From Shigella phage SFP17: a stretch of 51,296 bases of DNA. The notes under the pieces are model-generated. The model was not told the origin of the DNA, did no database searches, and was given only the letters and a program-made list of their open reading frames with translations. The DNA is taken from sequence record MN432485; one strand, given 5' to 3'. A program made the position numbers and the translations under genes. Each line of letters starts with the position of its first letter. The first letter of the stretch is position 1. This document shows positions 1 through 51,296 of the stretch, one piece after another.

Positions 1-387
1 ATGAAAGTTATCTGCAATAAAACCAACGTTTTGATGAACGGTCGTTATAAAGCTGTATACGAAAAAATTGCTGGTAGCGATGATGTGATCGAGTTGGAAC
101 AATTCCAGGTAAAGAGCATTACAAAGGGTAGCAAGTGGCAAAACGCTGTTGAATCTGACTATCGTCATATCAAGACAAAAACAATTAAATGCACCTTTGT
201 AGATCACAAGATCCCGTGTAAAAAGCATTTCAAAGAAGGAAAGCGCTACCAGATTGAGCAAGGCCGCGCGCTTGGTGCTGTTGCTGGTTATGTTTTTGAT
301 GAATCTGGCGACCGCTGGACGCTATACCGCGAAGAAGTGGGATTTTCAGCTGGTGGCTGTCATTTGTTTGAGGCCATGTATAAGTGA
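1..387 (+). CDS. hypothetical protein (128 aa)
   Basis: ATG at position 1; its RBS (AAAGGAGA) and motif promoter lie at the window end (51220-51290), so the genome representation is permuted; no recognisable motifs. Confidence 0.55.
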   Translation: MKVICNKTNVLMNGRYKAVYEKIAGSDDVIELEQFQVKSITKGSKWQNAVESDYRHIKTKTIKCTFVDHKIPCKKHFKEGKRYQIEQGRALGAVAGYVFDESGDRWTLYREEVGFSAGGCHLFEAMYK

Positions 388-605
388 TCAAGGCTGAATA
401 TCGCTATAAGGTGACTCATTCGGCAACAAAAACCTTTAAGCCTGGCGATATAGTCAGGCCAATAAAGAAAACGATGGTTGGGTGGCTGATTGGTCTTTCT
501 TACCACAAATCACTTTATTTTGATTTTGCTGATTCCGTAACCGCGCATTGCTATAGCGCAAGGGAACCAGAAAAAATCTTAGTTAGCATAGAGCGGATCA
601 AATAG
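384..605 (+). CDS. hypothetical protein (73 aa)
   Basis: GTG start overlapping upstream stop (GTGA); weak GAGG upstream; no ATG alternative near. Confidence 0.35.
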   Translation: MIKAEYRYKVTHSATKTFKPGDIVRPIKKTMVGWLIGLSYHKSLYFDFADSVTAHCYSAREPEKILVSIERIK

Positions 606-645
606 CATTTTTTGTTAAATGCGGGTAGCATTGGTGCGGTATTAT
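601..645 (+). promoter_or_regulatory. conserved-motif promoter (AATAGCATTTTTTGTTAAAT + 22 nt + TATTAT)
   Basis: Member of 16-copy motif family at fixed spacing to a -10-like hexamer; upstream of 674-2257. Confidence 0.5.
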
Positions 646-673
646 TGCCGCATCAAAAAAGGAGTTATCATCA

Positions 674-2257
674 ATGAATTTTTCGTTTGAAACCAATAAA
701 CTAACACCAAAACAAATTATCGAATTAGCTGATGCACAAGGATTGTCTCCGGTGCGCGTGTCCATTCAGGCAAACGGATACCGTCAATCGTCCAGCTTTT
801 GGGGTGAGGTTAATGATGTTAATAACGGAAACGATCGCTACCCTATAATTTCTCTTGGCAATGATGTTGATGTTGTTGGTAAGTTGGCGCGCAACATTGC
901 TCGATCAGTTCAGTTCCCTGAATCATCGGCATATATGCATTTTATCGGCTGCGTGTCTGCTGCAATGCTTGGACGCTTCACTGTTGAGTATCACGGAACG
1001 GATCAACCAACCGCTCTGTACGTTGTTACAAGCCAGCCTCCTTCAACTGGTAAATCTGCCGTTAACAGCCTGGCACTTGCTCCTATGGTTGCTGAAGTGG
1101 AAAGAATTAATGATCAGCGAAAGAAGGAGCGAAAAAAGATACAAGCTAAGCTGGCAGGTCTTGCAAAAGAGATGAAAAGCGAGCGCTCCGGCGCTGACAT
1201 GGAATCTCTGTACCAGGAGAAAGAAGATCTGGAAGAAAAACTGGAAAAGATGTGTGACATCGTTTTCCCTGTGTCCGACACAACGCCGGAAGGACTTGCA
1301 AGAATCAACAATCGCCAGGGTAACTTTGCTGTGATTTCAGACGAGGCAACAAGTATTAACAGCCTTTTAGGTCTGACATATGCCAATAGCGAACGTAAAA
1401 CCAACAGCGAACTTGTGCTAAAAGCATGGGATCATGGTCATGTTTCTATAGCTCGTGCAAACGCTGACAACAATATGAGTTTTAAAGCTCTTGGCTGTAT
1501 GGCGGTAATTGCCCAGGATGAAACAATCAATGCCATCATGGATGCAGGATCGCGCGGTATCGGTGTAAGTGAGCGTTATTTGCTTGTGCGTGAGGAATCA
1601 TTTTTAGGTCGTCGAAAGTTTGTTGATGATAACGGTGATTCTACTTATGAACCTGTTGATGGAGAACTGAAAAGCCAATATTTCAAGCTGATCCATAACA
1701 TCATGAGTGAATCGAACATCCAGCTTAAGATCAGCAAATCAGCAATGAGAGTTCTTAACATGGCTCGTCAGGAGATGGAACCGCACCTTGCCGATGGCGG
1801 AAAGTATTCGCATACAATGCTGCGCGGTGCGCTTGGCAAAATGGATAAGCAGGTGATCAGGATTGCTTCGGTTTTGCACACTATCCGCAATTGGTTTAAT
1901 CCTGGCGGATACCCTCAAAAGTCGAAAGAGATTGAGGTTGAAACCGTTCAGGAAGCACTGCTGATGTTTAGCGAGTTGAGCAAAACATACATTAGCGCCG
2001 CCAACGCTTCTGGCTATGCTGGTGATGATGCTGAAATGGGTAAACTAATCGAGATTATCACTCGACACGGTAAGGCTAACAAGGGAATCTTGAATGTGCG
2101 CGCCATATATGAGGCTGCACGAAAAGTTAAGCCGTTTGTTGGTCAGGCTGGCGTAATGAAGCGTATGGAAACGCAACTGCTGCCGATGCTTGAAGAAAGA
2201 AATTATATTTGTGTGATTAATGGCGTTGTTTTCGTAAATCCAACATTGCTGGGGTAA
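674..2257 (+). CDS. P-loop NTPase of unknown function (527 aa)
   Basis: RBS AAAGGAG 7 nt upstream; Walker A-like SQPPSTGKS and Walker B-like FAVISDEAT in translation; motif promoter at 601-645. Confidence 0.75.
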   Translation: MNFSFETNKLTPKQIIELADAQGLSPVRVSIQANGYRQSSSFWGEVNDVNNGNDRYPIISLGNDVDVVGKLARNIARSVQFPESSAYMHFIGCVSAAMLGRFTVEYHGTDQPTALYVVTSQPPSTGKSAVNSLALAPMVAEVERINDQRKKERKKIQAKLAGLAKEMKSERSGADMESLYQEKEDLEEKLEKMCDIVFPVSDTTPEGLARINNRQGNFAVISDEATSINSLLGLTYANSERKTNSELVLKAWDHGHVSIARANADNNMSFKALGCMAVIAQDETINAIMDAGSRGIGVSERYLLVREESFLGRRKFVDDNGDSTYEPVDGELKSQYFKLIHNIMSESNIQLKISKSAMRVLNMARQEMEPHLADGGKYSHTMLRGALGKMDKQVIRIASVLHTIRNWFNPGGYPQKSKEIEVETVQEALLMFSELSKTYISAANASGYAGDDAEMGKLIEIITRHGKANKGILNVRAIYEAARKVKPFVGQAGVMKRMETQLLPMLEERNYICVINGVVFVNPTLLG

Positions 2258-2259
2258 TT

Positions 2260-2652
2260 ATGTTTCTTCTGGATCTGTATCGCTGGTGTGAGTCATTCGA
2301 ATGGTTTACACGTCAACATATCGCAAAATTTATATTTCAGCATAGAGAATGTGAGCGGCTCGCAAGGGCCGCAGGATTTACGCCGAGAATGTTTGCAACC
2401 GCCGTTTCAAAAGAGTTTTGCGCAAGAATGATGACCGCTGGTTATCTTGATGGAGTTGGTGGAAAGTTCTGGTGTAAGAAAGGGTCTGCAAATCGACCTT
2501 TCTCGTTTGAACTTTACAGTCTGGAAGGTATGCAAAACGAATGGGTAATGGATGTTTTAAGGATCGGAGAAATGAGCGATGAAGAATTGTTTACGTCAAA
2601 TGCTAATAGACAAAATATTGAAGTTCTGCGCCGTAAGTTCAATCTCACATGA
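2260..2652 (+). CDS. hypothetical protein (130 aa)
   Basis: ATG 2 nt after upstream stop; long ORF in operon context. Confidence 0.55.
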   Translation: MFLLDLYRWCESFEWFTRQHIAKFIFQHRECERLARAAGFTPRMFATAVSKEFCARMMTAGYLDGVGGKFWCKKGSANRPFSFELYSLEGMQNEWVMDVLRIGEMSDEELFTSNANRQNIEVLRRKFNLT

Positions 2653-2773
2653 CGATTTCATGCACGCAATGTTAACGCTCATTCATTCTGACATGCGAGC
2701 GTTTGATATATCAGAGCATAATTTGTGTGATGATGATGGCGTTTTATTGGTTACTGTAAAGCGTATTGAATAA
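2579..2773 (+). CDS. hypothetical protein (64 aa), overlaps upstream gene out of frame
   Basis: ATG with GGAGA 9 nt upstream; ends at terminator hairpin; overlap of 74 nt makes it uncertain. Confidence 0.35.
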   Translation: MKNCLRQMLIDKILKFCAVSSISHDDFMHAMLTLIHSDMRAFDISEHNLCDDDGVLLVTVKRIE

Positions 2774-2774
2774 C

Positions 2775-2802
2775 AAAGGAGGCGTTAAGCCTCCTTTTTG
2801 TT
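2775..2802 (+). terminator. intrinsic terminator (AAAGGAGG-loop-CCTCCTTT + T-run)
   Basis: 8-bp GC-containing stem followed by TTTTTGTTG; boundary between convergent blocks. Confidence 0.7.
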
Positions 2803-3183
2803 GCCTTTGCGGTAGGAAAAGTAAAGCATTGACAAAAGACCACTGAAAATTGCAGCGCAATAGATTATAGGATCGTACCACTTCCTTTGCTCACCCTGCA
2901 CAACCTGGATTTTATCAGCCTTGATGGTGTTTGCCTGAATGGTTGACGTAGTGAAATCCTTCTTGCTGGAAGTGTCCACCTTATCAACCGCAGATTCCTT
3001 TATTGTAGTTTCCTGTTTTGTGCTGGTGTCCTGCTTTGCGGTAACGCCAATGGTCTGCTTTACGTTCTCCGCTCCTGCCTGTGCTGTGATTTCCGGCTTA
3101 CTACCGATTAATCCGGTCAGTGGCGTAACGCTTGAACATCCAGACAAAATAACAGCGATCGCGATTACTGATAACTTTCGCAT
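2785..3183 (-). CDS. unimolecular spanin-like outer-membrane lipoprotein with C-terminal TMD
   Basis: N-terminal lipobox ILSGC, C-terminal hydrophobic helix, RBS AAGGA; immediately downstream of endolysin. Confidence 0.65.
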   Translation of the reverse strand: MRKLSVIAIAVILSGCSSVTPLTGLIGSKPEITAQAGAENVKQTIGVTAKQDTSTKQETTIKESAVDKVDTSSKKDFTTSTIQANTIKADKIQVVQGEQRKWYDPIIYCAAIFSGLLSMLYFSYRKGNKKEA

Positions 3184-3185
3184 AA

Positions 3186-3674
3186 TTACAGATCCTTAAT
3201 GCAATATTTAAATTCCACCGCGCGGCGGTTGCGCAGTCCTTTAGACGTTTCTTTCTTTCCTGTTTTTGGATTGGTGTATTTTGTCCATCGCCATAACTGA
3301 TCGCACGCTTCCATATAACGACCGTTATTAATCAGCTTAAGCATAGTTGAATTTCTAAAAGCACCAGTGCCAGCATTGTATGTGAATGAATACATCGCCG
3401 CGCGCATTGTATCAGGAATGTCAACCTTCACACGTTTATCAACTTCATCCTTTGCGATCTTGATATGCTTTGCCAGTAGAGCATCACACTCTCTCTGTGT
3501 GTACGTTTTACCTGGTATTACGTCAGGTCCAGTTATTCCGGCGCAAACCGTCCATATTCCAGCAATATCTTTGTACGGCTTATATTTTACTCCTTCTATT
3601 TCCTCCAGTAGCGGAGAAGTAAGGGCAAGAGCAACGCCAAAAGCCGCAGCGGTCACTCTTTGTTTTATACTCAT
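3186..3674 (-). CDS. SAR endolysin (T4-type lysozyme, GH24)
   Basis: Catalytic E-8aa-D-5aa-T triad ([16 protein letters not shown]); Gly/Ala-rich weakly hydrophobic N-terminus typical of signal-anchor-release domains; start overlaps holin stop. Confidence 0.85.
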
Positions 3675-3889
3675 TATTTACCTCTGATCTCAATAGCTTT
3701 CTTAATATCACCGCATTCAAGAGCGTCACGTAGCGCCTTACTATCACGCCAACGAAGATAAGCGCCCCACATACCAAATGCAGCCATCAAAACTAAGCTG
3801 GCTATTGCGATAGTTGTTTGACCAGTTACCGCGCCAGTGATTGACGCGCCGCCAGTACCGGAAGTTGCAGCGTTTAAAAAATCTTTCAT
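3674..3889 (-). CDS. holin (71 aa, single TMD; pinholin-like)
   Basis: One strongly hydrophobic segment followed by charged C-terminus; RBS AGGAGA; position directly upstream of endolysin. Confidence 0.7.
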
Positions 3890-3960
3890 GATTAGATCTC
3901 CTGTAGATAAAAGTCAACAATTAATTGTTTGTATCCTAACCATTGAACTCACAAAAAGGA

Positions 3961-3992
3961 ATAAAAAAAGGGCGAAGCAAAATGCCACGCCC
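3961..3992 (-). terminator. intrinsic terminator after phosphoesterase gene
   Basis: GGGCG...CGCCC stem followed on minus strand by a run of T. Confidence 0.6.
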
Positions 3993-4035
3993 AATTAAAT
4001 TGATGATTTATATTTATATTTTAATGATTAAAAGT

Positions 4036-5151
4036 TCAATCAGCCATTTCTGGATAATGCATAAATCGCCCCACTTCTCCGTATTCTTTATCGTAAACAA
4101 TAACAGCTGCGCGGCGACGAGAACGCCATCCACCGCGCGCAGCATATGCATCTTTTGCCGCCATAGTGCTATGCACTTCAACAATGCCCAGGCTTGTTTC
4201 AGTTACTGTCTGATGATGCCAGTGCCCTACGTGAGCATACATCATTTTTGAATTTCCGAAGTCTTCGCGCCAGTCTGCCGCGCACATCATTAGTAATGTT
4301 TCAGGCTTGCGTATAGTGTGCCCGTGATGATATGCCAGGAATGTTTTGCCATACTGTGTGTGATGAACTACTCGCGGAGAAACATCAACATGCACTCGCG
4401 GCTCATTCTCATATGCTGCCGCCATTGCTGCGCGCAACCAGATCATGCCGCTTTGGTCGTGGTTTCCTTCAATAATCTGAATCTCGACGTTTTTGTGTTT
4501 TGATAACAGCTTTGTGATTGCTCGACGCACTGACCGGATGGCAACATAAACAAGTTTTGCGTATCGACTATCTTGATCTAATACGTGACCGCTTGCAGGT
4601 GTCACCGCTTCCAGTCCGTCGCTGTGAAGCATATCACCACCAATCAGCAAAACAGCTTTTTCACTATCCGGCGCGCACTGGATGGAATAATCAATGAAAT
4701 TATTCATTACGCGCTCTGCTGTTGCTGTATCCCAATTCTCGCCGCATTCATGCTTATGCGCCATTGCGCCCAAGTGCATGTCAAAGATCGGATACAGTGA
4801 TAACGTCTCGCTATAATCCTTTTGTGATTCTGGCTGTGGATCAAGTCGAGGAACTTCTTCGCTAAATGCATCCATAGCGGCCTGCATTAATGCTTCTAAC
4901 TGTTCGCGGTCCTTACTTGTCTTAATCCATGTCATAACCACATTGCCATCTTTATCAATTAGCTTTGATTCTCCAGTAACACCAAAACCAGGTGATCCGA
5001 TGGTTGTAACTTTACCTTGCTTTGCTAATCGTGCCGCGCGTCGCTCAATGCTGCGAACGTTCATACCATACTCATTAGCGATCTGCTTATATGTCTTTCC
5101 CTGCTTGCGCTCATTGATAAATTGTTCATCTGTGATTTTGATTTGCTTCAT
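4036..5151 (-). CDS. calcineurin-like metallophosphoesterase with N-terminal HTH domain (371 aa)
   Basis: HTH-like TYKQIANEYGMNVRSIERRAARLAKQG; phosphoesterase motifs GDMLHSD, GNHD, GHWHH; RBS AAGGAGA; ATG at 5151 (track start 5154 is TTG). Confidence 0.8.
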   Translation of the reverse strand: MKQIKITDEQFINERKQGKTYKQIANEYGMNVRSIERRAARLAKQGKVTTIGSPGFGVTGESKLIDKDGNVVMTWIKTSKDREQLEALMQAAMDAFSEEVPRLDPQPESQKDYSETLSLYPIFDMHLGAMAHKHECGENWDTATAERVMNNFIDYSIQCAPDSEKAVLLIGGDMLHSDGLEAVTPASGHVLDQDSRYAKLVYVAIRSVRRAITKLLSKHKNVEIQIIEGNHDQSGMIWLRAAMAAAYENEPRVHVDVSPRVVHHTQYGKTFLAYHHGHTIRKPETLLMMCAADWREDFGNSKMMYAHVGHWHHQTVTETSLGIVEVHSTMAAKDAYAARGGWRSRRRAAVIVYDKEYGEVGRFMHYPEMAD

Positions 5152-5249
5152 CAAAAATTCTCCTTATCTCATTATAACAACGTATACAATAGAGATCGCC
5201 ATCATAACAGGTAAGGGCAAAAGTAACAAACGCCACATGATAATAATCC

Positions 5250-5492
5250 TCATTTGTAGTATTTGCGCGGCTCGCGAATTTTCGCCATAGCCTCTTTGAA
5301 ATCAATCTTTGTTGGTATTGCTGGTACGCGATGCATCTTGCGCGGTCGTTCATTGAGAAATGTCATTTTGTCGCCGCTGATAATGCTTATGTCAGCAATA
5401 TCAAAATATTTTGCTATCCTGGCTATGTCTTCAGAGATCCCGCACTCCTTTGCGTGATCCCATACGGCCTGCCTACCTTGTTCAACCTTCAT
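5250..5492 (-). CDS. hypothetical protein (80 aa)
   Basis: ATG at 5492 overlapping upstream stop (ATGA); track ORF extended to a TTG at 5513. Confidence 0.5.
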   Translation of the reverse strand: MKVEQGRQAVWDHAKECGISEDIARIAKYFDIADISIISGDKMTFLNERPRKMHRVPAIPTKIDFKEAMAKIREPRKYYK

Positions 5493-5661
5493 GCTTATAA
5501 TATGCCTCCGCAAATTCTAATGGGTAGTGACCATATGCAACGCGAAGTAGAATCATTGCCGCGCCCCAATCAAGCTGCATATTGTTTTTCGTTCCACCTT
5601 TTACCGCCTCGCGTGCGGTTTGTTGCGCCTGGTCAAATGCTTTCTTGCTGTATACTACCAT
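5482..5661 (-). CDS. hypothetical small protein (59 aa, below ORF-track cutoff)
   Basis: ATG with GAGGAA RBS 6 nt upstream; sits directly downstream of motif promoter 5694-5739. Confidence 0.4.
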   Translation of the reverse strand: MVVYSKKAFDQAQQTAREAVKGGTKNNMQLDWGAAMILLRVAYGHYPLEFAEAYYKHEG

Positions 5662-5693
5662 TTTTATTTCCTCATGTTTGTTTCGTTGAAATA

Positions 5694-5739
5694 ATTATGC
5701 CCGACACAAGGCCGGGCGTTTTAACAAAAAGTGCTATTT
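5694..5739 (-). promoter_or_regulatory. conserved-motif promoter (motif + 22 nt dyad spacer + CATAAT)
   Basis: AAATAGCACTTTTTGTTAAAAC then GCCCGG...CCGGGC then CATAAT; upstream of 5482-5661. Confidence 0.5.
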
Positions 5740-5973
5740 TGACGCGGATTCGTAAAACTCTTGCAAGTCTTTACCGATCTGCTCATGCCATTTTTCAAGC
5801 GGTAGTTTTCTTGTTTCCTCAAAACTCATATCAAGCGCGCTTGTAAACTCCCACGGATCACAACCTAATAGCGGTTTTATGAAATCGTTTTTATCAAGCG
5901 CCTCGCAAACCATAGCGCGAAATAACAACCATTCGCCAGTTTCATTTAAATAAACGCTTCTTTCTTTCTGCAT
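5734..5973 (-). CDS. hypothetical protein (79 aa)
   Basis: ATG at 5973 with GGAG RBS; begins 4 nt after Dam stop; track ORF extended to 6060. Confidence 0.5.
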   Translation of the reverse strand: MQKERSVYLNETGEWLLFRAMVCEALDKNDFIKPLLGCDPWEFTSALDMSFEETRKLPLEKWHEQIGKDLQEFYESASK

Positions 5974-5977
5974 GATA

Positions 5978-6679
5978 TTAACTCCGCTTTCTTGCCCGAC
6001 GCTCTGCCACTGACGGGCAAATGTCGCTGATTTTAACGTATCGAGTTTTCTGCTGCTCACCTTCTTTCAGTTCGCGCATGATGAAAATAACGCTGCCTTT
6101 GTTGTTTCCCTGCACTGGTTTACCTGTTAGCGCGGAAGTAAACGCCAGGCGTCCGGTGCGGGAATATTCTGTTCCATCCTCCTGGTAAACTTCGCCAGTG
6201 ATCCAGATTATTTCCGCTGCGCGCTGCTGCGCTTCATAAAACCATCCTGTTGATGTGTCGCAAGGTAACAGAATGTCGATCTGGTTGTTGTGCTCCATTT
6301 GCTCAATCGCCTTCTTAACAAATGGCGTAATATTGCTATACGGTGGATTAAGCCATATATGCTTATTACTACCCCACCAACGCTTTAAGCAATTTGTTTC
6401 CTTGCTGTAGAATTTTTCACATACAGCATTTTCTTTGCTTGCCGCCGCGTCGATGTCATAATCACCGTATTCGCTCTCCATCCATTCGACAAGCTCAGAC
6501 GGCGTAGACCACAAATCGCGCACAACGTCCGGCGTATTGCTTCCGTTATAGCGGTTGCCAGTCACTTTGAAATATTGATTTGGTTTAACAGCCTGGTAAT
6601 GACCACCAGTAGCAAGAGCATTGCCAATGAATGTTTCGCGTTCTATTTGTTCAAATGTCACTTCGGTTTCTTTGCTCAT
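5978..6679 (-). CDS. dam: DNA N6-adenine methyltransferase (Dam-like)
   Basis: NPPY catalytic motif (WLNPPYSN) in translation; RBS AGGT; motif promoter immediately upstream. Confidence 0.85.
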   Translation of the reverse strand: MSKETEVTFEQIERETFIGNALATGGHYQAVKPNQYFKVTGNRYNGSNTPDVVRDLWSTPSELVEWMESEYGDYDIDAAASKENAVCEKFYSKETNCLKRWWGSNKHIWLNPPYSNITPFVKKAIEQMEHNNQIDILLPCDTSTGWFYEAQQRAAEIIWITGEVYQEDGTEYSRTGRLAFTSALTGKPVQGNNKGSVIFIMRELKEGEQQKTRYVKISDICPSVAERRARKRS

Positions 6680-6713
6680 TTCTTAATTACCTGTTGCTTG
6701 TTGAACTGGTGTT

Positions 6714-6759
6714 ATTATGGCGCAATCCTTCGCGCCTGTTTTAACAAAAAGTGCTATTT
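6714..6759 (-). promoter_or_regulatory. conserved-motif promoter upstream of dam
   Basis: AAATAGCACTTTTTGTTAAAAC + 22 nt (GGCGCgaaggattGCGCC) + CATAAT. Confidence 0.5.
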
Positions 6760-7173
6760 CATCATGTATTCTACCGCGATCATGAATTGCTTATATCCGT
6801 ATGTTACGGCAGCGAATCCGCCAAGCTCACGCACACGGCGCAAGAAGTCTTTTTGCTCCTTGCTGACTGGTGAAGCCTTACCCTTGCCAGACTTATTGAC
6901 GCGTTTCATCTCAATAGCCGCGAATGGGTAACGGCCTTTTAATCCAATCAGGATGATAAAATCACTTACGCCCTTAACGAGTCCAGCTTGCTGATCCATC
7001 ATTGCGGTAGCGATACCCTTTTCTCCCTCATTTTTCGTATGCCAGGCAAGAAATTCAGGATGAGCATAAGTTAACCATTGAAACGCCCCAATCTGGTGTG
7101 ATTCCTCTTTTAGCGTATCCGTCGGATCTCTTTCGTAAAACTCCAGATAATCGCCTTTATCAGTCATTGCCAT
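6754..7173 (-). CDS. VRR-NUC-like PD-(D/E)xK nuclease (139 aa)
   Basis: GVSDFIILIG...AAIEMK pattern matches VRR-NUC core; ATG at 7173 with GAAGGA RBS, overlapping helicase stop. Confidence 0.65.
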   Translation of the reverse strand: MAMTDKGDYLEFYERDPTDTLKEESHQIGAFQWLTYAHPEFLAWHTKNEGEKGIATAMMDQQAGLVKGVSDFIILIGLKGRYPFAAIEMKRVNKSGKGKASPVSKEQKDFLRRVRELGGFAAVTYGYKQFMIAVEYMMK

Positions 7174-9229
7174 AATTAAAGTCCTTCTTGTACAAATTAT
7201 CTTCACCCTTGCTAGTCTTGCGGTGAGTCACACGCGATGGCGGCATAATGTGATTCACATATTGCATTATTTTTCGTGCATTACGATAGCTCGCCACCAT
7301 GCCAGCAACGCGGCGATCTGGTATGTGCTTAAGAGCAACGCTTCGCCATTTTGCGCGGCAAATTTGGCTCTCAGATTCAGGGAAAAATATCTCTCTCGCC
7401 CTGAAAGTGTCCATGCCATCGGAAAGCTCATAATTAAATATTATCCCTTTCTGGTTTTTCGTCATGTCAACCGAGAAAGATTGCACCTTGAACCAGTCGT
7501 TTTTTGTGTAGTGCTTTCCGCTCAACTTCTCGTTAGGGTCGATCAATGACATGTCGCAATGTCTGCACACCCTGGCCGCAATATCATTTTTCGTTCCACA
7601 ACCGCGATGAATAATCTTTTTAGTGCGCGGGTCAATCTGATCATCGCATGTCCTGAATTTAAAGAACCACTCGCATCTGTTGCCGTTTTCGTCTACGTTC
7701 ATACAACGACGAGCATAATAGCTATTAAGAGTTCCGCAAATAGGGCAAGGTTTCGGATCTTTACCATTTCTGAATCGCTTCTGATGCTGCGCCTGTTCAA
7801 GTATCGGATCAAAATAAAGCTCACCTAACTCATCCATAGTTCCTGAAAAATCCATTACTAGGTGATCATCTTTCTTGAATCCTTGCTCCTTATGCCACTT
7901 CTTAAGCAGTCGCATTCCGCGTCCTAAAAGCTGAATCAACAAAGTTAGCGATCCAATCTTGCGCAGAATAACAGACGTATCCCAAAACGGCACGTTAACG
8001 CCAGTTGTTAGCGCCTGCACCTGGAAGATGTATTTAACCTTCCCCTCGTATGCTTCCCTCAGCCACTCCTTGCGCTGATTGTCGCCAGTCTTACCAGTAA
8101 TGATCCTGTAAGTAGTCCCATGTGGCAACGCTGCCGCTGCCTCTTTGCAATGCCTTTCTCCTGCACATGTCACAAGTACGCCATTGCGGTTTTTACAGAT
8201 CTCGTGAACTTTTGCCATGATGCGCTTTGTCATGGTCGCTTCTTCATGAATTTTTTGTTCCATCCTACGAAGCGTTTTAGCGTCAAAGTCTGCAACGCCA
8301 TCCTCGCTGGATGCCTCAAACTCTGAAAGGTCATACCCTAGATCGCCAACGTCGCCAAAATTTGTTGGCACAACAGAACCGAATTTAATCAGGTAGTTGG
8401 TGTCAATATTAGTAACCTGTTCACGCCAGAATCCTTTTTGTTTTTTGTCTTCTACCAGGATCGGGACTACGCCGCGAAACTCCGATCCAGTCATGCCAAA
8501 TATGCGCAGTTCATGGCCATATGCTTTCCTGCAACGTCGCATCATTTCCATGATAATGACAGTGTATTGTGTGCGGCCTGTTCCCTCCATTGGCAAGCCA
8601 TCCTCACCAATCAGGAACTCTGTATTTCTGTTCCTGCTTCCCTTTGTTATGTCATAATCTGGATTTGGTACTTTTTCGCCTTTCTTAGTTGTCATTTGTA
8701 AAAATGACTCGTCTTTCTCTATTGCGTCGGCAAGGTCTTCCCAATCCACCTGGTGACACTCGTCAATCCCGATAACGTGCGGAACATAGTCGCCAAGCGC
8801 TTTAAACAGTCCATTAACTACAGTTCCCTCAGAACCAACAACGATCGGAAAGTATGCGCTTTTTGTCTTCAGTCCTGCACAATAGATGGAGTTCGGCACA
8901 CCAAGATTTGTTATCTCTTCAGAATCCTGATCCACAATCTCAGCCTGGCGAGCAAGGACCATCATTTTCAAGCCCATTTTCCGGCACTGGTGAGCAACCA
9001 TTGCAAACATCAATGTTTTGCCAGCCGATACGGACGCTTTAACAAAGAATGGATGCTCATAATTTTTCATACGCTTTGCGATCTCAGCGTATGCAACGCA
9101 CTGGTAAGGGTAAGGCACAATTTCGCCAACAGTGAATCGCTCCTGAATGGATTTAATTACCGCTTCACCAAGTGCTGATATTTGCTTTTCAATGTTTGGA
9201 ATCATTCTAAAACCTTTGAGTAATGCCAT
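7160..9229 (-). CDS. SF2 ATP-dependent DNA helicase with C-terminal zinc ribbon
   Basis: Walker A SVSAGKT, DECH box (GIDECHQV), paired C-terminal CxxC motifs; start ambiguous (ATG 9229 nearly leaderless, or ATG 9205 with AAGG RBS). Confidence 0.85.
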   Translation of the reverse strand: MALLKGFRMIPNIEKQISALGEAVIKSIQERFTVGEIVPYPYQCVAYAEIAKRMKNYEHPFFVKASVSAGKTLMFAMVAHQCRKMGLKMMVLARQAEIVDQDSEEITNLGVPNSIYCAGLKTKSAYFPIVVGSEGTVVNGLFKALGDYVPHVIGIDECHQVDWEDLADAIEKDESFLQMTTKKGEKVPNPDYDITKGSRNRNTEFLIGEDGLPMEGTGRTQYTVIIMEMMRRCRKAYGHELRIFGMTGSEFRGVVPILVEDKKQKGFWREQVTNIDTNYLIKFGSVVPTNFGDVGDLGYDLSEFEASSEDGVADFDAKTLRRMEQKIHEEATMTKRIMAKVHEICKNRNGVLVTCAGERHCKEAAAALPHGTTYRIITGKTGDNQRKEWLREAYEGKVKYIFQVQALTTGVNVPFWDTSVILRKIGSLTLLIQLLGRGMRLLKKWHKEQGFKKDDHLVMDFSGTMDELGELYFDPILEQAQHQKRFRNGKDPKPCPICGTLNSYYARRCMNVDENGNRCEWFFKFRTCDDQIDPRTKKIIHRGCGTKNDIAARVCRHCDMSLIDPNEKLSGKHYTKNDWFKVQSFSVDMTKNQKGIIFNYELSDGMDTFRAREIFFPESESQICRAKWRSVALKHIPDRRVAGMVASYRNARKIMQYVNHIMPPSRVTHRKTSKGEDNLYKKDFNYGND

Positions 9230-9243
9230 TTGGCGTGTATAAT
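9216..9243 (+). promoter_or_regulatory. sigma70-like promoter for regulator/primase operon
   Basis: TTGAGT - 16 nt - TATAAT within palindrome GTGTATAATACAC; divergent from helicase promoter. Confidence 0.4.
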
Positions 9244-9282
9244 ACACAATCATTAAATCATCGTTTAACAAAAAATGCTATT
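9239..9282 (-). promoter_or_regulatory. conserved-motif promoter upstream of helicase
   Basis: AATAGCATTTTTTGTTAAACG + 21 nt + TATTAT; predicted start site almost coincides with ATG 9229. Confidence 0.45.
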
Positions 9283-9294
9283 GGAGAATGAATA

Positions 9295-9768
9295 ATGAAA
9301 GAACAGCGAATCGCAGTATCAACTGGTAAGATTGACAAACGCACAATCAATGGCAATAACGGAACTCGACGGGGTAAAGATAAGAAAAAGCGCAAGCGCC
9401 CTACAGGATACTATGTTTTAAAAGATGAAGTGCGCGCCGGACTAAAAGCACGGCTTGACATTCTTATTGAGTATTACGGCAGCGTGTCAGCAATGGCAAA
9501 GCGTCTTAACGTTAGCCAGCAAACTGTAAATCAGTGGCGCGTTCGCGGTATGATTTCAGCCGCTGGCGCTCAAAAGGTGCATAACGATTACAAAAAGTAT
9601 GGCTGTCAAGGCTATCGCGCTTCATTCTGCCGTCCAGATCTGCGATTTGATTCCAATGGAAAACCGCTCACAAAGAGATGTGATAAGCGTGAAATGTTGC
9701 GAGTGGTAAGAATGTCAGATTATGAGCCTGGCGGATTCCTGTATAAACCTGAAAGCACTAATTGCTAA
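9295..9768 (+). CDS. HTH DNA-binding protein (157 aa), putative replication/transcription regulator
   Basis: RBS GGAGA; HTH-like AMAKRLNVSQQTVNQWRVRG; basic N-terminus; directly upstream of primase. Confidence 0.65.
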   Translation: MKEQRIAVSTGKIDKRTINGNNGTRRGKDKKKRKRPTGYYVLKDEVRAGLKARLDILIEYYGSVSAMAKRLNVSQQTVNQWRVRGMISAAGAQKVHNDYKKYGCQGYRASFCRPDLRFDSNGKPLTKRCDKREMLRVVRMSDYEPGGFLYKPESTNC

Positions 9769-9775
9769 AAACAAT

Positions 9776-9813
9776 GCCTGGCATGATGTTATCATCTGTC
9801 AGGCTTTTTTGTT
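9776..9813 (+). terminator. hairpin + T-run (attenuator-like) between regulator and primase
   Basis: GCCTG...CAGGC stem with long loop followed by TTTTTTGTTT. Confidence 0.35.
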
Positions 9814-9823
9814 TGAGGTGCAT

Positions 9824-10756
9824 ATGAACAACGAAAACTTTATGGTTTATCAAAAGGAAGATGTTCTCCCATATATGCAAGGATTGTGGCGTGAGGCGCT
9901 ACAAAGTATTTGCGGTCTTCCAAATGAAGTTTTTAACGGCAAGCATCAATCTTGCCCCCACTGCGGCGGAAAGGATCGCTTCAGATGGACGGATAAACTT
10001 GGCGATAAAAAAGGCGATGGCGGTGCGATCTGCAACGTGTGCGGTAATGATACCGGAATTGGTTGGATCATGAAGCTAACCGGAGAACCTTACAGCGAAG
10101 TGATCAATATTTTGGGCCGCTTTCTTGGAAAAGTTCCGCAGGACTATAGAATCAAGGCAAATAAGCGAGTATCTCGTGATTCTGGTTATTCGTTTGGGAA
10201 ACAGGCAAGCCATGAATGCTGCGAGCGCGTTATGTCAAAAACACTAAAATTTGATCGCACGCCGTTAAGCACATATGAAGGAATATACCCGCCTGAAGAT
10301 GGTCATTATGATTGCGGCGTTAAAGATGGTCGATACATTCACGCGCTCCCATGTTACCTGGTACATTCAGATGAAATTGATGATGAAATGTGCAATGTGC
10401 TTTTCATTGATGAAGAAGGTAATAAGTCTTTTCTCGCAAAGGACTACACGCGCGGGTCGATTGTGAGAACAGGAAGCACAGATAAGACGATCTATCTTTG
10501 CGTTGACTGGATTGATGCGCAACACATCCATCTTGCAACTGGTCAAGAGGTTTGGGCCTGTTTTGATGCAACTAACATTGAGATTGTGGCTTACAGGTAT
10601 AAAGGCAACAGAAGAATGCGAGTTGTCTGTAAGAGCACAGATCGTGACGCTATCATTGCCGCAGAGGAAAGAGGTCTTGAAATTATGATGCCGATTAATG
10701 ATAATTACAGGCAAGGGATAGAGAAGAAGGTTTACAAACCTGAATCTCTTCTCTAA
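9824..10756 (+). CDS. DNA primase (zinc-binding plus TOPRIM-like)
   Basis: Zinc motif [14 protein letters not shown]...CNVCG; acidic DxD-like core; RBS GAGGTG; ATG at 9824 (track start 9722 is non-ATG and crosses a hairpin). Confidence 0.75.
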
Positions 10757-10773
10757 ATGTCACTGCTACTTTA

Positions 10774-10797
10774 CCCCGCATTGCGGGGTTTTTTTTG
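10774..10797 (+). terminator. intrinsic terminator after primase
   Basis: CCCCGC-att-GCGGGG followed by TTTTTTTTT. Confidence 0.8.
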
Positions 10798-10854
10798 GCC
10801 TTGGCAAATGCTATTATCTGCATTGACATTAACATGCAACATAGGAGAAAGCGC

Positions 10855-12975
10855 ATGGCAATTTACAGAACCGGACAAGCGTCAATGGACGCTCAAGGTT
10901 ATATAACTGGATACGAAACGAAATGGCGAGAGCAACTAGCGCTCATTCGCCCTGGTGCAACAATCTTTTTCATTGATGCACCATTTCAAGCGGCTGTGAT
11001 CAGTGAAGTTGTCAGCGATACACAAATCCGCGCCATCACAACTGGAGGCGCTGAAATTGGGAGAAGCAACTACATTATTTTGCTGCATGACTCAATCACT
11101 GTTGATGGCCTAGCGCAAGATGTTGCGGAAACGCTGCGTTACTATCAAAGCAAAGAAACTCAGATCGAGGAAGCTATTGAATTTTTCAAAAACTTTGACC
11201 TAAAACAGTTGCAAGATCTGGCTAATCAGGTTAAAGGTGATGCAGAGAAAACGGCAGAAGATCGTGCTGCTACTGAACAACTGAAAAACGACACTCAACA
11301 GATAAAGGATTCTGCTGTTGCTGAAACAAACCAGATTAAAGCAGACACCAACGCAATCAAGGCGCAAACGCAACAGATTAAAGATTCTGCGATAACGGAA
11401 GTTAATTCCGCACGCGATCAAGGTGTTTTGGCTGTAAACCAGACTAAAGATCAGGCTGTTTCAGAAATGAATCAGATAAAGGGTGATGTTTCGAATCTGA
11501 AAAACGAAGCTATTTCAGCAAGGGATTCAGCCCAGCAATACATGACTGGCGCTCAATCTGCAAATAACGCCGCTGAAACTGCAAAAAACGGCGCTGTTAC
11601 GGCGAGAAATGAGGCTGAAGAATTTGCTAAAAGCCTTGATGCTGAAAATCTACTCAAAAAAGATGCGAACCTTTCAGATCTGTCTAACATAGAAGTTGCT
11701 CGCCAAAACATGCGAGTCGGTCCTTTTGATACTGTTGGTGAACATACGATTATTTACTCGCCAGAAGGATCTTATAGGCTGGTTATCAAAAATGACGGAT
11801 TACTAATTTATCAGAAAGGTGACGGAACTGAAACCAAGCCATTTGAAATTGCGACTGGTGGGACTGGTGCAACTACTGTTGAGGGTGCTCGCAATAATCT
11901 TGGGCTTGGAACTGCGCAAGATGTTCAATTTAAGAGCATTGTTGCCACAGACGGCGATGTTCTAGTGCCGCAAGCTCGCATTGTCGGCTGTAAAACTGAT
12001 ATTGGTGGTGATAAACGCATCTATCTGATGAACGTAGGTGGCGACTCAAATCCATATGGGTGGGTAAACCTATTGCAAGGGAATTGGCATGAAGGATACT
12101 GGCGGTTCGGAGGAATCAGGGGCGACGGAACGGATCTAAACAATGTCCAGCTATACATGAGTCCAAATAAAGCAGGATACTCCGGCATCGCTTTTAACTT
12201 CATACCTGAGCAGAATGACGCTCATGCTAGCGGGTATGTAAGATCACCTCGCGGTTTTATGGGTCGTTGCTATATGGGTGGCTGGGACGCCGACGCAAAT
12301 AACAGGTTAACGCCGTTTTGGGCTGACACCGTTACTAGAAATAACAGCGGCTGGTCTCCGATAGTGTCAGGTGGGTCTATGTCTGACGGTGGTTACTATA
12401 TGAGAACGTCTTTAGGTATTATTTCAAGCGGCACTACCGATTGGCCCCAGGTTGCTATTCACATGTTAGGTGATGGTCGTTATCATCGCGCATATAATTT
12501 TAGTGAGTCTGGTGGCATTTATTCTTGGGGTAATGATCCGTGGGGTGGAAACTATGACTTTGCAAAAAACCCAACATCTGATCGTGATTTGAAGCACGAT
12601 ATTCAGTACACGGACGGAAAGGAAAGCTATGATCGCGTGATGCAATGGTTGCCAACCATGTTTAAATACAATGGATCTGATATCCAGCGTTTTGGCCTGA
12701 TAGCTCAAGACCTGTTAAAAATCGATCCGCAATACGTGAAACTTGTCCCAGGCTCACCAGTATTTGAAGATGTGATCGGGGTTGATGAAAATGGCGAGGA
12801 ATACATTGATCACCAGATTGAAACTGACAGAAAGGATGATACCTTAGCGCTTGATAGCAACGTTATGCTAACTGATATGGCTTGCGCTATGGTTTACATG
12901 GGAGGAATGATCGAAAAACAGCAAAAGGAGATAGACGAATTAAAGGCGGCTGTTGCTGCACTGCTCAATAAATAA
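10855..12975 (+). CDS. tail fiber protein with C-terminal S74 intramolecular chaperone domain
   Basis: C-terminal SDRDLKHD...[10 protein letters not shown] block typical of autocleaving S74 chaperone; N-terminal QQIKDSA coiled-coil repeats; RBS AGGAGA; ATG at 10855. Confidence 0.85.
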
Positions 12976-12991
12976 CAATATTTTTAACTCA

Positions 12992-13017
12992 AGCGCGGCT
13001 CATGCTGCGCTTTTTTT
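12992..13017 (+). terminator. intrinsic terminator after tail fiber gene
   Basis: AGCGC-loop-GCGCT followed by TTTTTTT. Confidence 0.65.
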
Positions 13018-13153
13018 CGTCTTTATGCCAGTTGCTTACATATCGCTTACAAATGTTTTATATCTATTCCTGACAGTTAGGCGCATACTCTTTGTCGTAA
13101 CATAAATGTTGCAAACTTTTTTTAATTTTTTTAACGTCAAAGAGGAATTTACT

Positions 13154-13855
13154 ATGTCAGATATGACTTTACTGCCTACTGGTGGTGGTTTTGGTGGCGA
13201 AGCTGGCGCGGCTGGTCTTGGCGGTGCTGTTGGCGGCCTGATTGGGTCATGGTTTGGTAACGGCTTTAATGGTCGTGGTGGTTATGGTGGTGATGGTGCT
13301 GCTGTTGCTGTCGGTGCTAACGCTGTTCTTGATGGAATTAATAACATCCAGACAGGAGTTAACAACCTTGGTCTGCAAACTCTGCAAGGCCAAAATTCCA
13401 CAAACCTTGCCGTTGAGCGCTCCGCTGCATCAACCTTTAACGGCATTACCAGCCAGAATACGCAAAACCTGCTTGCATCGGTGCAAGGTTTCGCAGGACT
13501 GAATACCGCGATTGTTAGCGGCACTAACCAGACAGTTGCTGCGATTAATGCTGCTGATGTTAATGCTCTTGAGCGTTCCTATCAGGCACAGATTGCAGCG
13601 GAGAGATGTTGCTGCGAGACTAACCTGAACATTGAGCGACAAGGTAACGCAACGCGAGATCTGATTCGTCAACAGTTTGCTGATTCTCAGGCTGTTTTGA
13701 TTTGCGATATGAAAGCTCAGTTGCAGGAAGCGCGTTTTGCTCTATCTCAGGCAAACCAGACCGCCGCACTGAATTGCAAAATCAACCAGGTAGAGCAATT
13801 GGTAAACTTCAAGTTGCCTACCCCTCAGACTCCGCCTACTGGCTGTTGCGGCTGA
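13154..13855 (+). CDS. glycine-rich protein with Cys clusters (233 aa), unknown function
   Basis: RBS AAGAGGAA; N-terminal ~60 aa Gly-rich, Q/N/T/A-rich middle, CCCE and C-terminal TGCCG; flanked by terminator hairpins. Confidence 0.65.
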   Translation: MSDMTLLPTGGGFGGEAGAAGLGGAVGGLIGSWFGNGFNGRGGYGGDGAAVAVGANAVLDGINNIQTGVNNLGLQTLQGQNSTNLAVERSAASTFNGITSQNTQNLLASVQGFAGLNTAIVSGTNQTVAAINAADVNALERSYQAQIAAERCCCETNLNIERQGNATRDLIRQQFADSQAVLICDMKAQLQEARFALSQANQTAALNCKINQVEQLVNFKLPTPQTPPTGCCG

Positions 13856-13864
13856 TAATAAATC

Positions 13865-13886
13865 AAGCGCCTTTCGGGGCGCTTTT
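13865..13886 (+). terminator. weak hairpin/attenuator after Gly-rich gene
   Basis: AGCGCC-tttcgg-GGCGCT followed by TTTT. Confidence 0.35.
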
Positions 13887-13904
13887 CATCAAGAGGGCGA
13901 GATA

Positions 13905-14228
13905 ATGAAGATCCGTTATGCTGGCTATAAAATACCGCGCATTCATTTGCCGCGAGTTTCAATCGGTAGTGATGATCATGATGATGATTATGAGCGAGAT
14001 AGCAAAAATGATTCAGTTATGGGAAGTGTTATGGAAAGAACTAAGCACTATCCTAAGACATGGGACGCGCACATTGACAAGCCAGGCGGCTTAATGTCGA
14101 TTGTAGAAATGGAATACAAAGAGCTAATGACCGAAAAGGCAGACGGCTCGCATCATGGCATAGAGAAAGAATTAACCGATCTTGCTGCCGCTTGTATCTG
14201 CGCATTGCGTAAAATGAAATCAATGTAA
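13905..14228 (+). CDS. hypothetical acidic protein (107 aa)
   Basis: RBS GAGGG; DDHDDDYERD acidic stretch; no confident family assignment. Confidence 0.55.
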   Translation: MKIRYAGYKIPRIHLPRVSIGSDDHDDDYERDSKNDSVMGSVMERTKHYPKTWDAHIDKPGGLMSIVEMEYKELMTEKADGSHHGIEKELTDLAAACICALRKMKSM

Positions 14229-14242
14229 AAAGGTTAACCGAT

Positions 14243-14734
14243 ATGCAAAACATTAATCAAAATGGCGCTGGCGTGACTCAATTCAACGGGATGAGGCCGA
14301 AACAAATCATTGAGATTGGCGGCGTTAAATGGTCGTTACGGCGTGATGCTACTGATTCATCAATGGCATTCCCACACCAGAAAGTAAACTGGCTTAACGC
14401 CGGATGTGAGCCGCTTGATGGCAACATTCATTATTGTTGGATAATGGGCGTAATTGCGCCAAATATGGGAACTCTTGAGCGTCCGGCTAATGTGATGTAT
14501 ATCGGTTTTCACCAACAGAGGATCATGATCGCACCAAATAGCGTTACTGTTGCAGATCTAGACAGGATGCATGTTTATGTAAGCGATAGTTCAAATTTCG
14601 TTGGTGAGTTTGTAGGAAAATTTTTAAGAATTGAACCTGAAAAGCCAGTAGCAGAAAGGGAATCAATTAGCCCGTGGCCTGTAATGCCAGAACAGCAATC
14701 AACTCCTGAAGGAAAAGAAAATGACGAAAAGTGA
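14243..14734 (+). CDS. hypothetical protein (163 aa)
   Basis: RBS AAAGG; clean ORF. Confidence 0.6.
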   Translation: MQNINQNGAGVTQFNGMRPKQIIEIGGVKWSLRRDATDSSMAFPHQKVNWLNAGCEPLDGNIHYCWIMGVIAPNMGTLERPANVMYIGFHQQRIMIAPNSVTVADLDRMHVYVSDSSNFVGEFVGKFLRIEPEKPVAERESISPWPVMPEQQSTPEGKENDEK

Positions 14735-14978
14735 AGGAATAGATCAGGTAGTTAAAGACCTGTCAGAGAGAGCGCATACAATAGCTGATGAAGGTCATTC
14801 GCCAATATCAATAATGAAATCAGCAATGTCAGATTTTAACGGGATTGGAAGTATGAGCGGAATGTTGTCAATAATGACCACTGGAAAACTTAACGCTCAT
14901 CAAACTGAACTTGCAAAGAGAATTGCTGTTAAGGTGATTGCAGTGCTTGGGATGGCTGAAAGTGAAAAAGGGGCGTAA
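14721..14978 (+). CDS. hypothetical protein (85 aa)
   Basis: RBS AAGGA; stop lies in loop of bidirectional terminator. Confidence 0.5.
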   Translation: MTKSEGIDQVVKDLSERAHTIADEGHSPISIMKSAMSDFNGIGSMSGMLSIMTTGKLNAHQTELAKRIAVKVIAVLGMAESEKGA

Positions 14979-14990
14979 TGCCCCTTTGTT
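14965..14990. terminator. bidirectional intrinsic terminator between convergent blocks
   Basis: AGGGGC-gtaat-GCCCCT with T-runs on both strands. Confidence 0.75.
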
Positions 14991-14992
14991 GA

Positions 14993-15445
14993 TCAGAAAG
15001 GAATGTCGTCGTCAAAGTCCATAGGAGGTTGATTGCTTTGTCTTGGCTGTTGCGGTTGTTGCGGTTGATTCTGTTGTTGTGGCTGCCCACATCCTCCTTG
15101 CGTTCGCTGCTGATATTGTTGCTGGCTTTCCCCGCGCTGACTGAAGATAAGATTTGCAAATCCTCCTGGCATTAAACTTGAATACATCTTTCCGTTATAT
15201 TCGCGCGTTTCAATGCGCAGCGTGTCGCAAGATACAGAAATAACCTTGCCAACCTGGAACGCCTCAGCATACCAATCATTAAGACCTTCTGTTTTGGCAT
15301 TAAAAAAGAAACTGTAGTTTGTATATTGCCAGTTTCCATCTTTATCTTTGTATCGCTCTGAAAGTTCAACCACATAAAGTGTGCTGCCGTTAGGCATTTG
15401 CTTTACTCGCGGCTCTTTTCGGATCTCACCAGTAATAATATGCAT
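14993..15445 (-). CDS. ssb: single-stranded DNA-binding protein
   Basis: OB-fold-like N-terminus, Gln/Pro/Gly-rich tail ending in MDFDDDIPF; RBS AGGAGA. Confidence 0.9.
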   Translation of the reverse strand: MHIITGEIRKEPRVKQMPNGSTLYVVELSERYKDKDGNWQYTNYSFFFNAKTEGLNDWYAEAFQVGKVISVSCDTLRIETREYNGKMYSSLMPGGFANLIFSQRGESQQQYQQRTQGGCGQPQQQNQPQQPQQPRQSNQPPMDFDDDIPF

Positions 15446-15460
15446 GTTTTATTCTCCTGT

Positions 15461-15482
15461 AAAAAAGGGGCGCAATCGCCCC
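15461..15482 (-). terminator. intrinsic terminator/attenuator between erf and ssb
   Basis: GGGGCG-caat-CGCCCC followed on minus strand by TTTTTT, immediately before the ssb RBS. Confidence 0.6.
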
Positions 15483-15488
15483 TGTCAA

Positions 15489-16145
15489 TCATTCAAAATC
15501 AGTGATACTTTGCGATTTTACTTGCTCGTCGTTTTTTGTGTCAACTTCTGGCGATGCAAGATTTTGTTTTGGTTGCGCTGGATTAAATCCTCGTGCTTTG
15601 CCGATCTCAAGCTCTGCCTTGCGCTTCTCGTAATGCTCTTTAATTACCTGCTTGCTTGCCGGATCGCTTGCCTTCCATGCTGATTTAAGCACTTCTTGCA
15701 ATTCGTTTACGCTTTCGCATTTCTCAATGTCACGCTTCCAGTCGTTTGCAGATTTAACGGCAATCTGTGCGTCATCGTCTGCCTGGCTTAAGCCAAATGC
15801 AGCTGCTGCTGCATAACGACGAGCGTATGTGAATGCGGATCCGACACCTTGAGGATCGTTTTTAACGATTGGTAGCTCTGCGTAAAATTTCACCCACTGA
15901 CCGGAAACATGAAGAACTGTTGTCTCAACCTTGATTCTGTTTGGTTGTTCGCTTTCAATCATGTCCTGCATCAACATTAGCTCGTTATCATTCAATGCTG
16001 GAGTGATTGCATCAAGTACGGCATCAAGCGTTGCGTAACGGTTTTTGAGGTGCGTGTTTTGCTTATCTTTCTTCACCTTTACAAACAAACTACGCGCCTT
16101 ATGCAGTGCTGGTAAAACCTTGTCGAATTGCTCTGATAGTTTCAT
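15489..16145 (-). CDS. erf: Erf-family single-strand annealing protein
   Basis: [24 protein letters not shown] resembles the conserved core of P22 Erf as recalled; sits between exonuclease and SSB. Confidence 0.8.
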
Positions 16146-16190
16146 GATTAATTCCCGTAATTAATGGCGGCTTTCGCCGCCTTGTTGCTG

Positions 16191-16469
16191 TTAATGTTTT
16201 GTTTCTTCTTTGGTGTGTAATTTAATCAGATTTTCCATCATGCGATCAGAACTTTCTTTTACCGCCTTTATTGCTTCCTCGTTGTCTTCGCTCATTGTTG
16301 CAACAAGTACGACGTTATCGACTGCATCCATTACTTTTCTGATGTACTCCATTTCTTCTGCGCCTGCCGTTGGATCAAGCGGCGCCACAAAGTCACGAAG
16401 CAACATAGCCATGCCGGTTGCAAAATTATTGATATGAATTGCTACCTCTGACACTTGTTTGTTTTCCAT
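16191..16469 (-). CDS. hypothetical protein (92 aa)
   Basis: RBS AAGGA; between exonuclease and erf. Confidence 0.6.
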   Translation of the reverse strand: MENKQVSEVAIHINNFATGMAMLLRDFVAPLDPTAGAEEMEYIRKVMDAVDNVVLVATMSEDNEEAIKAVKESSDRMMENLIKLHTKEETKH

Positions 16470-16498
16470 GTTTATTTCCTTACGCTTATTGTTGACTT

Positions 16499-16545
16499 AT
16501 GCGGTGAATTATAACACCGCATTTTTCATTTGTTTAGCTATTTGT
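16499..16545 (-). promoter_or_regulatory. hairpin with TATAAT in loop plus shortened motif (AAATAGCTAAAC)
   Basis: ATGCGGTG-aattataa-CACCGCAT stem-loop; AAATAGCTAAAC 21 nt upstream of TATAAT on minus strand; upstream of 16191-16469. Confidence 0.3.
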
Positions 16546-16550
16546 GCTGT

Positions 16551-17612
16551 TTAAATAAGATATTGCTTAAACTGGCGTCGCACCCAATCAGGAGTATCAA
16601 GGCAAACCTCCGGCTCACCGTTTGAATACGAAGGCCAAACGTCATGTTGCTGGCACATGGCAAACTGGTTAATTACGCTCATGTACTGAATGCGCCCGAT
16701 CTTCAATTGCTCGCTATTCATGCGGAAAGCCAACGGCAAATAAGGCTCTTTATTCTCTTGCGCTAACAGTCGAACAACTATAGGTCGCTTTTCTTCTGGA
16801 TACGCTTTTCTGAATAAATCACATTGCAACGCCATTTTCAAATAATAGCCGTGATTGTAAGCCAGGCGCATAAACTCAACCGGATTCGCGCTCATTGTGG
16901 TTTTGTAGTCTGTGATCACAATGGCCTCTGGATAAATAATATCGCGGCAAATCGGATGACCTTTTTCATCGTAACCATCAATCAGCGTTGCGGTGACGTT
17001 CTTTGTTACGTCAACGTGATCGCATCGCACTTTGACTTTTACGCCGTTGATTTCACCGAACAACGATAATTCACGTTGTGCTGTCTTGCTATTCATACAT
17101 GCGTTATGTTCCGGTATTGATTCCAGAACCTGGCGCATTGCAACGCACGCATCGTAATCTTTAGATTCGATTAGCTGTACGCCGTCAGCCCTGGCCTGGC
17201 TTTCTGCGATCATCTCAATCAACCACATAACGTTAAGGTCTTCTCCGCAATCCACCATCATTTTGATAAGGTCTGGATAAGTCTTTCCTGTTGTACCTTT
17301 CAGGCCAAATGATTTCAGCTTTGCAGCAAGTGCCGTTTGGCTAGTTATCAGATCCTTAAAGTCTTCTGGCGCTGGCGCGCGTCGATAGGTTTTTTCGAAA
17401 AGCTCCTTGCTTTCAAAGTTGGTATGCGACTGCGTACCGAAAACTAGCGCCTTGCTCTTATCGTCACGCGGCTTGAACTTCCACGCTGCCGGGCATGTGC
17501 TGTAAATCTCTGCCAGGCTTGAACCGCTAACATAATCAGCCGTCCACGCTTCTGGATCGTGATAAAGCTCATTGCTCATTTCTTCGCTGGTGTACGCCAT
17601 AAACTTATTCAT
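16551..17612 (-). CDS. PD-(D/E)xK recombination exonuclease (353 aa)
   Basis: ITDYKTT catalytic-core motif; RBS GAGGG; first gene of the exo-erf-ssb module. Confidence 0.8.
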   Translation of the reverse strand: MNKFMAYTSEEMSNELYHDPEAWTADYVSGSSLAEIYSTCPAAWKFKPRDDKSKALVFGTQSHTNFESKELFEKTYRRAPAPEDFKDLITSQTALAAKLKSFGLKGTTGKTYPDLIKMMVDCGEDLNVMWLIEMIAESQARADGVQLIESKDYDACVAMRQVLESIPEHNACMNSKTAQRELSLFGEINGVKVKVRCDHVDVTKNVTATLIDGYDEKGHPICRDIIYPEAIVITDYKTTMSANPVEFMRLAYNHGYYLKMALQCDLFRKAYPEEKRPIVVRLLAQENKEPYLPLAFRMNSEQLKIGRIQYMSVINQFAMCQQHDVWPSYSNGEPEVCLDTPDWVRRQFKQYLI

Positions 17613-17722
17613 GATTTGCCCTCATTGGTTGGTATGTCTGCATTGTAGCTATTTGATGCGTTTAGTCAATAGTTATTTTGTTTTTTCTGTTCTAACAACG
17701 TTCTCACCAACTTGGATAACAA

Positions 17723-17738
17723 AACTTACATGTAAGTT
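17723..17738. promoter_or_regulatory. 16-bp perfect palindrome AACTTACATGTAAGTT
   Basis: Exact inverted repeat ~110 bp upstream of exonuclease start, flanked by GGATAACAAA and TTGATAAAT. Confidence 0.4.
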
Positions 17739-17830
17739 ATTGATAAATATACGCGTTGTCTTTTTGTTCTCTTGTTCCTCCATTTGCGCCGGATATAGAT
17801 ATATAGACACACACAACCACTGACACATAC

Positions 17831-17940
17831 ATAATCACAATAAAAATCACCGGACACGCAAAATCACACAAAACATAGATAACAAGAAAAAACAAATATA
17901 AATATATATACTACTAACTTATTGATTTATATGTATGTAT
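17831..17940. repeat. iteron/AT-rich repeat block, copy A
   Basis: ATCACA/ATCACC iterons incl. TAAAAATCACC, then AACAAATATAAATATATATACTACTAACTTATTGATTT; ~85 percent identical core to 47491-47530; plus strand almost G-free. Confidence 0.6.
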
Positions 17941-18039
17941 ATATATTTATCTGTATGTATTGCGCTCTATTGTTGCTCACATTTTGAGCTAAATTTAAGC
18001 CTCCGCAGATTTGAGAACGCAGGATAACAAAAAGAACAG

Positions 18040-18083
18040 GATAGCACTTTTTGCTAAACGCCCACCGCAAGATCGTGTATAGT
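18040..18083 (+). promoter_or_regulatory. conserved-motif promoter upstream of cor
   Basis: GATAGCACTTTTTGCTAAACG + 21 nt + TATAGT. Confidence 0.5.
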
Positions 18084-18114
18084 TGCAACCAACAACAACT
18101 AAGGAGACACCAAA

Positions 18115-18342
18115 ATGAAAAAGTTAATCGCCGTTTTGATTGCCACCGTTGCACTGACTGGATGTGCAAATATGCCTAAGCGTGAATGCACGGCTATTTA
18201 TGAAAATAGCGGCATGCAGTATTCAGTTGCTATTTTTGGAGCAAAACGAGTTGGCGATCGCACTCTTGTTAAGGCTGGCTATCCGTTTAATTTTCAGTGG
18301 GTAAGTATTGATAACTTTAAAAACGCTGATTGCAGCATGTAA
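18115..18342 (+). CDS. cor: Cor-like superinfection-exclusion lipoprotein
   Basis: Signal peptide with lipobox LTGC; 75 aa; between tail and recombination modules; strong RBS AAGGAGA and own motif promoter. Confidence 0.55.
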   Translation: MKKLIAVLIATVALTGCANMPKRECTAIYENSGMQYSVAIFGAKRVGDRTLVKAGYPFNFQWVSIDNFKNADCSM

Positions 18343-18352
18343 ATAAAAATAA

Positions 18353-18376
18353 AGGGGCGAAAGCCCCTTTTTCTAT
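18353..18376. terminator. bidirectional intrinsic terminator after cor / end of tail operon
   Basis: AGGGGC-gaaa-GCCCCT with T-rich flanks on both strands. Confidence 0.75.
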
Positions 18377-19014
18377 TGGTCGTAAACATCAGTCTTTATT
18401 GCAATTATTGAATTTCCGTTATTTGTTATAGAGCCTGTTCCTGGCGTTGTCCTTGCTGCACCTATCCTTGTGCTTGAACCATCATACCTGCATGATGTAT
18501 ATATGTCAGACGCACCCATACCTATAACCGCACCAAGCCTTGATGGGCAAACAGCATAAGAACCAGATAATGTCTGATCTATATTAGTTCCCCCTGAAGA
18601 ACCAGGAGTACCAATTGTCACAAGGTCTGTTAGCACCCTGCTTTCATTAGTTAAAACCAACTTGCCGCTTGCATCCCATATAGCCATGCCATATTTTGGT
18701 AGAGTTTGAGGGAATATGGCAAATATATAAACAGTCATTGTAAATGATTGACCGTATGGATTGCCTCCGTTTACATAAATGTTGCCACCATTCCTGTAAG
18801 CTATTAATGCAGTTGGCTGCTGTGTGTTTGTTGTTTTTATAAATGCCATACATGGATAAGATTGGTTTAATGGTATATTTGCGCTTGCGCTATGATAGGC
18901 AGAAGTGCCAGAAGATGAATAAGTGTACTTGCCATATAAGCAAAATGGCGTTGATTTTGGTGTGATAAATGGATTCCCATTTGATAAAGATAACATTGCT
19001 CCATATTCAGCCAT
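18373..19014 (-). CDS. putative tail-tip associated protein, paralog B (213 aa)
   Basis: ATG at 19014 with RBS GAGAGGG; N-terminus MAEYG shared with upstream gene; internal WDASGK repeat of the N-terminal WDANGK. Confidence 0.6.
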   Translation of the reverse strand: MAEYGAMLSLSNGNPFITPKSTPFCLYGKYTYSSSGTSAYHSASANIPLNQSYPCMAFIKTTNTQQPTALIAYRNGGNIYVNGGNPYGQSFTMTVYIFAIFPQTLPKYGMAIWDASGKLVLTNESRVLTDLVTIGTPGSSGGTNIDQTLSGSYAVCPSRLGAVIGMGASDIYTSCRYDGSSTRIGAARTTPGTGSITNNGNSIIAIKTDVYDQ

Positions 19015-19015
19015 T

Positions 19016-19321
19016 TTAAGCCCTCTCAAGAAAAACAACTAACTCGCACTTTGAAGAAGAATACCTATTTGGACCAACTGACGATATAGGACTAATTCTT
19101 ATTGTATTTCCAGATGCCACTATTTCCCTTCCAACTCCTCTAGCGCCTTCATCAAGTGAAACAACATACCCAACCTTAAAACCACTTGGAATGCTAAAGC
19201 TCCACGATCCGCTTGTCTGACCAGCGGCAAGACTGATGACACCAACAACGGAAACTGGCTTGATTCCGTAGTTGTTATACTTCCCGTTAGCATCCCACGT
19301 TGAAACACCATATTCAGCCAT
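19016..19321 (-). CDS. putative tail-tip associated protein, paralog A (101 aa)
   Basis: ATG at 19321 with strong RBS GGAGG; MAEYGVSTWDANGK N-terminus; directly downstream of J. Confidence 0.55.
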   Translation of the reverse strand: MAEYGVSTWDANGKYNNYGIKPVSVVGVISLAAGQTSGSWSFSIPSGFKVGYVVSLDEGARGVGREIVASGNTIRISPISSVGPNRYSSSKCELVVFLERA

Positions 19322-19339
19322 TATTAAACCTCCATAAAT

Positions 19340-19357
19340 GCGGGGCAAACGCCCCGC
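19340..19357 (-). terminator. hairpin after J-like gene (weak terminator)
   Basis: GCGGGGC-aaac-GCCCCGC followed by ATTTAT on minus strand. Confidence 0.35.
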
Positions 19358-19364
19358 TTTGATT

Positions 19365-22300
19365 TTACCACGTACCAGTAAGCCTACCAATCTGAACACG
19401 CAAGCGCCCGTTTGCATCCCTAACGCTGATCGTTTCGTTTGTCATTTTCATGGCTCCCTCTCCAGGAGTAGAACCATAATTTTCAAACGTGCCGTTTTTA
19501 TCCAACCTCCATCCTGTTTGATTCCAAACGTAATTGTTTGATTGGATGAAGTTACCGATCATGGCGTTTGTGATTGATCCGTTCTTAACTAACAAGCTGT
19601 TGATGAATACTTGGTTATTTTCAACAACGAAAGGCAGCGTATACACTCCGCCAGTCGAACTTGTCATGATGGCGAACCTGTTCGCATCAAACAAAATCTG
19701 CGAAATAAGGCCGGATGAACCCTGCGAAAGCTGCATTACCATTCCTGCGCTGTACTGCTGCCCGTTGTAGGTCAATCCCAATTTCATTGCGTACTGTGAA
19801 CCAACGCCATTAACGCCAGCCCATGAATCAAGTTTTTCAGTCAGCGCCGATTCAACATCTCCAAACTTCGCTGTTAATGCTGTATCAGCCGAAACGCGCG
19901 CCTCTGTTTCGTTTGCAATCGCTTCCTCAACCCGCGTTAATTGCCCCTGAATATCATCACCAATCTGTGATTTCAATTCCTCAATGGCTGTTGCTCGCGT
20001 TTCCGATTCTGTTGCAATTGCCTGATCAAGCCTCGTTACTTCGCTAGTTATTTCCTCGTCAAATTCAGCCTTGAGTTGCGTCATTGCGGTAACGCGCGCC
20101 TCAGTTTCACTTGCGATCAATTGGATTGATTGCCTGAATTCGGCTTTGCGTTTTCCGTTTTCCTTCCTCATAATCCTGACGTCTGCATCATTCGCCAATG
20201 CGTTTTGAATGATGCTTTGTGCCTGATCCTTGATTTTGTTTGCGCTATCAATGGCATTCTCTTTCAGATCCTTTCCTGCTTCGGTATCAAAAATCTTATC
20301 AAGAATATCGCCTAAAACAGCCTCCACATCATCTGAAGCCATGCCTCTAACAAAATCAGTCCAGCCGGAAACGTTGCCGATTCTGTCAACGCTGCGGATT
20401 CTATACCATACAACATGACCAGCCGGAAGCGTACCGTGCCAGTATTCATATTGTGGATATGGGATCAGCGTTAACAGGCTTGAGTTTTCCGCTGTTCCAT
20501 CTGGCGACTGATGAAGCTCAATGTATGCCGTGTCTCCGCTCCCTTCTGGCATCCCCCACTTAACACGAATGCCAAACACCTCATTGTCGGATGCTGTTAA
20601 GTTAATTGGCGCGCCTGGCTCTCCTACCTTACCAGTCAGTGAAGCTGTCACAATTCTGGACCAAGGAGACGTAGAACCGGAAGCAGAAACAGATCTAACC
20701 CTTACCTGGTAGTTTCCTGAATAAATACCTTCAACCTCAATTTCTTTGTTTGCAGTCTGTGGTGTATTCAGCCAGTTGCCATCACCTTTTCGCCATTGCA
20801 TTTCATACAGCGATGCGTAAGGTACTTTATCCCACGACACAACCATTGTTTCAACGCTTGCACCCTGGACAATTCGCGAGTATGAGGATATTTGCACATT
20901 TTCCGGTGCTGCCATTGTGTCAGGCTGGACAATTGACGTTGGTCTGTCGTCAATGTTTACTCCATAATCAATCTCGTCGTATTTGTTCGGGTCATATTCA
21001 ACAGCCGTGATGGAGTATGTAAACTCATCATCATCATCACCTTTGCCGATACTCGTTACAACGTATTGCTGCAATGCAATATCAGTGCGGTCGATTGCAA
21101 AAACTGTGTCTGGTTTAACTTCAAACCCAAAACCAATGTTTAGTTCAATAGTTTTTCCGTCACCGCTTACTTTTGAGATTGTGCGCTTAACTGGCTTTCC
21201 GTCCGGTTTGTTGATGATAATGAAATCACCTGGTCGCGCGTCAATCTTAAACGGAGCGAACACCTGCAAGCCGGAAACTTCCATCACGCGCCCTGATAGG
21301 TTTAATTTAAGGTTGCTGCTGTGAAAATTGTCAGCAATAGCAATCACATCACCTATTGATGGGATCATGCCTTCCAGTCCAGTAGCAAAGTTTACCGTAG
21401 TGCTGCGCAAGTTGGTTTTTAGTATCCATCGACCGCGCCGATTAGCCTCACTCCTGCGTGTACATCCGATCGCGGTTATGCTTGTAGGATTGTATCCAAA
21501 GCGCAATGCTGCCTCGTTGTCGAATACGCCCTCTACGTCCTGTTGATACATGTTTTGTTCGTCGTCGAACGTCACGTTGCACTGCGTGTACATGCTCTTT
21601 TCGCTTGCTGTTGTGTACTGAAAATCACCATCAACAACGTTGTCATTGGTGAAGATGTACGACGGATCGCGCGGCTTATCAATGACGATTGACAAGCTCT
21701 CGCCATTCCAAAAGCTCATTCCTCGGAAGATTGAGCAAATATCACGAATAAGCTGATAAGCCTCAATCTGGCTTTGAATCACAACGTCGCATAGATAACG
21801 CGGCTCTGTACCGCCTTTTCCATCCGGCACTTTCTGATCGCAGTATTGCGCCGCTTCGTAAAGACTCCATTTGTCAACCTGCACACCAAGTTCTCGCTGA
21901 TCTAATCCGTATCGCTGGTTTGTGATAATGTCATAAAGAACCCACGCCGGATTGTTCGACCACGCTTTCTTGAAAGTACCATCCCATGAACCGTGATACT
22001 CTCGCATTACCGGATCGTAATTGCTCGGAACATTAATTAACTTCCATTTCTTCTTGATTGAAATGTTAGGGATCTGGTTAGGGAACAACTCACTGTCAAA
22101 TTCAACGTATACAAGACCAGTCAGAGGATAACGGAATTTTGCATCAATAACCTCAGCGTAACTTTGTATCTTAATCAGATCAGTAACACGAGAAGATGCG
22201 CTGTCTGCCGTAACCCTTCTAACCCTAAGTAATACGCGATCATTAAATGCCGGAAGGTCAATCCTTCGGCTCCTGTCGTAACCTGACCGCGTTTTACCTT

Positions 22301-22790
22301 CGATAGTGTCTCGCAATACTTCTTTGTAAGAGTCTCCGTCAACAGCCATATCAACAGCATAAGTGACCTTAACACCTACAAGATCGCCGTTATCCTCTTG
22401 CTTGATGCCTGTTGGCATTAGCATTTTGATTCTGATAGCCGATAATGTTTTGTTGGTTACAGAAATTACATAAGGATTTGATGTAGTAATGTCACGCGCC
22501 AGCGTCACTTCGCTTGATGTGTCAGTAAATCCCTGGATGTAATCTTGCGTCTGCGTTCCAGGTCGAAATTCAGCTTTCACACCCTGGTAGTTAACAGTTC
22601 CGTCGTCTGCAATTACCGGAACATCATCAAGATACAGATCGCGAAGTGTAAAACTTGGATCGCACTCACCATCGGAAACGGCAAGAAGTATTTTGATTTT
22701 GTTGATTGAGATCAGGTTATCTTCCATCTCTTTCGGAACATAAGGTTTTGATGATCCACCCTTACTGCCCGTTATCATATTTTCAGCCAT
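19365..22790 (-). CDS. tail tip / host-specificity protein (lambda J-like)
   Basis: 1141 aa; lambda J-like size and position after I/K/L/M; RBS AAGGTG. Confidence 0.9.
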   Translation of the reverse strand: MAENMITGSKGGSSKPYVPKEMEDNLISINKIKILLAVSDGECDPSFTLRDLYLDDVPVIADDGTVNYQGVKAEFRPGTQTQDYIQGFTDTSSEVTLARDITTSNPYVISVTNKTLSAIRIKMLMPTGIKQEDNGDLVGVKVTYAVDMAVDGDSYKEVLRDTIEGKTRSGYDRSRRIDLPAFNDRVLLRVRRVTADSASSRVTDLIKIQSYAEVIDAKFRYPLTGLVYVEFDSELFPNQIPNISIKKKWKLINVPSNYDPVMREYHGSWDGTFKKAWSNNPAWVLYDIITNQRYGLDQRELGVQVDKWSLYEAAQYCDQKVPDGKGGTEPRYLCDVVIQSQIEAYQLIRDICSIFRGMSFWNGESLSIVIDKPRDPSYIFTNDNVVDGDFQYTTASEKSMYTQCNVTFDDEQNMYQQDVEGVFDNEAALRFGYNPTSITAIGCTRRSEANRRGRWILKTNLRSTTVNFATGLEGMIPSIGDVIAIADNFHSSNLKLNLSGRVMEVSGLQVFAPFKIDARPGDFIIINKPDGKPVKRTISKVSGDGKTIELNIGFGFEVKPDTVFAIDRTDIALQQYVVTSIGKGDDDDEFTYSITAVEYDPNKYDEIDYGVNIDDRPTSIVQPDTMAAPENVQISSYSRIVQGASVETMVVSWDKVPYASLYEMQWRKGDGNWLNTPQTANKEIEVEGIYSGNYQVRVRSVSASGSTSPWSRIVTASLTGKVGEPGAPINLTASDNEVFGIRVKWGMPEGSGDTAYIELHQSPDGTAENSSLLTLIPYPQYEYWHGTLPAGHVVWYRIRSVDRIGNVSGWTDFVRGMASDDVEAVLGDILDKIFDTEAGKDLKENAIDSANKIKDQAQSIIQNALANDADVRIMRKENGKRKAEFRQSIQLIASETEARVTAMTQLKAEFDEEITSEVTRLDQAIATESETRATAIEELKSQIGDDIQGQLTRVEEAIANETEARVSADTALTAKFGDVESALTEKLDSWAGVNGVGSQYAMKLGLTYNGQQYSAGMVMQLSQGSSGLISQILFDANRFAIMTSSTGGVYTLPFVVENNQVFINSLLVKNGSITNAMIGNFIQSNNYVWNQTGWRLDKNGTFENYGSTPGEGAMKMTNETISVRDANGRLRVQIGRLTGTW

Positions 22791-22824
22791 GCTTTTTCAC
22801 CTTTTGTGCTATTTGATTTGTTGA

Positions 22825-22853
22825 ATTATACGGGCAAAAAAAAAGCCGCGCAA
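22825..22853 (-). promoter_or_regulatory. sigma70-like promoter upstream of J-like gene
   Basis: TTGCGC - 17 nt - TATAAT overlapping the terminator of the upstream gene. Confidence 0.35.
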
Positions 22854-22860
22854 CGCGCGA
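22836..22860 (-). terminator. intrinsic terminator between I-like and J-like genes
   Basis: GC-rich palindrome GCGCaacGCGC followed on minus strand by nine T. Confidence 0.55.
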
Positions 22861-22870
22861 CTCTTTTATA

Positions 22871-23467
22871 TTAAGCCTTATCTTCTGCATAACTACCAGC
22901 CGACCAGATAGCTCCACCGACGGTCCTTTGACCGTATGGCAATGGTATTGGGTATCCTGCCGCCGTTGTGTTAACCGCACCGCCAAAAGCGTAAGACGGC
23001 TTATTCTCTGCTGATTGGGATGATAACCGCGACCCGCCTTGCTGTGGTGAAATCATTTGCATTACGCCGCCAAGCACCATAGCACCACCCATCATGAAAG
23101 CAGACGATGCAAAAGCACCCATCAACGCAAGTGAAGCGCCGCCAGTGAAAAATGCAGTCGCCATAATAACCGCCCCAAGAACAACCTGAAACAACCCACC
23201 AGACTTTGAACCTGTTGGGATTGGAATAATCCTCACTTCCTTTGCGCATTGCCACGCTTTTTCATCGTGCTGTCCTACATTCTTACCGTCAACAAATACA
23301 GCGTAACGCATACGCGATCCTACTTCGCTTTGCATGTAGTCCTTGAATCCTTCCACCTGCGAAGATAGTGCGCGTATTGCTTCTGGGTATGAATCAACAG
23401 CCAGCTTATGAAATACTCCAAATCTTCGGCCTAAAGATCCAGATAATTTAATTACCTTCAAAGTCAT
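22871..23467 (-). CDS. tail assembly protein (lambda I-like)
   Basis: Position between K and J; C-terminal Gly-rich hydrophobic segment. Confidence 0.65.
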   Translation of the reverse strand: MTLKVIKLSGSLGRRFGVFHKLAVDSYPEAIRALSSQVEGFKDYMQSEVGSRMRYAVFVDGKNVGQHDEKAWQCAKEVRIIPIPTGSKSGGLFQVVLGAVIMATAFFTGGASLALMGAFASSAFMMGGAMVLGGVMQMISPQQGGSRLSSQSAENKPSYAFGGAVNTTAAGYPIPLPYGQRTVGGAIWSAGSYAEDKA

Positions 23468-24179
23468 ATTTTAGATCCTTATGTCTACAAACCATTTTTG
23501 CATGTTCCTGATACCATCCAGAATACAAATCAACACTTGACAACTTGCCAAAGGCATGATGGAGCAATTGGTTGTTGCCAAGATAAATACCTGCATGATT
23601 CCACACTGGCGCGGAAAGCTGAAAGATAACCATATCACCAGGTTTTGGCGGCTCTCCTGTTTCAATAAAGCCCTCTTTCAGATAATTTTCTTGATAAAGA
23701 TTTTCACCGTGCTCAGGCTTCCACCATTCATATGGTTTCCTGAAGTCATTCAGGATAACGCCATGTTGCTTATGCCATGCCATAATAAGCCCCCAGCAAT
23801 CATACGCCCCAAGCGACCACGGGCGACCAATCAGAGGACGAGATTCAGGCTCAATGATTCTCATATCACCTTCGGGCCATGACACAATAACCCATGAAAC
23901 ACCCATTTCATCACACATGCATGTATCATGGGCGCTTGGAATTGTACTTGCCCCGTCTCCAGTGTGGCTATGCACAACAGCAATAAGATCGCCACTTTCG
24001 CACGCTTCAACGTATTCAATTGCGTCCATCTCAAAATGATTTTCAGGATCATCATGTACGTTGGTTATGCGGCGGTATTTTTGCACGCGTGATTTTTGAG
24101 TGATAACACCGCACGCCTCGCGCGGGTATTCATCTTTTACGTGCTGCATTATTTCAAGTTTTATTTTTGCACTAATCAT
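23448..24179 (-). CDS. tail assembly protein K-like (MPN/JAMM plus NlpC/P60)
   Basis: JAMM motif HSHTGDGASTIPSAHD; C-terminal Cys/His peptidase-like region; ATG overlaps L stop. Confidence 0.85.
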   Translation of the reverse strand: MISAKIKLEIMQHVKDEYPREACGVITQKSRVQKYRRITNVHDDPENHFEMDAIEYVEACESGDLIAVVHSHTGDGASTIPSAHDTCMCDEMGVSWVIVSWPEGDMRIIEPESRPLIGRPWSLGAYDCWGLIMAWHKQHGVILNDFRKPYEWWKPEHGENLYQENYLKEGFIETGEPPKPGDMVIFQLSAPVWNHAGIYLGNNQLLHHAFGKLSSVDLYSGWYQEHAKMVCRHKDLKYDFEGN

Positions 24180-24940
24180 CACTGATTTCTCCTTAACAGG
24201 CTTGCTACTGGCGCACCGCCAAAATCAAGCTGCTGATCTGCACCAAAACGAAGTTTGCACGCTGTTACAGTTCCGGCGCAAAAGTCTTGAGATGGATCGG
24301 TTACAGGATTGTTGTCTTTGTCAAACATTCGCGATCCATTGTATCCGCAACCCTTTCCGCTTCGATACCATCCACGCTGCGCCCAATAACAAACGCTTTG
24401 AGTTATTCGCGGAGGAATCATTATTCCATCCATATCATAAGGCGATGTCAGATCAAACTTTGCCATCATTCTATTGTAATGGCTTGGGCGCTCAATGTAA
24501 TAAACCAGCTTTCTTGAAGCGCCATCTTTAATGCTGCCATCTTTACCCATTAATTCTGCTGGCGTGATCCAGATTGTAACCTTAGCTTGCATCATGCCGT
24601 TAAAGTTGCGAATCATCGCGCTCACCTGGCTGTCAAGGTTTGACAGTATCAATTGTGGCTTATCAGCCTTTCCGTTGCTTGTGAAGTTGATACCTGATAT
24701 TCCGAACGGGCGCGCGCCGTAAACCTCACCACGGAATGTAATCTCTTTCGGCGGAAGAACTCCAGTTTCTCGCGCCTGCAATAATTCTTCCGCAGTGTAT
24801 GAGATGTTCTCATTGTGTATGCGGTAAATGTTTGCGCCAAACTTTGTTCCGTCAATTTCAATTAGCGTGATAATCTCGCCAGGGTAAAGGCTTTGCAGAC
24901 AATTTTCAAGATCCGCGCGACCTGTTTTTTCATTAGCCAT
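24179..24940 (-). CDS. minor tail protein L-like
   Basis: ATG at 24940 with RBS AGGAGG; C-terminal Cys cluster; position between M and K. Confidence 0.8.
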   Translation of the reverse strand: MANEKTGRADLENCLQSLYPGEIITLIEIDGTKFGANIYRIHNENISYTAEELLQARETGVLPPKEITFRGEVYGARPFGISGINFTSNGKADKPQLILSNLDSQVSAMIRNFNGMMQAKVTIWITPAELMGKDGSIKDGASRKLVYYIERPSHYNRMMAKFDLTSPYDMDGIMIPPRITQSVCYWAQRGWYRSGKGCGYNGSRMFDKDNNPVTDPSQDFCAGTVTACKLRFGADQQLDFGGAPVASLLRRNQ

Positions 24941-24962
24941 AATTGCACCTCCTTTCGTACAT

Positions 24963-24988
24963 TGTATCATCAATAAAAAAGCCGCACA
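24963..24988 (-). terminator. intrinsic terminator between M-like and L-like genes
   Basis: AAGCCGCC-loop-GGCGGCTT then TTTTTTATTG on minus strand. Confidence 0.6.
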
Positions 24989-25001
24989 AAGGCGGCTTGA
25001 A

Positions 25002-25358
25002 TTATTGCATTGATGTAAATTGTTCAGTAAATGTTGCTTTCACTTCCTGAACGGTTGCTGATATTGGAGTTAATCCAACGCTACCAGATTTCACCCTGAA
25101 TAGACCAGGTTGACCGTCAGGCATAAACCATAAAAACGGCTTCAGCCTGTGTCCATTCAGGAAGTCAACAACGTCTCTGTAATCCTTGCCAACATAGACA
25201 ATGGGAAACTCCCTGCGTACCGTGTTAAACCCTCCTGAAGCAACCTGCGTGTAACCATTGCCAAATGAGATTTCCCTGTCGTTATTCGATGTGGTCATAG
25301 TGCCGCCGCCTCCTTGCGTTTGCGTGCACCATTTGAATTGCTCAAGTTTCACTATCAC
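25002..25358 (-). CDS. minor tail protein M-like
   Basis: FKW...FGNGY...FLWFMPDG pattern resembles lambda M as recalled; GTG start overlapping tape measure stop (GTGA). Confidence 0.7.
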
Positions 25359-28027
25359 CCCCGCTTAGACATAACAAATTCATAAACTTCCCCACCCTGC
25401 GTACAGGAACGCTTAATCATATCAGTGAAAATCATTTTTACGCCAGTCTCCAAACCTTTCGGATCGCTTCCGTTGTTAATATCAACGCTGATCCCGCCAA
25501 TATTAAGATTTGTTGCTCCAGATGAAACGCCTCCGCCAGTGTATGAAGATCCACCAACAACGCCGCCATTTGCATAACCGCGCATCATTTTGTAAAGATT
25601 TCCAACTCCGATCCGCTTCGTGGCCTCCTTCGTCATGACAAACTCGCCTTTATGGACAACACCTGCTGGCTCATACTTCCCGCCATCGCCAGTGTATCCA
25701 CCAGTTGCAAATCCAACATTTTTAAGAAGGCTTCCAATCGTCCAAGTGTCACCGCCAACCGCACCGGATATGGCATTAAAGATAACCATCTTCGTGATCA
25801 TCTGGATAATCATTTGGATGATTGACGTTGCGAAGCTCTTAAAGTTTGCCTTACCTGTTGCAAGGAAAGTAGCCATTTGGTTGGTTAGACCGTTGAGCGC
25901 CTCGCTTGCAATATCTTGCACGTTGCCGTACATATCCATTGCATCTTGTCCGTAAACCTCCCATGCGTTCTTTGCTCCTGCAATCCAGTTATTTCTAAGC
26001 TGATCTTCAGTGGCGTAATACTCTTTCAGCTTTGCTTCCATCTGCTGATAAATTTCATCGTCGATACTACCGCCGCCAGCAACATAATCAGTTCGCAACT
26101 TTTTCAATTCAAGCTCTCGCTGGATTTGCAGATCTGTAGCTCCAGACTGTCGCAAGTTCATAGCATCAATGGCATCTGAAGTTTGCTGAATGAACTTTAG
26201 CCCTTCCTGATATTGCTTGTTCTTTCTCTGTTGCAAAACAATCTGATCGCCTATCTCTGCCTTTTCTTTTGCCATAGCAAGAACTGTTTTTTGCTCGTTT
26301 AGTAACGCCTGTTCCGCTTTTGTCAGCTTACGTTTGCTTTGCGCTTCCTCTAGGATCTGGATCTGCTTTTCAATACTCCACAAAGATTGCCTCTGGCGTG
26401 AAATAACATCATTTACAGTTCGGTGCTCTTTCAGCGTTTCAAGTTGCGCCTTGAGAACATATAGCTCCTTATCAAGCTGCTCTGTTGGTGCTTTTACAAC
26501 TCCGCCAACTTTCTCCTTTTGCTGCTGTGCCTTCTTCGCCTCTTCAAGCTCTTTTCGCCTGAACTCAACGTTCTCGGCTGCTCGTTTTTTCAACTCTTCG
26601 TCTGCTGTCCTTGCTACATTTTTCTGATCCTCTATGGCTTTGTTTAAAGCCTCTTGCGCCGCTCGAACTCTGTTTAAGGAAAGATTTTCTCTGTCGATGC
26701 GTGCTGCTCGTTCCGCCATATCCTTATTCGCATCTTTTACGATCTTTCCTATATCCTCATAGGTGTTCTTCGCAAATTGCAACATAGGATTTACATAACC
26801 AAGCTCTTTCCCCAACAGCCCTCCGGACGGTGAAGCATAATCATTCTTCGCTTTTAAGACTTCATACCACGAATCGCCAAGCTCAAGAACCTTGTTTTTG
26901 TGATCAGCAATCTCATTGTTGAGACTTACAAAACTTGATGCATTCTTGTATTCGTTTACCTTTACCTTTGCTTCGTCATAGGTAAACCCAACATCGACGA
27001 GTTTTTGTATGGCCTCGGTTGCTCCATCCTTAGTGCTTATGTATGCCTTTGCCAGATTATCGGCGCTCTCACCTGTCTTGTCAGATAGCGCCTGGATTCC
27101 AGTTGCAATCCGCTCCGCAAAATCACCAGAAAGACCAGTTGCCTCCTGAACGGTTTTTGTGATCTCCTTCAGTTGTGCATTTGCTTTGTATGCATTATAT
27201 GCAGCATAACCAAGAGCACCAGTCAGCGCCGTCATTCCTACACTTAAAGGCGTGACAAATGTCATTAGCGCTTTAAACGTGTTAGCAACACCGCCAAATG
27301 AGTCCTTGATTTGCCCGCCCTGCTGGATTGCGATCATCCATACTGGCATACCTGAAGCAAGAGAAGTAACAACGTCAGTAATCTGCATTGGCAATTGCGC
27401 CATTGCTTGCTTGTACTGCCCCATAGAAACGCCAAGTTTTGAGGCTTGTTTTTCCTGCTCCTTCATTTTTGCAATAAATGGCGCGGCCTCTGCACTAACT
27501 CCAAGTTGTGCGGCTCTCATTTCTACAAGCTCTGATTTTGTTTTTTCCGCTGCGTCAGCTTGCGCCTGCAATGCCGCAATGAACTTTCTTGCCTCAGCCT
27601 CTGCTCTTGCCTTATTTTTTGCTTCCTCAAGCGCTGCGCGGCCTTCTTCAGTTAGTGCCTTTTTAGTTGCGATCAGTTTATTTTGCTGCGTCTCAAGAAT
27701 TGATCCTAACTCAAAGAATGTATCATCCGGCACAATTCCTTTTTTCCAAAGCGCATCAAGCTGTGTCGCAGCTTGGCGCAACTTATCCATTTTGCTTGCT
27801 GTCGGATCTATTGCCGACTGAATTGCTTTAAATTCTTGCTTCTGCTTTGCCAATTCCTCAGCCAGTTGTTTGGCTCTTTGTCTTGCAACAACCTCTGAAT
27901 CAACAAAACTCTCAACGCTCCCCTTTGCGTCGTCGTTTGCCTTCTTGAATTGCTGTAAAGACTTTACAGCATTGTTGAGTTGAGAAACGTCAACCCCAAG
28001 CGTCAAGCCTGCGTATTGTTCTGACAT
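25355..28027 (-). CDS. tail tape measure protein (890 aa)
   Basis: Long alpha-helical Ala/Gln/Lys/Glu-rich protein with Gly-rich C-terminus; RBS GGAGG; follows chaperone pair. Confidence 0.9.
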
Positions 28028-28044
28028 TATTAATCCTCCAGGTA

Positions 28045-28068
28045 ATAAAAAAAGCGCCCGTAGGCGCT
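28045..28068 (-). terminator. intrinsic terminator/attenuator between chaperone and tape measure genes
   Basis: AGCGCC-cgta-GGCGCT followed on minus strand by TTTTTTTT; chaperone stop lies in the stem. Confidence 0.55.
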
Positions 28069-28696
28069 TATTTTGAATGCATCATTTCAAGTGCTTTTTG
28101 CTCCATGATTCGCAAGTCGTTTAGCGCCATCTCGCGATCCTCAACCTTGTAAATCTCAAAAAGCATAGGCAAGACATTATAATCAAATCCGTAAGCGCCA
28201 CCGCCAGAACATCTCCATTGCGTTTGCATTGCGCAAAATATATCCCATGATTGCATCATGCTTTCATCAAATATAACCTCTGGCGGATCTTCTCCTTCAT
28301 AGTCTGCCCTTGTAAGGCCAACGGCCTCAAGCTCTGCATCTGTCGGCGGTTTCTGATAAAACAGGTAAACCGCCCTTTTTAGTTTTTTACTCGCTGCCCC
28401 GCAAGCGCTTTCATGTATGCGCTAGTTAATCCGATTGCTGTTGCTGGGTAGTAATCAAGAAGCTGTTTAATATTTTCTTCGTTAAATTCATCATCAAGAT
28501 TCCAACCTGAAGCAAGGAAGGTGATCATTTCAACATCGCTCATTGGAGTATCTGAAGTGTATCGCTCGTGAATCTCACTTGTTTTGCGGTGGCGAACTGT
28601 GAAGATAATTGTTTGATCTTCTCCGTTAGGTATTGCAAATTTCACTGGTAATTTAAAGTCAGGAAGCGGCCCAATCGTCAATTTCATTTTTGACAT
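28068..28696 (-). CDS. tail assembly chaperone frameshift product (G-T-like) via -1 programmed frameshift
   Basis: Slippery A_AAA_AAC at 28382-28388; -1 frame stays open from the slip site to stop at 28068. Confidence 0.6.
28379..28696 (-). CDS. tail assembly chaperone (lambda G-like)
   Basis: 105 aa directly upstream of tape measure; ends GTA AAA AAC TAA with slippery heptamer. Confidence 0.75.
   Translation of the reverse strand: MSKMKLTIGPLPDFKLPVKFAIPNGEDQTIIFTVRHRKTSEIHERYTSDTPMSDVEMITFLASGWNLDDEFNEENIKQLLDYYPATAIGLTSAYMKALAGQRVKN
28382..28388 (-). other. -1 programmed frameshift slippery heptamer A_AAA_AAC
   Basis: Last codons of chaperone gene read GTA AAA AAC TAA; -1 frame open downstream to 28068. 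Confidence 0.6.
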
Positions 28697-28709
28697 TTCT
28701 TTCTCCTTG

Positions 28710-28729
28710 ATAGCACTTTTTGTTAAAAG
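28710..28729 (+). promoter_or_regulatory. conserved motif copy in reverse orientation relative to flanking tail genes
   Basis: ATAGCACTTTTTGTTAAAAG reads rightward, abutting the RBS of the minus-strand chaperone gene; poor -10 (TAGCAT) at the usual spacing. Confidence 0.35.
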
Positions 28730-28765
28730 AATTGATTATGAATCGTGTAGCATGATTGTACAGTA

Positions 28766-28790
28766 ACAAAAAAAGGGGCGCAACGCCCCT
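28766..28790 (-). terminator. strong intrinsic terminator after major tail protein gene
   Basis: AGGGGCG-caa-CGCCCCT followed on minus strand by TTTTTTTT. Confidence 0.8.
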
Positions 28791-28795
28791 TGTGA

Positions 28796-29458
28796 TTATG
28801 CTACTTGAGAAGGTAGGAAGGTGAATCGACCTTTCAGGGATACAGACAGGGAAACAGTTTCCATTTCGTTAACGGTCGTTTGTGGGATCTCGTTAAACGA
28901 AAGGACACCAGCCCAGCAACGCATCTCTTTCGCTTTCGGTACATACATGCGAAGCGCGGTCACTTCACCGGATTCATCTGCTGCACGAAGTAACGGATAG
29001 ATCGCGTTATCGTATTCGTGCGCAAAAGTGTAGGTCAGAGAAACGGCGCTCTTATAGGTAGGTAACTGCTGCTCCTGGTCGTCCGCCAAACACTGATAAG
29101 TGTAATATTGCTGTTCTCCGCCGTCCTGCGACAAATCCTGAACGCAAGGGATCTCAGTCCATGCATCAATCTTGGCAAAAGATGCAGTGCCGCCAGTCGG
29201 GAACACGTTCTGATCGGTAGTATCAACACCCTCAAGAGTCACGCTTGTTTCTTCACCGTTAGCCTTTACACGCATAACACGATCAATCAGCTTGCCCCAA
29301 GAGGACGCAGTTATGATCACATAATCACCTTTCTTGTACGCAGTGCCACCAGATGCAACGGTGAATACAGGATCTTTAGCGTTTGATACTGCCGTTGCTT
29401 GGATTTCGCTGCCACGATTGCTCTCAACGAAAATTTGCGATCCATTTGGTAAATGCAT
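28796..29458 (-). CDS. major tail protein
   Basis: 220 aa with strong RBS AAGGAG, followed by strong intrinsic terminator; position upstream of chaperones. Confidence 0.7.
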   Translation of the reverse strand: MHLPNGSQIFVESNRGSEIQATAVSNAKDPVFTVASGGTAYKKGDYVIITASSWGKLIDRVMRVKANGEETSVTLEGVDTTDQNVFPTGGTASFAKIDAWTEIPCVQDLSQDGGEQQYYTYQCLADDQEQQLPTYKSAVSLTYTFAHEYDNAIYPLLRAADESGEVTALRMYVPKAKEMRCWAGVLSFNEIPQTTVNEMETVSLSVSLKGRFTFLPSQVA

Positions 29459-29463
29459 AATTT

Positions 29464-29862
29464 TTACTCCTTTGTTTCAATTCGAACATAAAATCTTATT
29501 GGGAGAAGCCAGCCGCTTTCACTCTTGAGCGGCTTGTGAACTCTTGCACCCTCATATATATAACCATGCTCCAACATTTTACCATCGTAAAAGAATTGCG
29601 CAATCTCTTTAGCGAGCACACGCGGTCTGTCAGTTCCGTAACCTGGCGGAAACACAATGCCAACCTGAATCATTCCGATATAGGAAACACATTTGCGATC
29701 CAATGACAAGTATTCTGTGTCAACTTCAGTATAGTCAAACTTCAACCACGGCGAACCGTCACCAGGTGGAGTGAACTCTACGTTTTCATAAGCGATCATG
29801 AATCTTCTTTCGTATTCAGTAGCCAGCGCCTTACGCGCCGATAGCATTAATTCATAGTGCAT
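29464..29862 (-). CDS. putative tail terminator / minor tail protein
   Basis: Position only; RBS GAGGG. Confidence 0.45.
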   Translation of the reverse strand: MHYELMLSARKALATEYERRFMIAYENVEFTPPGDGSPWLKFDYTEVDTEYLSLDRKCVSYIGMIQVGIVFPPGYGTDRPRVLAKEIAQFFYDGKMLEHGYIYEGARVHKPLKSESGWLLPIRFYVRIETKE

Positions 29863-30295
29863 TTTTTGCCCTCGACTCTTTTATTGCCTCAGCCATATAA
29901 GATCTCAACTTAACCGCTACAATCCCAAGCACACCCGCTGGCGCTTGTTTTGAATGACCGTATTCAAGCGCGTTAGCGTAAATAAGCATATTTGAAAAAT
30001 AAATGGCCCTTACCGCTCCGCCACCTCTCAATATTGCGTATATAGCTCGCTTACCTTCCGCGATCGTTTTGTCGCCGTGCTTATCGTACTGGTTAAGCGC
30101 ATACAATGGCGGCTTATTTGCTGTTACCTGCCAGTTTCCACGGTAACGACCAGTATCTACCGGAGAACGCTTAACCAAATCTGTGTGTACTTTTTCGGCG
30201 AATAACTCCACGCAATCTTTTAGTCCACTATCAACGGCGTTTATCCACGCATCAATGTTGCCGTGAAATTCTCTTATCGTGTAGTTTTTAGCCAT
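29852..30295 (-). CDS. putative tail completion / head-tail joining protein
   Basis: Position only; RBS GAAGGA. Confidence 0.45.
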   Translation of the reverse strand: MAKNYTIREFHGNIDAWINAVDSGLKDCVELFAEKVHTDLVKRSPVDTGRYRGNWQVTANKPPLYALNQYDKHGDKTIAEGKRAIYAILRGGGAVRAIYFSNMLIYANALEYGHSKQAPAGVLGIVAVKLRSYMAEAIKESRAKNAL

Positions 30296-30659
30296 GTACA
30301 GAAATCCTTCTCAAAATAGGCCGATAAGCAACAGTGACATTGGTTTGTCTGATTGGTCTTGCTTCAACTACAACATATAATTCACCATCAACATCAATAT
30401 GATACCCGTTCTTAATTTCAACCTTGTTGTTAAAAACTCCCAACTTATCGGTTACTCGTATTGTCTCGCCGTCAATCTCGCGTACTTTTGGTGAGCGAAT
30501 TAAACCTTTGATCATTACACTGATCTCTGGCTTTTCTACTTCTTCGCCTCCGATGATTTCAACGCTTCCACGCTGCGTTATGCACTTAAACTCACCGTTG
30601 CCATCACTAAAGAAGTTAATTCCTTCGGTTGCCATTCTTGCGATCTCGTTATAGTTCAT
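30288..30659 (-). CDS. putative head-tail connector protein
   Basis: ATG at 30659 with RBS AGGAGA (track start 30665 is TTG); position. Confidence 0.45.
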
Positions 30660-31072
30660 TTGCAACGTCTCCTAAATCCAGTAACAAGACCAAATCCGCC
30701 GCCTTTTTTGCGATTTAACGTTTCATACATTTTACCCCACGGAGTTTGCCTTATCTCTTTTCCGCTTGAATCGCCGGACACACGATCAAATGTCTGACTA
30801 AATTCACCAGTCAGGGAAAATGACGCCACGCGCCGCGAGTAACTATCTACGCTTTCCCCTTCCTGTTTCATCGCTCCATCAAGCGTCATAAGGTGCAACG
30901 TATAAAGAGCAACCGCTTTGGGATATGATTCTTTAAACCGCTTCTTGCAAACAAATTCCTTTGCAAGCCCAATCCATGCCACCATTAAATCTGGATCAAT
31001 CTGCTTCATCGGTGGCGCTAATTTCACGATTTGCTGCGTTATTTCTGCGTCAGTGAAAAATTCATCAACCAT
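30656..31072 (-). CDS. putative head-tail adaptor protein
   Basis: Position downstream of capsid genes. Confidence 0.45.
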
Positions 31073-31095
31073 TGTGTTTCCTCCAGATATGACAA

Positions 31096-31114
31096 AGGGC
31101 GCTTATAGCGCCCT
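31096..31114 (-). terminator. GC hairpin (weak terminator)
   Basis: AGGGCGC-ttata-GCGCCCT; only a short T-tract follows. Confidence 0.35.
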
Positions 31115-31119
31115 CTTTA

Positions 31120-31392
31120 TTAATAGATGCCGCCGTCTTCAAGTTCGGCTTTGCTCTTGCCCTCTCGTGGGTCTTTTTTACGTTTGCTTGCTGCGCTCTG
31201 TTTGATTTCTTCGTTCAATGCGGAGTTGTCTTTAACCTCCAGATCTCCTTTTGCAATTAGATATTCAAACGCGCTTGTTTTCAATTTTGATTCTTCTACG
31301 TCAAACTCTTTGCCTGGATGATAATGCTCACCATCAACAATGATAAGGCACACGCCGGAAACCTTTAGCGTTACAGTTTTTTCTTTAGCCAT
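31120..31392 (-). CDS. hypothetical structural-module protein (90 aa)
   Basis: RBS GGAGG; flanked by hairpins. Confidence 0.55.
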   Translation of the reverse strand: MAKEKTVTLKVSGVCLIIVDGEHYHPGKEFDVEESKLKTSAFEYLIAKGDLEVKDNSALNEEIKQSAASKRKKDPREGKSKAELEDGGIY

Positions 31393-31405
31393 TTCATAAC
31401 CTCCA

Positions 31406-31435
31406 ATAAAAAAGGGAATCCAGTTAAGGATTCCC
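31406..31435 (-). terminator. intrinsic terminator after major capsid gene
   Basis: GGGAATCC-agttaa-GGATTCCC followed on minus strand by TTTTTTATTGG. Confidence 0.75.
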
Positions 31436-31448
31436 CAATGTTATACGA

Positions 31449-32423
31449 TTAACCTGATTTTTTCAAGCCAGTAATAAGTACTAGCGTAAACGGACGGTAA
31501 ATCGTCAGGCCAGTACATTTTGAAGTGCACGGAACTTTGAAATGCAGATCTTTTGGTTGCGCCGGAAGCATGTTAAATGCTTCTGGAATTTCGATCGACA
31601 TGTTCATCGGGTCTTTCTCATATACCAGGCAACCTTTCGTTCCAGCGCCATCAATATCCTCAAGCTCTGCGATTGAGTCGATGGTGATTCCGCTGTTTTG
31701 TTTCTGGAAGTATTCCAGATAACTTTCAGTGGTGTTTTCCATTCGAACGGAAAGAACCTTGCGCATAGACGGCGGAATCAAGATATTGGTTGCGCGGTGC
31801 TGACCATTGGTGATGGTCTGAATGGTTTCAATAGCCTTTTCCAGTTCATCAGATGCAGCCTGCGGGAACTTAGTGTTTTCATCATTACTTAACCAGCCAG
31901 AAGACATGATCTTTGTCAGGTTAGGATGTTCGAACACCGAAAGAATCTTATGCGGCTTTGAACCCTTAAACACCAGGCGGTTAACTTCCTGATCATGAGC
32001 GTTTTGCGCTGCGTTTGCCTTGCGAGTGGAAAGGCTCTTACCAGTGCGCTGACCAGCCTTGATTTCGTCAATGGAGATCAAGAACGCGTTACCCAGGCGG
32101 AATACTTTACCGAACTCGCTAGACATCAGCGCGTCAACGGTCGGCAGGTCGTCGGTGTAATCAGCGATAATTTTTGCGTAACCAACTTTGTCAAACATCT
32201 GATATTCAAAAGTCTTATCAGTATCAGAAAGCTCATTAGTTACAGGGAATACGCGAAGCGCTGAACCTGCCGGATATTCTTTCTCGTAAGCATTAGAGCG
32301 AATCTTATGCAGTTCTTGAGCGGCCCAAATACCCATATCGGACGCATCACCTTTAACGCCGCGAGTAGCCAGATAGCTAGAAACAATGTCCGCATCTAGC
32401 TGATCAAATTTTTCTTTTTCCAT
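31449..32423 (-). CDS. major capsid protein
   Basis: 324 aa, strong RBS GGAGGAAG, strong terminator downstream; position after scaffold and decoration-like genes. Confidence 0.8.
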   Translation of the reverse strand: MEKEKFDQLDADIVSSYLATRGVKGDASDMGIWAAQELHKIRSNAYEKEYPAGSALRVFPVTNELSDTDKTFEYQMFDKVGYAKIIADYTDDLPTVDALMSSEFGKVFRLGNAFLISIDEIKAGQRTGKSLSTRKANAAQNAHDQEVNRLVFKGSKPHKILSVFEHPNLTKIMSSGWLSNDENTKFPQAASDELEKAIETIQTITNGQHRATNILIPPSMRKVLSVRMENTTESYLEYFQKQNSGITIDSIAELEDIDGAGTKGCLVYEKDPMNMSIEIPEAFNMLPAQPKDLHFKVPCTSKCTGLTIYRPFTLVLITGLKKSG

Positions 32424-32469
32424 TTTCTTCCTCCATATATAAAGGTCGTTAGTATGTAACGGACCAATG

Positions 32470-32489
32470 ATAGCATTTTTTGTTAAACG
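32470..32489 (+). promoter_or_regulatory. conserved motif copy in reverse orientation relative to flanking capsid genes
   Basis: ATAGCATTTTTTGTTAAACG reads rightward between two minus-strand capsid genes; poor -10 (TATGGG). Confidence 0.35.
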
Positions 32490-32506
32490 TGCAACATAAT
32501 TTTGTG

Positions 32507-32941
32507 TTATGGGTCAATGCTTACCCCGACAATATATGAATCATTATCAACCTTTACATGTTCGCCAGTAAAGATCCAACCAATCAGCAAGTCGCCTTCA
32601 CTGTATGCCACATCTCCATCTTGCGTTACAAATACTTTATCTCCATATTCTGGCGCTTCGCTCTCAGAAGTTAAGCACCAAACATTACCTCGACTAACCA
32701 CATTAACTGGATCGCCCTCCTCATATATGCACGAGTCCGGCGGCCTTACTGCCACGCCAATAACGAGATCCCCATTAACACTTGCTATTTTGTATCCATT
32801 TGTTGTATGTGATAGTCGCACAATCTTACCTGGCTCAATAAATTCATCTCCGCACACGAAAGATCCGTTAATCACCATTATTGAAGAATCGACCATGCAC
32901 CCTGGCGACTCAGCGCCAACAATGACTGAATAATCACTCAT
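32507..32941 (-). CDS. capsid-associated (decoration-like) protein, paralog 2
   Basis: Shares G-V-W-L...AP..G...DG.V....G....WI.TG...K block with 32987-33499; RBS GGAG. Confidence 0.55.
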   Translation of the reverse strand: MSDYSVIVGAESPGCMVDSSIMVINGSFVCGDEFIEPGKIVRLSHTTNGYKIASVNGDLVIGVAVRPPDSCIYEEGDPVNVVSRGNVWCLTSESEAPEYGDKVFVTQDGDVAYSEGDLLIGWIFTGEHVKVDNDSYIVGVSIDP

Positions 32942-32954
32942 GAGAACTCCAAAT

Positions 32955-32979
32955 ATAAAAAAGGCGCTCAGTGAGCGCC
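32955..32979 (-). terminator. intrinsic terminator between the two capsid-associated paralogs
   Basis: GGCGCT-loop-AGCGCC followed on minus strand by TTTTTTATATTT. Confidence 0.65.
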
Positions 32980-32986
32980 ATATTTA

Positions 32987-33499
32987 TTAACCTGCTGAAA
33001 CTGCCGGAACTTTTTGCACCTGAACCTCTACCAGCTTCAAGTCTTGAAACTTGGTGAAATCACCAGTCGCGATCCAGTTTGTTTCGATAGTGCCAGACGT
33101 GGTATCGACCTGACCATCATCAGACAGTTTGATTGCAGTGCCGAAAGCTGGCGCGGAAGCGTCTTTAGCCAACATCCAAACACGCCCCTCAGTCATTACG
33201 TTGATTCCGCCGCCAGATTCATAAATCATTCGACCGTCAGACGAAGTTGTCTGAAAGTGAGATCGAATTGCAACGCCGTAAGCCTTTCCGCTTGCCGCCA
33301 TCGGCTTAATTAGCTTATTGCCCATAGCGTCAACGCCGCCATGCTGGACCGCCACACCAACAAAAACAGACTGATTCTGATTGCCTGCTGCATTCTCAAG
33401 AACACAAGCGCCATCAATATTATAAGCTGAAGTGTCAGAAACCTGACCAGGTAACGCACGAGACATTACAGCAAAGTAGCTTGCTCCAATTGTAGCCAT
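32987..33499 (-). CDS. capsid-associated (decoration-like) protein, paralog 1
   Basis: Paralogous to 32507-32941; RBS AGGAGA; terminator downstream. Confidence 0.55.
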   Translation of the reverse strand: MATIGASYFAVMSRALPGQVSDTSAYNIDGACVLENAAGNQNQSVFVGVAVQHGGVDAMGNKLIKPMAASGKAYGVAIRSHFQTTSSDGRMIYESGGGINVMTEGRVWMLAKDASAPAFGTAIKLSDDGQVDTTSGTIETNWIATGDFTKFQDLKLVEVQVQKVPAVSAG

Positions 33500-33511
33500 G
33501 TTTATTTCTCC

Positions 33512-34624
33512 TTATTTAAGTTTTTTCAAACGCGCAGTAGGATCAAGGGAGTCGGTTTTTTCACTCTTGCCAGATTCGAAAGAATCGCCCTTAACAGATT
33601 TACGCTGCGCCGCCATTTTATCAGACTGCTTCGCAAGGTCAAAAGCTGTTTCAATATATGCATCGGCTTTTTCTGAAATATCAGCGCCAGTGACTTCTTT
33701 GACATAAGCAACCTTGATCGCTTTAGCGTCCAATCCGTCACACTTGATGCCAATTTCAGTTGCATCTGCAACCAGCTTGGCGTGTTCTTCTGCGTCAGTC
33801 TTTGCCTTCTTAACAGCTTCTGCAATCTGCGCCGGAATGCCATCGACTTTAGTTTTCAGGGCGTCGCGCTCGGCCTCAAGGCCATCAGCTTTTTCGGTTG
33901 CAGCTTTTGCGTCTGCCTTTAACGCCTCAATATGATCAGCAACGGCCTTTGGAACATCAAATTCTACCGCGCCATCAAGTTTAATTTTTACTGTCATTTC
34001 CTCATCTCCTTTGTCATTTAGAACCTCGTCACTATACGGAAAATCTTGTTCACTATCAAGATTTAATTTGGCAATGCCAGCACGACCACGAAAGACAAGA
34101 GCAATGTGATTAACTCTGATGTTAGTCTGAATGGCGTCAAATTTCACCCAATCAGGAGAATCCGGATTCCAGTCTTCTTTAATGTCTTCCTCAAATAAGT
34201 AATCACCAGTTTTATTGTTGCCCCAGCCTGGCTTATCAATATCAATTGATGTGTAACCAACTGAAATTTCAGCCGTATCTTTCTTTTTTGCGCTCTCAAT
34301 TGCTCGCTTTGAGTAAATGCTTAACGGAACTTCAACGCCAATTCCATTAGGAACACCAGCGCCAGCGCATGAACCAACAACAACCTGATCCGCATTATCT
34401 GGCGTCACTGTGACGTGACCGATAGTGATCGGCTTACCTGCGAAAGTAGCAAGGGAATCAGCCTTGAACACCTCGGACGCTGGACGGAACTCTCGTCTGA
34501 TTCCATACGGTGTGCGGTACTCCTGCAAGCCAATTCTCGCCACAATTGGGCGATCAACTAAAAAGCCATTATCATCAAAATGCGCCTTAACCTGGACGCT
34601 ATCAAATCTTTGTTTTGCCTTCAT
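33512..34624 (-). CDS. putative capsid scaffolding / maturation protein
   Basis: Globular N-terminal domain plus Ala/Lys/Glu/Asp-rich coiled-coil C-terminus; position between head morphogenesis gene and capsid. Confidence 0.5.
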   Translation of the reverse strand: MKAKQRFDSVQVKAHFDDNGFLVDRPIVARIGLQEYRTPYGIRREFRPASEVFKADSLATFAGKPITIGHVTVTPDNADQVVVGSCAGAGVPNGIGVEVPLSIYSKRAIESAKKKDTAEISVGYTSIDIDKPGWGNNKTGDYLFEEDIKEDWNPDSPDWVKFDAIQTNIRVNHIALVFRGRAGIAKLNLDSEQDFPYSDEVLNDKGDEEMTVKIKLDGAVEFDVPKAVADHIEALKADAKAATEKADGLEAERDALKTKVDGIPAQIAEAVKKAKTDAEEHAKLVADATEIGIKCDGLDAKAIKVAYVKEVTGADISEKADAYIETAFDLAKQSDKMAAQRKSVKGDSFESGKSEKTDSLDPTARLKKLK

Positions 34625-34627
34625 TAA

Positions 34628-35392
34628 TTACTCTCCTTTATTATTCCAATCTGGAATCGCCCAGCAACGGCAACCCCACGGCTCACCAGGGAAATCATGA
34701 ATTGCATCAAGCGCTATTCTTTTACCTTCCCATAACACATGCTGCAAGCGCTCTCTATCATCTAACATCCCATGCCAGAAATAATGAGTCACCTTAGCAT
34801 CATAAAGGCGCTGGCGCATCAGGCGACTATTCCACGCGCCGATAATGTTTTCTGATCTTGTTTTGCCCCAAGAGCTATAAACAGCAAATCTCTTTTCTGC
34901 AAGATCATTAACCTGTTTATCATTGCTTCCGCGAAAGTTTGCATTGCGAATGTTTGTTGACCAGTCAGACACAATATTTGTGAATAGCTTCCTTAGCGAT
35001 GATTCTGTAAGGCCGTGCCATTGACCGTAAAGCGTCTGATACCACTCCTCGTTAGCGTTAGCGCCAATCGCGATCAAAACAATTACCGCCGTGTTATCCT
35101 TTCCGCCAGTTGACTTGGCAACATTGATAAACTGCTTCGCATTGAATTTATAAATGGTCAACGCGATTGCAGGAAGAGTGGAAACAATGCCAGCTATAAG
35201 GTCAGTTGCCAGGATGTTAATTTCATCTTCTGCGCTGTTGATCTCATTATCTGTTGCGTCAAACTTCATCGCTTTTGTTCGCTTGCGCATGAGAACCACA
35301 AGATCTCTAATTGCCTCCTGAATTGAGCGGCTAAATTGCCGCTCGCTTGCTTCAGGAAAGCGCCATTGTTTAACGACGCCCTTCACTTTCAT
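34628..35392 (-). CDS. head morphogenesis (minor head) protein
   Basis: Directly downstream of portal; C-terminal CRCWAIPDW motif. Confidence 0.6.
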   Translation of the reverse strand: MKVKGVVKQWRFPEASERQFSRSIQEAIRDLVVLMRKRTKAMKFDATDNEINSAEDEINILATDLIAGIVSTLPAIALTIYKFNAKQFINVAKSTGGKDNTAVIVLIAIGANANEEWYQTLYGQWHGLTESSLRKLFTNIVSDWSTNIRNANFRGSNDKQVNDLAEKRFAVYSSWGKTRSENIIGAWNSRLMRQRLYDAKVTHYFWHGMLDDRERLQHVLWEGKRIALDAIHDFPGEPWGCRCWAIPDWNNKGE

Positions 35393-36672
35393 TACTCATT
35401 CCCCTGTGTGCCTGGCTCCGGCTCAGTTGGCTCCGGCAGCTTGATTTTATTAGTGTCCTTTAGTTTAACGCTTGGGGCGATTGCTCGCAACGTGTCGCGC
35501 GCCTCTTCAACATCAAGGAACTGACCATCAATAGCCTTGCTGATTGAGTCGATATTCTTATTCAGAATTTCAGCCTGATCTTTATCGCTAGGTACGCTCA
35601 AAGGTGAGAACTCAATGCTCCACTCCTGCTCACTAATGATGAACGGTAATAGAAATTCAAGGATAGGCTTGTAATCCTCAATGCGCTTTCGTTCAATCAG
35701 TTTATAGAATGTTTCAAGCGCCGTGTTTTGGCTTGCGCTAACGCCGCCAACGTTTTTATTTTTCAGGATGATTTCATGAATACCTGAAAGGGAAACGATG
35801 CGATCCATTTTCTTTTCCAGAAAAGAATCAACGCCGCTAATATCAGAGTTAAGAACATCATATTCCTCATCCTCAGCATCAATACCAATGGCCTTGCCTA
35901 CTCCACCCTCATCGTCAACCTGCGCAAGTCTCAGGCGTGCCGCGCTAACTCCCTCCTCATCATCGCACAAGTCAGCGAGTCCTTTAGCTTTCCATACTGC
36001 CTGTTGCTTCCGCCGCAATAATTGCGTTGCCAATGTTTCACAATAGTTATAATCAACAATGGCCTCAACAAGTCTCTTGTTAAGAACTGACTCACCCCAT
36101 CCATCATTGCTGCGTCGCTTTGCGTTAGGTATCCGCTCACCGTCGATAATGCAAACACGCGTGTAGTGTACCTGGTATTCCGGCAAATCTCCGCCTGGCG
36201 TTACAGTGTAAAGCACTGGCTCACCATAGCGAACCTTGCGGGGATTAGTTTCGCGCGCTTCAACGCGAATCTGATAACGATCATAAACGCGCACATCTTC
36301 CAGAATAGCTCCAGGCTTTACAGGTGATTTGAGCGCTCGCCCATCCTGAACAAGAGCAATGATTGCAGATCCGCCAAACAAACGCGACCAGCAAAGCGCA
36401 TCAATGATTTTTGCATTCAATCGCTTCTCATCCCACAAAGAACGGAATGCCGCCTCGTCTGCCACGCCGTCAACAGTAAAGCCAGGGGAAACCATTTCCT
36501 CTGGTACTACGTCAATAATCCTTTTTGCCAGGCCATCTTTTTCGTAAAAGTCAGCAAGTGTCTTGTATGGCATTGATTGCATGTAGAATGGTTGCTCTAC
36601 TCGCGATTTGCAATTCTCGCCTTTAAAGATCTCGTTATAGCCGTCAGCCTTAACGATTCGTGATTTACTCAT
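35392..36672 (-). CDS. portal protein
   Basis: 426 aa immediately downstream of terminase large subunit; acidic C-terminus; RBS GGAGG. Confidence 0.8.
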   Translation of the reverse strand: MSKSRIVKADGYNEIFKGENCKSRVEQPFYMQSMPYKTLADFYEKDGLAKRIIDVVPEEMVSPGFTVDGVADEAAFRSLWDEKRLNAKIIDALCWSRLFGGSAIIALVQDGRALKSPVKPGAILEDVRVYDRYQIRVEARETNPRKVRYGEPVLYTVTPGGDLPEYQVHYTRVCIIDGERIPNAKRRSNDGWGESVLNKRLVEAIVDYNYCETLATQLLRRKQQAVWKAKGLADLCDDEEGVSAARLRLAQVDDEGGVGKAIGIDAEDEEYDVLNSDISGVDSFLEKKMDRIVSLSGIHEIILKNKNVGGVSASQNTALETFYKLIERKRIEDYKPILEFLLPFIISEQEWSIEFSPLSVPSDKDQAEILNKNIDSISKAIDGQFLDVEEARDTLRAIAPSVKLKDTNKIKLPEPTEPEPGTQGNE

Positions 36673-36684
36673 TATCTTTCCTCC

Positions 36685-36710
36685 AATAAAAAAGGCTGGA
36701 TTTACCAGCC
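36685..36710 (-). terminator. intrinsic terminator/attenuator between terL and portal
   Basis: GGCTGG-attta-CCAGCC followed on minus strand by TTTTTTATTGG, immediately before the portal RBS. Confidence 0.6.
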
Positions 36711-36740
36711 TTTGATTATATATTGGTTTGTCGATTCGTG

Positions 36741-38309
36741 CTATTTGTTCCGCAAACCTGCCAATTTTTTCATTCTTCCTACCGGATCATCTGCCATGTT
36801 CATTTCAATGTTAACAGCATCAATGATGTTATCAACAATATCATCATGAGGATGCGAATCATCGAATGTAAACGCCGCAACTTCAGCCAGTATCTCAGCC
36901 AGCATAGGGTGGGATTCTGGAAGTGCTACGCGTCCGGCGCGCATTACTGGCGCTGCGTCCATTGCACGAGTAACCTTGTCTTTATCGCGCTGAACGGGAT
37001 TGATCTTGATCATGATTTTTTTCGCTGCGCTCTGAATCAAGCCAGTGCCAGACGATTTATCTTCAACATGAATCCTTCTCAACGTTCCGCATTCTTTATT
37101 GCGCTTCCAGCACTGATTAACGAACGCAACAAAATTAGTCTCAAGGTCTGGCGCTTCCCATTTTCCGCGAACACCATCAATGAAGTAAACGCGATCTTTA
37201 TACATCCCCCAATAACAGATCACGGAGTAGTCGTTAAGCTCCCCTGTTTTCTGCGCGGTATCAACCGTGATAAATGTATATTCAAAGCGATCCGGTTTTG
37301 GTAGCGTGCATTTCTCGCTGCTTCCGTAATACCGAAACCACTCTGTTTTAAACACGTTGCCGCCAAGCGCAACAGGCTGTTGCTGATACTGACTAGCAAA
37401 CGTGTACGGATCAGCATTTCGAAGTGCAAGTAATTCCTCCGCGCTTTCCTTAGCAGGCCAGAATGAATAATGAGCAACACCATCAATCATTACTGGCTTA
37501 CTGGACAAAACATCGCGATCAAACTCAGGCTTTAACCAATCAGGAAGCGTTTCGCGATATTCCTTAGTAACGAGCGCCGGAATACTGACCACCTTAAACT
37601 GGATGCCGCCCATGCCGCCGTTTGTCATGAACCATGTTGAATCATTGACGTGTAGCCGTTGCTGGACCATTACGATTGGCGTGGTGTCCTTCATTCGACG
37701 TGATCGCACCGTGTTCTTTAGGCGCATGTGTCCGGCTTCGCGCTTCACCTTAGAAAGCATATCATCCGGCTTGTCTGGATCGTCAAGAACCAGCATACCA
37801 GTAAATCCATCATCCATGTAGCCGCCACGCAGACCAGTAACCTGACCACCGATAGAACGCGAGTTAACTTGCAATTTAACCTTGCCGCCATCGGTTACAA
37901 TCAAATCCTTTGCGCTCGCCTTTGCCAGCTTTCCAGGCCATAGCTCCTGCCATTCTGGAGAACCAATAATCTCTTTGATGCGGTTGCTATTCTGCTGGAC
38001 AAGGCCATCACTAAACGAAAGATTAAGATTTCGCACCTTCTTACTTTTCAATGACGCATAAGGTGACATGTGGATCGAGAATATCTCTGTTTTACCACTG
38101 CCTGGCGTTATGTTGAAAATTACATTCTGTGACTCGCCTTTGATGATTTTTTCAACTTCGCTACATAGGTAACTGAAATGCCAGTTTCCTAAGAATTTCT
38201 GACCTTGCAATAACTGAAACCAAATGCGGATCATCTTTTCGAATGAATATTCGCTCATTTCCTTAACGGCGCGTTTTTGCGCCGCTGTTAAGTCTTCCCA
38301 AATCAGCAT
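36741..38309 (-). CDS. terL: terminase large subunit
   Basis: Walker A-like TPGSGKTE, Walker B-like LVLDDPD, C-terminal acidic nuclease-like region; followed by portal. Confidence 0.85.
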   Translation of the reverse strand: MLIWEDLTAAQKRAVKEMSEYSFEKMIRIWFQLLQGQKFLGNWHFSYLCSEVEKIIKGESQNVIFNITPGSGKTEIFSIHMSPYASLKSKKVRNLNLSFSDGLVQQNSNRIKEIIGSPEWQELWPGKLAKASAKDLIVTDGGKVKLQVNSRSIGGQVTGLRGGYMDDGFTGMLVLDDPDKPDDMLSKVKREAGHMRLKNTVRSRRMKDTTPIVMVQQRLHVNDSTWFMTNGGMGGIQFKVVSIPALVTKEYRETLPDWLKPEFDRDVLSSKPVMIDGVAHYSFWPAKESAEELLALRNADPYTFASQYQQQPVALGGNVFKTEWFRYYGSSEKCTLPKPDRFEYTFITVDTAQKTGELNDYSVICYWGMYKDRVYFIDGVRGKWEAPDLETNFVAFVNQCWKRNKECGTLRRIHVEDKSSGTGLIQSAAKKIMIKINPVQRDKDKVTRAMDAAPVMRAGRVALPESHPMLAEILAEVAAFTFDDSHPHDDIVDNIIDAVNIEMNMADDPVGRMKKLAGLRNK

Positions 38310-38830
38310 TATATCTTCTCCAGAATGTCAATTACCGCCTCTTTGACTTCCTCCGCCGTTACAGCGTCAACGCTGGCGCTTGTGTTATTCTCAATGGTAA
38401 CGGTGGCTGGCTTTTCAATGCCGATCTCTTTACCAATGAATCCGGCGTTAACAATATTGTTTGCAGCAAGCTGGAATTTTTGCTCGTAAACAACGCCGTC
38501 GATAAAGTCCATAACCTCGCTGAATCCTGGCTCACGTCGCCATTTTTCAAGTACGGAAGCAGAAAGGCCAGCGAATAATCGGAATCCGTTTAAGGTGAAC
38601 ACTCGCGGCTTGTGAATCTTGCTTTCGTATACGTCACCCTGAAAGGATGCCGTTTCCGCAGCCTGTATATGGTTTTCCTCGGCCCACGTAAAGTAACGTA
38701 CAGCCAGATCAAACACCTGTTCCGGCGTGTACTTGTGCGCCTTTGTCATTTTTGCAATATCGCCATATTGCTTATTATATAGTTTTTTAAAATTGCAAGC
38801 CTTTACTGCTGGCTCAACGTTTTTAGCCAT
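38309..38830 (-). CDS. putative terminase small subunit
   Basis: ATG at 38830 with RBS AAGGAGGG; 173 aa directly upstream of and overlapping terL start; call is positional. Confidence 0.55.
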   Translation of the reverse strand: MAKNVEPAVKACNFKKLYNKQYGDIAKMTKAHKYTPEQVFDLAVRYFTWAEENHIQAAETASFQGDVYESKIHKPRVFTLNGFRLFAGLSASVLEKWRREPGFSEVMDFIDGVVYEQKFQLAANNIVNAGFIGKEIGIEKPATVTIENNTSASVDAVTAEEVKEAVIDILEKI

Positions 38831-38881
38831 AATGCGCCCTCCTTTATAACAAAGCCTCATTATAGACAAATTGCAGACAAT

Positions 38882-38903
38882 AAAAAACCCGCCATTTGGC
38901 GGG
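38882..38903 (-). terminator. intrinsic terminator upstream of terminase genes
   Basis: CCCGCC-attt-GGCGGG followed on minus strand by TTTTTT; a TATAAT hexamer follows before the terS RBS. Confidence 0.65.
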
Positions 38904-38910
38904 TAGTTGG

Positions 38911-39150
38911 TCAATACTTGTATTTTACTTTCTCTGGATTTGTTTTCATAGTGCTGTGAATCCTGCCACCGATTGATAAATAGTGACCGCGAACCTGCCA
39001 AACTTTCTGCTCTTCATCCCAAAACGCTAAAGCAAATTCACCCTTTTTTGACTTATAGCGAACGCCAACAGCCACCACGAAAGATACAGCAACAAAGCCG
39101 ATTAGAACACCAATGATTAAAGAAACCAAACCAATAATTACAGAACTCAT
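38911..39150 (-). CDS. small membrane protein (79 aa)
   Basis: N-terminal ~30 aa hydrophobic helix; RBS AAGGAAAA; terminator downstream. Confidence 0.5.
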   Translation of the reverse strand: MSSVIIGLVSLIIGVLIGFVAVSFVVAVGVRYKSKKGEFALAFWDEEQKVWQVRGHYLSIGGRIHSTMKTNPEKVKYKY

Positions 39151-39335
39151 GATATTTTCCTTACAAGATCTATTGAAAACTGGTGAGTGTCTTGATTAGC
39201 GCCGGACAACTCTTTTGCTCTTGCTGCTGCCTCAAGCTCTCCGCGCGCTTCAACCTCACATTCAAAAATTTGTTTGCATGAAGAGCAATTACGCCCCATT
39301 CGTCTGATTGTCAGCTTTACTTTGTACTTCATCAT
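39147..39335 (-). CDS. hypothetical protein (62 aa)
   Basis: ATGATG start overlapping end of upstream gene; weak RBS. Confidence 0.4.
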   Translation of the reverse strand: MMKYKVKLTIRRMGRNCSSCKQIFECEVEARGELEAAARAKELSGANQDTHQFSIDLVRKIS

Positions 39336-39522
39336 TAACAATCTCGCGCTTGATGCAATTGATATTGTGAATAGGATAAATGTAATCACCTATTCGAATA
39401 AATTTACCATCATCATCAATTTCATCCTCATTCACGGTAACAGAAAAGCTATTGCAAGCGTAACCATTTAATGGATTCATCACCATACTGTTAAACATGA
39501 AAGTTAATTTGTACTTTTCCAT
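39289..39522 (-). CDS. hypothetical protein (77 aa)
   Basis: ATG at 39522 with RBS AGGTGA immediately after terminator hairpin; track ORF extended through the hairpin. Confidence 0.5.
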   Translation of the reverse strand: MEKYKLTFMFNSMVMNPLNGYACNSFSVTVNEDEIDDDGKFIRIGDYIYPIHNINCIKREIVNDEVQSKADNQTNGA

Positions 39523-39534
39523 ATATTCACCTAT

Positions 39535-39576
39535 AAAAAAGGCGATACGTCTTACGGTAAAAACCTGCATATCGCC
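39535..39576 (-). terminator. hairpin + T-run (terminator-like)
   Basis: GGCGATA...TATCGCC stem with long loop, followed on minus strand by TTTTTTAT. Confidence 0.4.
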
Positions 39577-39668
39577 GTTGTTGCGTGGCAACCGCGCCAC
39601 CCGTTCGGCACTAACGCCGCTCTTATGTAAACGCCGAAGATGTTAACCAATCAGGAAATCTTTGTCAA

Positions 39669-39899
39669 TCATTCGCGGTCAAATGCGTTTCCCCATCGCC
39701 CACGAAGATAACCACACAACCAGATGAATTGGGTAATTGCAAGCATTGGCGCAACTGGCTGATAATGTTCGGCAATAATTCCCTTCATAACTTCATCAAC
39801 ATACTTTCCGCGCTTTTCAACATCCGCTTTCATTGCCTCGCCGTACTTCTTAGCCTGGCGTTTTGCAGCGTTGAATTGTGCCTCGTTCATTCCAAACAT
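39669..39899 (-). CDS. hypothetical protein (76 aa)
   Basis: ATG overlapping stop of upstream micro-ORF. Confidence 0.5.
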   Translation of the reverse strand: MFGMNEAQFNAAKRQAKKYGEAMKADVEKRGKYVDEVMKGIIAEHYQPVAPMLAITQFIWLCGYLRGRWGNAFDRE

Positions 39900-40027
39900 T
39901 ACAGACCTCTACCCTTCCACAAGTTGTACATTTCGAAATAGTGCATTGCAGTTTCAGTGTCGCCGCGTTCTAATGCTTCCTCTTGCTTCTGTGCGCACCA
40001 CTGCGACGGTTTTATGTAGTTATCCAT
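39899..40027 (-). CDS. hypothetical small protein (42 aa, below ORF-track cutoff)
   Basis: ATG with RBS AGGTGA; stop overlaps next ATG (TAATG). Confidence 0.35.
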   Translation of the reverse strand: MDNYIKPSQWCAQKQEEALERGDTETAMHYFEMYNLWKGRGL

Positions 40028-40042
40028 TGAATCACCTTACCT

Positions 40043-40087
40043 AAAAAATGCCTCGTCAAAATGCGTCCTGTTCGCTGTATGAGGCAT
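40043..40087 (-). terminator. hairpin + T-run (terminator-like)
   Basis: ATGCCTC...GAGGCAT stem with long loop, followed on minus strand by TTTTTT. Confidence 0.4.
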
Positions 40088-40097
40088 TCAATTTTAA

Positions 40098-40412
40098 TTA
40101 AAAATCGTCGAGCAACTCACGAAAGTTGTTAAGCGTTGCAACTTTAGCGCAATCCCACTCCGTCGATCCGGCTTCTTCCCACGGAGAACCAGGCCCGTGA
40201 TTTGTCATGTCGTCGATTAGTGATGAAATTTCATCAACAACAATCTCTTTCAAATGCTCTCGGTGCTCTATGTCTTCCACTGGCTCAAAAGCCTGAATTA
40301 CGCCACCCAAAACGCGTTGCTGTGCTTTCGCATCGTCGAGCGTATCACAAATTGCTCTGCGCTCCTGCTTGTTTTCGTTTGTCCCGATCTGGTAGTAGTG
40401 AATGTAAATCAT
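40098..40412 (-). CDS. hypothetical acidic protein (104 aa)
   Basis: RBS GGAGGA; ATGA overlap with upstream gene. Confidence 0.6.
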   Translation of the reverse strand: MIYIHYYQIGTNENKQERRAICDTLDDAKAQQRVLGGVIQAFEPVEDIEHREHLKEIVVDEISSLIDDMTNHGPGSPWEEAGSTEWDCAKVATLNNFRELLDDF

Positions 40413-40642
40413 AATCCAGCATCCTCCGCCGTCTCGTTTTTGCGCTTCCAGTATTCAATAGCCTTCTGAATGTATCCTGCCTCGTTACGCCATGCGGCAG
40501 TTTCTGCCGCTCGCGTTGGTGCTGGTGTAAGTTGACGGCAAATCTGATCCGCAACTTCACCCATAGCGCCTTCCATACCAAATCCAGAAATGTAGCTCAT
40601 CACTTGATATGCTTGCTTCTCTGAAAGGTTAATCGTGATCAT
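40409..40642 (-). CDS. hypothetical protein (77 aa)
   Basis: RBS GGAG; translationally coupled. Confidence 0.6.
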   Translation of the reverse strand: MITINLSEKQAYQVMSYISGFGMEGAMGEVADQICRQLTPAPTRAAETAAWRNEAGYIQKAIEYWKRKNETAEDAGL

Positions 40643-40896
40643 TCGATAATCTCCGCTTCATTCTCTGTAAGACTAAACCAATCTGTTTCTTTTACTTCGC
40701 CAAATTCGCCGTTGTGATTAATGCCAGCCATCGCCCACATCTCACCATCTTTGTAAAGCTCGACAACCATTTCCTTTCCGTTTTCGAATCCGGCCCACTC
40801 GCGCAATGTTGGAGATTCTGGATCTGGTCTGTAGTCAACATTGATTAACTTAACTCTAACATGACCGATAAAATTTTTATCTTTTAAGGTTGACAT
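40639..40896 (-). CDS. hypothetical protein (85 aa)
   Basis: RBS GAGGAAAG; motif promoter 40929-40973 upstream. Confidence 0.6.
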   Translation of the reverse strand: MSTLKDKNFIGHVRVKLINVDYRPDPESPTLREWAGFENGKEMVVELYKDGEMWAMAGINHNGEFGEVKETDWFSLTENEAEIIE

Positions 40897-40928
40897 TGCT
40901 CTTTCCTCTGTTTCGCTTCAATGAGGAC

Positions 40929-40973
40929 ACTTTAACAAATGCCCTCGCGGAAGTTTTAACAAAAAGTGCTATT
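40929..40973 (-). promoter_or_regulatory. conserved-motif promoter
   Basis: AATAGCACTTTTTGTTAAAAC + 22 nt + TAAAGT; upstream of 40639-40896. Confidence 0.5.
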
Positions 40974-41259
40974 AGCTCATGTAATAGATTTCATCGCGAA
41001 CAAAATCGTCAAAATCAGATTGCGTTAACGGTCGATCCTCTAATGCTGCCTGTTCAATCATTTCAACCAGGGCGCAATCCATATCAAGGTAATGCGCATC
41101 AAGATCATACCATGAAGCCATTTCACGCGCCCAGGATCGGCAATTCTTGAATCCGTAACGGCGGATACAGTTTGCTGTGTGAAATGAGTCATTCCAACCA
41201 CGCTCAAGCGCTGACTTTTCGAATGCGTTAATCAACATTTTACGATAGCTTTTAGCCAT
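40972..41259 (-). CDS. hypothetical protein (95 aa)
   Basis: Strong RBS AAGGAGGAAG. Confidence 0.6.
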   Translation of the reverse strand: MAKSYRKMLINAFEKSALERGWNDSFHTANCIRRYGFKNCRSWAREMASWYDLDAHYLDMDCALVEMIEQAALEDRPLTQSDFDDFVRDEIYYMS

Positions 41260-41302
41260 TTGCTTCCTCCTTTTAGCGCCACCGAAGCGGCGCGGTTAAA
41301 CA

Positions 41303-41479
41303 TTATTTCTTCCCGGTCAGAATGTAACGCTTGCCATTTTTAAATCCATCGCCGTAGCCGTAATATGCGCCAGCCAGGAAAATAATCATTCCGCCGATTG
41401 ACTCAACAATGCCGCTATACCCATAAGCCAAGTGGGAACCAGCGATAAGTGCAATAAAGGTGATAATTACTCTTTTCAT
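41303..41479 (-). CDS. small membrane protein (58 aa)
   Basis: ATG overlapping upstream stop (ATGA); hydrophobic Gly-rich helix IITFIALIAGS...GGMIIFLAGAYYGYG. Confidence 0.45.
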   Translation of the reverse strand: MKRVIITFIALIAGSHLAYGYSGIVESIGGMIIFLAGAYYGYGDGFKNGKRYILTGKK

Positions 41480-41739
41480 TCGTGATCCCATACGTCGCAC
41501 TTTTTGACAACCAACAAACGCAGTTTGTAAGGTCGGAACTTGTGCAACTTTTTAGCGTACTCACGCGCTTCACTGTAGCTATTGAACTCCATAGCCCAAA
41601 AGCCGAAAGCATCATCCGTCAGATATTCCCAATCACCACTAATAACTCGGCGGCGTTGCAGGTAATAAATCTTGCATTCTGTGCAAGCAACGATCCGGTA
41701 TTCAGGTTTAAAGATTCGTTTTAGTGCGTTAAAAACCAT
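41476..41739 (-). CDS. hypothetical protein (87 aa)
   Basis: RBS GAGGG. Confidence 0.55.
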   Translation of the reverse strand: MVFNALKRIFKPEYRIVACTECKIYYLQRRRVISGDWEYLTDDAFGFWAMEFNSYSEAREYAKKLHKFRPYKLRLLVVKKCDVWDHE

Positions 41740-41838
41740 AGTGCGGCCCTCACTGAATAAATAAATAAGAGAATCAAGAATAACACAATCATGATTTCAT
41801 GAAAATCAAACGGTGGCTTAGGATTGGTTGCGTTGTTG

Positions 41839-42243
41839 TTATTTCCCAGCATTTCGCGCAATCCCCTTGTACATGACGTAAAAATCATTACCAGGCTTTT
41901 TGAACTTGATCGCATTGCGCGCAAGTCGGCGCATACGTCGCGCATCGTATCGCGCTCGCTGAAATGGTGTTTTCATTGTCTTAACATGGCAGCCGCGATG
42001 ATCGCTGATTCGCTTAAGCTCAATCAAAACTCCTTGAGTTGCCACTACGCAATAATGATCAAAGCCAAGTCGTCGAGTAATGATATATCCATTCTTGATG
42101 CGTGGTCGGTTAAACTCTTTGAGCGATCCGATATAGCGATCTGAAGCCGTTACAATCTCACCTTTACGAATGCCGCATCGCTCATCATATACCCAGGTTA
42201 CAACAAATTTTGTGCCTACGCGGATTTTGTGAAGATCTAACAT
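41839..42243 (-). CDS. hypothetical basic protein (134 aa)
   Basis: ATG at 42243 with RBS GAGAGGA, downstream of the -10 of motif promoter 42274-42319; track start 42288 would lie upstream of that -10. Confidence 0.55.
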   Translation of the reverse strand: MLDLHKIRVGTKFVVTWVYDERCGIRKGEIVTASDRYIGSLKEFNRPRIKNGYIITRRLGFDHYCVVATQGVLIELKRISDHRGCHVKTMKTPFQRARYDARRMRRLARNAIKFKKPGNDFYVMYKGIARNAGK

Positions 42244-42273
42244 GTTCAAGTCCTCTCGTTGATTGGTGTTTAC

Positions 42274-42319
42274 ATTATAGCGAGGCATTGCGCCCCGCTT
42301 TTAGCAATTCGTGCTATTT
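42274..42319 (-). promoter_or_regulatory. conserved-motif promoter (GAATTG variant)
   Basis: AAATAGCACGAATTGCTAAAAG + 22 nt + TATAAT; upstream of 41839-42243. Confidence 0.5.
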
Positions 42320-42904
42320 GATCTTAATGTGTTTCCACTGGACCGTTTTGATGATCTCGTCAACAGTCTTTTCTGGATCGCCATCAATCATTGTGAAGTC
42401 GTAATGTTTTACGCGGTGATGGTATCCGCTCAGGTCAATATAGTTTCGTGAATCGCCATCAAACGTGAAGCCTTCGCGATGCAGTCGGCAAATGTGCACT
42501 TCATGTCCTGCCTTAACTAGCGGCTTGATTTCTTCAGGGAATCCGCCATCACTAATTACAACAGCTAAATCTCTGTACATCTCGTGTACTTGCTCAACCA
42601 TGCGATTTCCGAAATATTGCTCGCCAAAAGCTGGCTTCATAACTTCTTCGCTAATCCAGATCATGAACTGGCGAGGAGACTTTCCTTGCAAGATTGCTTG
42701 AGGCTTTTCTTTCTGCTCGCGGTCGTTATACAGATCAATGAACTCGTCATATCGGTAAACGCCAAGCATGGAGAATGCAATATCAAACATAGGCTGTTTA
42801 AACGACGCTTTAACCGCTGCGTAACGATGGCCCGTTAAGTATGCCGCAAGCGTATCCTTGCCAACTCCTGGCGGTCCGTTAAGGATGATAATGTCTCGTT
42901 TCAT
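42314..42904 (-). CDS. P-loop kinase (polynucleotide kinase-like or dNMP kinase-like)
   Basis: N-terminal Walker A ILNGPPGVGKDT right after Met; ATG at 42904 with RBS GGAGA. Confidence 0.7.
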   Translation of the reverse strand: MKRDIIILNGPPGVGKDTLAAYLTGHRYAAVKASFKQPMFDIAFSMLGVYRYDEFIDLYNDREQKEKPQAILQGKSPRQFMIWISEEVMKPAFGEQYFGNRMVEQVHEMYRDLAVVISDGGFPEEIKPLVKAGHEVHICRLHREGFTFDGDSRNYIDLSGYHHRVKHYDFTMIDGDPEKTVDEIIKTVQWKHIKIK

Positions 42905-42905
42905 A

Positions 42906-43043
42906 TTAGTTGTCTCCATATCTGCTTGAATGTTTACCTGGGCGCTTGCGCTTATTGCGATAGCGTTGATTCATCTCTTGGTGCTCGTGGTAGCTGTATC
43001 GCTTCTTTTTGGATACGATTTTTTCGAAGTTTCGCATCTTCAT
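42906..43043 (-). CDS. hypothetical small highly basic protein (45 aa, below ORF-track cutoff)
   Basis: ORF rich in K/R immediately upstream of kinase gene; weak RBS; speculative. Confidence 0.3.
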   Translation of the reverse strand: MKMRNFEKIVSKKKRYSYHEHQEMNQRYRNKRKRPGKHSSRYGDN

Positions 43044-43098
43044 GATCTCATGTTGTTATCTCAACATAGCGCACTGCATGAATGCGCTATAGCAAGAA

Positions 43099-43284
43099 TC
43101 ACCACTTAAAGCCGCTTTCATCCCGTACAATCTGGTAAAGCGCCACCCAAAACCACACAAACCAGAACATCAGAACAAGAGGCTGATCTTTATCCGTGCA
43201 ATCACACTCTTTAACCAATGCGCGGAAGATGAATAGTCCTGAAATATAAAAGAAAATCACCAAAAATACAAGTGCATATATCAT
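43099..43284 (-). CDS. small membrane protein (61 aa)
   Basis: RBS GGAGAA; two hydrophobic segments. Confidence 0.5.
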   Translation of the reverse strand: MIYALVFLVIFFYISGLFIFRALVKECDCTDKDQPLVLMFWFVWFWVALYQIVRDESGFKW

Positions 43285-43300
43285 TTGTTCTTCTCCTCTA

Positions 43301-43600
43301 TCACTTGCGCGCCATTTTGCGAAGCTGGCGACTTGTTAGTTTGCGCGGATCGACTACGTGACTGGCAACAATTCGGCCTCCTGCAACCAATACTTTATTC
43401 CAATGGTTATGGTTGCTTTGTTCTGTTGCATACCATCTGAACATGAAGAACGCAGGAGAGATTCTGCCACACAGAGAAGGTTTGCACTTCCCGCGAGCGT
43501 CGCGATACATCGCAATTGATGTGTGGCCTTGATGGTTTACGTGGTAAAGTTGAACTCCCATCTCGTTGGTGAATTTATAAATCGCATCACGAACTAACAT
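43301..43600 (-). CDS. hypothetical protein (99 aa)
   Basis: RBS AAGGA; motif promoter 43632-43677 upstream. Confidence 0.55.
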   Translation of the reverse strand: MLVRDAIYKFTNEMGVQLYHVNHQGHTSIAMYRDARGKCKPSLCGRISPAFFMFRWYATEQSNHNHWNKVLVAGGRIVASHVVDPRKLTSRQLRKMARK

Positions 43601-43631
43601 GATGTTTTCCTTTTTCGTTGTCGATGGGCTT

Positions 43632-43677
43632 ACTATACCGCAAGCCCAACAATCTGTTTTTGCAAAAAGTGCTATTT
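43632..43677 (-). promoter_or_regulatory. conserved-motif promoter
   Basis: AAATAGCACTTTTTGCAAAAAC + 22 nt + TATAGT; upstream of 43301-43600. Confidence 0.5.
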
Positions 43678-43833
43678 ACGGACACATAACGCCGTTACAT
43701 CTTTTCCACTATCTGACATGTGGAGAACAACTTGCTTTCGTGCTTCCTGACATCTTGATTCGCCGTGGAACTCATGCGATTCAATAGCGGCGGAGTTGTA
43801 ACTTGTGACAAAGATTAAAAGTAACCAGGTCAT
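43672..43833 (-). CDS. hypothetical small protein with N-terminal hydrophobic segment (53 aa)
   Basis: ATG at 43833 with strong RBS GGAGGG, ATGA overlap with phosphatase stop. Confidence 0.4.
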   Translation of the reverse strand: MTWLLLIFVTSYNSAAIESHEFHGESRCQEARKQVVLHMSDSGKDVTALCVRK

Positions 43834-44450
43834 TTCAAACCCTCCACGCCGCAACGCAAACATTTACCATCAACCACACTAAAACAGTGCTCGCCTTCGC
43901 ATTCGATTTTTGGCTTCAATTCATCCACGCCGTGCGATTGGATGTGATTATGTGGCTTGTCGTATTCCGTGACCTGATAGGTTGTGATTCCCAGGCTGCG
44001 GAAGTGCTTAACCACGTTCGGCGAATCATCAAAAGCACACACGATGTTTTCCAGTCCGATAGCTCGCAAGACTTCCTCTTTGATGATCGTGTCTTTTCGG
44101 TTATCTTCCTTGCGGCGCATGATTAACGCGTCGTACTTGATGCCGTTATAATTTAACCAGTCGCAGGTGTCAGCCATCACCTCATCGCTGCGTCCGGTCA
44201 GGATAACAATGGCAAATCCTGACATCCACAATCCGTTAACCACTGCAACCGTGCTCTTAATCGGCGAATCGCCAACAGCCGCTTTGTTGAACTCAGACCA
44301 GCTTTCTGTAAGGTGTAAATCTTCTGTCGGCAGCAGGTGCAAACGATGAGTCCCATCGGATAACGTGCCGTCAAGGTCAACGACAACAATCGGCTTGCTC
44401 GTGGAAAAATGGTATTTGCTTCCCCAAAGTTCAAATTCGTATTTTTTCAT
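43830..44450 (-). CDS. HAD-family phosphatase with C-terminal zinc ribbon (polynucleotide 3-phosphatase-like)
   Basis: HAD motif I VVVDLDGTLSD near N-terminus; C-terminal CEGEHC...CLRCG; ATG at 44450. Confidence 0.7.
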   Translation of the reverse strand: MKKYEFELWGSKYHFSTSKPIVVVDLDGTLSDGTHRLHLLPTEDLHLTESWSEFNKAAVGDSPIKSTVAVVNGLWMSGFAIVILTGRSDEVMADTCDWLNYNGIKYDALIMRRKEDNRKDTIIKEEVLRAIGLENIVCAFDDSPNVVKHFRSLGITTYQVTEYDKPHNHIQSHGVDELKPKIECEGEHCFSVVDGKCLRCGVEGLK

Positions 44451-44461
44451 TATCAAACCTA

Positions 44462-44683
44462 TCAATTAAAATGGATTTGCTTGTATTCGATTTCATCTGC
44501 CAGATCATTTAACTTATCCGCCAGCTTGCGCACCTGGTCAACGGTGAGTATCGACCTAAAATCCGGCCTGCGACCACCTTCAAGCGTGCCATCAATAAAC
44601 ACTCTATCGCCGAACTTATATACTTCAAGTGCATCGCCATGATTATCAATAAACTTGTGCTTAACGCGCTTATTTGTTTCCAT
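44462..44683 (-). CDS. hypothetical protein (73 aa)
   Basis: RBS GAGGTGA. Confidence 0.55.
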   Translation of the reverse strand: METNKRVKHKFIDNHGDALEVYKFGDRVFIDGTLEGGRRPDFRSILTVDQVRKLADKLNDLADEIEYKQIHFN

Positions 44684-44900
44684 CTTTCACCTCTTCAAAT
44701 TCAGCAATTACCATAGCGTGTGCCATAACCTTAGTGCCTTCACCACCGTTCAGGAACATGCGATGCCCTTTACTATTGCTCACGTAAAAGGATCCGGTTG
44801 ATGATTTCAGCTTTTGCGCCGTATAGATTTCGCCAGGCTTGAACATTCCAGCACAACCATAGTTAACGGAAACGCATTTCATCTTCTTGTTAATATACAT
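44670..44900 (-). CDS. hypothetical protein (76 aa)
   Basis: ATG at 44900 with RBS AAGGA downstream of motif promoter -10; track start 44963 lies inside the promoter. Confidence 0.5.
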   Translation of the reverse strand: MYINKKMKCVSVNYGCAGMFKPGEIYTAQKLKSSTGSFYVSNSKGHRMFLNGGEGTKVMAHAMVIAEFEEVKDGNK

Positions 44901-44930
44901 CGTTTTATATCCTTCGTTGAAAGTGAGGCC

Positions 44931-44975
44931 ATTATACCTGGCCCCACATTTGAGTTTTAACAATTCGTGCTATTT
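44931..44975 (-). promoter_or_regulatory. conserved-motif promoter (GAATTG variant)
   Basis: AAATAGCACGAATTGTTAAAAC + 21 nt + TATAAT; upstream of 44670-44900. Confidence 0.5.
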
Positions 44976-45879
44976 ACACTTTAACCTTCCACTTAACCAT
45001 CGTTCCGCGCTTGATGCTGATCTCTCCTGCAACAGTCCGGTTTTTCGCACTGCCATAATGAAGCAGAAGAATAACAACGTCATCATGAATCTCGATCGTC
45101 TTTGGCTTTGCCGTTAATTCAAACCATGTGCCATCCGCAATTTGGACGCCTTTTAGCGTGGCGGCAAGCGGCATGTCTTCAATTGCGCCATGAGTTACGA
45201 TTTCTTGATGGGCAAAGGCGCTCTTATCAATACGCCATCCTCCGGACGCCTTAATTGTTTGACTGTGAATCTGCTCACCAATACGTCGAGCGGCGTTATC
45301 TATCGCCTGCGCAAAATATGATTTACCTCCGCCAATTGGCGCATCTCCAAACAAGTGTTTCGTAATATCTTCCACGTAATACACTTTATCCTTTTCGTTG
45401 TGCGGATTGAATTTGTTGTGACCATTGACAAAGAAATCAACTTTCAACTCCGATTTCTGACCATCGCTATAAACGCCATTGTCGCGCGATGTGAAGCGAA
45501 TCGTTGAATTACCAACCGTGTAGAACGTGATCGGATACTTGATATTGTCCACACTTAAGCACCACAGCTTTTTGTAGTCGCAGGTTTTCATCTCGACCGT
45601 ATGAATCTCTGATCGCTCAGTTGAGCGCACTGGTAACACTTGGCCTTTATATGGCTTATAGTGCAAACATGTGTAGCCTGGCATTGCGTAGCCGTAGTCA
45701 TGTATTGAGTTGTAGTGCTTATTGTGCGCATCAATGAAGTGCTCAATCTCCATAGTTGAAACATCAGGCTTTCCGTATTCGTTAAACTTAGTGCATGTAT
45801 TTTTGTCGGAATACATGAAGTGACCAACGCCGCGAGATTGGAAGGTGATCGGGAATTTAATGTCAGCTAATTTTAACAT
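44974..45879 (-). CDS. hypothetical protein (301 aa) with N-terminal internal repeat
   Basis: RBS AGGAGAAAG; repeated IK(F/Y)PITF segments; His-rich; no family recognised. Confidence 0.7.
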   Translation of the reverse strand: MLKLADIKFPITFQSRGVGHFMYSDKNTCTKFNEYGKPDVSTMEIEHFIDAHNKHYNSIHDYGYAMPGYTCLHYKPYKGQVLPVRSTERSEIHTVEMKTCDYKKLWCLSVDNIKYPITFYTVGNSTIRFTSRDNGVYSDGQKSELKVDFFVNGHNKFNPHNEKDKVYYVEDITKHLFGDAPIGGGKSYFAQAIDNAARRIGEQIHSQTIKASGGWRIDKSAFAHQEIVTHGAIEDMPLAATLKGVQIADGTWFELTAKPKTIEIHDDVVILLLHYGSAKNRTVAGEISIKRGTMVKWKVKV

Positions 45880-45934
45880 GGTGCTTTCTCCTGATTGGTT
45901 TAACTGGGCGACGCCGTGCCGCCCTATGTGATTT

Positions 45935-45980
45935 ATTATGCCTGGTTATCGTTTTTGAGTTTTGACAAAAAGTGCTATTT
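45935..45980 (-). promoter_or_regulatory. conserved-motif promoter
   Basis: AAATAGCACTTTTTGTCAAAAC + 22 nt + CATAAT; upstream of 44974-45879. Confidence 0.5.
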
Positions 45981-46164
45981 AGAATTTTACCTCTTCCACA
46001 AGCTCAACCATTTTATAGCCCAGCCGATAAGAGTCACCGAACAACAAGATCCCCATAAATTCATCGTGGCTTATTGACTCTTTGCCAACCGTTCTAAGCT
46101 CGCCGTTGTGAATCACAGTATCGCCGATCTTGATTTCTGATTTATGGACTAATTTCGTCTTCAT
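45979..46164 (-). CDS. hypothetical protein (61 aa)
   Basis: RBS AGGTGA. Confidence 0.5.
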   Translation of the reverse strand: MKTKLVHKSEIKIGDTVIHNGELRTVGKESISHDEFMGILLFGDSYRLGYKMVELVEEVKF

Positions 46165-46179
46165 TTATTCACCTGCTAA

Positions 46180-46365
46180 TTAAAAGAAAGCTACATAGTT
46201 TGCAATGCCTTTGGCGTCGTCGTTTGGCATTGCTTTTACAGCCAGGTCATAACCTGCCTCTACCTTCTGCTTTGCTGTTTCTTCGTTGTATCCCCAGATG
46301 ACCAGGATTTTAACTACGTTTTCTTTGTTCAGGACTTTAAGGTCTTTGGTGATGCGACGTGCCAT
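46180..46365 (-). CDS. hypothetical protein (61 aa)
   Basis: RBS GAGGAAAA; motif promoter upstream. Confidence 0.5.
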   Translation of the reverse strand: MARRITKDLKVLNKENVVKILVIWGYNEETAKQKVEAGYDLAVKAMPNDDAKGIANYVAFF

Positions 46366-46397
46366 TTTGTTTTCCTCAATCTCGTTTCGATGAGGCT

Positions 46398-46443
46398 ATT
46401 ATGCCAGGATTTGCACCTGGCGTTTTAACAAAAAGTGCTATTT
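46398..46443 (-). promoter_or_regulatory. conserved-motif promoter
   Basis: AAATAGCACTTTTTGTTAAAAC + 22 nt (CCAGGtgcaaatCCTGG) + CATAAT; upstream of 46180-46365. Confidence 0.5.
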
Positions 46444-46698
46444 AATATCTGTTGTGACTTGTTGGTGTATTACGTTTTTGCCGTTGCGGTATGTGCTATC
46501 CGTTGCGCCTTTGCAATTTGTGTAATAGATCGCGCGACCGTTATCATAGAATCTGTATGCTGTGCATCCGTCAACAGTGAACAGGCGACCGACTTTGAAA
46601 TCTGACTCCACGCCTACGACAACCGTTGATTCTGACGCCTTTTCGCATCCGGTCAGCGTAGCGATTGCAATCAAAAGTCCAATTAATGCCTTATTCAT
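46438..46698 (-). CDS. lipoprotein (86 aa)
   Basis: Signal peptide with lipobox LTGC; RBS AGGTGGGGG. Confidence 0.6.
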   Translation of the reverse strand: MNKALIGLLIAIATLTGCEKASESTVVVGVESDFKVGRLFTVDGCTAYRFYDNGRAIYYTNCKGATDSTYRNGKNVIHQQVTTDIK

Positions 46699-47267
46699 TA
46701 TTCATCCCCCACCTTTACCATCTCGTTGAGCATTTCATTCATTCGCTCAAGTGCGATTGCCGCACCCTCCAGGCGCTCACCTTCCAGATCACTGATTCGC
46801 GGCTGTGTTTTCAGTAGTTGAGCAACAAACTTTGCTCGCCACTTGATTTCAAGTTTCGCTATATCATCTCCAGTCAGAACGCGAGGCTTGCTTTTGGCTT
46901 CAGTGAGCGTAAACACAAAGCCATCACCCTCATCAGTCACCTTTCGCTTAATGCTGATCACGCCTTTTTGCTTTACTTCTGGCACACGGTTGACCACCTG
47001 GCGCATGTACGATGCTGTAATTGCGTCGCCGTTCTCCACGTTAGCGCACAAGAAAAGTGCTGGCATGAATACATTATTACGCTCACCACTACCAATTGCC
47101 GCGCCCAGGTCGCGAAGCATATCGCAGAACTCACTACGCGACATGGTGCTAATATTTTCTTCATTCATGGCGTCTACTCCTTTTGTTGCGTTTAAACTGG
47201 ATGCATTATTGCCTTGCCCTTCCCACGTGTCAATGTATTCTTGTGTTTTAATAACAATTTTTGGCAT
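46698..47267 (-). CDS. hypothetical early protein (189 aa)
   Basis: First minus-strand gene after the 47.3-47.9 kb non-coding region; clean ORF. Confidence 0.6.
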   Translation of the reverse strand: MPKIVIKTQEYIDTWEGQGNNASSLNATKGVDAMNEENISTMSRSEFCDMLRDLGAAIGSGERNNVFMPALFLCANVENGDAITASYMRQVVNRVPEVKQKGVISIKRKVTDEGDGFVFTLTEAKSKPRVLTGDDIAKLEIKWRAKFVAQLLKTQPRISDLEGERLEGAAIALERMNEMLNEMVKVGDE

Positions 47268-47375
47268 GTGGCGCGTTTAAAGATAACAAAATGCTTCAGT
47301 TAAGTCATTGGTTTTTCTGTTAAAAGTGACCTTGTTGACTTGGTTGACGGAGGATTGCCCCATACCCATATATAT

Positions 47376-47545
47376 ACATATAAAAATCACCACACATCAC
47401 CATTGATTAAAAAATATACAATCACACATACATATCACCACAAACAATACCACTCCACCATATACCCATAGAACAAGCTCAACAGTAAATAACAAATATA
47501 AATACATATATAACTAACTTATTGATTTTATGGGTATATATATAA
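47376..47545. repeat. iteron/AT-rich repeat block, copy B
   Basis: TAAAAATCACC plus 4-5 ATCAC(C/A) iterons, then AACAAATATAAATACATATATAACTAACTTATTGATTTT; direct orientation relative to copy A; plus strand almost G-free over ~125 bp. Confidence 0.6.
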
Positions 47546-47768
47546 ATTTTACTTTGTTCTTTTTGTTGATGAACGCCGATTCTGTTATCTAAAAGTGCGG
47601 AGGCTTATTTGAGATAACATGGGGAACAGAAATAACAGATGCGCGCGCCAGGATTGCTGGAAAGGATGCAAGAGGGCCGTGTTTCTCTATCCCCTCCACA
47701 CAAAAAGTTAATCACTTGATTAAAATTGACCAAACTCAAAGTCTCACAATCCAGGTGATCGCGAATGA

Positions 47769-47813
47769 GTTATTCCTGTTATTCCTGATTAATGGAATAG
47801 ATGGAATAATAAC
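47769..47813. promoter_or_regulatory. operator-like repeat array (GTTATTCCT x2 followed by inverted GGAATAgatGGAATAATAAC)
   Basis: Four half-sites with dyad symmetry centred about 47790, 10-50 bp upstream of motif promoter 47822. Confidence 0.4.
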
Positions 47814-47821
47814 CAGTCAGC

Positions 47822-47867
47822 AAATAGCACTTTTTGTTAAAACGTGCCTGACTGGATTCGGCATAAT
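47822..47867 (+). promoter_or_regulatory. conserved-motif promoter
   Basis: AAATAGCACTTTTTGTTAAAAC + 22 nt + CATAAT; upstream of 47906-48178. Confidence 0.5.
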
Positions 47868-47905
47868 GCACACATCGAAACGAGATACCATTCAGGAGAT
47901 AGCAA

Positions 47906-48178
47906 ATGAACATCAGCAAAACCACTTTCAACTTTGCAAAGCGTCATGGTCTGGACCTGACTGTTGAGAATTTCGGCGATGTTCTGCAACTCTGCATTTG
48001 GGAAGCGGATAACGATTGCGAGTGGCTTTGCTCTTATCGTATCAACTACGATTGCTTAACCTGGCATGGCAACGTTTACCTGCCGCAAGAAGTGAAAGAG
48101 GAATTGCCAGCGACCATCAATAATGAAGTGTTTTTGCGCAAAGTCATGAAGTTTATTGCTGAGGAGATCAAGAAATGA
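47906..48178 (+). CDS. hypothetical protein (90 aa)
   Basis: RBS AGGAGA; motif promoter 47822-47867 upstream. Confidence 0.6.
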   Translation: MNISKTTFNFAKRHGLDLTVENFGDVLQLCIWEADNDCEWLCSYRINYDCLTWHGNVYLPQEVKEELPATINNEVFLRKVMKFIAEEIKK

Positions 48179-48420
48179 TTAATGAAGTGGATTTTGAACT
48201 TGCTGAGGCCCATGTAAGGGCCAAAAAGATGGGATTTCGGATCTTGACGCAAACAGTCGAGTTCCCGTCGATGCCGTTCGCATCATTCCATAAAGTGACG
48301 GTATTCAGTCGCAAACGCGAGTGTAATGCGCTAATACATGTTGGTGATGATAATCGCATGGCTAAATTCATTAACGAGTCCTGTGATGTTCTGAGGGCCG
48401 TTAAACACGATCAACAATGA
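48175..48420 (+). CDS. hypothetical protein (81 aa)
   Basis: ATGA overlap with upstream gene. Confidence 0.55.
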   Translation: MINEVDFELAEAHVRAKKMGFRILTQTVEFPSMPFASFHKVTVFSRKRECNALIHVGDDNRMAKFINESCDVLRAVKHDQQ

Positions 48421-48433
48421 AGGAGAAATAAAG

Positions 48434-48700
48434 ATGGCGCGAATCAATGCACCTATTCCAGTTAAGCGCAAAGCACGTTTGCTCAATAACGGATGTTACG
48501 CCCTGCGGCCTGCATTTAAGGATCGCACCTTTCCGGTTATCGTTAACGTATCTCACGTAAGCCGTAGCGGAAACCTGGTATTCGTTGAAGGCTCTGACCT
48601 GGCGGCGCTTGGATTCTATGGCGGCATATTCAATGAGCCGCTTGCATTTTGGGCCAAGCATCCATCAACCGGATTGCCAGAAATTGAACTTATCGACTAA
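48434..48700 (+). CDS. hypothetical protein (88 aa)
   Basis: RBS AAGGAGAA. Confidence 0.6.
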   Translation: MARINAPIPVKRKARLLNNGCYALRPAFKDRTFPVIVNVSHVSRSGNLVFVEGSDLAALGFYGGIFNEPLAFWAKHPSTGLPEIELID

Positions 48701-48744
48701 AAAGCACTTTTTGTTAAAACTCAATCCTGGCAATCCGATATATT
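48699..48744 (+). promoter_or_regulatory. conserved-motif promoter
   Basis: AAAAGCACTTTTTGTTAAAAC + 22 nt + TATATT; upstream of 48778-48930. Confidence 0.5.
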
Positions 48745-48777
48745 ACACACATCGACAACGAATGCGAGGATTTGAAA

Positions 48778-48930
48778 ATGGTTACTCTGATTACCTGGGA
48801 ACACGAAAACAGCCAGCCGGAAGTGCGCGAATTTGAAACTGTAGCGGCCTGCTACAACCTTGCGAAAAATGGCGGCTTCTATAAGGCGCAAATTGTTAAC
48901 GAATTTGGAGTTGTTGACTATGAGTTCTAA
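48778..48930 (+). CDS. hypothetical small protein (50 aa, below ORF-track cutoff)
   Basis: RBS GAGGA; downstream of motif promoter 48699-48744; stop overlaps next start. Confidence 0.45.
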   Translation: MVTLITWEHENSQPEVREFETVAACYNLAKNGGFYKAQIVNEFGVVDYEF

Positions 48931-49201
48931 GTTTTACAGTTATACCGATACCGTTGATTTTGATGGGATACAATTGCCCCTCCCTAACAACTACAGATAC
49001 ATAACTCGTGACCGTTTCGGTTTTATCCAGGGGTGGCGGAACAAACCAACACACACTGAGTTCGGTATGTCTGGAGGAGAAGAGTTGCCGATCACTTTTG
49101 GTCATCAAAGCGGTGAAAATCTTCCGGTTGTTGCGCGTAAGTATCGCAGACACAAGATTACAAGGCAGCTTATCTCTTTAACTGGATCTGTTGTTGAATA
49201 G
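48920..49201 (+). CDS. hypothetical protein (93 aa)
   Basis: ATG at 48920 with GGAG upstream; track ORF starts earlier at non-ATG. Confidence 0.55.
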   Translation: MSSKFYSYTDTVDFDGIQLPLPNNYRYITRDRFGFIQGWRNKPTHTEFGMSGGEELPITFGHQSGENLPVVARKYRRHKITRQLISLTGSVVE

Positions 49202-49241
49202 CACTTTTTGTTAAAACCGATGCGTCTCTGATTGGTATATT
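49197..49241 (+). promoter_or_regulatory. conserved-motif promoter
   Basis: AATAGCACTTTTTGTTAAAAC + 22 nt + TATATT; upstream of 49273-49467. Confidence 0.5.
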
Positions 49242-49272
49242 AAGCGCATCGACAACGAACGAGGATTTAAAA

Positions 49273-49467
49273 ATGGAAAATCAGGTTGACGTTAAAGTTG
49301 TACAGCGTGACACCACTCACGAGAAAGGAATCTTTAAGAAAGGCGCTATCATCACAATCGATCTTGATGATATGGTTGCGTATCACTCCGGCCTGACATG
49401 GAACGTTGTTAAACATGGCAATGATTTCAAACTGCGTGGATTCAATACTTTTATGGAGGTTGTGTAA
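49273..49467 (+). CDS. hypothetical protein (64 aa)
   Basis: RBS GAGGA; motif promoter upstream. Confidence 0.55.
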   Translation: MENQVDVKVVQRDTTHEKGIFKKGAIITIDLDDMVAYHSGLTWNVVKHGNDFKLRGFNTFMEVV

Positions 49468-49748
49468 TGGCATACAAAAACAGCGATTTTAAAAACTCAG
49501 CCGAAACAATCAAGACGCAACTCATTAAACAACGCGCTTATAGATTCTGGCTTGATTATCATGACCTAAGAAAAGAGATGGATAATCTTATCAAGACTGG
49601 TAACGCGTTCTGTTCTAACAGGACGGTTTGGCGCAATATGAATGCGCAGTACGGTTATGGAAAAATTCGTGTATTTGGTGAGGCTGTTGAAGCGTATGTA
49701 TTTAGCGCAACAAAAGCTGTGAGTTTTAATGTTGTTGGTATTAATTAG
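49467..49748 (+). CDS. hypothetical protein (93 aa)
   Basis: RBS GGAGG; start overlaps upstream stop. Confidence 0.55.
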   Translation: MAYKNSDFKNSAETIKTQLIKQRAYRFWLDYHDLRKEMDNLIKTGNAFCSNRTVWRNMNAQYGYGKIRVFGEAVEAYVFSATKAVSFNVVGIN

Positions 49749-49848
49749 ATGAAGCTAATAATATTCCATAATGCCTGGATGGTAGCTGTTGCAAATAATC
49801 ATTATGGCGGAGACGGCAAGCGAGCAAAGCGCCATAGCTATTTCAACT

Positions 49849-49892
49849 GATAGCACGAATTGCTAAACAATATTTCTCAAACCTGGTATAGT
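49849..49892 (+). promoter_or_regulatory. conserved-motif promoter (GAATTG variant)
   Basis: GATAGCACGAATTGCTAAAC + 21 nt + TATAGT; upstream of 49923-50150. Confidence 0.5.
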
Positions 49893-49922
49893 TATCACAC
49901 CAAATATAATGAGGATTGCATA

Positions 49923-50150
49923 ATGAAAGCTAAAGTTACTAACATCATGAACACTGTTGATGCACATCACCGCGTCGCCGTGAAAATGGATAAATCTTGT
50001 GGAATCAACCAGTTAACAATCACGAGTGGTAAAGGTGTGTTTGTTGTTGGCTCACATCCAGGTAGTAAAATCCGCAAATATACGCGCGAAGAATTGATTA
50101 AACTGCTGGAAGAAAACAGCATGTTTATTGAAAGCTGGAAGGCTGTATGA
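49923..50150 (+). CDS. hypothetical protein (75 aa)
   Basis: ATG at 49923 with RBS GAGGA downstream of motif promoter; terminator hairpin follows. Confidence 0.55.
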   Translation: MKAKVTNIMNTVDAHHRVAVKMDKSCGINQLTITSGKGVFVVGSHPGSKIRKYTREELIKLLEENSMFIESWKAV

Positions 50151-50159
50151 TTAATCAAT

Positions 50160-50183
50160 GGGAGGTTTCCGCCTCCCTTTAAA
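50160..50183 (+). terminator. intrinsic terminator
   Basis: GGGAGG-tttccg-CCTCCC followed by TTTAAAT. Confidence 0.5.
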
Positions 50184-50197
50184 TAAAGGTGATAATA

Positions 50198-50299
50198 ATG
50201 ATGAAATTTCTTGATATTTTATTTGTCGTGATGATTGGCCTTGTTGGTTTGCTTTGGCTTGAAATTCTTCTTACTGTTATTAAGGAGTTTATTAAATGA
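50198..50299 (+). CDS. hypothetical small hydrophobic peptide (33 aa, below ORF-track cutoff)
   Basis: RBS AAGGTGA; single predicted TM helix; stop overlaps next ATG. Confidence 0.3.
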   Translation: MMKFLDILFVVMIGLVGLLWLEILLTVIKEFIK

Positions 50300-50520
50300 G
50301 TCAAGACGGTTTTTTTGAGCGACTACAAAAAGCGGAAGATGCCGGACTGAATAAAGAGGCCGCGCTTGAAGTCGCATATAAAATCAGGACGCTTGATGAT
50401 GCGTTGGGTGAAATGGATATGGACCATGAATGCGGCGCTGCATTTGCAGATCCAACTATGATTGTTAATGATTGTGGTTGCAATTTTGATCCGAACTGTC
50501 CTAGATGCTTTCCGTTTTGA
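50296..50520 (+). CDS. hypothetical Cys-rich protein (74 aa)
   Basis: RBS AAGGAG; C-terminal CGCNFDPNCPRC suggests metal binding. Confidence 0.55.
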   Translation: MSQDGFFERLQKAEDAGLNKEAALEVAYKIRTLDDALGEMDMDHECGAAFADPTMIVNDCGCNFDPNCPRCFPF

Positions 50521-50529
50521 GGTGATGAA

Positions 50530-51225
50530 ATGTATAAAGGTTTAATATTCTCTTTGTTTGATGGATCTGGCAAAGCCGTTAAAGATTGGGCGGAGGCTGG
50601 ATATCAATGCATTTGCTTTAATGCTGATGATGCTGATCATGGTGATTACCAGTCAGTGCGGATAATTCACGATAACATTTATTACGTTAACGCGTGGATT
50701 GATGCTGATTTTATATATAAAGCGTGCCTTGAAACATGGGGTAAGCCTGATTTCATTATGGCATTTCCGCCTTGCACACAATTAGCAAATAGTGGATCTC
50801 GTCATTGGGCTAAAAAGCGCATGGAAAATCCTAACTTCCAATATGAAGCCGCCGACACTTGCAAAATTGCGGCGCATATCGCTGATTATTTCGGTGTTCC
50901 GTACATGATAGAGAATCCTGTAGGCAAGCTGTCAACGTTATGGCGCAAGCCTGATTATACGTTCCATCCGTGCGATTATGCTGGCTATCTTCCGGAAGAT
51001 GATAAGCATCCCGACTTCCCTGATATTATTCCGGCGCGGGATCGGTACTTTAAGAAAACATGCCTTTGGACTGGAAACGGATTTGTTATTCCTCCGCGCG
51101 CAACAATCCTTCCTAAAGAGGATGACAAGGATAATCCTGGTTGGGCCAAAACTGGCGGAAAATCATCTCGCCGCCCTACTCCGCGAGGTTTTGCTCGCGC
51201 CGTCTTTGAAGCTAACGCAAAATAG
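50530..51225 (+). CDS. putative DNA methyltransferase (C5-cytosine-like motifs)
   Basis: Motif I-like LFDGSG, motif IV-like FPPCTQ, motif VI-like IENPVGKL; RBS GAGGTGA; short (231 aa) so assignment is tentative. Confidence 0.55.
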   Translation: MYKGLIFSLFDGSGKAVKDWAEAGYQCICFNADDADHGDYQSVRIIHDNIYYVNAWIDADFIYKACLETWGKPDFIMAFPPCTQLANSGSRHWAKKRMENPNFQYEAADTCKIAAHIADYFGVPYMIENPVGKLSTLWRKPDYTFHPCDYAGYLPEDDKHPDFPDIIPARDRYFKKTCLWTGNGFVIPPRATILPKEDDKDNPGWAKTGGKSSRRPTPRGFARAVFEANAK

Positions 51226-51265
51226 CACTTTTTGTTAAAAGCCAGGTGTAAAAGCCTGGCATAAT
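51220..51265 (+). promoter_or_regulatory. conserved-motif promoter driving the gene at window position 1
   Basis: AAATAGCACTTTTTGTTAAAAG + 22 nt (GCCAGGtgtaaaaGCCTGGC) + CATAAT, then RBS AAAGGAGA at window end. Confidence 0.5.
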
Positions 51266-51296
51266 CACTTCACCGAAACGAAAGGAGAAATAAACG

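Follow-up and report, generated by a model that had tools for sequence, protein, structure and literature searches.

The window, a 51,296-nt stretch of Shigella phage SFP17 (MN432485), is a T1-like (Drexlerviridae) coliphage genome whose gene junctions carry about 20 copies of a box, aaATAGCAC(TTT/GAA)TTG(T/C)TAAAAc, where fewer than one would be expected by chance. A search for AAATAGCACN6TTAAAAC with up to three mismatches returned 17 matches against 0.94 expected (100 shuffles, maximum 4). All 16 copies listed in the original prediction are present, offset by 1–2 nt at most, and four further copies plus two degenerate ones were found (Table 1). The box core measures 20 bp and the whole repeat element 21–22 bp; across the family its form is ATAGCAC(TTT/GAA/TAA)TTG(T/C)TAAAA(C). 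The sequence is asymmetric. In the alignment of cassettes G-47, C-46, A-45, C-44, and G-38 are invariant, A-48 and T-40 are nearly so, A-51/-52 is enriched, and positions -43, -42, -41, and -37 vary. The predicted element is real, although its prior publication as the "21-nt direct repeat" of T1-like phages had been overlooked: Kropinski and colleagues described the same repeat in TLS, T1, Rtp, and Rogue1 (PMC11447400, 2024). The window copies are members of that family; the TLS repeats DR1–DR18 have the same sequence (aaATAGCACnnnTTGnTAAAA) and share the TTT/GAA/AAA subtypes, the orientation with transcription, and an about equal distance to the start codon. For TLS, a stoperator, an enhancer site, or an UP element was proposed and the question left open, with no mention of a marbox, of a -10 at a fixed 18 nt, or of a hairpin (PMC11447400).

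Table 1. Box copies in the window with their promoter elements and target genes ("added" marks copies beyond the 16 originally listed)
Feature	Coordinates	Strand	Box	Gap (nt)	-10	Predicted TSS	Target	Remarks
Cassette	600..652	+	600-621 (aaATAGCATTTTTTGTTAAATG)	18	TATTAT 640-645	A652	ORF 674-2257, 527 aa, helicase-like	
Cassette	5687..5739	-	5739-5718	18	CATAAT from 5699	A5687	ORF 5661-5482	in-spacer hairpin
Cassette	6707..6759	-	6759-6738	18	CATAAT from 6719	A6707	Dam methyltransferase gene 6679-5978	
Cassette	9232..9283	-	9283-9262	17	TATTAT from 9244		helicase ORF 9205-7160	-10 overlaps the canonical-promoter -10 of divergent regulator gene 9295-9768, as palindrome GTGTATAATACAC
Cassette	9750..9802	+	9750-9771 (AAAGCACTAATTGCTAAAAA)	18	TATCAT 9790-9795		primase ORF 9824-10756	added; -10 in loop of terminator hairpin, then TTTTTTG
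Cassette	16501..16552	-	16552-16531 (ACAGCACAAATAGCTAAACA)	17	TATAAT		ORF 16469-16191	added; 1 mismatch to marbox core
Cassette	18039..18090	+	18039-18060	17	TATAGT		ORF 18115-18342	
Degenerate box	22793..22814	-	ATAGCACAAAAGGTGAAAAA					directly before ATG of J-like tail gene; SD AAGGTG in place of TTGTTA part; no promoter geometry
Box	28708..28760	+	28708-28729		TAGCAT (weak)			added; against late genes, toward bidirectional terminator; position kept in T1 (18831-)
Box	32468..32520	+	32468-32489		no good -10			added; against late genes, 47 nt upstream of major head gene start (32423); position kept in T1 (15067-) and TLS (15023-)
Degenerate box	36725..36746	-	ATAGCACGAATCGACAAACC					junction of large-terminase/portal genes, then terminator; no promoter geometry
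Cassette	40922..40974	-	40974-40953	18	TAAAGT		ORF 40896-40639	-10 inside hairpin, arms on both sides of -10
Cassette (GAA variant)	42267..42319	-	42319-42298	18	TATAAT		ORF about 42243-41839	
Cassette	43625..43677	-	43677-43656	18	TATAGT		ORF 43600-43301	-10 within hairpin GGGCTT/AAGCCC
Cassette (GAA variant)	44924..44975	-	44975-44954	17	TATAAT		ORF 44900-44670	
Cassette	45928..45980	-	45980-45959 (GTCAAAAC, as in micF)	18	CATAAT		ORF 45879-44974	
Cassette	46391..46443	-	46443-46422	18	CATAAT		ORF 46365-46180 (DUF7421)	in-spacer hairpin GCCAGG/CCTGGC
Cassette	47822..47874	+	47822-47843	18	CATAAT		ORF 47906-48178	first of rightward early arm
Cassette	48699..48751	+	48699-48720	18	TATATT		ORF 48778-48930 (DUF7170)	
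Cassette	49196..49248	+	49196-49217	18	TATATT		ORF 49273-49467 (Pfam Gp54)	-10 within hairpin GATGCG/CGCATC
Cassette (GAA variant)	49848..49899	+	49848-49869	17	TATAGT		ORF 49923-50150	
Cassette	51220..51272	+	51220-51241	18	CATAAT	A51272	probably ORF starting at position 1	SD extends to window end

How is the box placed relative to the genes around it? Each copy forms the upstream half of a compact gene-junction cassette of roughly 75–85 bp, which reads: preceding ORF's stop codon (in many cases within the box), 20-bp box, 18-nt spacer, a sigma70 -10 preceded by G-14, 6 nt, the predicted start A, ATCGAAACGA, SD, and ATG. In 13 of the 20 copies the upstream ORF stops inside the box or on its 5' border, through the TAG of ATAGCAC or a TAA there, bearing out the predicted stop-codon overlap. 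From the 3' end of the box to the -10 hexamer there are 18 nt in 15 window copies and 17 nt in 5; the 21–22 nt originally given applies when counting from the end of TTGTTA, not from the element's 3' end. Across five Drexlerviridae genomes 72 of 82 boxes have a good -10, at a gap of 18 nt in 62 cassettes and 17 nt in 8, with single cases of 19 and 21 nt; good hexamers at random positions, used as a control, were evenly distributed over gaps of 14–22. The predicted start site, with C-3, C-1, and A+1 (54/62 cassettes), and the conserved leader ATCGAAACGA come at a constant distance of 7 nt from the hexamer; we infer that the cassettes start transcription there. G-14 occurs in 52/62 cassettes, and A-11 and T-7 are invariant. 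The last cassette probably drives the ORF at window position 1, since its SD extends to the window end; the genome would then be circularly permuted.

On this numbering the element spans about -52 to -31, as had been proposed, with its center at about -40.5/-41.5, overlapping the -35 position. Of the six positions in the -35 window itself (AAAACN), only two agree with TTGACA; TTGNTA is 22–23 bp and TTAAAA 19 bp from the -10. The description as a nonstandard sigma70 promoter with an element at the class II activator position therefore holds for sequence and geometry. Orientation toward the downstream gene, originally claimed for every copy, applies to 18 of 20, the exceptions being the late-region copies at 28708 and 32468. 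T4-like phages (Straboviridae) that infect Klebsiella and Enterobacter carry complete cassettes as well, which argues that the cassettes are independent of T1-specific proteins.

The dyad symmetry noted earlier in the spacers is likewise real: the region from -30 to +1 has a mean MFE of -9.1 kcal/mol vs. -3.9 in shuffles (z = -22), and covariation backs a sense-strand RNA hairpin within the core promoters (spacer plus discriminator). Transcripts started at a cassette lack the 5' arm, and the hairpin is thus confined to read-through transcripts from upstream; judged from the sequence, its role would most likely be to end the upstream message or stabilize its 3' end.

What kind of protein might bind the box? 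By its sequence the 20-bp core is a consensus marbox (soxbox/robbox), in forward orientation over the -35 position. In the window, 19 sites agree with the marbox gcannwwntgnnaaa (PMC12052159) at each of its 10 defined positions, and full matches number 20 in T1, 19 in TLS, 13 in Rtp, and 11 in Klebsiella phage KP36 (shuffles, 0.2–0.5). Against the 20-bp consensus AYNGCACNNWNNRYYAAAYN (PMC2064960) the sites have zero to two mismatches, and the agreement extends to positions that the search pattern did not force (A1, Y2, C7, Y14, and Y15). The box positions that vary among copies are N/W/Y positions of the marbox consensus; at position 19 the phage boxes depart from the consensus Y with an A, as does micF. 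The chance of a 10/10 marbox fit by the family consensus, correctly oriented and in register, is on the order of 1e-5. We found this match in no literature searchable for this analysis. Of the earlier suggestion of a class II or phage-specific promoter, the class II part stands at the sequence level, while the host site had been missed; given the match, a phage-specific activator is less likely than one from the host (Rob, MarA, or SoxS).

The resemblance extends to promoter layout. In Escherichia coli K-12 micF, the archetype of class II Mar/Sox/Rob promoters (others are fumC, nfo, lpxC P2, lpxL P1, and rfaY P1), exactly 18 nt separate the box ACAGCACTGAATGTCAAAAC from the downstream TAGAAT; in our own scan the gap was 17 nt long in fumC and 18 nt long in nfo. 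With the hexamer set at -12 to -7, the G and A of the phage GCAC land at -47 and -45, the bases contacted by Rob in the micF cryo-EM complex (PMC9178005), and the micF soxbox is centered at -41.5 (PMC9638938). Salmonella class II sites cluster near -41 in forward orientation with no -35, hexamer matches there averaging 1.9 (PMC10268841). Phage and E. coli promoters thus share an asymmetric 20-bp box with GCAC and (Y)AAA 7 bp apart, placed forward over the -35, no usable -35, a sigma70-type -10, and the 18-nt gap (measured in micF). They differ in that the phage boxes are perfect consensus sites, near-identical to one another, whereas the host sites are degenerate, and in that the phage carries ~20 boxes per 51 kb within a larger cassette with stop codon, core-promoter hairpin, and conserved leader; its activator dependence is putative.

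We consider it reasonably probable that the box promoters are of class II, with host Rob, MarA, or SoxS as their activator. A single monomer of this AraC/XylS-type host protein—constitutive Rob, MarA or SoxS under stress, or RamA in Klebsiella—would bind the box through two HTH motifs, one on GCAC at -47 to -44 and the other on TAAA at -36 to -33. It would replace sigma70 region 4 at the -35, touch region 4 and the alpha-CTD, and bring host RNA polymerase to the -10, a mode of recruitment established for E. coli micF. Several points run contrary to this reading. MarA and SoxS are scarce without stress, and T1-like phages grow rapidly in ordinary cultures. Under standard growth, most Rob sits in inactive clusters (PMC10268841). 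The box copies are also more uniform than a marbox demands, which might stem from the specificity of a different protein or from cassettes that spread recently. Weighing against it too are the A at position 19, the canonical sigma70 promoters of two early genes, the boxes outside promoter geometry, the two copies directed against the late genes, and the chance that G-14 with a good -10 allows some factor-free transcription.

Could the phage supply the binding protein itself? No AraC-like protein was detected in the phage by tblastn with MarA, SoxS, and Rob (best E 1.1) or by a profile of the three (best E 0.45), nor did Pfam scans of 20 window ORFs find a family member; a look for an AraC-like fold was likewise negative. 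Neither HTH protein originally put forward is AraC-like: the product of 9295–9768 is Cro/YdaS-like and has one HTH, while 4036–5154 (given before as 4036–5151) has a weak HTH_28 match alone. A non-AraC-like phage protein acting on the box as class II activator or co-sigma factor, with the marbox likeness as convergence or mimicry of the host site, is in our judgment unlikely. Candidates would be the DUF7174 protein, the Cro-like regulator, or a small early ORF product, about 40 small ORFs having no known function. The first early gene, that of the DUF7174 protein, follows a near-consensus sigma70 promoter (TTGACA-17-AATAAT at 47233–47205; 11/12), and the Cro-like regulator gene follows a canonical one (TTGAGT-16-TATAAT); either product could be an unrecognized activator. 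TLS has only three canonical promoters (PMC11447400), which fits a cascade from an immediate-early factor to box promoters, and conservation extends past the marbox consensus (A-48, T-40, and A-51/-52). However, the rightward early arm opens directly with the box promoter at 47822, with no canonical promoter ahead; cassettes of this kind occur in T4-like phages, which have no T1-type early genes; and the small probability of a 10/10 marbox match weighs against convergence. Because the box is asymmetric, a dimeric Cro-type binder is a poor fit, single-HTH Cro-type proteins usually binding palindromes.

Distinctly improbable is a factor-free promoter, in which A/T-rich parts of the box serve as UP element, TTAAAA as a weak -35 spaced 19 bp from the -10, or both, and G-14 and the -10 supply the remaining strength. 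UP elements and the strong T5/T4 early promoters provide a parallel, with a further element, at about -40 to -55, that raises the activity of host RNA polymerase. UP elements are among the TLS authors' options (PMC11447400). The conservation of G-14, A-11, and T-7 is consistent with this reading, G-14 plus a good -10 might allow some factor-free transcription, and a consensus scan picks up one cassette as TTAAAA-18-TATAAT. But UP elements are A/T tracts without G/C invariants, recognized via the minor groove, whereas the box has its invariant GCAC and G; its TTGNTA and TTAAAA are misplaced for a -35, and sigma70-like sites are fewer in the window than in shuffles (18 vs. 26.3). We give very little weight to a box that is chiefly nonpromoter, whether it serves as a roadblock or binds a repressor, as the "stoperators" of mycobacteriophage L5 do, an idea raised for TLS (PMC11447400), or is a recombination site for cassette shuffling. 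Copies do occupy the gene junctions of a small-ORF region that varies strongly, entire cassettes have been transferred to unrelated phages, and some boxes (22793, 36725, and T1 8362) lie outside promoter geometry. Yet fixed 18-nt spacing and a conserved start site are unexpected for roadblocks, the family is virulent with a Cro-like gene as sole repressor-like gene, and shuffling, which may well occur but as a by-product, leaves base-specific conservation across four subfamilies unexplained.

Two T4 systems offer further comparisons. PeSL (promoter-early stem-loop) cassettes of T4-type phages, reportedly described by Arbiol et al. in 2010, are said to be repeated early promoter and stem-loop modules that sit on either side of small ORFs within variable early regions and probably help gene shuffling. 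The phage cassettes are likewise short repeated promoter and stem-loop modules, but differ in sequence and in a hairpin that overlaps the core promoter; no activator box accompanies the PeSL promoters, which are of the ordinary T4 early sigma70 type. T4 middle promoters work by "sigma appropriation," which requires two phage proteins, AsiA and MotA, the latter on a 9-bp box centered near -30. As in the scheme proposed here, an activator on a box substitutes for the -35 contact of sigma70 while the -10 is kept; the box of the T1-like phages, however, is 20 bp long and centered near -41, and no MotA/AsiA-type proteins are evident.

Overall, the match to the marbox and its position suggest that Rob, MarA, or SoxS turns on the early and DNA-metabolism genes of the phage. 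If this is true, most of these genes would be transcribed by unmodified host polymerase together with a host stress regulator.

How often does the repeated element, hereafter the box, occur in the window, and how is it placed relative to genes? The pattern AAATAGCACN6TTAAAAC, allowing up to three mismatches, occurs 17 times, against 0.94 expected and a maximum of 4 in 100 shuffles. All 16 copies listed in the original prediction are present (16/16), and a looser scan added four further copies and two degenerate ones. The −10 hexamer had been placed 21–22 nt after the element, a distance that is correct when measured from TTGTTA but not from the element's last base, from which the gap is 18 nt in 15/20 copies and 17 nt in 5/20. 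Orientation toward the downstream gene, claimed for every listed copy, holds for 18/20; the two exceptions, 28708 and 32468, are among the added copies. Overlap with upstream stop codons was borne out: in 13/20 copies, an upstream ORF stops at the TAG/TAA within the box or at the box's 5′ edge. The dyad symmetry of the spacer was likewise confirmed (folding of −30 to +1 is far below that of shuffles). We refer to the whole unit (upstream stop codon, box, spacer, −10, predicted start, leader, SD, and ATG) as the cassette.

Long stretches of the window share 92–96% identity with Escherichia phages vojen, egaa, aaroes, and JakobBernoulli and with Shigella phage pSf-1, which identifies it as a T1-like siphophage of the family Drexlerviridae. 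A cassette at 51220 and its SD reach the last bases of the window and an ORF starts at position 1; thus, the window is probably a complete, circularly permuted genome. The 2024 TLS re-annotation reports a direct repeat of 21 nt, aaATAGCACnnnTTGnTAAAA, that occurs 21 times, in subtypes TTT, GAA, and AAA, following the direction of transcription ∼76 nt ahead of start codons; it states that T1, Rtp, and Rogue1 have similar repeats, finds just three canonical sigma70 promoters in phage TLS and neither a polymerase nor a sigma gene, and offers three candidate roles for the repeat—stoperator, enhancer-binding site, and UP element (PMC11447400). The window box has the consensus aaATAGCACnnnTTGnTAAAA, intergenic location, orientation, and distance of this T1-like family, with ∼74–85 nt from box start to ATG in most copies. 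Because the TLS sequences DR1-18 are identical to window copies, the repeat itself is already known, and what would be new is the reading proposed for it.

What might the box mean? MarA, SoxS, and Rob—monomeric AraC/XylS activators—have the consensus site AYNGCACNNWNNRYYAAAYN (PMC2064960), given in shorter form as gcannwwntgnnaaa (PMC12052159); in Escherichia coli this site is called the marbox (soxbox, robbox). Nineteen window sites match 10/10 defined positions of gcannwwntgnnaaa, with 0–2 mismatches to AYNGCACNNWNNRYYAAAYN. The copies ATAGCACTTTTTGTTAAAAC and ATAGCACGAATTGTTAAAAC match all defined positions of the shorter form and all of AYNGCACNNWNNRYYAAAYN except position 19, an exception common to micF, the archetype class II promoter, which also has A there. 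Variation among phage copies falls exactly on positions that the consensus leaves as N, W, or Y.

Promoters of this regulon carry the box either reversed and upstream of the −35 (class I) or forward and over the −35 (class II) (PMC12052159, PMC10268841). In every cassette with a −10, GCAC is distal and AAA proximal to the hexamer, as in micF, and the box lies at −50..−31 relative to predicted start sites, over the −35. The phage sequence at the −35 position, AAAACN, has 2/6 matches to the −35 hexamer and is accompanied by a sigma70-type −10; a canonical −35/−10 scan picks up only 1 cassette. The E. coli K-12 micF promoter sequence consists of the box ACAGCACTGAATGTCAAAAC, then 18 nt, then TAGAAT, equal to the phage cassettes in orientation and gap and identical at 15/20 bases to the GAA variant, a subtype named for the three variable bases after GCAC. 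The cryo-EM structure of Rob-RNAP on micF shows Rob reading G-47 and A-45 within the A site, GCAC, contacting sigma70 region 4 and the alpha-CTD, and holding region 4 away from the −35, which the B site CAAA overlaps (PMC9178005). With the hexamer set at −12..−7, phage GCAC falls on the micF coordinates read by Rob. The micF soxbox is centered at −41.5 (PMC9638938); Salmonella forward sites cluster at ∼−41, and class II −35 hexamer matches average 1.9 (PMC10268841). Our own scan, with start sites assumed, gave putative gaps of 17 nt for fumC and 18 nt for nfo. Judged by its sequence and spacing, the repeat is a marbox in class II geometry. In the literature searched, we found no paper that reads it as one, although the T1 (2004) and Rtp (2006) genome papers may contain such a remark. 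Nor did that literature yield a paper on the fixed 18-nt link to the −10, the read-through hairpin described below, or the cassette in T4-like phages. The proposed mechanism is thus of a known kind in a new setting, with a distinctive cassette around the box.

The same anatomy was followed across the window, T1, TLS, Rtp, and Klebsiella phage KP36, the last four of which represent four subfamilies or genera. Zero-mismatch 15-nt marbox cores number 19 in the window, 20 in T1, 19 in TLS, 13 in Rtp, and 11 in KP36, compared with 0.2–0.5 in shuffles. In these five genomes, a good −10 is found at 72/82 sites, and the gap from box to −10 is 18 nt in 62/72, 17 nt in 8/72, 19 nt in 1/72, and 21 nt in 1/72; at random positions, good hexamers are evenly distributed over gaps of 14–22. 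Across the 62 cassettes whose gap is 18 nt, a base profile shows G-47, C-46, A-45, T-40, T-39, G-38, and A-35..-33 to be invariant and A-50, T-49, A-48, C-44 (59/62), and T-36 nearly so, leaving −43, −42, −41, and −37 as the sole varying box positions. Outside the box, A-11 and T-7 are invariant, G-14 occurs in 52/62, and C-3, C-1, and A+1 (54/62) are conserved, followed by a leader, A-T-C-G-A-A-A-C, and then the SD. Because a pyrimidine-A lies 7 nt past the hexamer and the onset of conservation is exactly there, the profile argues that the cassettes are real promoters with the predicted start sites. The +1 to +10 sequence AUCGA(C)AACGA (e.g., 46391-46382 and 47874-47883) is common to all four Drexlerviridae groups and the T4-like copies, and it may act in promoter escape, translation, or RNA stability.

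Coordinates of box copies, predicted start sites, and cassettes in T4-like phages
Feature	Genome (host)	Position	Strand
Predicted start sites	Window	652, 9802, 18090, 47874, 48751, 49248, 49899, 51272	+
Predicted start sites	Window	5687, 6707, 9232, 16501, 40922, 42267, 43625, 44924, 45928, 46391	−
Extra copy (looser scan)	Window	9750	+
Extra copy (looser scan)	Window	16531	−
Extra copy (looser scan)	Window	28708	+
Extra copy (looser scan)	Window	32468	+
Degenerate copy (looser scan)	Window	22793	−
Degenerate copy (looser scan)	Window	36725	−
Complete cassette	Snake_ER16 (Klebsiella)	20364	
Complete cassette	EBPL (Enterobacter)	3375	
Complete cassette	phiKp_23 (Klebsiella)	3637	
Variant, terminator hairpin between box and −10	Snake_ER16 (Klebsiella)	20009	
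Variant, terminator hairpin between box and −10	EBPL (Enterobacter)	3003	
Variant, terminator hairpin between box and −10	phiKp_23 (Klebsiella)	3005	

Could the box instead serve a factor-independent promoter or have no promoter role at all? UP elements are A/T-rich tracts at −40..−60 without a base-specific need for G/C; here G-47, C-46, A-45, and G-38 never vary and C-44 rarely does, and a factor-independent, UP-like promoter is accordingly improbable. A role other than in a promoter is less credible still, and we consider it very improbable. L5-type stoperators are asymmetric repressor sites that block elongation inside transcription units and have no fixed promoter link; the box is tied at 18 nt to a −10 and start site. 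Sigma54 promoters (TGGCAC-N5-TTGC) lack a −10 hexamer and have their GG and GC doublets, at −24/−12, spaced by exactly 10 bp; in the box, AG replaces GG, GCAC and TTG are 2 bp too close, and a conserved −10 stands at a set distance downstream. N4-type promoters contain a DNA hairpin, centered near −12, that is read by the phage virion RNA polymerase; the hairpin found here is specific to sense RNA and includes G-U pairs. Pfam scans of 20 ORFs found no RNA polymerase or sigma gene, and none is reported for the family (PMC11447400). By-eye comparison with the IHF, Fis, and CRP consensus sequences gave no convincing match, and TTGTTA or TTAAAA as a −35 would leave spacers of 22–23 bp and 19 bp, for a weak contribution at most. 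A canonical −35/−10 scan of 39000-51296 found 18 sigma70-like sites vs. 26.3 in shuffled sequence, and neither Rfam families (at gathering threshold) nor tRNA genes were found in the whole window.

Which protein, then, binds the box? It is reasonably likely, on the sequence match and geometry, that the cassettes are class II marbox promoters to which host Rob, or MarA/SoxS under stress (RamA in Klebsiella), would recruit sigma70-RNAP. Binding by a phage-encoded protein is the main rival, and an unlikely one. Three points weigh against the host-activator model: Rob is mostly in inactive clusters under standard conditions (PMC10268841), conservation exceeds the marbox consensus at A-48, T-40, and A-51/-52, and an unrecognized activator could be the product of either of two early genes that have canonical promoters. 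Among canonical sigma70 promoters of the early region, the best (TTGACA-17-AATAAT, 47233-47205, minus strand, 11/12 match) drives the first leftward gene, 47168-46701, which is probably immediate-early; its product, DUF7174, is conserved in the family, and a model of it (pLDDT 77) has no AraC-like or other HTH fold match. The Cro/YdaS-like regulator at 9295-9768 contains one HTH, and a separate canonical promoter precedes its gene. No AraC-family protein was found in the phage by tblastn with MarA, SoxS, and the Rob N-terminal domain (best E 1.1) or with a three-protein MarA/SoxS/Rob profile (best E 0.45), both from approximate query sequences, and the family is absent from Pfam results on 20 ORFs. 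Moreover, the rightward early arm opens directly with the box promoter at 47822, which would thus have to run on host supply or on a product of the other arm.

Early regions of T4-like Straboviridae from Klebsiella and Enterobacter contain complete cassettes as well (box, 18 nt, −10, and ATCGAAACGA leader), and because these carriers are without T1-type early genes, a host factor is favored. In the variant form, the gap (29 nt, measured at EBPL 3003) is one helical turn beyond 18. Named hosts of matching records are all Enterobacterales except for a few T1-like records labeled as Campylobacter or Streptococcus phage. Two box carriers deposited as Campylobacter and Streptococcus phages, MG065663.1 and OR786094.1, belong to Drexlerviridae Tempevirinae (OR786094.1 to Tlsvirus), and MG065663.1 is flagged UNVERIFIED. 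Their host labels are doubtful, and given this taxonomy and flag we set such records aside as counter-evidence.

The core promoter also encodes an RNA hairpin. Folding of the 31 nt between −30 and +1 gives a mean of −9.1 kcal/mol, vs. −3.9 with spacer and discriminator shuffled (z = −22) and −5.4 kcal/mol when the spacer is paired with the remainder of another cassette (z = −15). The arms lie on either side of the −10, with the 3′ arm in the discriminator, in 32/62 cassettes; in 23/62 the hairpin is wholly in the spacer, and the A/U-rich −10 then resembles a terminator tail. Three spacers of this kind are annotated as rho-independent terminators in the T1 record (38973..39001, 39998..40024, and 41980..42007). 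Within a seven-member subfamily, all cells are paired, with two-sided changes at 5/9 pairs, and slid controls are 38–50% paired. Because the sense strand out-folds the antisense in 54/62 cassettes (−9.1 vs. −6.4 kcal/mol, P = 1e-9) and G-U accounts for 58/453 predicted pairs, these folds indicate that the hairpin is selected in sense RNA and not in DNA or antisense RNA. Cassette-initiated transcripts are without the 5′ arm; therefore, the hairpin would form only in read-through RNA from upstream, where it would probably terminate the upstream message or protect that message's 3′ end. This is seen best at 9750-9815: a true terminator with a trailing T run carries the −10 in its loop, and its 3′ arm ends at the predicted start. 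That the hairpin ends exactly at +1 does not hold generally, as longer folds give ends from −1 to +6.

Some loci depart from this pattern. Boxes at 28708-28760 (+) and 32468-32520 (+) are opposed to the late genes and have a weak −10 or none. These late-region boxes, after the major tail gene and before the major head gene, keep their positions in T1 (18831-, 15067-) and TLS (15023-), and they could drive short antisense RNAs or regulate late genes; the idea that they create an extended −10 (TGCTATCAT) on the opposite strand for the major head gene was rejected, as this feature is not conserved in T1. A box-like sequence at 22793-22814 (−) lies directly ahead of the ATG of a 1141-aa J-like tail gene, downstream of TATAAT, with the SD AAGGTG in place of TTGTTA; TLS DR8 is likewise, and the geometry is not promoter-like. 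At 9222-9295, the palindrome GTGTATAATACAC constitutes the overlapping −10s of a divergent promoter pair—the helicase gene's box promoter (−) and the canonical TTGAGT-16-TATAAT of the Cro-like regulator gene (+)—which should be mutually exclusive, and an imperfect inverted repeat in the spacer, ATGCCATTTGGCGT, may be the regulator's operator. Between the divergent early arms, 47268-47821 is ∼550 nt of non-coding, A/T-rich sequence with ATATA/CACCA-type direct repeats and several inverted repeats. This stretch may represent an origin, or else a packaging or terminal region.

Since the T1 genome paper (2004), it has been a question how phages of this type, which have hardly any canonical promoters and encode neither a polymerase nor a sigma factor, are transcribed; the class II marbox reading makes that question experimentally simple. 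We suggest tentatively, as a real possibility, that the Drexlerviridae, a virulent family of enterobacterial phages, wire most of their early and DNA-metabolism transcription to the host MarA/SoxS/Rob regulon of stress and antibiotic resistance via consensus-strength marboxes. If so, phage development would be tied to the bile, oxidative, or antibiotic stress met in the gut, and phage and host resistance regulon would be rivals for the activators. T1-type phages are notorious laboratory and industrial contaminants, and under this reading a host lacking rob, marA, and soxS would partly resist such contamination. MarA/SoxS/Rob control efflux, porins, and TolC (the TLS receptor); thus, susceptibility to antibiotics, bile, and phage would be linked. 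As a promoter, the cassette is compact, portable, and probably inducible, and the read-through-only hairpin inside it is, as proposed, a neat insulating device. Stop codon, read-through hairpin, marbox promoter, and leader would together form a mobile unit exchanged even with T4-like phages, and the family would offer a clear case of lytic phages depending on a host stress regulon for their main promoters.

Follow-up and report, generated by a model that had tools for sequence, protein, structure and literature searches.

The gene at positions 674 to 2257 (stop codon included, + strand) of the sequence analysed here is probably the replicative DNA helicase of a T1-like phage (Drexlerviridae, Hanrivervirus), and its product of 527 amino acids belongs to the DUF3987 family as a stand-alone protein. 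The window, meaning the whole stretch of 51,296 nucleotides from Shigella phage SFP17 (record MN432485), is a Hanrivervirus genome (Drexlerviridae, Tempevirinae). The gene is listed as one for a DUF3987-family AAA+ helicase (SF6, MCM-like) on the basis of the ORF list, Pfam, PHROG and nucleotide identity, and its reading as a replicative helicase is drawn from the family match, the fold, the catalytic residues, the links to primases, the genome context and the literature.

What had been seen as an "unknown ATPase" is re-read in this way as the probable replicative helicase of the phage. This also clarifies which of the two genes annotated as "DNA helicase" in T1-like phages is likely to encode the helicase of the replication fork. 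These phages are common contaminants in laboratories and fermentation, candidates for phage therapy, and test phages for defence systems, and because they are so widely met and used, knowing the parts of their replisome is useful for interpreting escape mutants. The finding itself is already known: publications cover the family, its predicted role and, for one member, the activity as a helicase, and the gene is already called "DNA helicase" in RefSeq. That many phages use MCM-like rather than DnaB-like motors was pointed out in 2016, and proof at the biochemical level followed for the family in 2025. Since both the classification and the biochemistry precede it, this locus adds no new principle.

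The gene and its surroundings

The reading frame from 674 to 2257 (+) is without interruption in the ORF list and encodes 527 amino acids, as originally predicted. It is also, as had been stated, the second-longest non-structural ORF, with only the 703 amino acid ORF of an SF2 helicase (7160..9271) being longer in the window. A Shine-Dalgarno sequence, AGGAG, can be read at 660..664 (+), 9 nt before the ATG at 674. The TAA of the helicase gene (2255-2257) is followed 2 nt further on by the ATG of a 130 amino acid ORF (2260..2652, +) that belongs to PHROG 2794. The same position of this small ORF is kept in the phages SECphi27 and slyngel, and its product may be a co-translated partner of the helicase. 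A promoter scan found no convincing site directly 5' of the helicase gene, and in the promoter and terminator scans promoter-like sites were rarer than in shuffled controls.

The original prediction also made the protein the chief product of a transcription unit that comes first after the permutation point, and this part of it has to be given up. The block of co-directional genes on the + strand starts at about 47.7 kb and continues across the window end to 2652, and the window itself opens with the ATG of an internal gene (128 amino acids). In slyngel, a relative with a RefSeq record, about ten more genes on the same strand precede the equivalents of the window ORFs 1..387 and 384..605. The slyngel helicase is gp55, at 39.5-41 kb in a record whose first position is close to the terminase genes. 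The apparent first transcription unit is an artefact of a window that starts arbitrarily inside a block of genes.

A phage primase gene with a primase-helicase-type zinc ribbon (Pfam Zn_Ribbon_Prim, E=2e-12) is found at 9722..10756 (+, longest ORF). Its counterpart in slyngel is annotated as DNA primase, and the primase is the presumed functional partner of the DUF3987 helicase. The two genes are about 7.5 kb apart, with a lysis cassette and the genes for a phosphoesterase, Dam, a VRR-NUC nuclease (6754..7206) and the SF2 helicase lying between them. Other genes in the window encode an HTH protein (9295..9768), Erf (15489..16145) and a RecE-like protein (16551..17612). Genes for primase, SSB and recombination are present both in the window and in slyngel, and no DNA polymerase gene was found in the window or among the 80 annotated features of slyngel. 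Phages T1 and TLS are likewise without a DNA polymerase (PMC11447400).

Family assignment and distribution

The original prediction had correctly identified a P-loop NTPase with a Walker A motif (QPPSTGKS, aa 121-128) and a Walker B motif (AVISDE, aa 219-224), but found nothing else recognisable in the protein and left its role as unknown. Comparison with family models overturns the second statement. The Pfam model DUF3987 (PF13148) matches with E=1.8e-43 and 149.6 bits, where the cut-off is 27, and aligns aa 82-431 with model positions 3-350 of 364. The whole protein also matches PHROG 2373, which bears the name "DNA helicase" (E=4.2e-245). Genes annotated as "DNA helicase" in Hanrivervirus and other T1-like phages of the Drexlerviridae are 97-100% identical, and the nucleotide identity is 97-98% to genes called "putative helicase" or "DNA helicase" in JLBYU09, slyngel, JakobBernoulli, aalborv, egaa and herni. 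Near-identical genes annotated as DNA helicase exist in about 170 phages. The orthologue in a related Pantoea phage has already been called a putative DUF3987 helicase (PMC8004638), while the re-annotation of TLS treats only the SF2 protein as "the helicase" (PMC11447400).

A tblastn search found a homolog in 920 phage records, nearly all of them from T1-like phages of enterobacteria, so that the gene behaves as a core gene of this phage family. When 1.84 billion cluster representatives were searched with a profile, 5,828 relatives had E<=1e-3, 380 of them with E<=1e-30. Judged by its conservation in these 920 records and 5,828 cluster representatives, the ORF is far beyond what chance would produce.

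Kazlauskas, Krupovic and Venclovas (2016; PMC4889955) classified phage DUF3987 proteins as divergent SF6 replicative helicases that are distantly related to MCM. In their analysis the DUF3987 protein of phage Corndog matched MCM with an HHsearch probability of 98%. They also described a C-terminal wHTH in the family and an association with primases of the AEP or DnaG type, and noted that the family member dns of phage N4 is essential for replication (PMC4889955). It is almost certain that the protein studied here belongs to this DUF3987, MCM-like AAA+ lineage. A Pfam scan gave no match to MCM (PF00493), MCM_N or MCM_OB at E<=1. The protein would work as an MCM-type motor, yet lies outside the MCM family proper. 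Among the roles suggested originally, it is that of a replication-associated ATPase that is supported, with the protein falling essentially within a known replication ATPase family.

Two other helicase superfamilies were considered. Assignment to SF4 (DnaB-like) was rejected because the RecA-fold DnaB_C domain was not found, and assignment to SF3 (D5-like) was also rejected.

Predicted structure

Sequence searches against PDB chains, both with the single sequence and with a profile of 22 sequences, returned only coiled coils or short chance segments with best E values of 0.13-0.3, and for this reason the fold had to be compared instead. Structure prediction had been proposed as a check in the original prediction. 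An AlphaFold2 model built on an alignment of 22 sequences (36-87% identical to the query) was confident, with a mean pLDDT of 85.7 and a pTM of 0.84, and has an MCM-like AAA+ fold. When this model was searched against the PDB with Foldseek, MCM subunits ranked first, and in the structural comparison MCM scored 15.7 versus 9.1 for ComM. The protein is thus predicted to have an alpha-beta-alpha AAA+ core with a helical lid that is structurally nearest to MCM.

According to the model, the protein starts with a mostly helical domain (aa 1-100; 674..973, +), which differs from the OB/Zn type of N-terminal domain found in MCM. Most of it is kept in a distant relative of 869 amino acids (P0151), where the profile match starts from position 11 and the BLASTP alignment from aa 63. 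In the core, strand beta1 (aa 116-120) lies ahead of the P-loop. Between the P-loop and strand beta2, the model places a long, charged, antiparallel helical hairpin (1046..1249, +), which consists of a first helix of 44 residues (aa 125-168) and a return helix (aa 173-192). A helix at 205-215 is followed by strand beta3 at 218-222, which carries Walker B; no hairpin is visible in this helix, so that a helix-2 insert is not seen in the model. Strand beta4 (274-280), a helix (282-293) and strand beta5 (302-306) complete the modelled core. The alpha-helical lid domain covers aa 330-406 (1661..1891, +), and a C-terminal domain with helices and a winged helix covers aa 422-527 (1937..2254, +).

It is worth mentioning that the charged hairpin attracts accidental similarities. 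Searches of NCBIfam and PADLOC gave only chance matches, all to this hairpin, and matches to coiled coils of WWC1, augmin and JetC in the same segment were judged spurious.

Conserved residues

Two MAFFT alignments, with 141 and 135 diverse relatives (22-38% identity to the query), were used to assess conservation. Just six positions never vary in the 141 relatives: K127, E224, R261, G297, R301 and K389. Q281 is kept in all but one (140/141), and T204, E206, E307, Q121 and P122 are conserved in more than 96% of them. The Walker A motif or P-loop, Q121-PPSTGK127-S128, is encoded at 1034..1057 (+) and includes the invariant lysine K127 (141/141). Strand beta3 and Walker B, F218-AVIS-D223-E224, are encoded at 1325..1345 (+), with E224 invariant in 141/141. 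The spacing between Walker A and Walker B is about 94-97 residues, and lies between 90 and 99 in 179 of the 187 relatives that were scored. This long and nearly constant distance is explained by the helical hairpin that sits between the two motifs.

Several further residues can be tentatively placed in the AAA+ scheme with the help of the model. A candidate for the pre-sensor-1 beta-hairpin is aa 256-271 (1439..1486, +), with model strands at 256-258 and 269-271. The invariant R261 (141/141) would be located at its flexible tip, where the pLDDT is low (260-265), and is a candidate for the DNA contact of this hairpin. Q281, at the C-terminal end of beta4 (1514..1516, +; 140/141), is the candidate for sensor 1. 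The sequence S299-E300-R301 before beta5 (1568..1576, +) contains R301 as the arginine-finger candidate (141/141), preceded by G297 (141/141). In the model, R301 holds the classical arginine-finger position just before strand 302-306, and the local sequence S-E-R-[Y/F]-L is one that we take to resemble the "SRFD" motif of MCM. Sensor 2 candidates are found in the lid helices 381-406, namely K389 (141/141) and R384 (102/141). The spacings from R261 to Q281, from Q281 to R301 and from R301 to K389 are 20, 20 and 88 residues, respectively. These are presumably close to the spacings of 18, 25 and 87 between K430, N448, R473 and R560 of the Sulfolobus MCM, a likeness to be read as a lead only.

The aspartate of Walker B is a special case. 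Of the 141 relatives, 56 have Asp at position 223, 50 have Ala and 27 have Ser, and such variation is unusual for an AAA+ ATPase that is active. This variability, the absence of the N-terminal OB/Zn domain of MCM and the helix-2 insert that is not seen in the model all count against a replicative helicase.

The primase link in relatives

Many distant relatives are considerably larger, with 760-970 amino acids, and carry the homologous region at their C-terminus. As an example, P0151 has a DnaG-type CHC2 zinc finger and a DUF6371 domain, followed by a 35% identical copy of aa 63-525. Two others carry PriCT-2 (P0236) and the DnaB N-terminal domain (P0186). A Pfam scan for extra domains in 34 long relatives found Prim-Pol (3), a BT4734-like AEP (3), Zn_ribbon_DnaG (2), the DnaB N-terminal domain (2), PriCT-2 (2), a RepB primase (1) and the NrS-1 polymerase HBD (1). 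The sole other match in these 34 proteins was a marginal one to a phage scaffold (E=0.003). Foldseek searches against predicted viral structures likewise led to DUF3987 proteins and to fusions with primases or polymerases. A survey of AEPs from 2018 lists DUF3987 among the ATPase domains that replace MCM, RepA or DnaB in primase fusions (PMC5862659).

Stand-alone relatives show the same association at the level of gene order. In two loci, L002 and L003, a DUF3987 gene whose product is 36-38% identical to the query directly abuts a primase gene. The order in L003 is a YdaS-like HTH gene, a zinc-ribbon primase gene and, with a 4-nt overlap, the DUF3987 gene, and this block is divergent from the genes for an SF2 helicase, a RecE-like nuclease, Erf and SSB. 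L002 has the DUF3987 gene first, followed by genes for a primase with a DnaG zinc finger, an SF2 helicase and a RecE-like nuclease. This module recurs in the window with its genes for the SF2 helicase, VRR-NUC nuclease, HTH protein, primase, Erf and RecE-like protein. A primase that is fused to the DUF3987 protein or adjacent to it is absent from the window genome, but this feature is a typical association rather than a strict criterion for the family. The DUF3987 gene seems to have become separated from the primase gene by a rearrangement that is derived in T1-like phages.

The neighbours of the primase gene in the window are the genes for the SF2 helicase and the VRR-NUC nuclease, and the DUF3987 gene lies elsewhere. 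This arrangement counts against the replicative role, as does the naming of the SF2 protein as "the" helicase in at least one paper on a T1-like phage.

Proposed function and alternatives

As a replicative helicase, the protein would assemble into a probably hexameric ring. K127 and E224 would bind the ATP, whose hydrolysis would be assisted in trans by R301 of the adjacent subunit, and the pre-sensor-1 hairpin with R261 would line the central channel and pull single-stranded DNA through it. The ring would unwind the phage DNA in front of the host's DNA polymerase III, which is proposed as the partner because the phage is without a polymerase of its own. Primers would be made by the zinc-ribbon primase of the phage, and its SSB would coat the strands. 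By analogy with AgaPH, a characterised family member from a mobile element, the polarity is probably 5'->3', which would put the helicase on the lagging strand, as with DnaB. Contacts with DNA, including the origin, or with the primase may be made by the winged helix and by the helical domain at the N-terminus. In the literature, no biochemical or genetic test of any DUF3987 protein from a T1-like phage was found, and nothing usable was found on T1 amber mutants, dnaB dependence or essential-gene screens in Drexlerviridae.

A first alternative is that the protein is primarily a replication initiator or self-loading helicase, in which the winged helix or the N-terminal domain recognises and melts the origin before the ring loads itself. 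The models for this are SaPI Rep, P4 alpha and SCCmec Cch. It would refine the replicative-helicase reading and is compatible with it, and is possible, although the odds are against it. The winged helix is present in the model and no loader was recognised, both of which fit an initiator. A winged helix is, on the other hand, general among MCM-like helicases, including those that depend on a loader. A tandem-repeat search found no iteron-like origin, and indeed no iterons or tandem repeats, within or beside the helicase gene, and T1-like phages have no known origin (PMC11447400).

A more speculative extension, and a rather unlikely one as a whole, is that T1-like phages use a hybrid replisome in which the zinc-ribbon primase, of bacterial type, and Pol III of the host work with an MCM-type AAA+ ring in place of a RecA-fold DnaB, and in which the 65-residue hairpin, specific to the family and constant in length, is the functional adaptor. 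The hairpin could then be a docking arm for the primase or the clamp loader, or a ring-opening device for self-loading. Such an adaptor might let an MCM-like motor run 5'->3' in a bacterial fork.

It is clearly unlikely that the protein is instead a motor for recombination, branch migration or fork restart, similar to ComM or RuvB from the same AAA+ neighbourhood, that takes part in recombination-dependent replication with Erf and RecE, while host DnaB or the SF2 helicase of the phage drives the forks. MCM outscores ComM in the structural comparison given above, and the domains fused to relatives are primases or the DnaB N-terminal domain, but never a recombinase. The adjacency to primase genes in both L002 and L003 argues against this role as well, and the SF2 helicase with the VRR-NUC nuclease would appear to be the more typical module for processing branches.

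The suggestion of a host-takeover or anti-defence ATPase, also made in the original prediction, is very improbable: the gene does sit in a block of small genes lacking an assigned function, which is circumstantial, and window ORF 1..387 in the same block appears orthologous to a trigger of the type I Mokosh defence, but PADLOC gave no significant match (the best, with E=0.005, is to a JetC coiled-coil stretch at aa 140-199), the conservation at high identity in 920 phage records is unlike that of typical accessory anti-defence genes, and the catalytic AAA+ helicase motifs together with fused domains in the relatives that are all replication-related, primases among them, indicate replication. 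A Nature paper on Avs from 2026 mentions Drexlerviridae and helicases, but the sensor of helicases in it, Avs20, is directed at those with a RecA fold rather than at the DUF3987 family.

Comparison with known systems

In comparison with the MCM proteins of archaea and eukaryotes, the replicative helicase proposed here lacks the N-terminal OB/zinc domain, and the helix-2 insert is not seen in its model. It has an additional helical hairpin of 65 residues after the P-loop helix, which is absent from MCM. MCM translocates 3'->5', whereas the characterised DUF3987 member, AgaPH, moves 5'->3'. The primase-MCM fusion BcMCM from a Bacillus cereus prophage, and SCCmec Cch and SaPI Rep, belong to other Pfam families (MCM, DUF927). 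Their structural matches to the protein are much weaker than those of MCM proper, and their N-terminal domains differ.

N4 dns and the SF6 helicase of Corndog are phage DUF3987 proteins that have likewise been proposed as replicative helicases. Going by its description, N4 dns has a C-terminal AEP primase domain, whereas the protein in the window stands alone.

AgaPH, a PriCT-DUF3987 protein from a mobile element of Seonamhaeicola, is the sole member of the family shown to be a 5'->3' helicase. It is oligomeric, its activity depends on ATP or dATP and on Walker A and Walker B, and it binds its primase-polymerase (2025; PMC11724360). Both proteins share the DUF3987 domain, but by its description AgaPH starts with PriCT, whereas the protein in the window has a helical N-terminus of about 100 amino acids. 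The partner of AgaPH is an AEP primase-polymerase that is encoded immediately upstream; in contrast, the presumed partner in the phage is a zinc-ribbon primase of the DnaG/T7 type, encoded 7.5 kb away.

Helicases and replication genes

In an alignment of 141 diverse DUF3987 relatives of the window helicase (674..2257, plus strand), the Walker B aspartate D223 (codon 1340..1342) turns out to be variable: the position is occupied by Asp in 56 of the 141 sequences, by Ala in 50 and by Ser in 27. The Glu directly after it is invariant in the same alignment, and E206, E300 and E307 are each more than 92% conserved. These three glutamates might replace the Walker B Asp in Mg2+ coordination.

The second helicase of the window is an SF2 'DNA helicase' with ResIII and Helicase_C domains (7160..9271, minus strand). 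Its gene overlaps that of a VRR-NUC nuclease (6754..7206, minus strand) and is oriented divergently to the HTH-primase pair. In the literature on T1-like phages, this SF2 protein is sometimes taken as the replication helicase. The same SF2 helicase is found alongside the DUF3987 gene and the primase in L002 and L003, two more distant relatives with a stand-alone DUF3987 protein, and the trio therefore looks like a conserved replication/recombination module. Another minus-strand gene is the 372-aa ORF at 4036..5154, whose counterparts in relatives carry the annotation 'DNA repair exonuclease / putative phosphoesterase'. A Pfam search returned no match for it at E<=0.001; on reading, its N-terminus is HTH-like and the C-terminal part contains metallophosphoesterase-like His/Asp motifs.

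The helicase gene block

Directly downstream of the DUF3987 helicase, starting 2 nt past its stop codon, lies a plus-strand ORF of 130 aa (2260..2652) that belongs to PHROG 2794 (unknown) and had no match in a Pfam search. Its position after the helicase is kept in the T1-like phage slyngel, where the annotation is shorter and named 'YdbL', and SECphi27 has a counterpart in the same position with 75% identity. At the position after the DUF3987 gene in L002 and L003, the ORF was not found. The ORF and the helicase may be partners whose translation is coupled.

The gene block that includes the helicase begins on the plus strand beyond a divergent intergenic region (47280..47716), on the other side of which is the minus-strand ORF 46698..47267. 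The gene blocks on both sides may be controlled from this region, which contains a short, AT-rich tandem repeat of 12 nt (47486..47518). The region's top sigma-70-like site (47233-47205, matching at 11 of 12 positions) is just within ORF 46698..47267.

Relatives in the databases

Five GenBank records labelled as Campylobacter jejuni phages, A16a (MG065636), A134 (MG065663), A131 (MG065665), A127 (MG065667) and A15a (MG065638), contain T1-like genes with 97–100% identity to the window, and the helicase protein of A16a is 100% identical. These 'Campylobacter phage' records appear to come from enterobacterial Drexlerviridae, either mis-assigned or present as contamination.

According to Stokar-Avihail et al., the Mokosh type I defence system is triggered by a "128aa protein of unknown function" of SECphi27. 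The second gene upstream of the window helicase is a plus-strand ORF of 128 aa (1..387; PHROG 2684, unknown function). It is 75% identical to ORF 6629..7015 of SECphi27 (LT961732), a phage in which no other ORF with an ATG start is exactly 128 aa long, and gene order is shared; the window protein is therefore, judging from sequence, probably the orthologue of the Mokosh type I trigger.

Follow-up and report, generated by a model that had tools for sequence, protein, structure and literature searches.

A helix-turn-helix domain joined to an Mre11/SbcD-like metallophosphoesterase in the T1-like Shigella phage SFP17

The Shigella phage SFP17 possesses a genuine gene that encodes a helix-turn-helix (HTH) domain joined to a metal-dependent phosphoesterase (MPE) resembling Mre11/SbcD, and we consider it somewhat probable that its product serves as a DNA-tethered, stand-alone nuclease that takes part in the replication or recombination of phage DNA or in degrading that of the host. 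The gene lies within a stretch of 51,296 nucleotides (MN432485; in the following "the window"), which represents a Hanrivervirus (T1-like, Drexlerviridae) and is ~97% identical in DNA sequence to the phages vojen, egaa and pSf-1. Its family, PHROG 704, ranks among the commonest phage protein families that lack an assigned function, and many Klebsiella and E. coli phages used in therapy carry the gene.

Results

The gene and its family

The gene occupies positions 4036-5151 on the minus strand and encodes a complete product of 371 residues followed by a TGA stop codon. The 371-residue open reading frame had already been proposed by an earlier interpretation of this DNA (the sequence-only reading) and is confirmed with all its signals in place, namely an ATG start codon at 5151-5149, the TGA at 4038-4036 and a Shine-Dalgarno sequence, AAGGAG, at 5160-5165 (minus strand), 8 nt 5' of the ATG. 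The product is 100% identical across all 371 residues to damhaus gp33, which is annotated as "putative phosphoesterase" or "DNA repair exonuclease", and it matches PHROG 704 over the full length (E 2.4e-151, residues 5-370 against profile positions 3-389 of 390).

PHROG 704 is present in 2,042 of 50,697 phage records and falls into ~4,600 metagenomic clusters when grouped at 50% identity. It occurs in T1-like, Jersey-like, HK578-like and Chi-like phages and also in phages of Vibrio, Flavobacterium, Rhodobacter and Microcystis. RefSeq lists its members as "DNA repair exonuclease" and "putative phosphoesterase"; the HTH-MPE architecture is hence not new to databases, and the gene has previously been annotated as a phosphoesterase or repair exonuclease. 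As such, the finding is sound yet fairly ordinary, with an architecture that is visible with routine tools and would leave a specialist unsurprised. Literature searches on Drexlerviridae, T1, mEp021, Mre11-like HTH proteins and escaper screens returned nothing specific on the function of PHROG 704.

The N-terminal module

In the AlphaFold2 model (pLDDT 93.3), the protein is divided into an HTH (residues 8-44), a hairpin-helix part (55-99), a linker and the MPE domain (116-371). The HTH-like segment that had been noticed at the N-terminus from the sequence proved to be a folded, positively charged three-helix HTH domain (residues 5-46, with helices 8-16, 21-28 and 32-44; positions 5014-5139, minus strand). 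It superposes on LuxR/GerE-type and resolvase HTHs with 0.9-1.4 Å across 40-44 residues, so that the N-terminus is not a linker. Among 134 divergent homologues with pairwise identities mostly <50%, the HTH region is occupied in 97% of the alignment rows and carries a median net charge of +3 over residues 5-50. The protein itself matches HTH_28 of Pfam below the 25-bit cut-off (E 0.0026, 18.3 bits), and HTH models matched by 119 diverse relatives include HTH_1, HTH_8, Sigma70_r4_2 (1.5e-9) and GerE (2.4e-8). From our point of view, the N-terminal HTH probably binds DNA. A search around the gene for operator-like repeats that could represent HTH sites yielded only short, chance-level matches, and no conserved palindrome was seen in the upstream alignment of relatives.

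The HTH is followed by a family-specific beta-hairpin (56-65 and 71-80) and helix (82-97) at positions 4855-4989 (minus strand), as judged from the secondary structure of the model and from conservation across the 134 sequences, in which G69 and W75 are near-invariant. A variable linker without secondary structure in the model comes next (residues 100-115; positions 4807-4854, minus strand), and its mean column entropy of 3.03 bits is the second highest among five regions. The N-terminal module is present in every sampled member of PHROG 704, and in none of the 134 sequences do fewer than 115 residues stand ahead of MPE motif I.

The metallophosphoesterase domain

The calcineurin-like catalytic domain of Mre11/SbcD/DP1-like type (residues 116-371; positions 4039-4806, minus strand) displays the two-layer beta-sandwich MPE fold and a complete five-motif set of metal ligands (DxH, GD, GNH[DE], H and GHxH). 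The sequence-only reading had called the set complete on the strength of GDMLHSD, GNHD and GHWHH; these three are indeed found at residues 172-178, 229-232 and 309-313, but motifs I (DMH) and IV (HHGH) had been overlooked. On the minus strand, motif I is formed by D124-M-H126 (4774-4782), motif II by G172-D-M-L-H-S-D178 (4618-4638), which has the GDxxH form of Mre11, motif III by G229-N-H-D232 (4456-4467), motif IV by H275-H-G-H278 (4318-4329) and motif V by G309-H-W-H-H313 (4213-4227). The seven metal ligands D124, H126, D173, N230, H231, H276 and H312 are invariant in 134 of 134 relatives, and high conservation is also seen for G172 (99%), H176 (96%), D178 (94%) and H310 (95%). Overall, the MPE domain is far better conserved than the HTH, with a mean column entropy of 2.06 versus 2.81 bits.

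Sequence searches with the single protein remained below threshold for Metallophos PF00149 (E 0.063, 14.2 bits, gathering cut-off 21.5), and 30 of 119 relatives matched this model at E <= 0.01 (best 1.9e-5). Neither the whole protein nor its isolated MPE part found a significant match among PDB sequences, the family profile gave weak matches only, and NCBIfam returned only short motif-level matches. The MPE domain is a divergent branch of the superfamily that has no Pfam model of its own; Pfam is sub-threshold for this protein, whereas both domains are clear from the AlphaFold2 model and from the family. The best Foldseek match is a Mre11 structure of T. maritima (E 4e-8), and hhalign connects the family profile with T4 gp47, a phage Mre11/SbcD, at a probability of 77% (E 2e-5) across motifs I-V, a moderate link in which the gp47 alignment ends at residue 219 of 339.

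Flanking signals

The lysis cassette, with holin (3674-3889), endolysin (3186-3674) and spanin (2785-3183), lies directly after the gene, as the sequence-only reading had stated. Its postulated terminator was also recovered: an intrinsic terminator at 3963-3992 (minus strand), consisting of a hairpin (3992-3970) and a U7 tract (3969-3963), separates the gene from the lysis cassette and folds with -14.6 kcal/mol (z = -2.1). As read from the alignment, JLBYU07 and ElisaCorrea, which represent two related genera, have hairpin-plus-T-tract sequences of other composition at the corresponding position.

The promoter that had been suggested for the gene fared less well. The TATAAT is present at 5171-5176 on the minus strand, within the extended -10-like box TGTTATAAT (5171..5179, minus strand), but TGTTATAAT is not enriched in the window as a recurrent phage promoter motif (16 seen versus 17.5 expected from shuffles) and the -10-like box is only loosely conserved in the upstream alignment of relatives. 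A putative own promoter, based on a single consensus match, is thus no more than plausible. A consensus scan brought up a second promoter-like site, TTGTTA-17-TATGAT with TG, at 5201-5229 (minus strand), which is partly conserved in JLBYU07.

Genomic neighbourhoods

In SFP17, the gene is the last one before the lysis cassette and is preceded on the same strand by a helicase gene, a VRR-NUC gene, a Dam methylase gene and three small ORFs. In mEp013 and in E. coli prophages, a replication initiator gene stands upstream and DnaB directly downstream, and in Salmonella phage KE12 the order is helicase, one further gene, HTH-MPE and primase, and RecE and Erf come slightly later in the same region. 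A podovirus-like contig, L024, carries the gene between endonuclease VII and a PNKP phosphatase, the three being flanked by DNA polymerase A on one side and the portal gene on the other. In AAS23, whose orthologue is 59% identical to the SFP17 protein, a 3'-phosphatase/PNK and a dNMP kinase follow, and the order in IME268 is similar. In many distant phages, the gene is found outside the replication module at the end of a late tail/lysis operon, and the lysis cassette is located within a few genes of it in 10 of ~16 annotated lineages sampled. The lysis-adjacent HTH-MPE genes often overlap the preceding small ORF. The small terminase gene comes directly after HTH-MPE in Dhillonvirus and one gene further in PEAT2.

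Discussion

In the reading that we favour, the basic HTH of the LuxR/GerE or sigma-70 region 4 type, being flexibly linked, would hold the protein on double-stranded DNA, and the phosphodiesterase domain of the Mre11/SbcD/PolD-DP1 type, with a binuclear metal centre (probably Mn2+), would cut or trim DNA. In canonical Mre11/SbcD, DNA binding and specificity come from the capping domain and the Rad50/SbcC ATPase, and we propose that the HTH and hairpin module takes the place of both. The protein most likely acts on DNA during replication or recombination, or breaks down host DNA for nucleotide supply, in a role comparable to that of T4 gp46/47, T7 gp6 or the mycobacteriophage MPE proteins. This reading is favoured by the invariant metal ligands, the Mre11-type motif II, the fold and profile links, the N-terminal HTH and the DNA-metabolism genes that adjoin the gene in several phages. 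A precedent is the phage MPE A10ZJ24 gp48, whose fold neighbours are the same and which breaks down DNA in vitro and, in vivo, the genome of its host (PMC12287305). The DNA-targeted activity proposed by the sequence-only reading is supported, and neither of the two conditions that it had named as refuting applies, the N-terminus being a folded domain and the enzyme differing from PPP-type Ser/Thr phosphatases. Our data establish the architecture, the intact active site, the relationships of the fold, the retention of the fusion throughout the family and the gene neighbourhoods, whereas we infer DNA binding, nuclease chemistry and biological role. Against the reading stand the moderate strength of the T4 gp47 link, the weak similarity to the mycobacteriophage MPE and the late-operon position of the gene in many distant phages. 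A recombination role would be partly redundant, as the phage already encodes a RecE-like exonuclease together with Erf and SSB, as well as the VRR-NUC nuclease (damhaus annotation).

Several other explanations can be imagined, of which a generic Ser/Thr protein phosphatase of the PPP type, similar to lambda NinI, is the least credible and is disfavoured. NinI is a member of the same superfamily, and in lambda its gene also stands immediately before Q and the lysis genes; the PPP signatures GDxHG, GDxVDRG and GNHE are, however, absent from the SFP17 sequence, which has DxH, GDxxH, GNHD, H and GHxH, and the hhalign probability is 0.6% for NinI, i.e. no detectable profile similarity, versus 77% for gp47. 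We further regard it as very improbable that the protein is a transcription regulator that steers late or lysis transcription through its sigma-region-4/LuxR-like HTH, with the MPE as accessory or sensor. Its N-terminal matches to Sigma70_r4_2 and GerE would suit such a function, as would the holin gene directly downstream with a terminator and a promoter-like site in between, and lambda Q takes the same place relative to S-R-Rz. Yet no catalytic residue varies, the MPE is far better conserved than the HTH, and most other phages have the gene after the lysis genes or within the replication module. An activity on small molecules, such as cyclic or linear nucleotide signals or nucleotide-sugar and lipid pyrophosphates, would leave the HTH solely the task of autoregulating the gene. 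Motif II in its GDxxH form and the profile link both point to Mre11/SbcD instead, no conserved operator-like repeat exists near the gene, and autoregulation hardly explains why the HTH is kept in all sampled members of a family of ~4,600 clusters despite very different genomic and promoter contexts, which makes this option distinctly improbable. Two narrower candidates were rejected. A helicase loader, to which the DnaB gene next downstream in mEp013-type prophages had pointed, is at odds with the absence of DnaB from T1-like phages and with the invariant catalytic residues. A packaging cofactor in analogy to the HK97 HNH protein was dropped given that terminase adjacency is confined to Dhillonvirus and, one gene off, PEAT2.

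The remaining alternatives keep the nuclease and differ in its purpose. One could speculate that it targets the host chromosome, silencing host and defence genes and feeding nucleotide salvage, in line with A10ZJ24 gp48, which degrades DNA in vitro as well as the host genome and is required against host defences (PMC12287305). The adjoining 3'-phosphatase/PNK and dNMP kinase genes in AAS23 and IME268, and endonuclease VII and the PNKP phosphatase in L024, would fit such salvage. We nevertheless judge host takeover or counter-defence to be rather unlikely, because hhalign finds only a weak resemblance to the mycobacteriophage MPE (9%, E 0.0037, motifs III-V only), that MPE has no HTH, and the gene sits in the late operon of many phages whereas gp48 is an early gene. 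PADLOC gave no match, which has little bearing on counter-defence since its library consists of defence-system proteins. Alternatively, the nuclease could be co-expressed with the tail and lysis genes for a task in the final phase of infection, where it might trim or clear unpackaged or branched DNA, aid packaging (cf. the HK97 HNH protein) or be carried into the next cell. The vicinity of the lysis cassette in 10 of the ~16 lineages, the nearby small terminase genes of Dhillonvirus and PEAT2 and the detection of the AAS23 orthologue in virion preparations by LC-MS/MS (PMC8004638) argue for this. However, in SFP17 a terminator stands between the gene and the lysis cassette and the genes that precede HTH-MPE on the same strand belong to DNA metabolism, in temperate relatives the gene resides inside the replication module, the single mass-spectrometry detection possibly reflects carry-over, and there is no consistent tie to one packaging type. 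The vicinity of lysis genes is a frequent site for accessory genes, so that the adjacency is perhaps non-functional, and on balance we regard a late-acting or virion-associated nuclease as unlikely.

The detection of the AAS23 orthologue in virions is nonetheless at least as compatible with a late or virion-associated function as with one in replication. A more far-reaching proposal, which we consider doubtful, is that the family constitutes a distinct Rad50-independent class of Mre11-like nucleases that serves a dedicated late or virion-borne DNA-processing step undescribed for siphoviruses. The HTH and hairpin would again replace cap and ATPase, and lysis adjacency and the orthologue detected in virions would reflect a late step, such as the clearing or trimming of DNA at packaging and lysis, or the processing of DNA ends in the next cell.

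If the protein is indeed a DNA-tethered, Rad50-free Mre11-like nuclease, it would provide a simple model for DNA targeting via a fused HTH in an MPE nuclease and would fill a gap in the biology of the T1 family with respect to replication, host-DNA breakdown and possibly transduction frequency.

Comparison with known systems

With Mre11/SbcD, including T4 gp47, the protein shares the calcineurin-like fold and the five metal motifs, among them GNHD and a motif II of GDxxH type, but sequence identity amounts to only 11-19%, without a significant Pfam or PDB sequence match. The capping domain of Mre11/SbcD is absent, as the chain continues for just 59 residues beyond motif V (maximum of 77 among the 134 relatives), and the Rad50-binding helices are likewise missing, the N-terminal HTH and hairpin module being present instead. 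The damhaus annotation contains no Rad50/SbcC/gp46 gene, the larger unannotated proteins being a tail fibre, an SF2 helicase and a DUF3987 helicase. The phosphodiesterase domain is also similar to that of PolD DP1 (14% identity). DP1, the small subunit of archaeal PolD, is a 3'-5' proofreading exonuclease with an N-terminal OB fold, whereas the phage protein has the HTH and a two-stranded hairpin, and neither a DP2 polymerase partner nor any phage DNA polymerase is annotated in damhaus.

Lambda NinI has other motifs and no HTH. According to work reportedly carried out in the Shuman laboratory, the Pseudomonas putida MPE and PdeM are small, Mn-dependent, Rad50-free nucleases whose genes lie beside helicases. 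The similarity to PdeM (TIGR04123) consists of a short motif III match (E 3.8e-4; NCBIfam 19.9 bits against a cut-off of 150), and the P. putida MPE and PdeM, the latter from the ligase-associated repair operon, lack an HTH and have a structural score far below that of Mre11 or DP1.

The MPEs of cluster A mycobacteriophages (Bxb1 gp47 and A10ZJ24 gp48) also stand alone without a Rad50 partner, likewise have Mre11 and DP1 as structural neighbours and have their genes placed amid those for replication. Bxb1 gp47 is needed for DNA replication and shows weak exonuclease activity, and A10ZJ24 gp48 is a DNase (PMC11795197, PMC12287305). These proteins differ from the SFP17 protein in their size of ~255 residues, with motif I at the very N-terminus (from D10) and without the HTH and hairpin module. 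Bxb1 gp47 is in addition the recombination directionality factor of a serine integrase, whereas SFP17 is a lytic phage without such an integrase.

Results

Judged by tblastn and megablast, SFP17 belongs to the genus Hanrivervirus (Drexlerviridae, Tempevirinae; T1-like siphoviruses), and the 4 kb around the gene for the helix-turn-helix (HTH)-metallophosphoesterase (MPE) protein share ~96-97% identity with phages vojen, egaa and pSf-1. The ORF runs on the minus strand from an ATG at 5151, preceded 8 nt upstream by an AAGGAG ribosome-binding site, to a TGA at 4038-4036. Over its 371 aa, the product is 100% identical to damhaus gp33, and the names on record are "putative phosphoesterase" (GenBank) and "DNA repair exonuclease" (RefSeq). 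The TGA is CGA in damhaus (L001:9113-9131), so that the damhaus protein is five residues longer (RTFNY, 376 aa). Both the 371-aa form (a cluster of 136 member sequences, database entry P0009) and the 376-aa form occur in public data; the last C-terminal residues are evidently dispensable. The deposited start of the orthologue JLBYU07_9 (L016:1351-2616) precedes the conserved ATG by 150 nt, overlaps the preceding ORF and was probably mis-called. A 79%-identical protein (P0051) carries the label "Streptococcus phage MBBL140", and 20 records with Campylobacter jejuni as host match the present T1-like DNA by megablast; such labels seem suspicious in an enterobacterial phage lineage, with contamination or mislabelling being possible.

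With the single protein, the Pfam matches to HTH_28 and Metallophos were both sub-threshold, and a sequence search of the PDB gave no match. The AlphaFold2 model, built from 134 sequences that are mostly <50% identical pairwise, is confident (mean pLDDT 93.3) and shows three helices (residues 8-44), a lower-confidence linker, a beta-hairpin (56-65, 71-80) with a helix (82-97), an unstructured linker, and the MPE domain from residue 116 to the C-terminus. The fusion of an N-terminal HTH to the MPE domain, as proposed from sequence alone, is borne out. The N-terminal model superposes on the HTHs of Tn3 resolvase (1.3 Å, 42 residues) and of the LuxR-type response regulators DesR (0.9 Å, 40 residues) and DosR (1.4 Å, 44 residues). 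Among 119 divergent relatives, matches were obtained to HTH_1 (26), HTH_8 (18), HTH_50 (14), Sigma70_r4_2 (11, best 1.5e-9) and GerE (5, best 2.4e-8). In the 134-sequence alignment, the HTH columns are 97% occupied, their median net charge is +3, and every sequence has at least 115 residues before motif I, which makes the fusion ancient and universal in the family.

The three phosphoesterase motifs quoted in the sequence-only reading are all present, and D124-x-H126 and H276 complete the set. D124, H126, D173, N230, H231, H276 and H312 are invariant across this alignment, with H176 of GDxxH (96%) and H310 (95%) nearly so; an active binuclear metal centre is to be expected. The top Foldseek match of the model is a Thermotoga maritima Mre11 structure (E 4e-8), and the family profile aligns with T4 gp47, the phage Mre11/SbcD, over motifs I-V (77% probability, E 2e-5) and weakly with Bxb1 gp47 (9%). 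With the lambda NinI Ser/Thr phosphatase there is no relation (0.6%), which argues against a generic Ser/Thr phosphatase. The gp47 alignment ends at residue 219 of 339; a capping domain is absent, as the chain runs on for just 59 residues beyond motif V (family maximum 77), and the phage encodes nothing resembling Rad50/SbcC as a partner, so that the protein does not belong to Mre11/SbcD proper. The enzyme would work like the Mre11/DP1 type, but it represents a separate family. This is PHROG 704 (full-length match, E 2.4e-151), present in 2,042 of 50,697 phage records from many taxa and comprising 4,649 clusters at 50% identity (E <= 0.001) in a representative library of 1.84 billion proteins, where lengths centre on ~370-420 aa. 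The gene is not new in kind: its family is very common in phages, already annotated and uncharacterised.

As the sequence-only reading held, the gene is situated just upstream of the lysis cassette (holin 3674-3889, endolysin 3186-3674, spanin 2785-3183). Of the transcription signals it proposed, the TATAAT at 5171-5176 (minus) is present within TGTTATAAT, an extended -10 form, and another promoter-like site is found at 5229-5201; the TGTTATAAT motif is not enriched in the window over shuffled sequence, and the -10-like motif is only loosely conserved across three related genera. A promoter of its own is therefore no more than plausible. Support is stronger for the terminator, where a hairpin occupying 3992-3970 runs into U7 (-14.6 kcal/mol), with, from our reading of the alignment, a hairpin-plus-T-tract of different sequence at the same position in two related genera, then a conserved TTGAC box before the holin gene. 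It would insulate the gene from the lysis cassette, which appears to have a separate promoter beyond it. Directly upstream of the holin start is a promoter-like TTGACT-18-AATCAT (3888-3917, minus), whose TTGAC box is kept in JLBYU07 and Sfin-6 and reads TTTAAT in ElisaCorrea. A G+C-rich hairpin of 7 pairs with a weak T tract at 5699-5717 (minus), between two small upstream ORFs (damhaus gp30/gp31 equivalents), may be a partial terminator within the helicase-Dam operon.

Discussion

From our point of view, the protein is on balance best described as a DNA-directed nuclease, and the earlier proposal of an HTH-fused phosphoesterase was essentially right in observation and interpretation. The present analysis shows the domain architecture, the intact active site, the fold neighbours and the gene contexts; from these we infer DNA binding, nuclease chemistry and the biological role as follows. 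The basic HTH would tether the protein onto duplex DNA, and its connection to the remainder looks flexible, given the reduced pLDDT across residues 41-60 and a pTM of 0.50 when the N-terminal part is modelled alone; the conserved hairpin-helix (G69, W75) would probably serve substrate handling or oligomerisation, and the binuclear centre would hydrolyse DNA phosphodiesters, most likely in phage DNA replication/recombination or host-DNA breakdown.

In enterobacterial phages, the gene accompanies DNA-metabolism genes. It comes after helicase, VRR-NUC, Dam and three small ORFs in SFP17, stands between replication initiator and DnaB helicase in mEp013-type temperate phages and E. coli prophages, and is flanked by helicase and primase in Salmonella phage KE12, with RecE and Erf a few genes farther. 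Endonuclease VII and a PNKP-type phosphatase flank it in a podovirus-like contig, where it belongs to the DNA polymerase A-portal segment, which in T7 holds gene 6 exonuclease. It precedes polynucleotide kinase and NTP hydrolase in Webervirus IME268, and 3'-phosphatase/PNK and dNMP kinase in Sauletekiovirus AAS23. A PNKP-type 3'-phosphatase/polynucleotide kinase follows directly in three separate lineages (AAS23 gp38-gp40, L026:15801-18058; the contig, L024:6581-8742; IME268 ORF60-62), with a dNMP kinase or NTPase next in two and endonuclease VII ahead in one, a hint that these genes act in one pathway of DNA-end processing or nucleotide salvage. The PNKP-like HAD phosphatase of damhaus (gp59) sits elsewhere, apart from the gene. 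Damhaus gp24 (L012:18269-20431; roughly 10.8-13 kb in the window), a 720-aa "hypothetical protein" with internal repeats between recombination and primase genes, carries a Peptidase_S74 intramolecular chaperone domain (E 4.5e-13), which makes it a tail fibre or spike encoded outside the main tail gene cluster.

A nuclease with a different task, either in host takeover and counter-defence or acting late or in the virion, is rather unlikely even when both options are taken jointly; the late or virion-associated role is nevertheless a serious alternative. The gene ends the late operon in Rhodobacter phage RcPescado, a Microcystis phage, Dhillonvirus and several metagenomic phage/prophage contigs, directly after endolysin and probable spanin genes and often with overlapping stop/start codons. 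At most a few genes separate it from the lysis cassette in ~10 of 16 annotated lineages, which could reflect function or the usual build-up of accessory genes at that boundary. Such proximity is far commoner than for a random position (L003, L004, L007, L014, L015, L022, L023 and two more places), and at these loci the gene often overlaps the preceding small ORF. AAS23 gp38, a 59%-identical orthologue in a related Drexlerviridae phage, was found by LC-MS/MS in virion preparations (PMC8004638, section 3.3), which could mean virion association or simple carry-over.

In the literature, we found no study of the HTH-MPE family. The closest experimental precedents are mycobacteriophage MPEs, which are HTH-less; among them, A10ZJ24 gp48, expressed early, is a phosphodiesterase and DNase that breaks down the host genome and is required against host defences (PMC12287305).

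Follow-up and report, generated by a model that had tools for sequence, protein, structure and literature searches.

The question raised by this genome is whether a cutoff of 60 amino acids in a list of open reading frames (ORFs) conceals genuine genes. A sequence-only reading of Shigella phage SFP17 (MN432485; the whole stretch of 51,296 nucleotides is hereafter called the window) had named five short ORFs as plausible genes below this cutoff. The window is a near-complete genome of a Hanrivervirus (Drexlerviridae, T1-like) coliphage, and it is 90-97% identical at the nucleotide level to G29-2, aaroes, pSf-1, vojen and egaa. All five ORFs, here designated m1 to m5, were recovered in the sequence with the ends and lengths originally given. 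Their strands were missing from that reading and have been added below.

m1: 5482-5661, minus strand; 59 aa; SD GAGGAA; phrog_2180
m2: 39899-40027, minus strand; 42 aa; SD AAGGTGA; phrog_1312
m3: 42906-43037 (43 aa) or 42906-43043 (45 aa), minus strand; basic, T7 gp1.1-like at sub-threshold level
m4: 48778-48930, plus strand; 50 aa; SD GAGGAT; PF23776, phrog_4653
m5: 50198-50299 (33 aa) or from 50201 (32 aa), plus strand; SD AAGGTGA; hydrophobic

Genomic setting and existing annotation

Every one of the five occupies a gap on the local coding strand and meets the next gene at its stop. The stop of m1 lies inside ATGAAGGTTGA, the 11 nt that m1 shares with the following gene (5250-5492); m2 shares a TAATG overlap with 39669-39899; m3 joins the dNMP-kinase gene (42314-42904) by TAAtATG; m4 has an 11-nt overlap, ATGAGTTCTAA, with 48920-49201; and m5 has an ATGA overlap with 50296-50520. 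Each ORF would be translated from a polycistronic mRNA, its stop overlapping or abutting the start of the following gene. Judged by sequence comparison, m1-m5 are very probably real small protein-coding genes of the non-structural (early and DNA-metabolism) operons of this Hanrivervirus phage, four of them firm and m5 probable.

These genes are already known as annotated hypothetical proteins, and the finding is correct but ordinary. Each has been entered as a CDS in the GenBank record of at least one related phage: m1 as vojen_66 and G292_00065; m2 as pSf1_0055, G292_00021 and bas06_0085; m3 as pSf1_0046, G292_00012 and bas06_0075; m4 as pSf1_0028, G292_00082 and bas07_0062; and m5 as pSf1_0023 and bas07_0056. 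The pSf-1 orthologues of m1, m2, m3, m4 and m5 are gp8, gp55, gp46, gp28 and gp23, respectively. The Hanrivervirus orthologues match in position, length and sequence (82-100% of amino acids identical in m1-m4, about 65% in m5), such that the window differs from them by allelic differences only; m3 and m5 are left without annotation in several relatives.

Signature, chance and evolutionary constraint

The five ORFs had been proposed on the strength of good ribosome-binding sites (RBS) and translational coupling. An SD was indeed found at m1, m2, m4 and m5, whereas m3, when started at 43043, has only a GAG 3 nt away. The stop/start overlap or abutment was likewise seen at all five, but the combined signature is no more frequent than chance would provide: genome-wide, seven ORFs of 30-59 aa carry an ATG, an SD and an ATG at the stop, against 6.0±2.8 in shuffled sequences. 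Four of these seven are m1, m2, m4 and m5, and the other three lie inside large genes. The signature is not enriched, and sequence features of this kind do not by themselves prove coding. The case for the micro-ORFs rests instead on their gap position on the coding strand and on conservation.

The comparative check proposed along with the ORFs, conservation and dN/dS, was carried out as pN/pS in relatives, computed from frame-agnostic alignments with five neighboring genes for comparison. The neighbors gave pN/pS of 0.03-0.27. The proposed frames of m1-m4 proved to be constrained like them, at 0.10 for m1, 0.23 for m2 (17 sequences), 0.31 for m3 and 0.09 for m4 (39 sequences); they are open in essentially all relatives. 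The other frames mostly contain stops or exceed a pN/pS of 1; those of m1 are interrupted by stops. For m5 the check gave a divided answer, as the frame is open in 10 of 10 relatives but pN/pS is about 0.65, a weak constraint. Overall, the main claim of genes hidden by the cutoff holds, with purifying selection and family membership for m1-m4 and weaker grounds for m5.

A tblastn search matched 189 phage records for m1, 640 for m2, 95 for m3 and 463 for m4. The m2 and m4 homologues also occur in unrelated genomic contexts, namely in T7-like phages, there in the gp1.8 slot, for m2, and in T4-like phages (Krischvirus), adjoining nrdG, for m4, which points to selection on the peptide itself. Single relatives show oddities: m2 is truncated in L054, m4 is frameshifted in L045, and the C-terminus of m3 is altered in L055. 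Either the genes are dispensable in some backgrounds or these records contain errors. Literature searches found no Ribo-seq, proteomics or genetics for m1-m5, nor any Hanrivervirus expression data.

Family matches of m1 and m2

The m1 product matched phrog_2180 significantly (E=3.8e-13), residues 1-46 aligning with profile positions 6-52 of 56. Its neighborhood, in the order Dam methylase, a gene of ~76 aa, m1, a gene of ~80 aa and phosphoesterase, is held in Drexlerviridae of Hafnia, Vibrio and Klebsiella. The homologous-protein search returned a single cluster for m1, and with almost no alignment behind it the AF2 model (pLDDT 62) is unreliable. An exhaustive HMMER search retrieved 16 representatives, eight small and eight long; all six of the long ones that were scanned against Pfam were TPR-repeat proteins with several repeats each. 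Since repeat matches inflate the score, the TPR likeness is a weak lead. We infer that m1 may be a soluble three-helix protein with a TPR-like feel, residing in a Dam methylase / phosphoesterase module.

By its profile match, m2 is assigned to the T7 gp1.8 family, phrog_1312: it scored E=2.5e-22 over profile positions 1-41 of 46, and T7 gp1.8 itself, a non-essential protein of 48 aa, scored E=6.3e-15 against the same PHROG. The two share S-x-W-C, an aromatic-rich C-terminal helix ending in W-K-x-R-G, an acidic pI and similar size, and m2 thus has the motifs and the length (about 40-56 aa) typical of the family. In an alignment spanning Drexlerviridae, Drulisvirus, Era103, IME390 and T7, residues S8, W10, C11 and Y30 of m2 were invariant. 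An ERGD-containing insertion in m2 is absent from T7 gp1.8 but present in many other Autographiviridae. The positions also differ. The T7 gene lies after the nucleotide kinase gp1.7 and before gp2, a slot that is the same in IME390, whereas m2 has a 104-aa phrog_11192 gene before it and a 76-aa phrog_303 gene after it, and the dNMP kinase gene is about 2.3 kb away; the T7-type position is therefore not seen in the window, although phrog_1312 membership does not require it. The m2 product would be an acidic helical protein of this family.

m3 and T7 gp1.1

The probable start of m3 is 43037. The ATG there (Met3, MRNFEK...) is properly spaced, relatives have AGGAG in front of it, and most gene callers start the homologue at the equivalent position, giving 43 aa. 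The product had been described as strongly basic, which is borne out by a pI of 10.6 and 14 K+R in the 43-aa form. It matched phrog_8176 (E=1.2e-5), and against Pfam PF08200 (Phage_1_1) it scored 17.1 bits as the 45-aa and 17.7 bits as the 43-aa form (E=0.005-0.008), below the gathering cutoff of 21 bits. The homologous-protein search with m3 gave only eight clusters. All ten aligned members, including T7 gp1.1, touch PF08200 at E<=0.1, and their MRNFE N-terminus is invariant from T7 to the Klebsiella Drexlerviridae.

T7 gp1.1 is a basic protein of 42 aa (PF08200, phrog_2490). It shares with m3 the N-terminal MRNFEK, a similar length, extreme basicity (pI 11.6 against 10.6 in m3) and an early or DNA-metabolism location. 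It differs in that the best PHROG of m3 is 8176 rather than 2490, and in that the downstream partner is the dGTPase inhibitor gp1.2 in T7 but dNMP kinase for m3, whose homologues always stand directly upstream of the dNMP kinase gene. The Klebsiella K50 homologue of m3 matched phrog_2490 at E=0.0024, while T7 gp1.1 reached only E=0.073 against phrog_8176. At this sub-threshold level, m3 appears to be a relative of T7 gp1.1. It would be a highly basic, gp1.1-like peptide that probably binds nucleic acid, and the RBS of the dNMP kinase gene would lie in its last codons.

m4, DUF7170 and the fold of Dmd

The match of m4 to PF23776 (DUF7170) scored 99 bits against a cutoff of 27, with residues 1-50 on profile positions 1-50 of 52, and all 35 of its database homologues carry the DUF7170 domain; on this match m4 is classed as a full-length DUF7170 member. 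The AF2 model of this acidic 50-aa protein (pLDDT 94.5) has the order ββαββ, and m4 would be a compact acidic domain of a fold type used by small phage inhibitor proteins.

T4 Dmd is a 60-aa phage antitoxin that blocks the RnlA and LsoA toxins (PDB 5HY3 chain B). It is similar in size to m4, has the same ββαββ order, and gave the best TM-score among the PDB hits of the m4 model (Foldseek TMq 0.70, TMt 0.63, rmsd 2.2 Å, probability 0.77), at a non-significant E of 1.8. More than 50 uncharacterized viral proteins match the model better than Dmd does, and the genomic contexts of the two differ. At the sequence level the link was rejected: hhalign gave a probability of 0.05% over two aligned columns, and Dmd was absent from a profile search of PDB sequences with m4. 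What remains is a non-significant resemblance of fold.

The hydrophobic ORF m5

A GRAVY of 1.79 and a maximal 19-residue Kyte-Doolittle mean of 2.75 agree with the description of m5 as hydrophobic. Its start is ambiguous between 50198 and 50201, and relatives lose one or the other ATG. Searched with tblastn, the phage collection gave no match to m5 even at E<=0.1, probably because the low-complexity filter masks so short and hydrophobic a query; relatives were therefore identified from aligned DNA and from synteny with the 74-aa gene downstream. All 10 relatives, two of them with a much more divergent peptide, retain the ORF, the hydrophobic core or transmembrane segment and the ATGA overlap. 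Indels among relatives are in frame, and replacements are mostly hydrophobic-for-hydrophobic. The window holds a short allele with an in-frame 12-nt deletion common to phages damhaus and aaroes, and A22E, which puts a Glu in mid-helix, is unique to the window among the examined alleles. The flanks are conserved (K/D at the N-terminus, K-E-F-I-K at the C-terminus); a hydrophobic stretch of at least ~19 residues between charged flanks, as expected of a single-pass membrane peptide, is present, with the caveat that Glu22 lies inside the stretch. The window allele matched no PHROG or Pfam family, and the pSf-1 allele matched only phrog_33409 (E=0.018). On this comparative evidence, m5 is probably a gene, and its product may be a single-pass membrane peptide.

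Additional short ORFs and hairpins

Two further micro-ORFs, missed by the sequence-only reading, and three hairpins were noted in the window.

41721-41852, minus strand: micro-ORF, 43 aa; polar N-terminus, C-terminal transmembrane segment
49749-49850, plus strand: micro-ORF, 33 aa, basic; phrog_32259 (E=2.4e-19)
50160-50177, plus strand: GC-rich hairpin followed by UUUAAAU, terminator-like; directly upstream of the m5 RBS
40046-40089, minus strand: hairpin with U6 tail, terminator-like; directly upstream of the m2 RBS
43059-43097, minus strand: long hairpin without a U-run; upstream of m3

The 43-aa ORF occupies a gap of the coding strand, stays open in 8 of 8 relatives while every other frame is closed, has pN/pS of 0.43 and is annotated as bas06_0078; by eye, it resembles T1 ST67. 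The 33-aa ORF is open in 9 of 9 relatives (pN/pS 0.18) and annotated as bas07_0058. Among the hairpins, the one before m5 (-12.6 kcal/mol, z=-2.1) keeps its stem in relatives, one of which (L010) has it in a compensatory form, GGCGGC/GCCGCC; the one before m2 is weak (-12.9 kcal/mol, z=-1.2); and the one before m3 (-17.1 kcal/mol, z=-2.25) has a 3' arm partly conserved in Warwickvirus tiwna. A consensus promoter/terminator scan of 39000-51296 returned fewer sites than shuffled sequences and missed hairpins that are visible by eye.

Alternative explanations

It is conceivable that one or more ORFs, mainly m5 and possibly m3, stay open by chance within regulatory spacers that hold hairpins or terminators and the next RBS, and make no functional peptide. 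Shuffled sequence is as rich in ORFs of this signature, hairpins stand immediately upstream of m2, m3 and m5, and 33 codons stay open by chance fairly often; m5 in particular combines its pN/pS of about 0.65 with an antisense frame that is open in 8 of 10 relatives, lacks a family match, and is unannotated in G29-2, damhaus and aaroes. We nevertheless consider this very unlikely, given the frame-specific pN/pS (0.09-0.31) and significant family matches of m1-m4, and given that the m5 frame survives both the 12-nt deletion and strong peptide divergence, stays hydrophobic or small in 22 of 28 variable columns and keeps its polar ends (K/D near the N-terminus, K-x-x-x-K/R at the C-terminus). For m1 alone, the real gene could be an ORF on the opposite strand that the ORF list did include (5331-5846, plus strand, 171 aa), which starts with ATG and is three times as long. 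Its probability is practically negligible: its frame has pN/pS of 1.38 against 0.10 for m1, is interrupted in one of five close relatives, opposes the local coding strand, and spans three conserved minus-strand genes (phrog_2817, phrog_2180, phrog_2676) annotated in relatives. It was rejected on the pN/pS comparison.

A different possibility is that the ORFs are translated merely as leaders that deliver ribosomes to the downstream start, the peptide sequence being irrelevant. The junctions of all five would suit such a role, as would the dNMP kinase SD (GGAGA) within the last codons of m3, the weak constraint on m5, and the ATG of the gene after m4, which is embedded in the conserved Y-E-F-stop codons TATGAGTTCTAA/TGA both in the window and in Krischvirus GEC-3S. 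Purifying selection at the amino acid level, however, extends over the full length of m1-m4, the genes that come after the m2 and m4 homologues differ widely among T7-like, Drulisvirus, Era103 and T4-like phages, and m4 is modelled as a confident compact domain; pure leaders are thus very unlikely, and functional small proteins remain the preferred reading.

Function and significance

Because the m1-m5 products are too small for enzymes, they would most likely be stoichiometric binding modules. No function for gp1.1, gp1.8 or DUF7170 emerged from the literature, the first 12 kb of phage T1 held no detectable homologue of m1-m5, and PADLOC gave no match for the five, which is a weak check in that its library models defence-system proteins. 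The remark in the sequence-only reading that small phage proteins often serve host takeover or anti-defence thus gained no direct support here. The sole hint toward an anti-defence role among them is the non-significant fold resemblance of m4 to Dmd. It would be a long shot to propose that m4 is a Dmd- or p56-style stoichiometric inhibitor that binds and neutralises a host nuclease, toxin or other defence component; that it travels among T1-like, T4-like (Krischvirus) and other phages as a portable cassette with its coupling junction built in; and that the micro-proteins shared by T1-like phages and T7 (gp1.1-like, gp1.8-like) form a common host-takeover toolkit.

The biological gain is small, considering that the genes are already annotated in relatives and that four of the five fall within existing families. 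The 60-aa cutoff, however, hides at least seven conserved genes in a 51-kb phage, roughly 8% of the gene count, and since the visible cues (ATG, SD, stop/start overlap) occur no more often than chance would allow, finding such genes takes gap position together with comparative constraint. DUF7170 offers a confident small-inhibitor-like fold spread across phage families and may be of use to small-protein target screens. Drexlerviridae also conserve peptides resembling T7 gp1.8 and gp1.1, the gp1.1-like one always coupled to the dNMP kinase gene, and these may likewise be useful in small-protein screens for host targets.

Genome layout and anatomy of the short reading frames

Three segments of the window align along almost their full length, with nucleotide identities of 90-97%, to complete genomes of the Drexlerviridae (Tempevirinae, Hanrivervirus), including G29-2, aaroes, pSf-1, vojen, egaa and the BASEL phages KarlJaspers and JakobBernoulli; thus, the window is essentially a whole T1-like coliphage genome. 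Genes are on the minus strand from ~16 kb to 47.3 kb, and the final 3.5 kb holds small early genes in a block on the plus strand. The sequence-only reading had proposed five open reading frames (ORFs) of fewer than 60 amino acids as micro-genes with good ribosome-binding sites (RBS) and translational coupling. All five were recovered with exactly the ends and lengths it had given, each on the local coding strand and nearly exactly occupying a gap of 150-200 nt between larger genes; in every case the stop codon overlaps or adjoins the next start, as the coupling claim had stated.

Short reading frames, their Shine-Dalgarno (SD) motifs and their junctions with the next gene
m1, 5482-5661, minus strand: 59 aa; SD GAGGAA; 11-nt overlap ATGAAGGTTGA
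m2, 39899-40027, minus strand: 42 aa; SD AAGGTGA; junction TAATG
m3, 42906-43043, minus strand: 45 aa as first proposed; GAG only, 3 nt from the ATG at 43043; junction TAAtATG
m4, 48778-48930, plus strand: 50 aa; SD GAGGAT; 11-nt overlap ATGAGTTCTAA
m5, 50198-50299, plus strand: 33 aa; SD AAGGTGA; junction ATGA

The claim of a good RBS therefore held for m1, m2, m4 and m5, and failed for m3 at 43043. The same GAG is 9 nt from an alternative ATG at 43037. Because AGGAG or GGGGGA precedes this second ATG in relatives, the conserved protein N-terminus is MRNFEK, and the 43-aa form is the one chosen by most gene callers represented in the protein database, m3 would be better placed at 42906-43037. 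The start of the dNMP kinase gene that follows is most likely the ATG at 42904 (minus strand), one base past the m3 stop; the longest-ORF rule instead picks an upstream ATG at 42919, which Warwickvirus relatives lack (window region 42902-42922, minus strand). The RBS of the kinase gene is the GGAGA motif within the last m3 codons; these codons (Y-G-D/E) hold the GGAG, and the overlap may explain part of the conserved m3 C-terminus.

The sequence cues were compared with chance by tallying first-ATG ORFs 30-59 aa long on either strand of the window and of shuffled sequence. The window contained 166 such ORFs (206 in shuffles), 22 of them with an SD (27 in shuffles) and seven with both an SD and an out-of-frame ATG at the stop (6.0±2.8 in shuffles); an SD with a stop-adjacent ATG by itself does not exceed chance. 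Four of the seven were m1, m2, m4 and m5, the remaining three being within large genes. What distinguishes the proposed ORFs is that the ATG at the stop starts a conserved gene and that the ORF is in an otherwise empty gap of the coding strand. The real test of their coding status is conservation.

Conservation and coding constraint

Homologous DNA came from contigs in IMG/VR and phages in GenBank: 39 loci covered the m4 and m5 region, 15 that of m2 and m3, and 8 plus 4 that of m1, with a few more added. It was aligned at the nucleotide level with no frame assumed; Nei-Gojobori pN/pS and stop codons were then scored in all six frames. This comparison across related phages, which the sequence-only reading had suggested, came out in its favor for m1-m4, as pN/pS in the proposed frame was 0.10 for m1 (5 sequences), 0.23 for m2 (17), 0.31 for m3 (6) and 0.09 for m4 (39), against 0.03-0.27 for five accepted neighbor genes. 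An in-frame stop was found in one m2 sequence and in none of the others, while the other frames at these loci were mostly closed or gave ratios near or above 1. In remoter homologs, where the DNA aligns poorly, the m1-m4 proteins are retained at 42-68% identity. Gene order is also kept: Dam methylase, a ~76-aa gene, m1, a ~80-aa gene and an SbcD-like phosphoesterase follow one another in Hafnia, Vibrio and Klebsiella Drexlerviridae, and m3 is always directly upstream of a dNMP kinase/P-loop NTPase gene in Hanrivervirus, Warwickvirus and Klebsiella phages.

A few alleles, natural or assembly-derived, depart from the pattern: m2 stops prematurely after 14 codons at one locus (L054, 4501-4545), m4 is frameshifted at another (L045), and the m3 C-terminus is both altered and extended (54 aa) at a third (L055) and in phage Fulano1. 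A 171-aa ATG ORF in the ORF track (5331-5846, plus strand), antisense to three conserved minus-strand genes including m1, was rejected as spurious (pN/pS 1.38; interrupted in one of five close relatives).

It is conceivable that such ORFs are merely leaders for the genes that follow them. For m1-m4 this is unlikely, since their amino acid sequences are under constraint, and since the genes that follow m2 and m4 elsewhere, in other families of phages, are unrelated. The leader role is a possible one for m5, which is the weakest case. Its pN/pS is ~0.65, one antisense frame likewise stays open in 8 of 10 relatives, as expected opposite U-rich hydrophobic codons, and no PHROG or Pfam family was matched. 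Nonetheless, all ten relatives having the downstream 74-aa gene keep an open m5 frame with the same ATGA overlap. In two of them the 74-aa gene is 84-85% identical and the peptide far more divergent (MIDKAIDFFFYSIVGAVGFLVTAAGLAIILAVIKGIMR), yet the architecture is kept: the N-terminus is short and polar, the hydrophobic helix spans ~22-24 residues, and the end is K-x-x-x-K/R. Of 28 variable columns in m5, 22 contain only hydrophobic or small residues. The product, described beforehand as hydrophobic, is indeed a single-pass hydrophobic peptide by its sequence. Relative to most relatives, m5 of the window has a 12-nt in-frame deletion that it shares with damhaus and aaroes, which makes it a natural allele. 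Codon 22 (50261-50263) encodes a mid-helix Glu where damhaus and aaroes (loci L081 and L082) have Ala (GCA to GAA), and m5 is possibly slightly impaired in SFP17. Overall, the micro-gene reading is supported for m1-m4, and there is a good chance that m5 is a gene as well.

Families and predicted structures

m1 matches phrog_2180 (E=3.8e-13). Its AF2 model, built on almost no alignment, shows three helices at low confidence. An exhaustive HMMER search retrieved eight small relatives and eight long proteins, the latter matched over several stretches each; all six of the long ones scanned against Pfam were TPR-repeat proteins, a weak hint that m1 may be a single TPR-like helical unit.

m2 matches phrog_1312 (E=2.5e-22), the same PHROG as T7 gp1.8 (E=6.3e-15). 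By tblastn the family occurs in 640 phage records, including many Autographiviridae, and its alignment has an invariant S-x-W-C and a Tyr. In the T7-like phage IME390, an unannotated match stands exactly in the gp1.8 slot, between the nucleotide kinase gp1.7 and gp2.

m3 matches phrog_8176 (E=1.2e-5) and scores 17.1-17.7 bits against Pfam Phage_1_1, the T7 gp1.1 family, under the 21-bit cutoff. The N-terminus MRNFE is invariant from T7 through Klebsiella Drexlerviridae, and m3, earlier noted as strongly basic, is like T7 gp1.1 extremely so. We call m3 gp1.1-like, a candidate rather than an established member of that family. T7 gp1.1 is described as a small protein of unknown function (PMC7064336) and gp1.8 is listed as non-essential (PMC9825161); our literature search found no function for either, and nothing on DUF7170.

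m4 belongs to phrog_4653 and, along its entire length, to Pfam DUF7170 (99 bits). It is present in 463 phage records, among them the T4-like Krischvirus, whose homolog is just upstream of nrdG. Its AF2 model, from a 33-sequence alignment, is a confident ββαββ fold (pLDDT 94.5). Foldseek gave no significant match in the PDB. By TM-score the T4 antitoxin Dmd ranked first there, as a non-significant hit (TMq 0.70, rmsd 2.2 Å, E=1.8), and no sequence relation to Dmd was found; among predicted viral structures, m4 matched uncharacterized proteins only. In DUF7170, the ATG of the following gene falls within the conserved codons of the C-terminus (Y-E-F-stop, TATGAGTTCTAA/TGA; window 48919-48930). 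That gene is a phrog_1972 member starting MSSKFY in SFP17 and nrdG starting MSSDTY in Krischvirus GEC-3S (locus L084, 1642-1653). Hence the same 11-nt overlap junction is reused before different genes.

Additional small reading frames and upstream hairpins

Two more conserved micro-ORFs, both absent from the sequence-only reading, and three hairpins directly upstream of an RBS were found.

41721-41852, minus strand: sixth micro-ORF, 43 aa
49749-49850, plus strand: seventh micro-ORF, 33 aa, basic
50160-50177, plus strand: hairpin upstream of the m5 RBS, GGGAGGU/GCCUCCC then UUUAAAU
40046-40089, minus strand: hairpin upstream of the m2 RBS, followed by U6
43059-43097, minus strand: hairpin upstream of the m3 RBS

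The sixth is open in 8/8 relatives with every other frame closed (pN/pS 0.43) and is annotated in KarlJaspers (bas06_0078). Its product begins with a polar stretch rich in Asn and Pro and has a transmembrane segment at the C-terminal end; on visual inspection it looks like T1 ST67 (PP-x-F-x-E, transmembrane segment, then L-W-x-L). The seventh begins with the base right behind the stop of a 93-aa gene (49467-49748), matches phrog_32259 (E=2.4e-19), is open in 9/9 relatives (pN/pS 0.18) and is annotated as bas07_0058.

The m5 hairpin has a compensatory stem in one relative (locus L010), and all three hairpins resemble the intergenic rho-independent terminators described in T1-like phages. A partial terminator may therefore precede each of m2, m3 and m5, making it the first cistron downstream.

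Standing of the finding and possible roles

All five have hypothetical-protein annotations among relatives, as gp8, gp55, gp46, gp28 and gp23 in pSf-1 and under several other names. In some relatives m3 or m5 is left out. Given that relatives already carry annotations for these genes, most of which belong to existing families, the finding is correct but ordinary. Judged from sequence comparison, m1-m4, and probably m5, are conserved protein-coding genes in polycistronic units, with stop-start junctions that would permit translational coupling. Considering their size of 33-59 aa, folds and compositions, the products are most likely binders of other macromolecules, with nucleic acid the presumed target of m3, and proteins that of m4 and perhaps of m1 and m2; the place of m5 would be in the membrane.

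Follow-up and report, generated by a model that had tools for sequence, protein, structure and literature searches.

A probable orphan pair of DNA methyltransferases in Shigella phage SFP17: a T1-type Dam and a minimal C5 enzyme with a unique in-frame deletion

The genome of Shigella phage SFP17 very probably encodes a pair of orphan DNA methyltransferases typical of the T1-like Hanrivervirus group, namely a GATC-specific Dam of the phage T1 type and a minimal C5 cytosine methyltransferase. The analysis established family and fold, gene context and the conserved state of the catalytic residues; the activity of both SFP17 alleles we infer. Both genes are already annotated publicly, and close relatives have provided characterized members of both families, namely T1 Dam, which methylates GATC, and the Dcm of phage K42, which makes 5mC and triggers retron Ec86, so that the pair carries little weight on its own. 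The one novelty lies in the gene of the short enzyme, where the SFP17 genome has a unique in-frame deletion of 15 nt. The initial annotation of this DNA overlooked that the family of the short enzyme is known to trigger retron Ec86, and it placed the oddity of the protein in motif IV, whereas it lies in the deletion beside motif IX.

The window, i.e. the whole stretch of DNA that was analyzed, is the complete 51,296-bp genome of SFP17 (Drexlerviridae, Hanrivervirus, T1-like). The nearest genomes are those of Hanrivervirus pSf-1, egaa, haarsle, damhaus, and KarlJaspers, with ~ 90–98% nucleotide identity. The two open reading frames claimed in the initial annotation (5978–6679 and 50530–51225) are present exactly as described there, and their products of 233 and 231 aa are exact matches of the SFP17 proteins QHB43384.1 ('DNA N-6-adenine-methyltransferase') and QHB43459.1 ('site-specific DNA methylase'), respectively. 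Phage T1 encodes Dam (ST20), and a short C5 methyltransferase is not among its annotated genes (NC_005833); the combination of Dam and C5 enzyme is thus not universal in Drexlerviridae. Several records named 'Campylobacter phage' (host Campylobacter jejuni; MG065643, MG065648, MG065649, MG065680, and others, about 20–39) are 94% identical to SFP17 across the dam region and also contain the Dcm-like gene; these records are probably mislabeled, or derive from contaminating coliphages.

Table 1 Features of the two methyltransferase genes and of the promoter-like cassettes (positions in the window).
Feature	Position	Strand	Evidence or remark
dam, phage T1-type DNA N6-adenine methyltransferase, 233 aa, ATG start	5978..6679	-	PF05869, TIGR01712, phrog_111, T1 Dam identity
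NPPY, catalytic motif IV of Dam, aa 111-114	6338..6349	-	Translation; kept in T1 Dam alignment
DIDAAAS, aa 75-81, N-terminal of NPPY	6437..6457	-	Reads DLDAAAS in T1 Dam
Promoter-like cassette directly upstream of dam: TAGCACTTTTTGTTAAAA, GC hairpin, ATAATA	6713..6756	-	1 of 16 copies
Short DNMT3-like C5 cytosine DNA methyltransferase ('Dcm-like'), 231 aa	50530..51225	+	
Motif I LFDGSG, aa 9-14, FxGxG type, AdoMet binding	50554..50571	+	G12, S13, G14 invariant; aligns with DNMT3B motif I
Motif IV FPPCTQ, aa 79-84	50764..50781	+	P81, C82 invariant; aligns with PC of DNMT3B and E. coli Dcm
Motif VI IENPVGKL, aa 127-134, Glu128	50908..50931	+	E128, N129, P130 invariant
YFKKTCLW strand with K175 and K176, at canonical motif VIII position	51046..51069	+	K175, T177 invariant
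Minimal variable target-recognition-like loop, ~27 aa, from motif VIII-like strand to GGK	51073..51153	+	Least conserved, lowest pLDDT
GGKSSRRPTPRGFARAVFEAN, motif IX-like C-terminus, holds unique 15-nt deletion site	51154..51216	+	Relatives: GGKSxRTKxIRSLTPRGFARAVF
Nearest upstream 18-nt element to Dcm-like gene	49199..49216	+	No copy between 49216 and gene
Next promoter-like cassette, overlaps Dcm-like stop codon; hairpin GCCAGG/CCTGGC, then CATAAT	51223..51267	+	
Copies of the TAGCACTTTTTGTTAAAA element	603, 5719, 6739, 9263, 18042, 28711, 32471, 40954, 43657, 44955, 45960, 46423, 47825, 48702, 49199, 51223		

The Dam protein scores 204 bits (E=1.7e-60) against Pfam PF05869 and 185.7 bits (E=4.5e-55) against the NCBIfam equivalog TIGR01712 'phage N-6-adenine-methyltransferase', both far above the cutoffs (28.1 and 97.05, respectively), and it also matches phrog_111. 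Its initial reading as a Dam-like N6-adenine enzyme with an NPPY motif is borne out by these scores. It shares 66% of residues over 218 aa with T1 Dam (M.EcoT1Dam; ST20, YP_003925.1), including NPPY and DxDAAAS; T1 Dam is slightly longer (237 vs 233 aa), and the N-terminal 15 residues stay outside the alignment. From its sequence, the DIDAAAS segment is likely the counterpart of the AdoMet-binding motif I. A PDB sequence search with Dam gave no solved relative, only chance matches to snake toxins.

In both T1 and SFP17, dam adjoins helicase and VRR-NUC replication genes, and on its other side the SFP17 gene is followed by a small downstream gene. For this neighbor, the program-made list of open reading frames gives a 108-aa frame with a GTG start (5734–6060, minus strand) and an 83-nt overlap with the 3′ end of dam; the true start is most likely the ATG at 5973, 5 nt past the dam stop codon, giving a 79-aa product beginning with MQKERSVY. 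For T1 Dam (YP_003925.1), GATC methylation has been demonstrated, deletion of the gene lowers burst size by about 40%, and T1 DNA is only partly methylated by host Dam alone (PMC10470545). By analogy, the target of SFP17 Dam is most likely the adenine of GATC in phage DNA during replication, and the enzyme would complete the methylation that host Dam achieves only in part.

The short protein aligns over aa 2–230 with phrog_757 'DNA methyltransferase' (E=4.2e-76), and a 90%-clustered database contains 3007 of its homologues (E<=1e-3); its motifs are no chance matches, and its initial reading as a short C5-like enzyme is right. At 50% identity, the Dcm-like family falls into 2141 clusters, mostly of 210–260 aa, so that the short length is a property of the family, and it occurs in 1494 phage records that include Drexlerviridae, Dhillonvirus, Vequintavirinae, RB49-like, Jersey-like, and 9NA-like phages. 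The SFP17 protein has no Pfam or NCBIfam match, PF00145 being absent even at E<=1; among 45 relatives, 9 pass PF00145 individually, and then only over profile positions 4–94 of 324 (the N-terminal third, with motifs I–IV). A very large family of minimal C5 methyltransferases is thus missed by Pfam and NCBIfam, which matters for annotation practice.

When the PDB was searched with the protein or with a profile of 45 sequences, the matches were marginal only (E 0.14–0.6; DNMT3B and HaeIII, motifs I–IV). As these are too weak alone, we used structure prediction, and the predicted structure of the protein has a C5-methyltransferase fold; a fold outside the methyltransferases was what the initial annotation had named as evidence against it. 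In the model, the protein is closest by fold to the DNMT3 catalytic domain. Its identity to the catalytic domain of mammalian DNMT3A and DNMT3B is only 14–19%, it is ~ 55 residues shorter, and it ends at motif IX, without motif X, regulatory domains or partner, so the likeness is one of fold and not of subfamily membership.

In the short protein, the FxGxG of motif I is present as FDGSG, the Pro-Cys of motif IV is retained with the Q of the canonical PCQ replaced by T-D or T-Q, and the glutamate of the ENV motif (motif VI) lies in I-E128-N-P-V. Cys82 is the predicted catalytic nucleophile. The QxRxR of motif VIII is not present in the protein, and a KKT strand is found there instead; by analogy with the K42 mutant described below, this strand may be equivalent to motif VIII, with K175 and K176 substituting functionally for QxRxR. 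For motif IX (canonical RxLTxRExARLQ), the family has IRSLTPRGFARAV, and SFP17 keeps RRPTPRGFARAV, with L changed to P and the five preceding residues deleted. Motif X, the GNxVP helix that closes the AdoMet pocket, is missing, as the chain ends 11 residues past TPRG with no GN(S/A)V after it. Taken as a whole, the protein would be an AdoMet-dependent C5 fold with FDGSG, Cys82 in PPCT, Glu128 in ENP, the KKT strand, a very short recognition loop and a motif IX-like C-terminus, and with no motif X.

These observations change how the features first described as degenerate should be read. The initial annotation took the Q of 'PCTQ' as an echo of the canonical PCQ, whereas the family does not conserve it: PCTD is the consensus, with 184 sequences vs 5 for PCTQ. 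It also counted the short length and the altered motif IV against activity, and both turn out to be family-wide. Short length, a minimal recognition region, PCT(D/Q) and a missing motif X are norms of the family and not signs of decay, a point of use for annotation. The variable loop itself exists in two versions within the family, (K)DNPGWAK(T/L)GGK in the Drexlerviridae type and GYSxQHxKLGGK in the others (alignment columns about 225–245); judged from sequence, these could mark two target specificities.

The relation to E. coli Dcm (M.EcoKDcm, CCWGG) is distant, with 5mC chemistry and site presumably in common. With its 472 aa, E. coli Dcm includes an extensive recognition domain and motif X, and its motifs have the canonical forms PCQ, ENV and QxRxR; the phage enzyme differs in all of these. 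When the family profile was compared with E. coli Dcm using hhalign, motif IV alone was aligned, with a probability of 1.2%. This alignment was unusable as a map of motifs VIII–X, and motif IX was instead assigned by direct comparison of patterns; here the two are recognizably similar, E. coli Dcm having RRLTPRECARLM where the phage family has the pattern given above. The label 'Dcm-like' denotes a presumed function, not close homology.

A much closer relative is the protein of KarlJaspers (Bas06; bas06_0055, QXV82308.1, 'Dcm-like C5 cytosine methyltransferase'), which is 90% identical to the SFP17 protein, falls in the same 90%-identity cluster and occupies the same operon position. Phage K42 is a KarlJaspers strain, 95.4% identical to Bas06 (bioRxiv 10.1101/2023.08.16.553469); the K42 study has also been published (Wang et al., Cell Rep 2024 43:114857) and is summarized in PMC12916289. 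All four escape mutants of K42 on retron Ec86 were hit in a 711-bp gene, of the same length class as the SFP17 gene, or in its ribosome-binding site, expression of this gene was toxic only in retron-carrying cells, and LC-MS showed raised 5mC on the retron Ec86 msDNA in the presence of the K42 enzyme, whereas the C82A/E128A/K175A/K176A mutant of the enzyme was inert (bioRxiv 10.1101/2023.08.16.553469). Such a gene was found in 34 of 35 Ec86-sensitive phages (bioRxiv 10.1101/2023.08.16.553469). The residues C82, E128, K175, and K176 are kept between KarlJaspers/K42 Dcm and the SFP17 protein, whose match to phrog_757 is full-length; the SFP17 protein differs in having PCTQ instead of PCTD in motif IV, and in its length of 231 vs 236 aa, with RTKMIRSL replaced by RRP beside motif IX. 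The doubt raised in the initial annotation about the activity of the short enzyme is therefore largely settled for the family, by the 5mC of K42 and the presence of all four mutated residues, and persists for the deletion allele.

In the mechanism that we favor, a minimal ~ 230-aa C5 cytosine methyltransferase would be made as the last product of the early operon, its K42 orthologue makes 5mC, probably at CCWGG if analogy holds for the site, and methylation of the msDNA would be sensed by retron Ec86/Eco1, so that infection is aborted. CCWGG specificity was assigned to the K42 enzyme indirectly, from the msDNA mutants and from its analogy to host Dcm (bioRxiv 10.1101/2023.08.16.553469). An alternative is that the short enzyme does not copy host Dcm, and instead acts on another site (e.g. 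the outer C of CCWGG, or a motif that is shorter or degenerate) or on another substrate such as hairpin or single-stranded DNA, and that it mainly serves a purpose other than protection from EcoRII-type restriction; we consider this rather unlikely. It draws on the recognition loop of only ~ 27 aa in two family versions, on the undetectable homology to E. coli Dcm beyond motif IV together with DNMT3A/B as the nearest folds, and on BASEL, where these genes show no correlation with restriction resistance (PMC8594841). It also draws on the host used in the K42 work: in dcm+ MG1655, the msDNA CCTGG had little 5mC and the retron was silent until the phage enzyme was expressed (bioRxiv 10.1101/2023.08.16.553469), which fits awkwardly with a specificity identical to that of host Dcm. 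On the other hand, mutation of CCTGG in the msDNA hairpin abolished defense, a change of either C being sufficient (bioRxiv 10.1101/2023.08.16.553469), and CCWGG is retained or enriched in the SFP17 genome while CCSGG and GGWCC are purged. The target site of the minimal DNMT3-like family may differ from that of host Dcm. As for the possibility that the 231-aa protein is not a methyltransferase at all, i.e. that it transfers another group (e.g. carboxymethyl) or has a generic Rossmann fold with unrelated chemistry, we regard it as extremely improbable.

The SFP17 allele departs from its family between GGK and TPRG: it reads GGKSSRRP-----TPRG, and every relative examined reads GGKSxRTKxIRSLTPRG, with the 10-residue segment SxRTKxIRSL that SFP17 lacks in this form. 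The distance between GGK and TPR is 10 in 165 of 166 relatives, which extend to <50% identity, and 5 only in SFP17; conservation within this segment is at least 90% for T215, K216, I, R, S, and L. At the DNA level, the change consists of a 15-nt in-frame gap and ~ 4 substitutions, with the junction at about 51169–51177, within ~ 100 nt that are otherwise identical to phiE31-2. The gap is seen against KarlJaspers and haarsle as well as phiE31-2, the extra 15 nt being carried by all nearest phage records listed; a 23-mer across the junction has 0 exact matches in IMG/VR, and the exact 231-aa protein was found only in SFP17. In the predicted model of an intact homologue, the segment contains a helix (212–218) that is missing from the SFP17 model, and the pLDDT of this block is 85 in the intact homologue vs 70 in SFP17. 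The shortening of a segment of fixed length and the loss of a predicted helix make the activity of the SFP17 allele less certain than that of its relatives. As the deletion keeps the reading frame and spares both the catalytic residues and the RxxTPRxxARA core of motif IX, the allele could be active, weakened, dead or retargeted.

It is possible, if somewhat doubtful, that the allele is inactive or strongly weakened because the change from RTKMIRSL to RRP destroys a conserved basic helix; only adenine would then be methylated in SFP17, with a possible escape from sensing of the retron Ec86 type. The near-invariant spacing and residues of the segment, the loss of the helix with its drop in local pLDDT, and the presence of the 15 nt in all nearest phages, with a junction not found in IMG/VR, all agree with such a loss, and retron Ec86 selects exactly for loss of dcm (bioRxiv 10.1101/2023.08.16.553469); the surviving core and catalytic residues leave room for activity. 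A bolder version, which we judge improbable, is that the allele is a naturally selected variant in which loss of the basic RTKxIRS helix in frame has abolished or retargeted cytosine methylation and allowed escape from Ec86/Eco1-type retron defense; if true, it would be a field example of an escape route so far known only from laboratory selections. Just as improbable, in our estimate, is that the deposited genome contains an artefact of sequencing or assembly at this site, the real phage having an ordinary 236-aa enzyme. The allele is indeed seen in one deposited sequence only, and the gap and substitutions are compactly clustered in a stretch otherwise identical to phiE31-2, but the change is exactly in frame and regenerates R-x-x-T-P-R, as random assembly errors rarely do, and the site has no homopolymer or repeat to account for the loss of 15 nt. 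The deletion allele is a possible natural probe of the role of the helix beside motif IX, and the 231-aa and 236-aa alleles together offer a cheap way into the target specificity of the family.

The initial annotation proposed that a phage which methylates its own DNA in two ways is more broadly protected against restriction; this is plausible, the benefit to the phage being an inference, and an anti-restriction role of phage methyltransferases is a widespread idea in the literature. In BASEL, most Drexlerviridae were very sensitive to restriction-modification, and their methyltransferase genes showed no simple relation to resistance (PMC8594841). The SFP17 genome strongly avoids palindromes: of the 64 hexamer palindromes, 18 do not occur and several others occur once or twice (e.g. 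GAATTC 1, GATATC 2, GGATCC 2), the median observed/expected ratio being 0.33 for palindromes vs 0.87 for non-palindromes. Among shorter sites, CCSGG (3 observed vs 53 expected), GGWCC (14 vs 67) and CTAG (23 vs 193) are scarce, and neither GATC (275 sites, 1.42x) nor CCWGG (115 sites, 1.71x) is avoided, which fits with methylation protecting both of the latter. Retention of CCWGG was considered as a pointer to the specificity of the short enzyme and rejected, because T1, without this enzyme, likewise does not avoid CCWGG (1.17x), and such statistics do not discriminate. The contrast in CCSGG (3 sites in SFP17, 65 in T1) is ambiguous and could come from restriction pressure of the CCNGG or CCSGG type. 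Resistance of pSf-1 DNA to several restriction enzymes has been reported, and might reflect missing sites rather than methylation.

The 18-nt element TAGCACTTTTTGTTAAAA occurs in 16 copies in the window, allowing up to 3 mismatches (0.13 expected), all of them intergenic and on the strand of the neighboring open reading frames. Most copies are followed, after ~ 19–20 nt that often hold a GC hairpin, by a -10-like (C/T)ATAAT and a ribosome-binding site. TTGTTA and the -10-like hexamer are ~ 23 nt apart, too far for a standard sigma-70 promoter; by its sequence, the arrangement looks like a phage-specific promoter or regulatory cassette. Between 49273 and 51225, the open reading frames follow one another closely on the plus strand, and the element nearest upstream of the Dcm-like gene is probably the start of a single early operon that ends with this gene. 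The cassette that overlaps its stop codon precedes a gene starting at window position 1. Some cassette hairpins (51241–51262, and 46400–46422 on the minus strand) are built from CCAGG/CCTGG pairs, e.g. GCCAGGtgtaaaaGCCTGGC right after the Dcm-like gene, placing Dcm-type sites inside putative regulatory hairpins.
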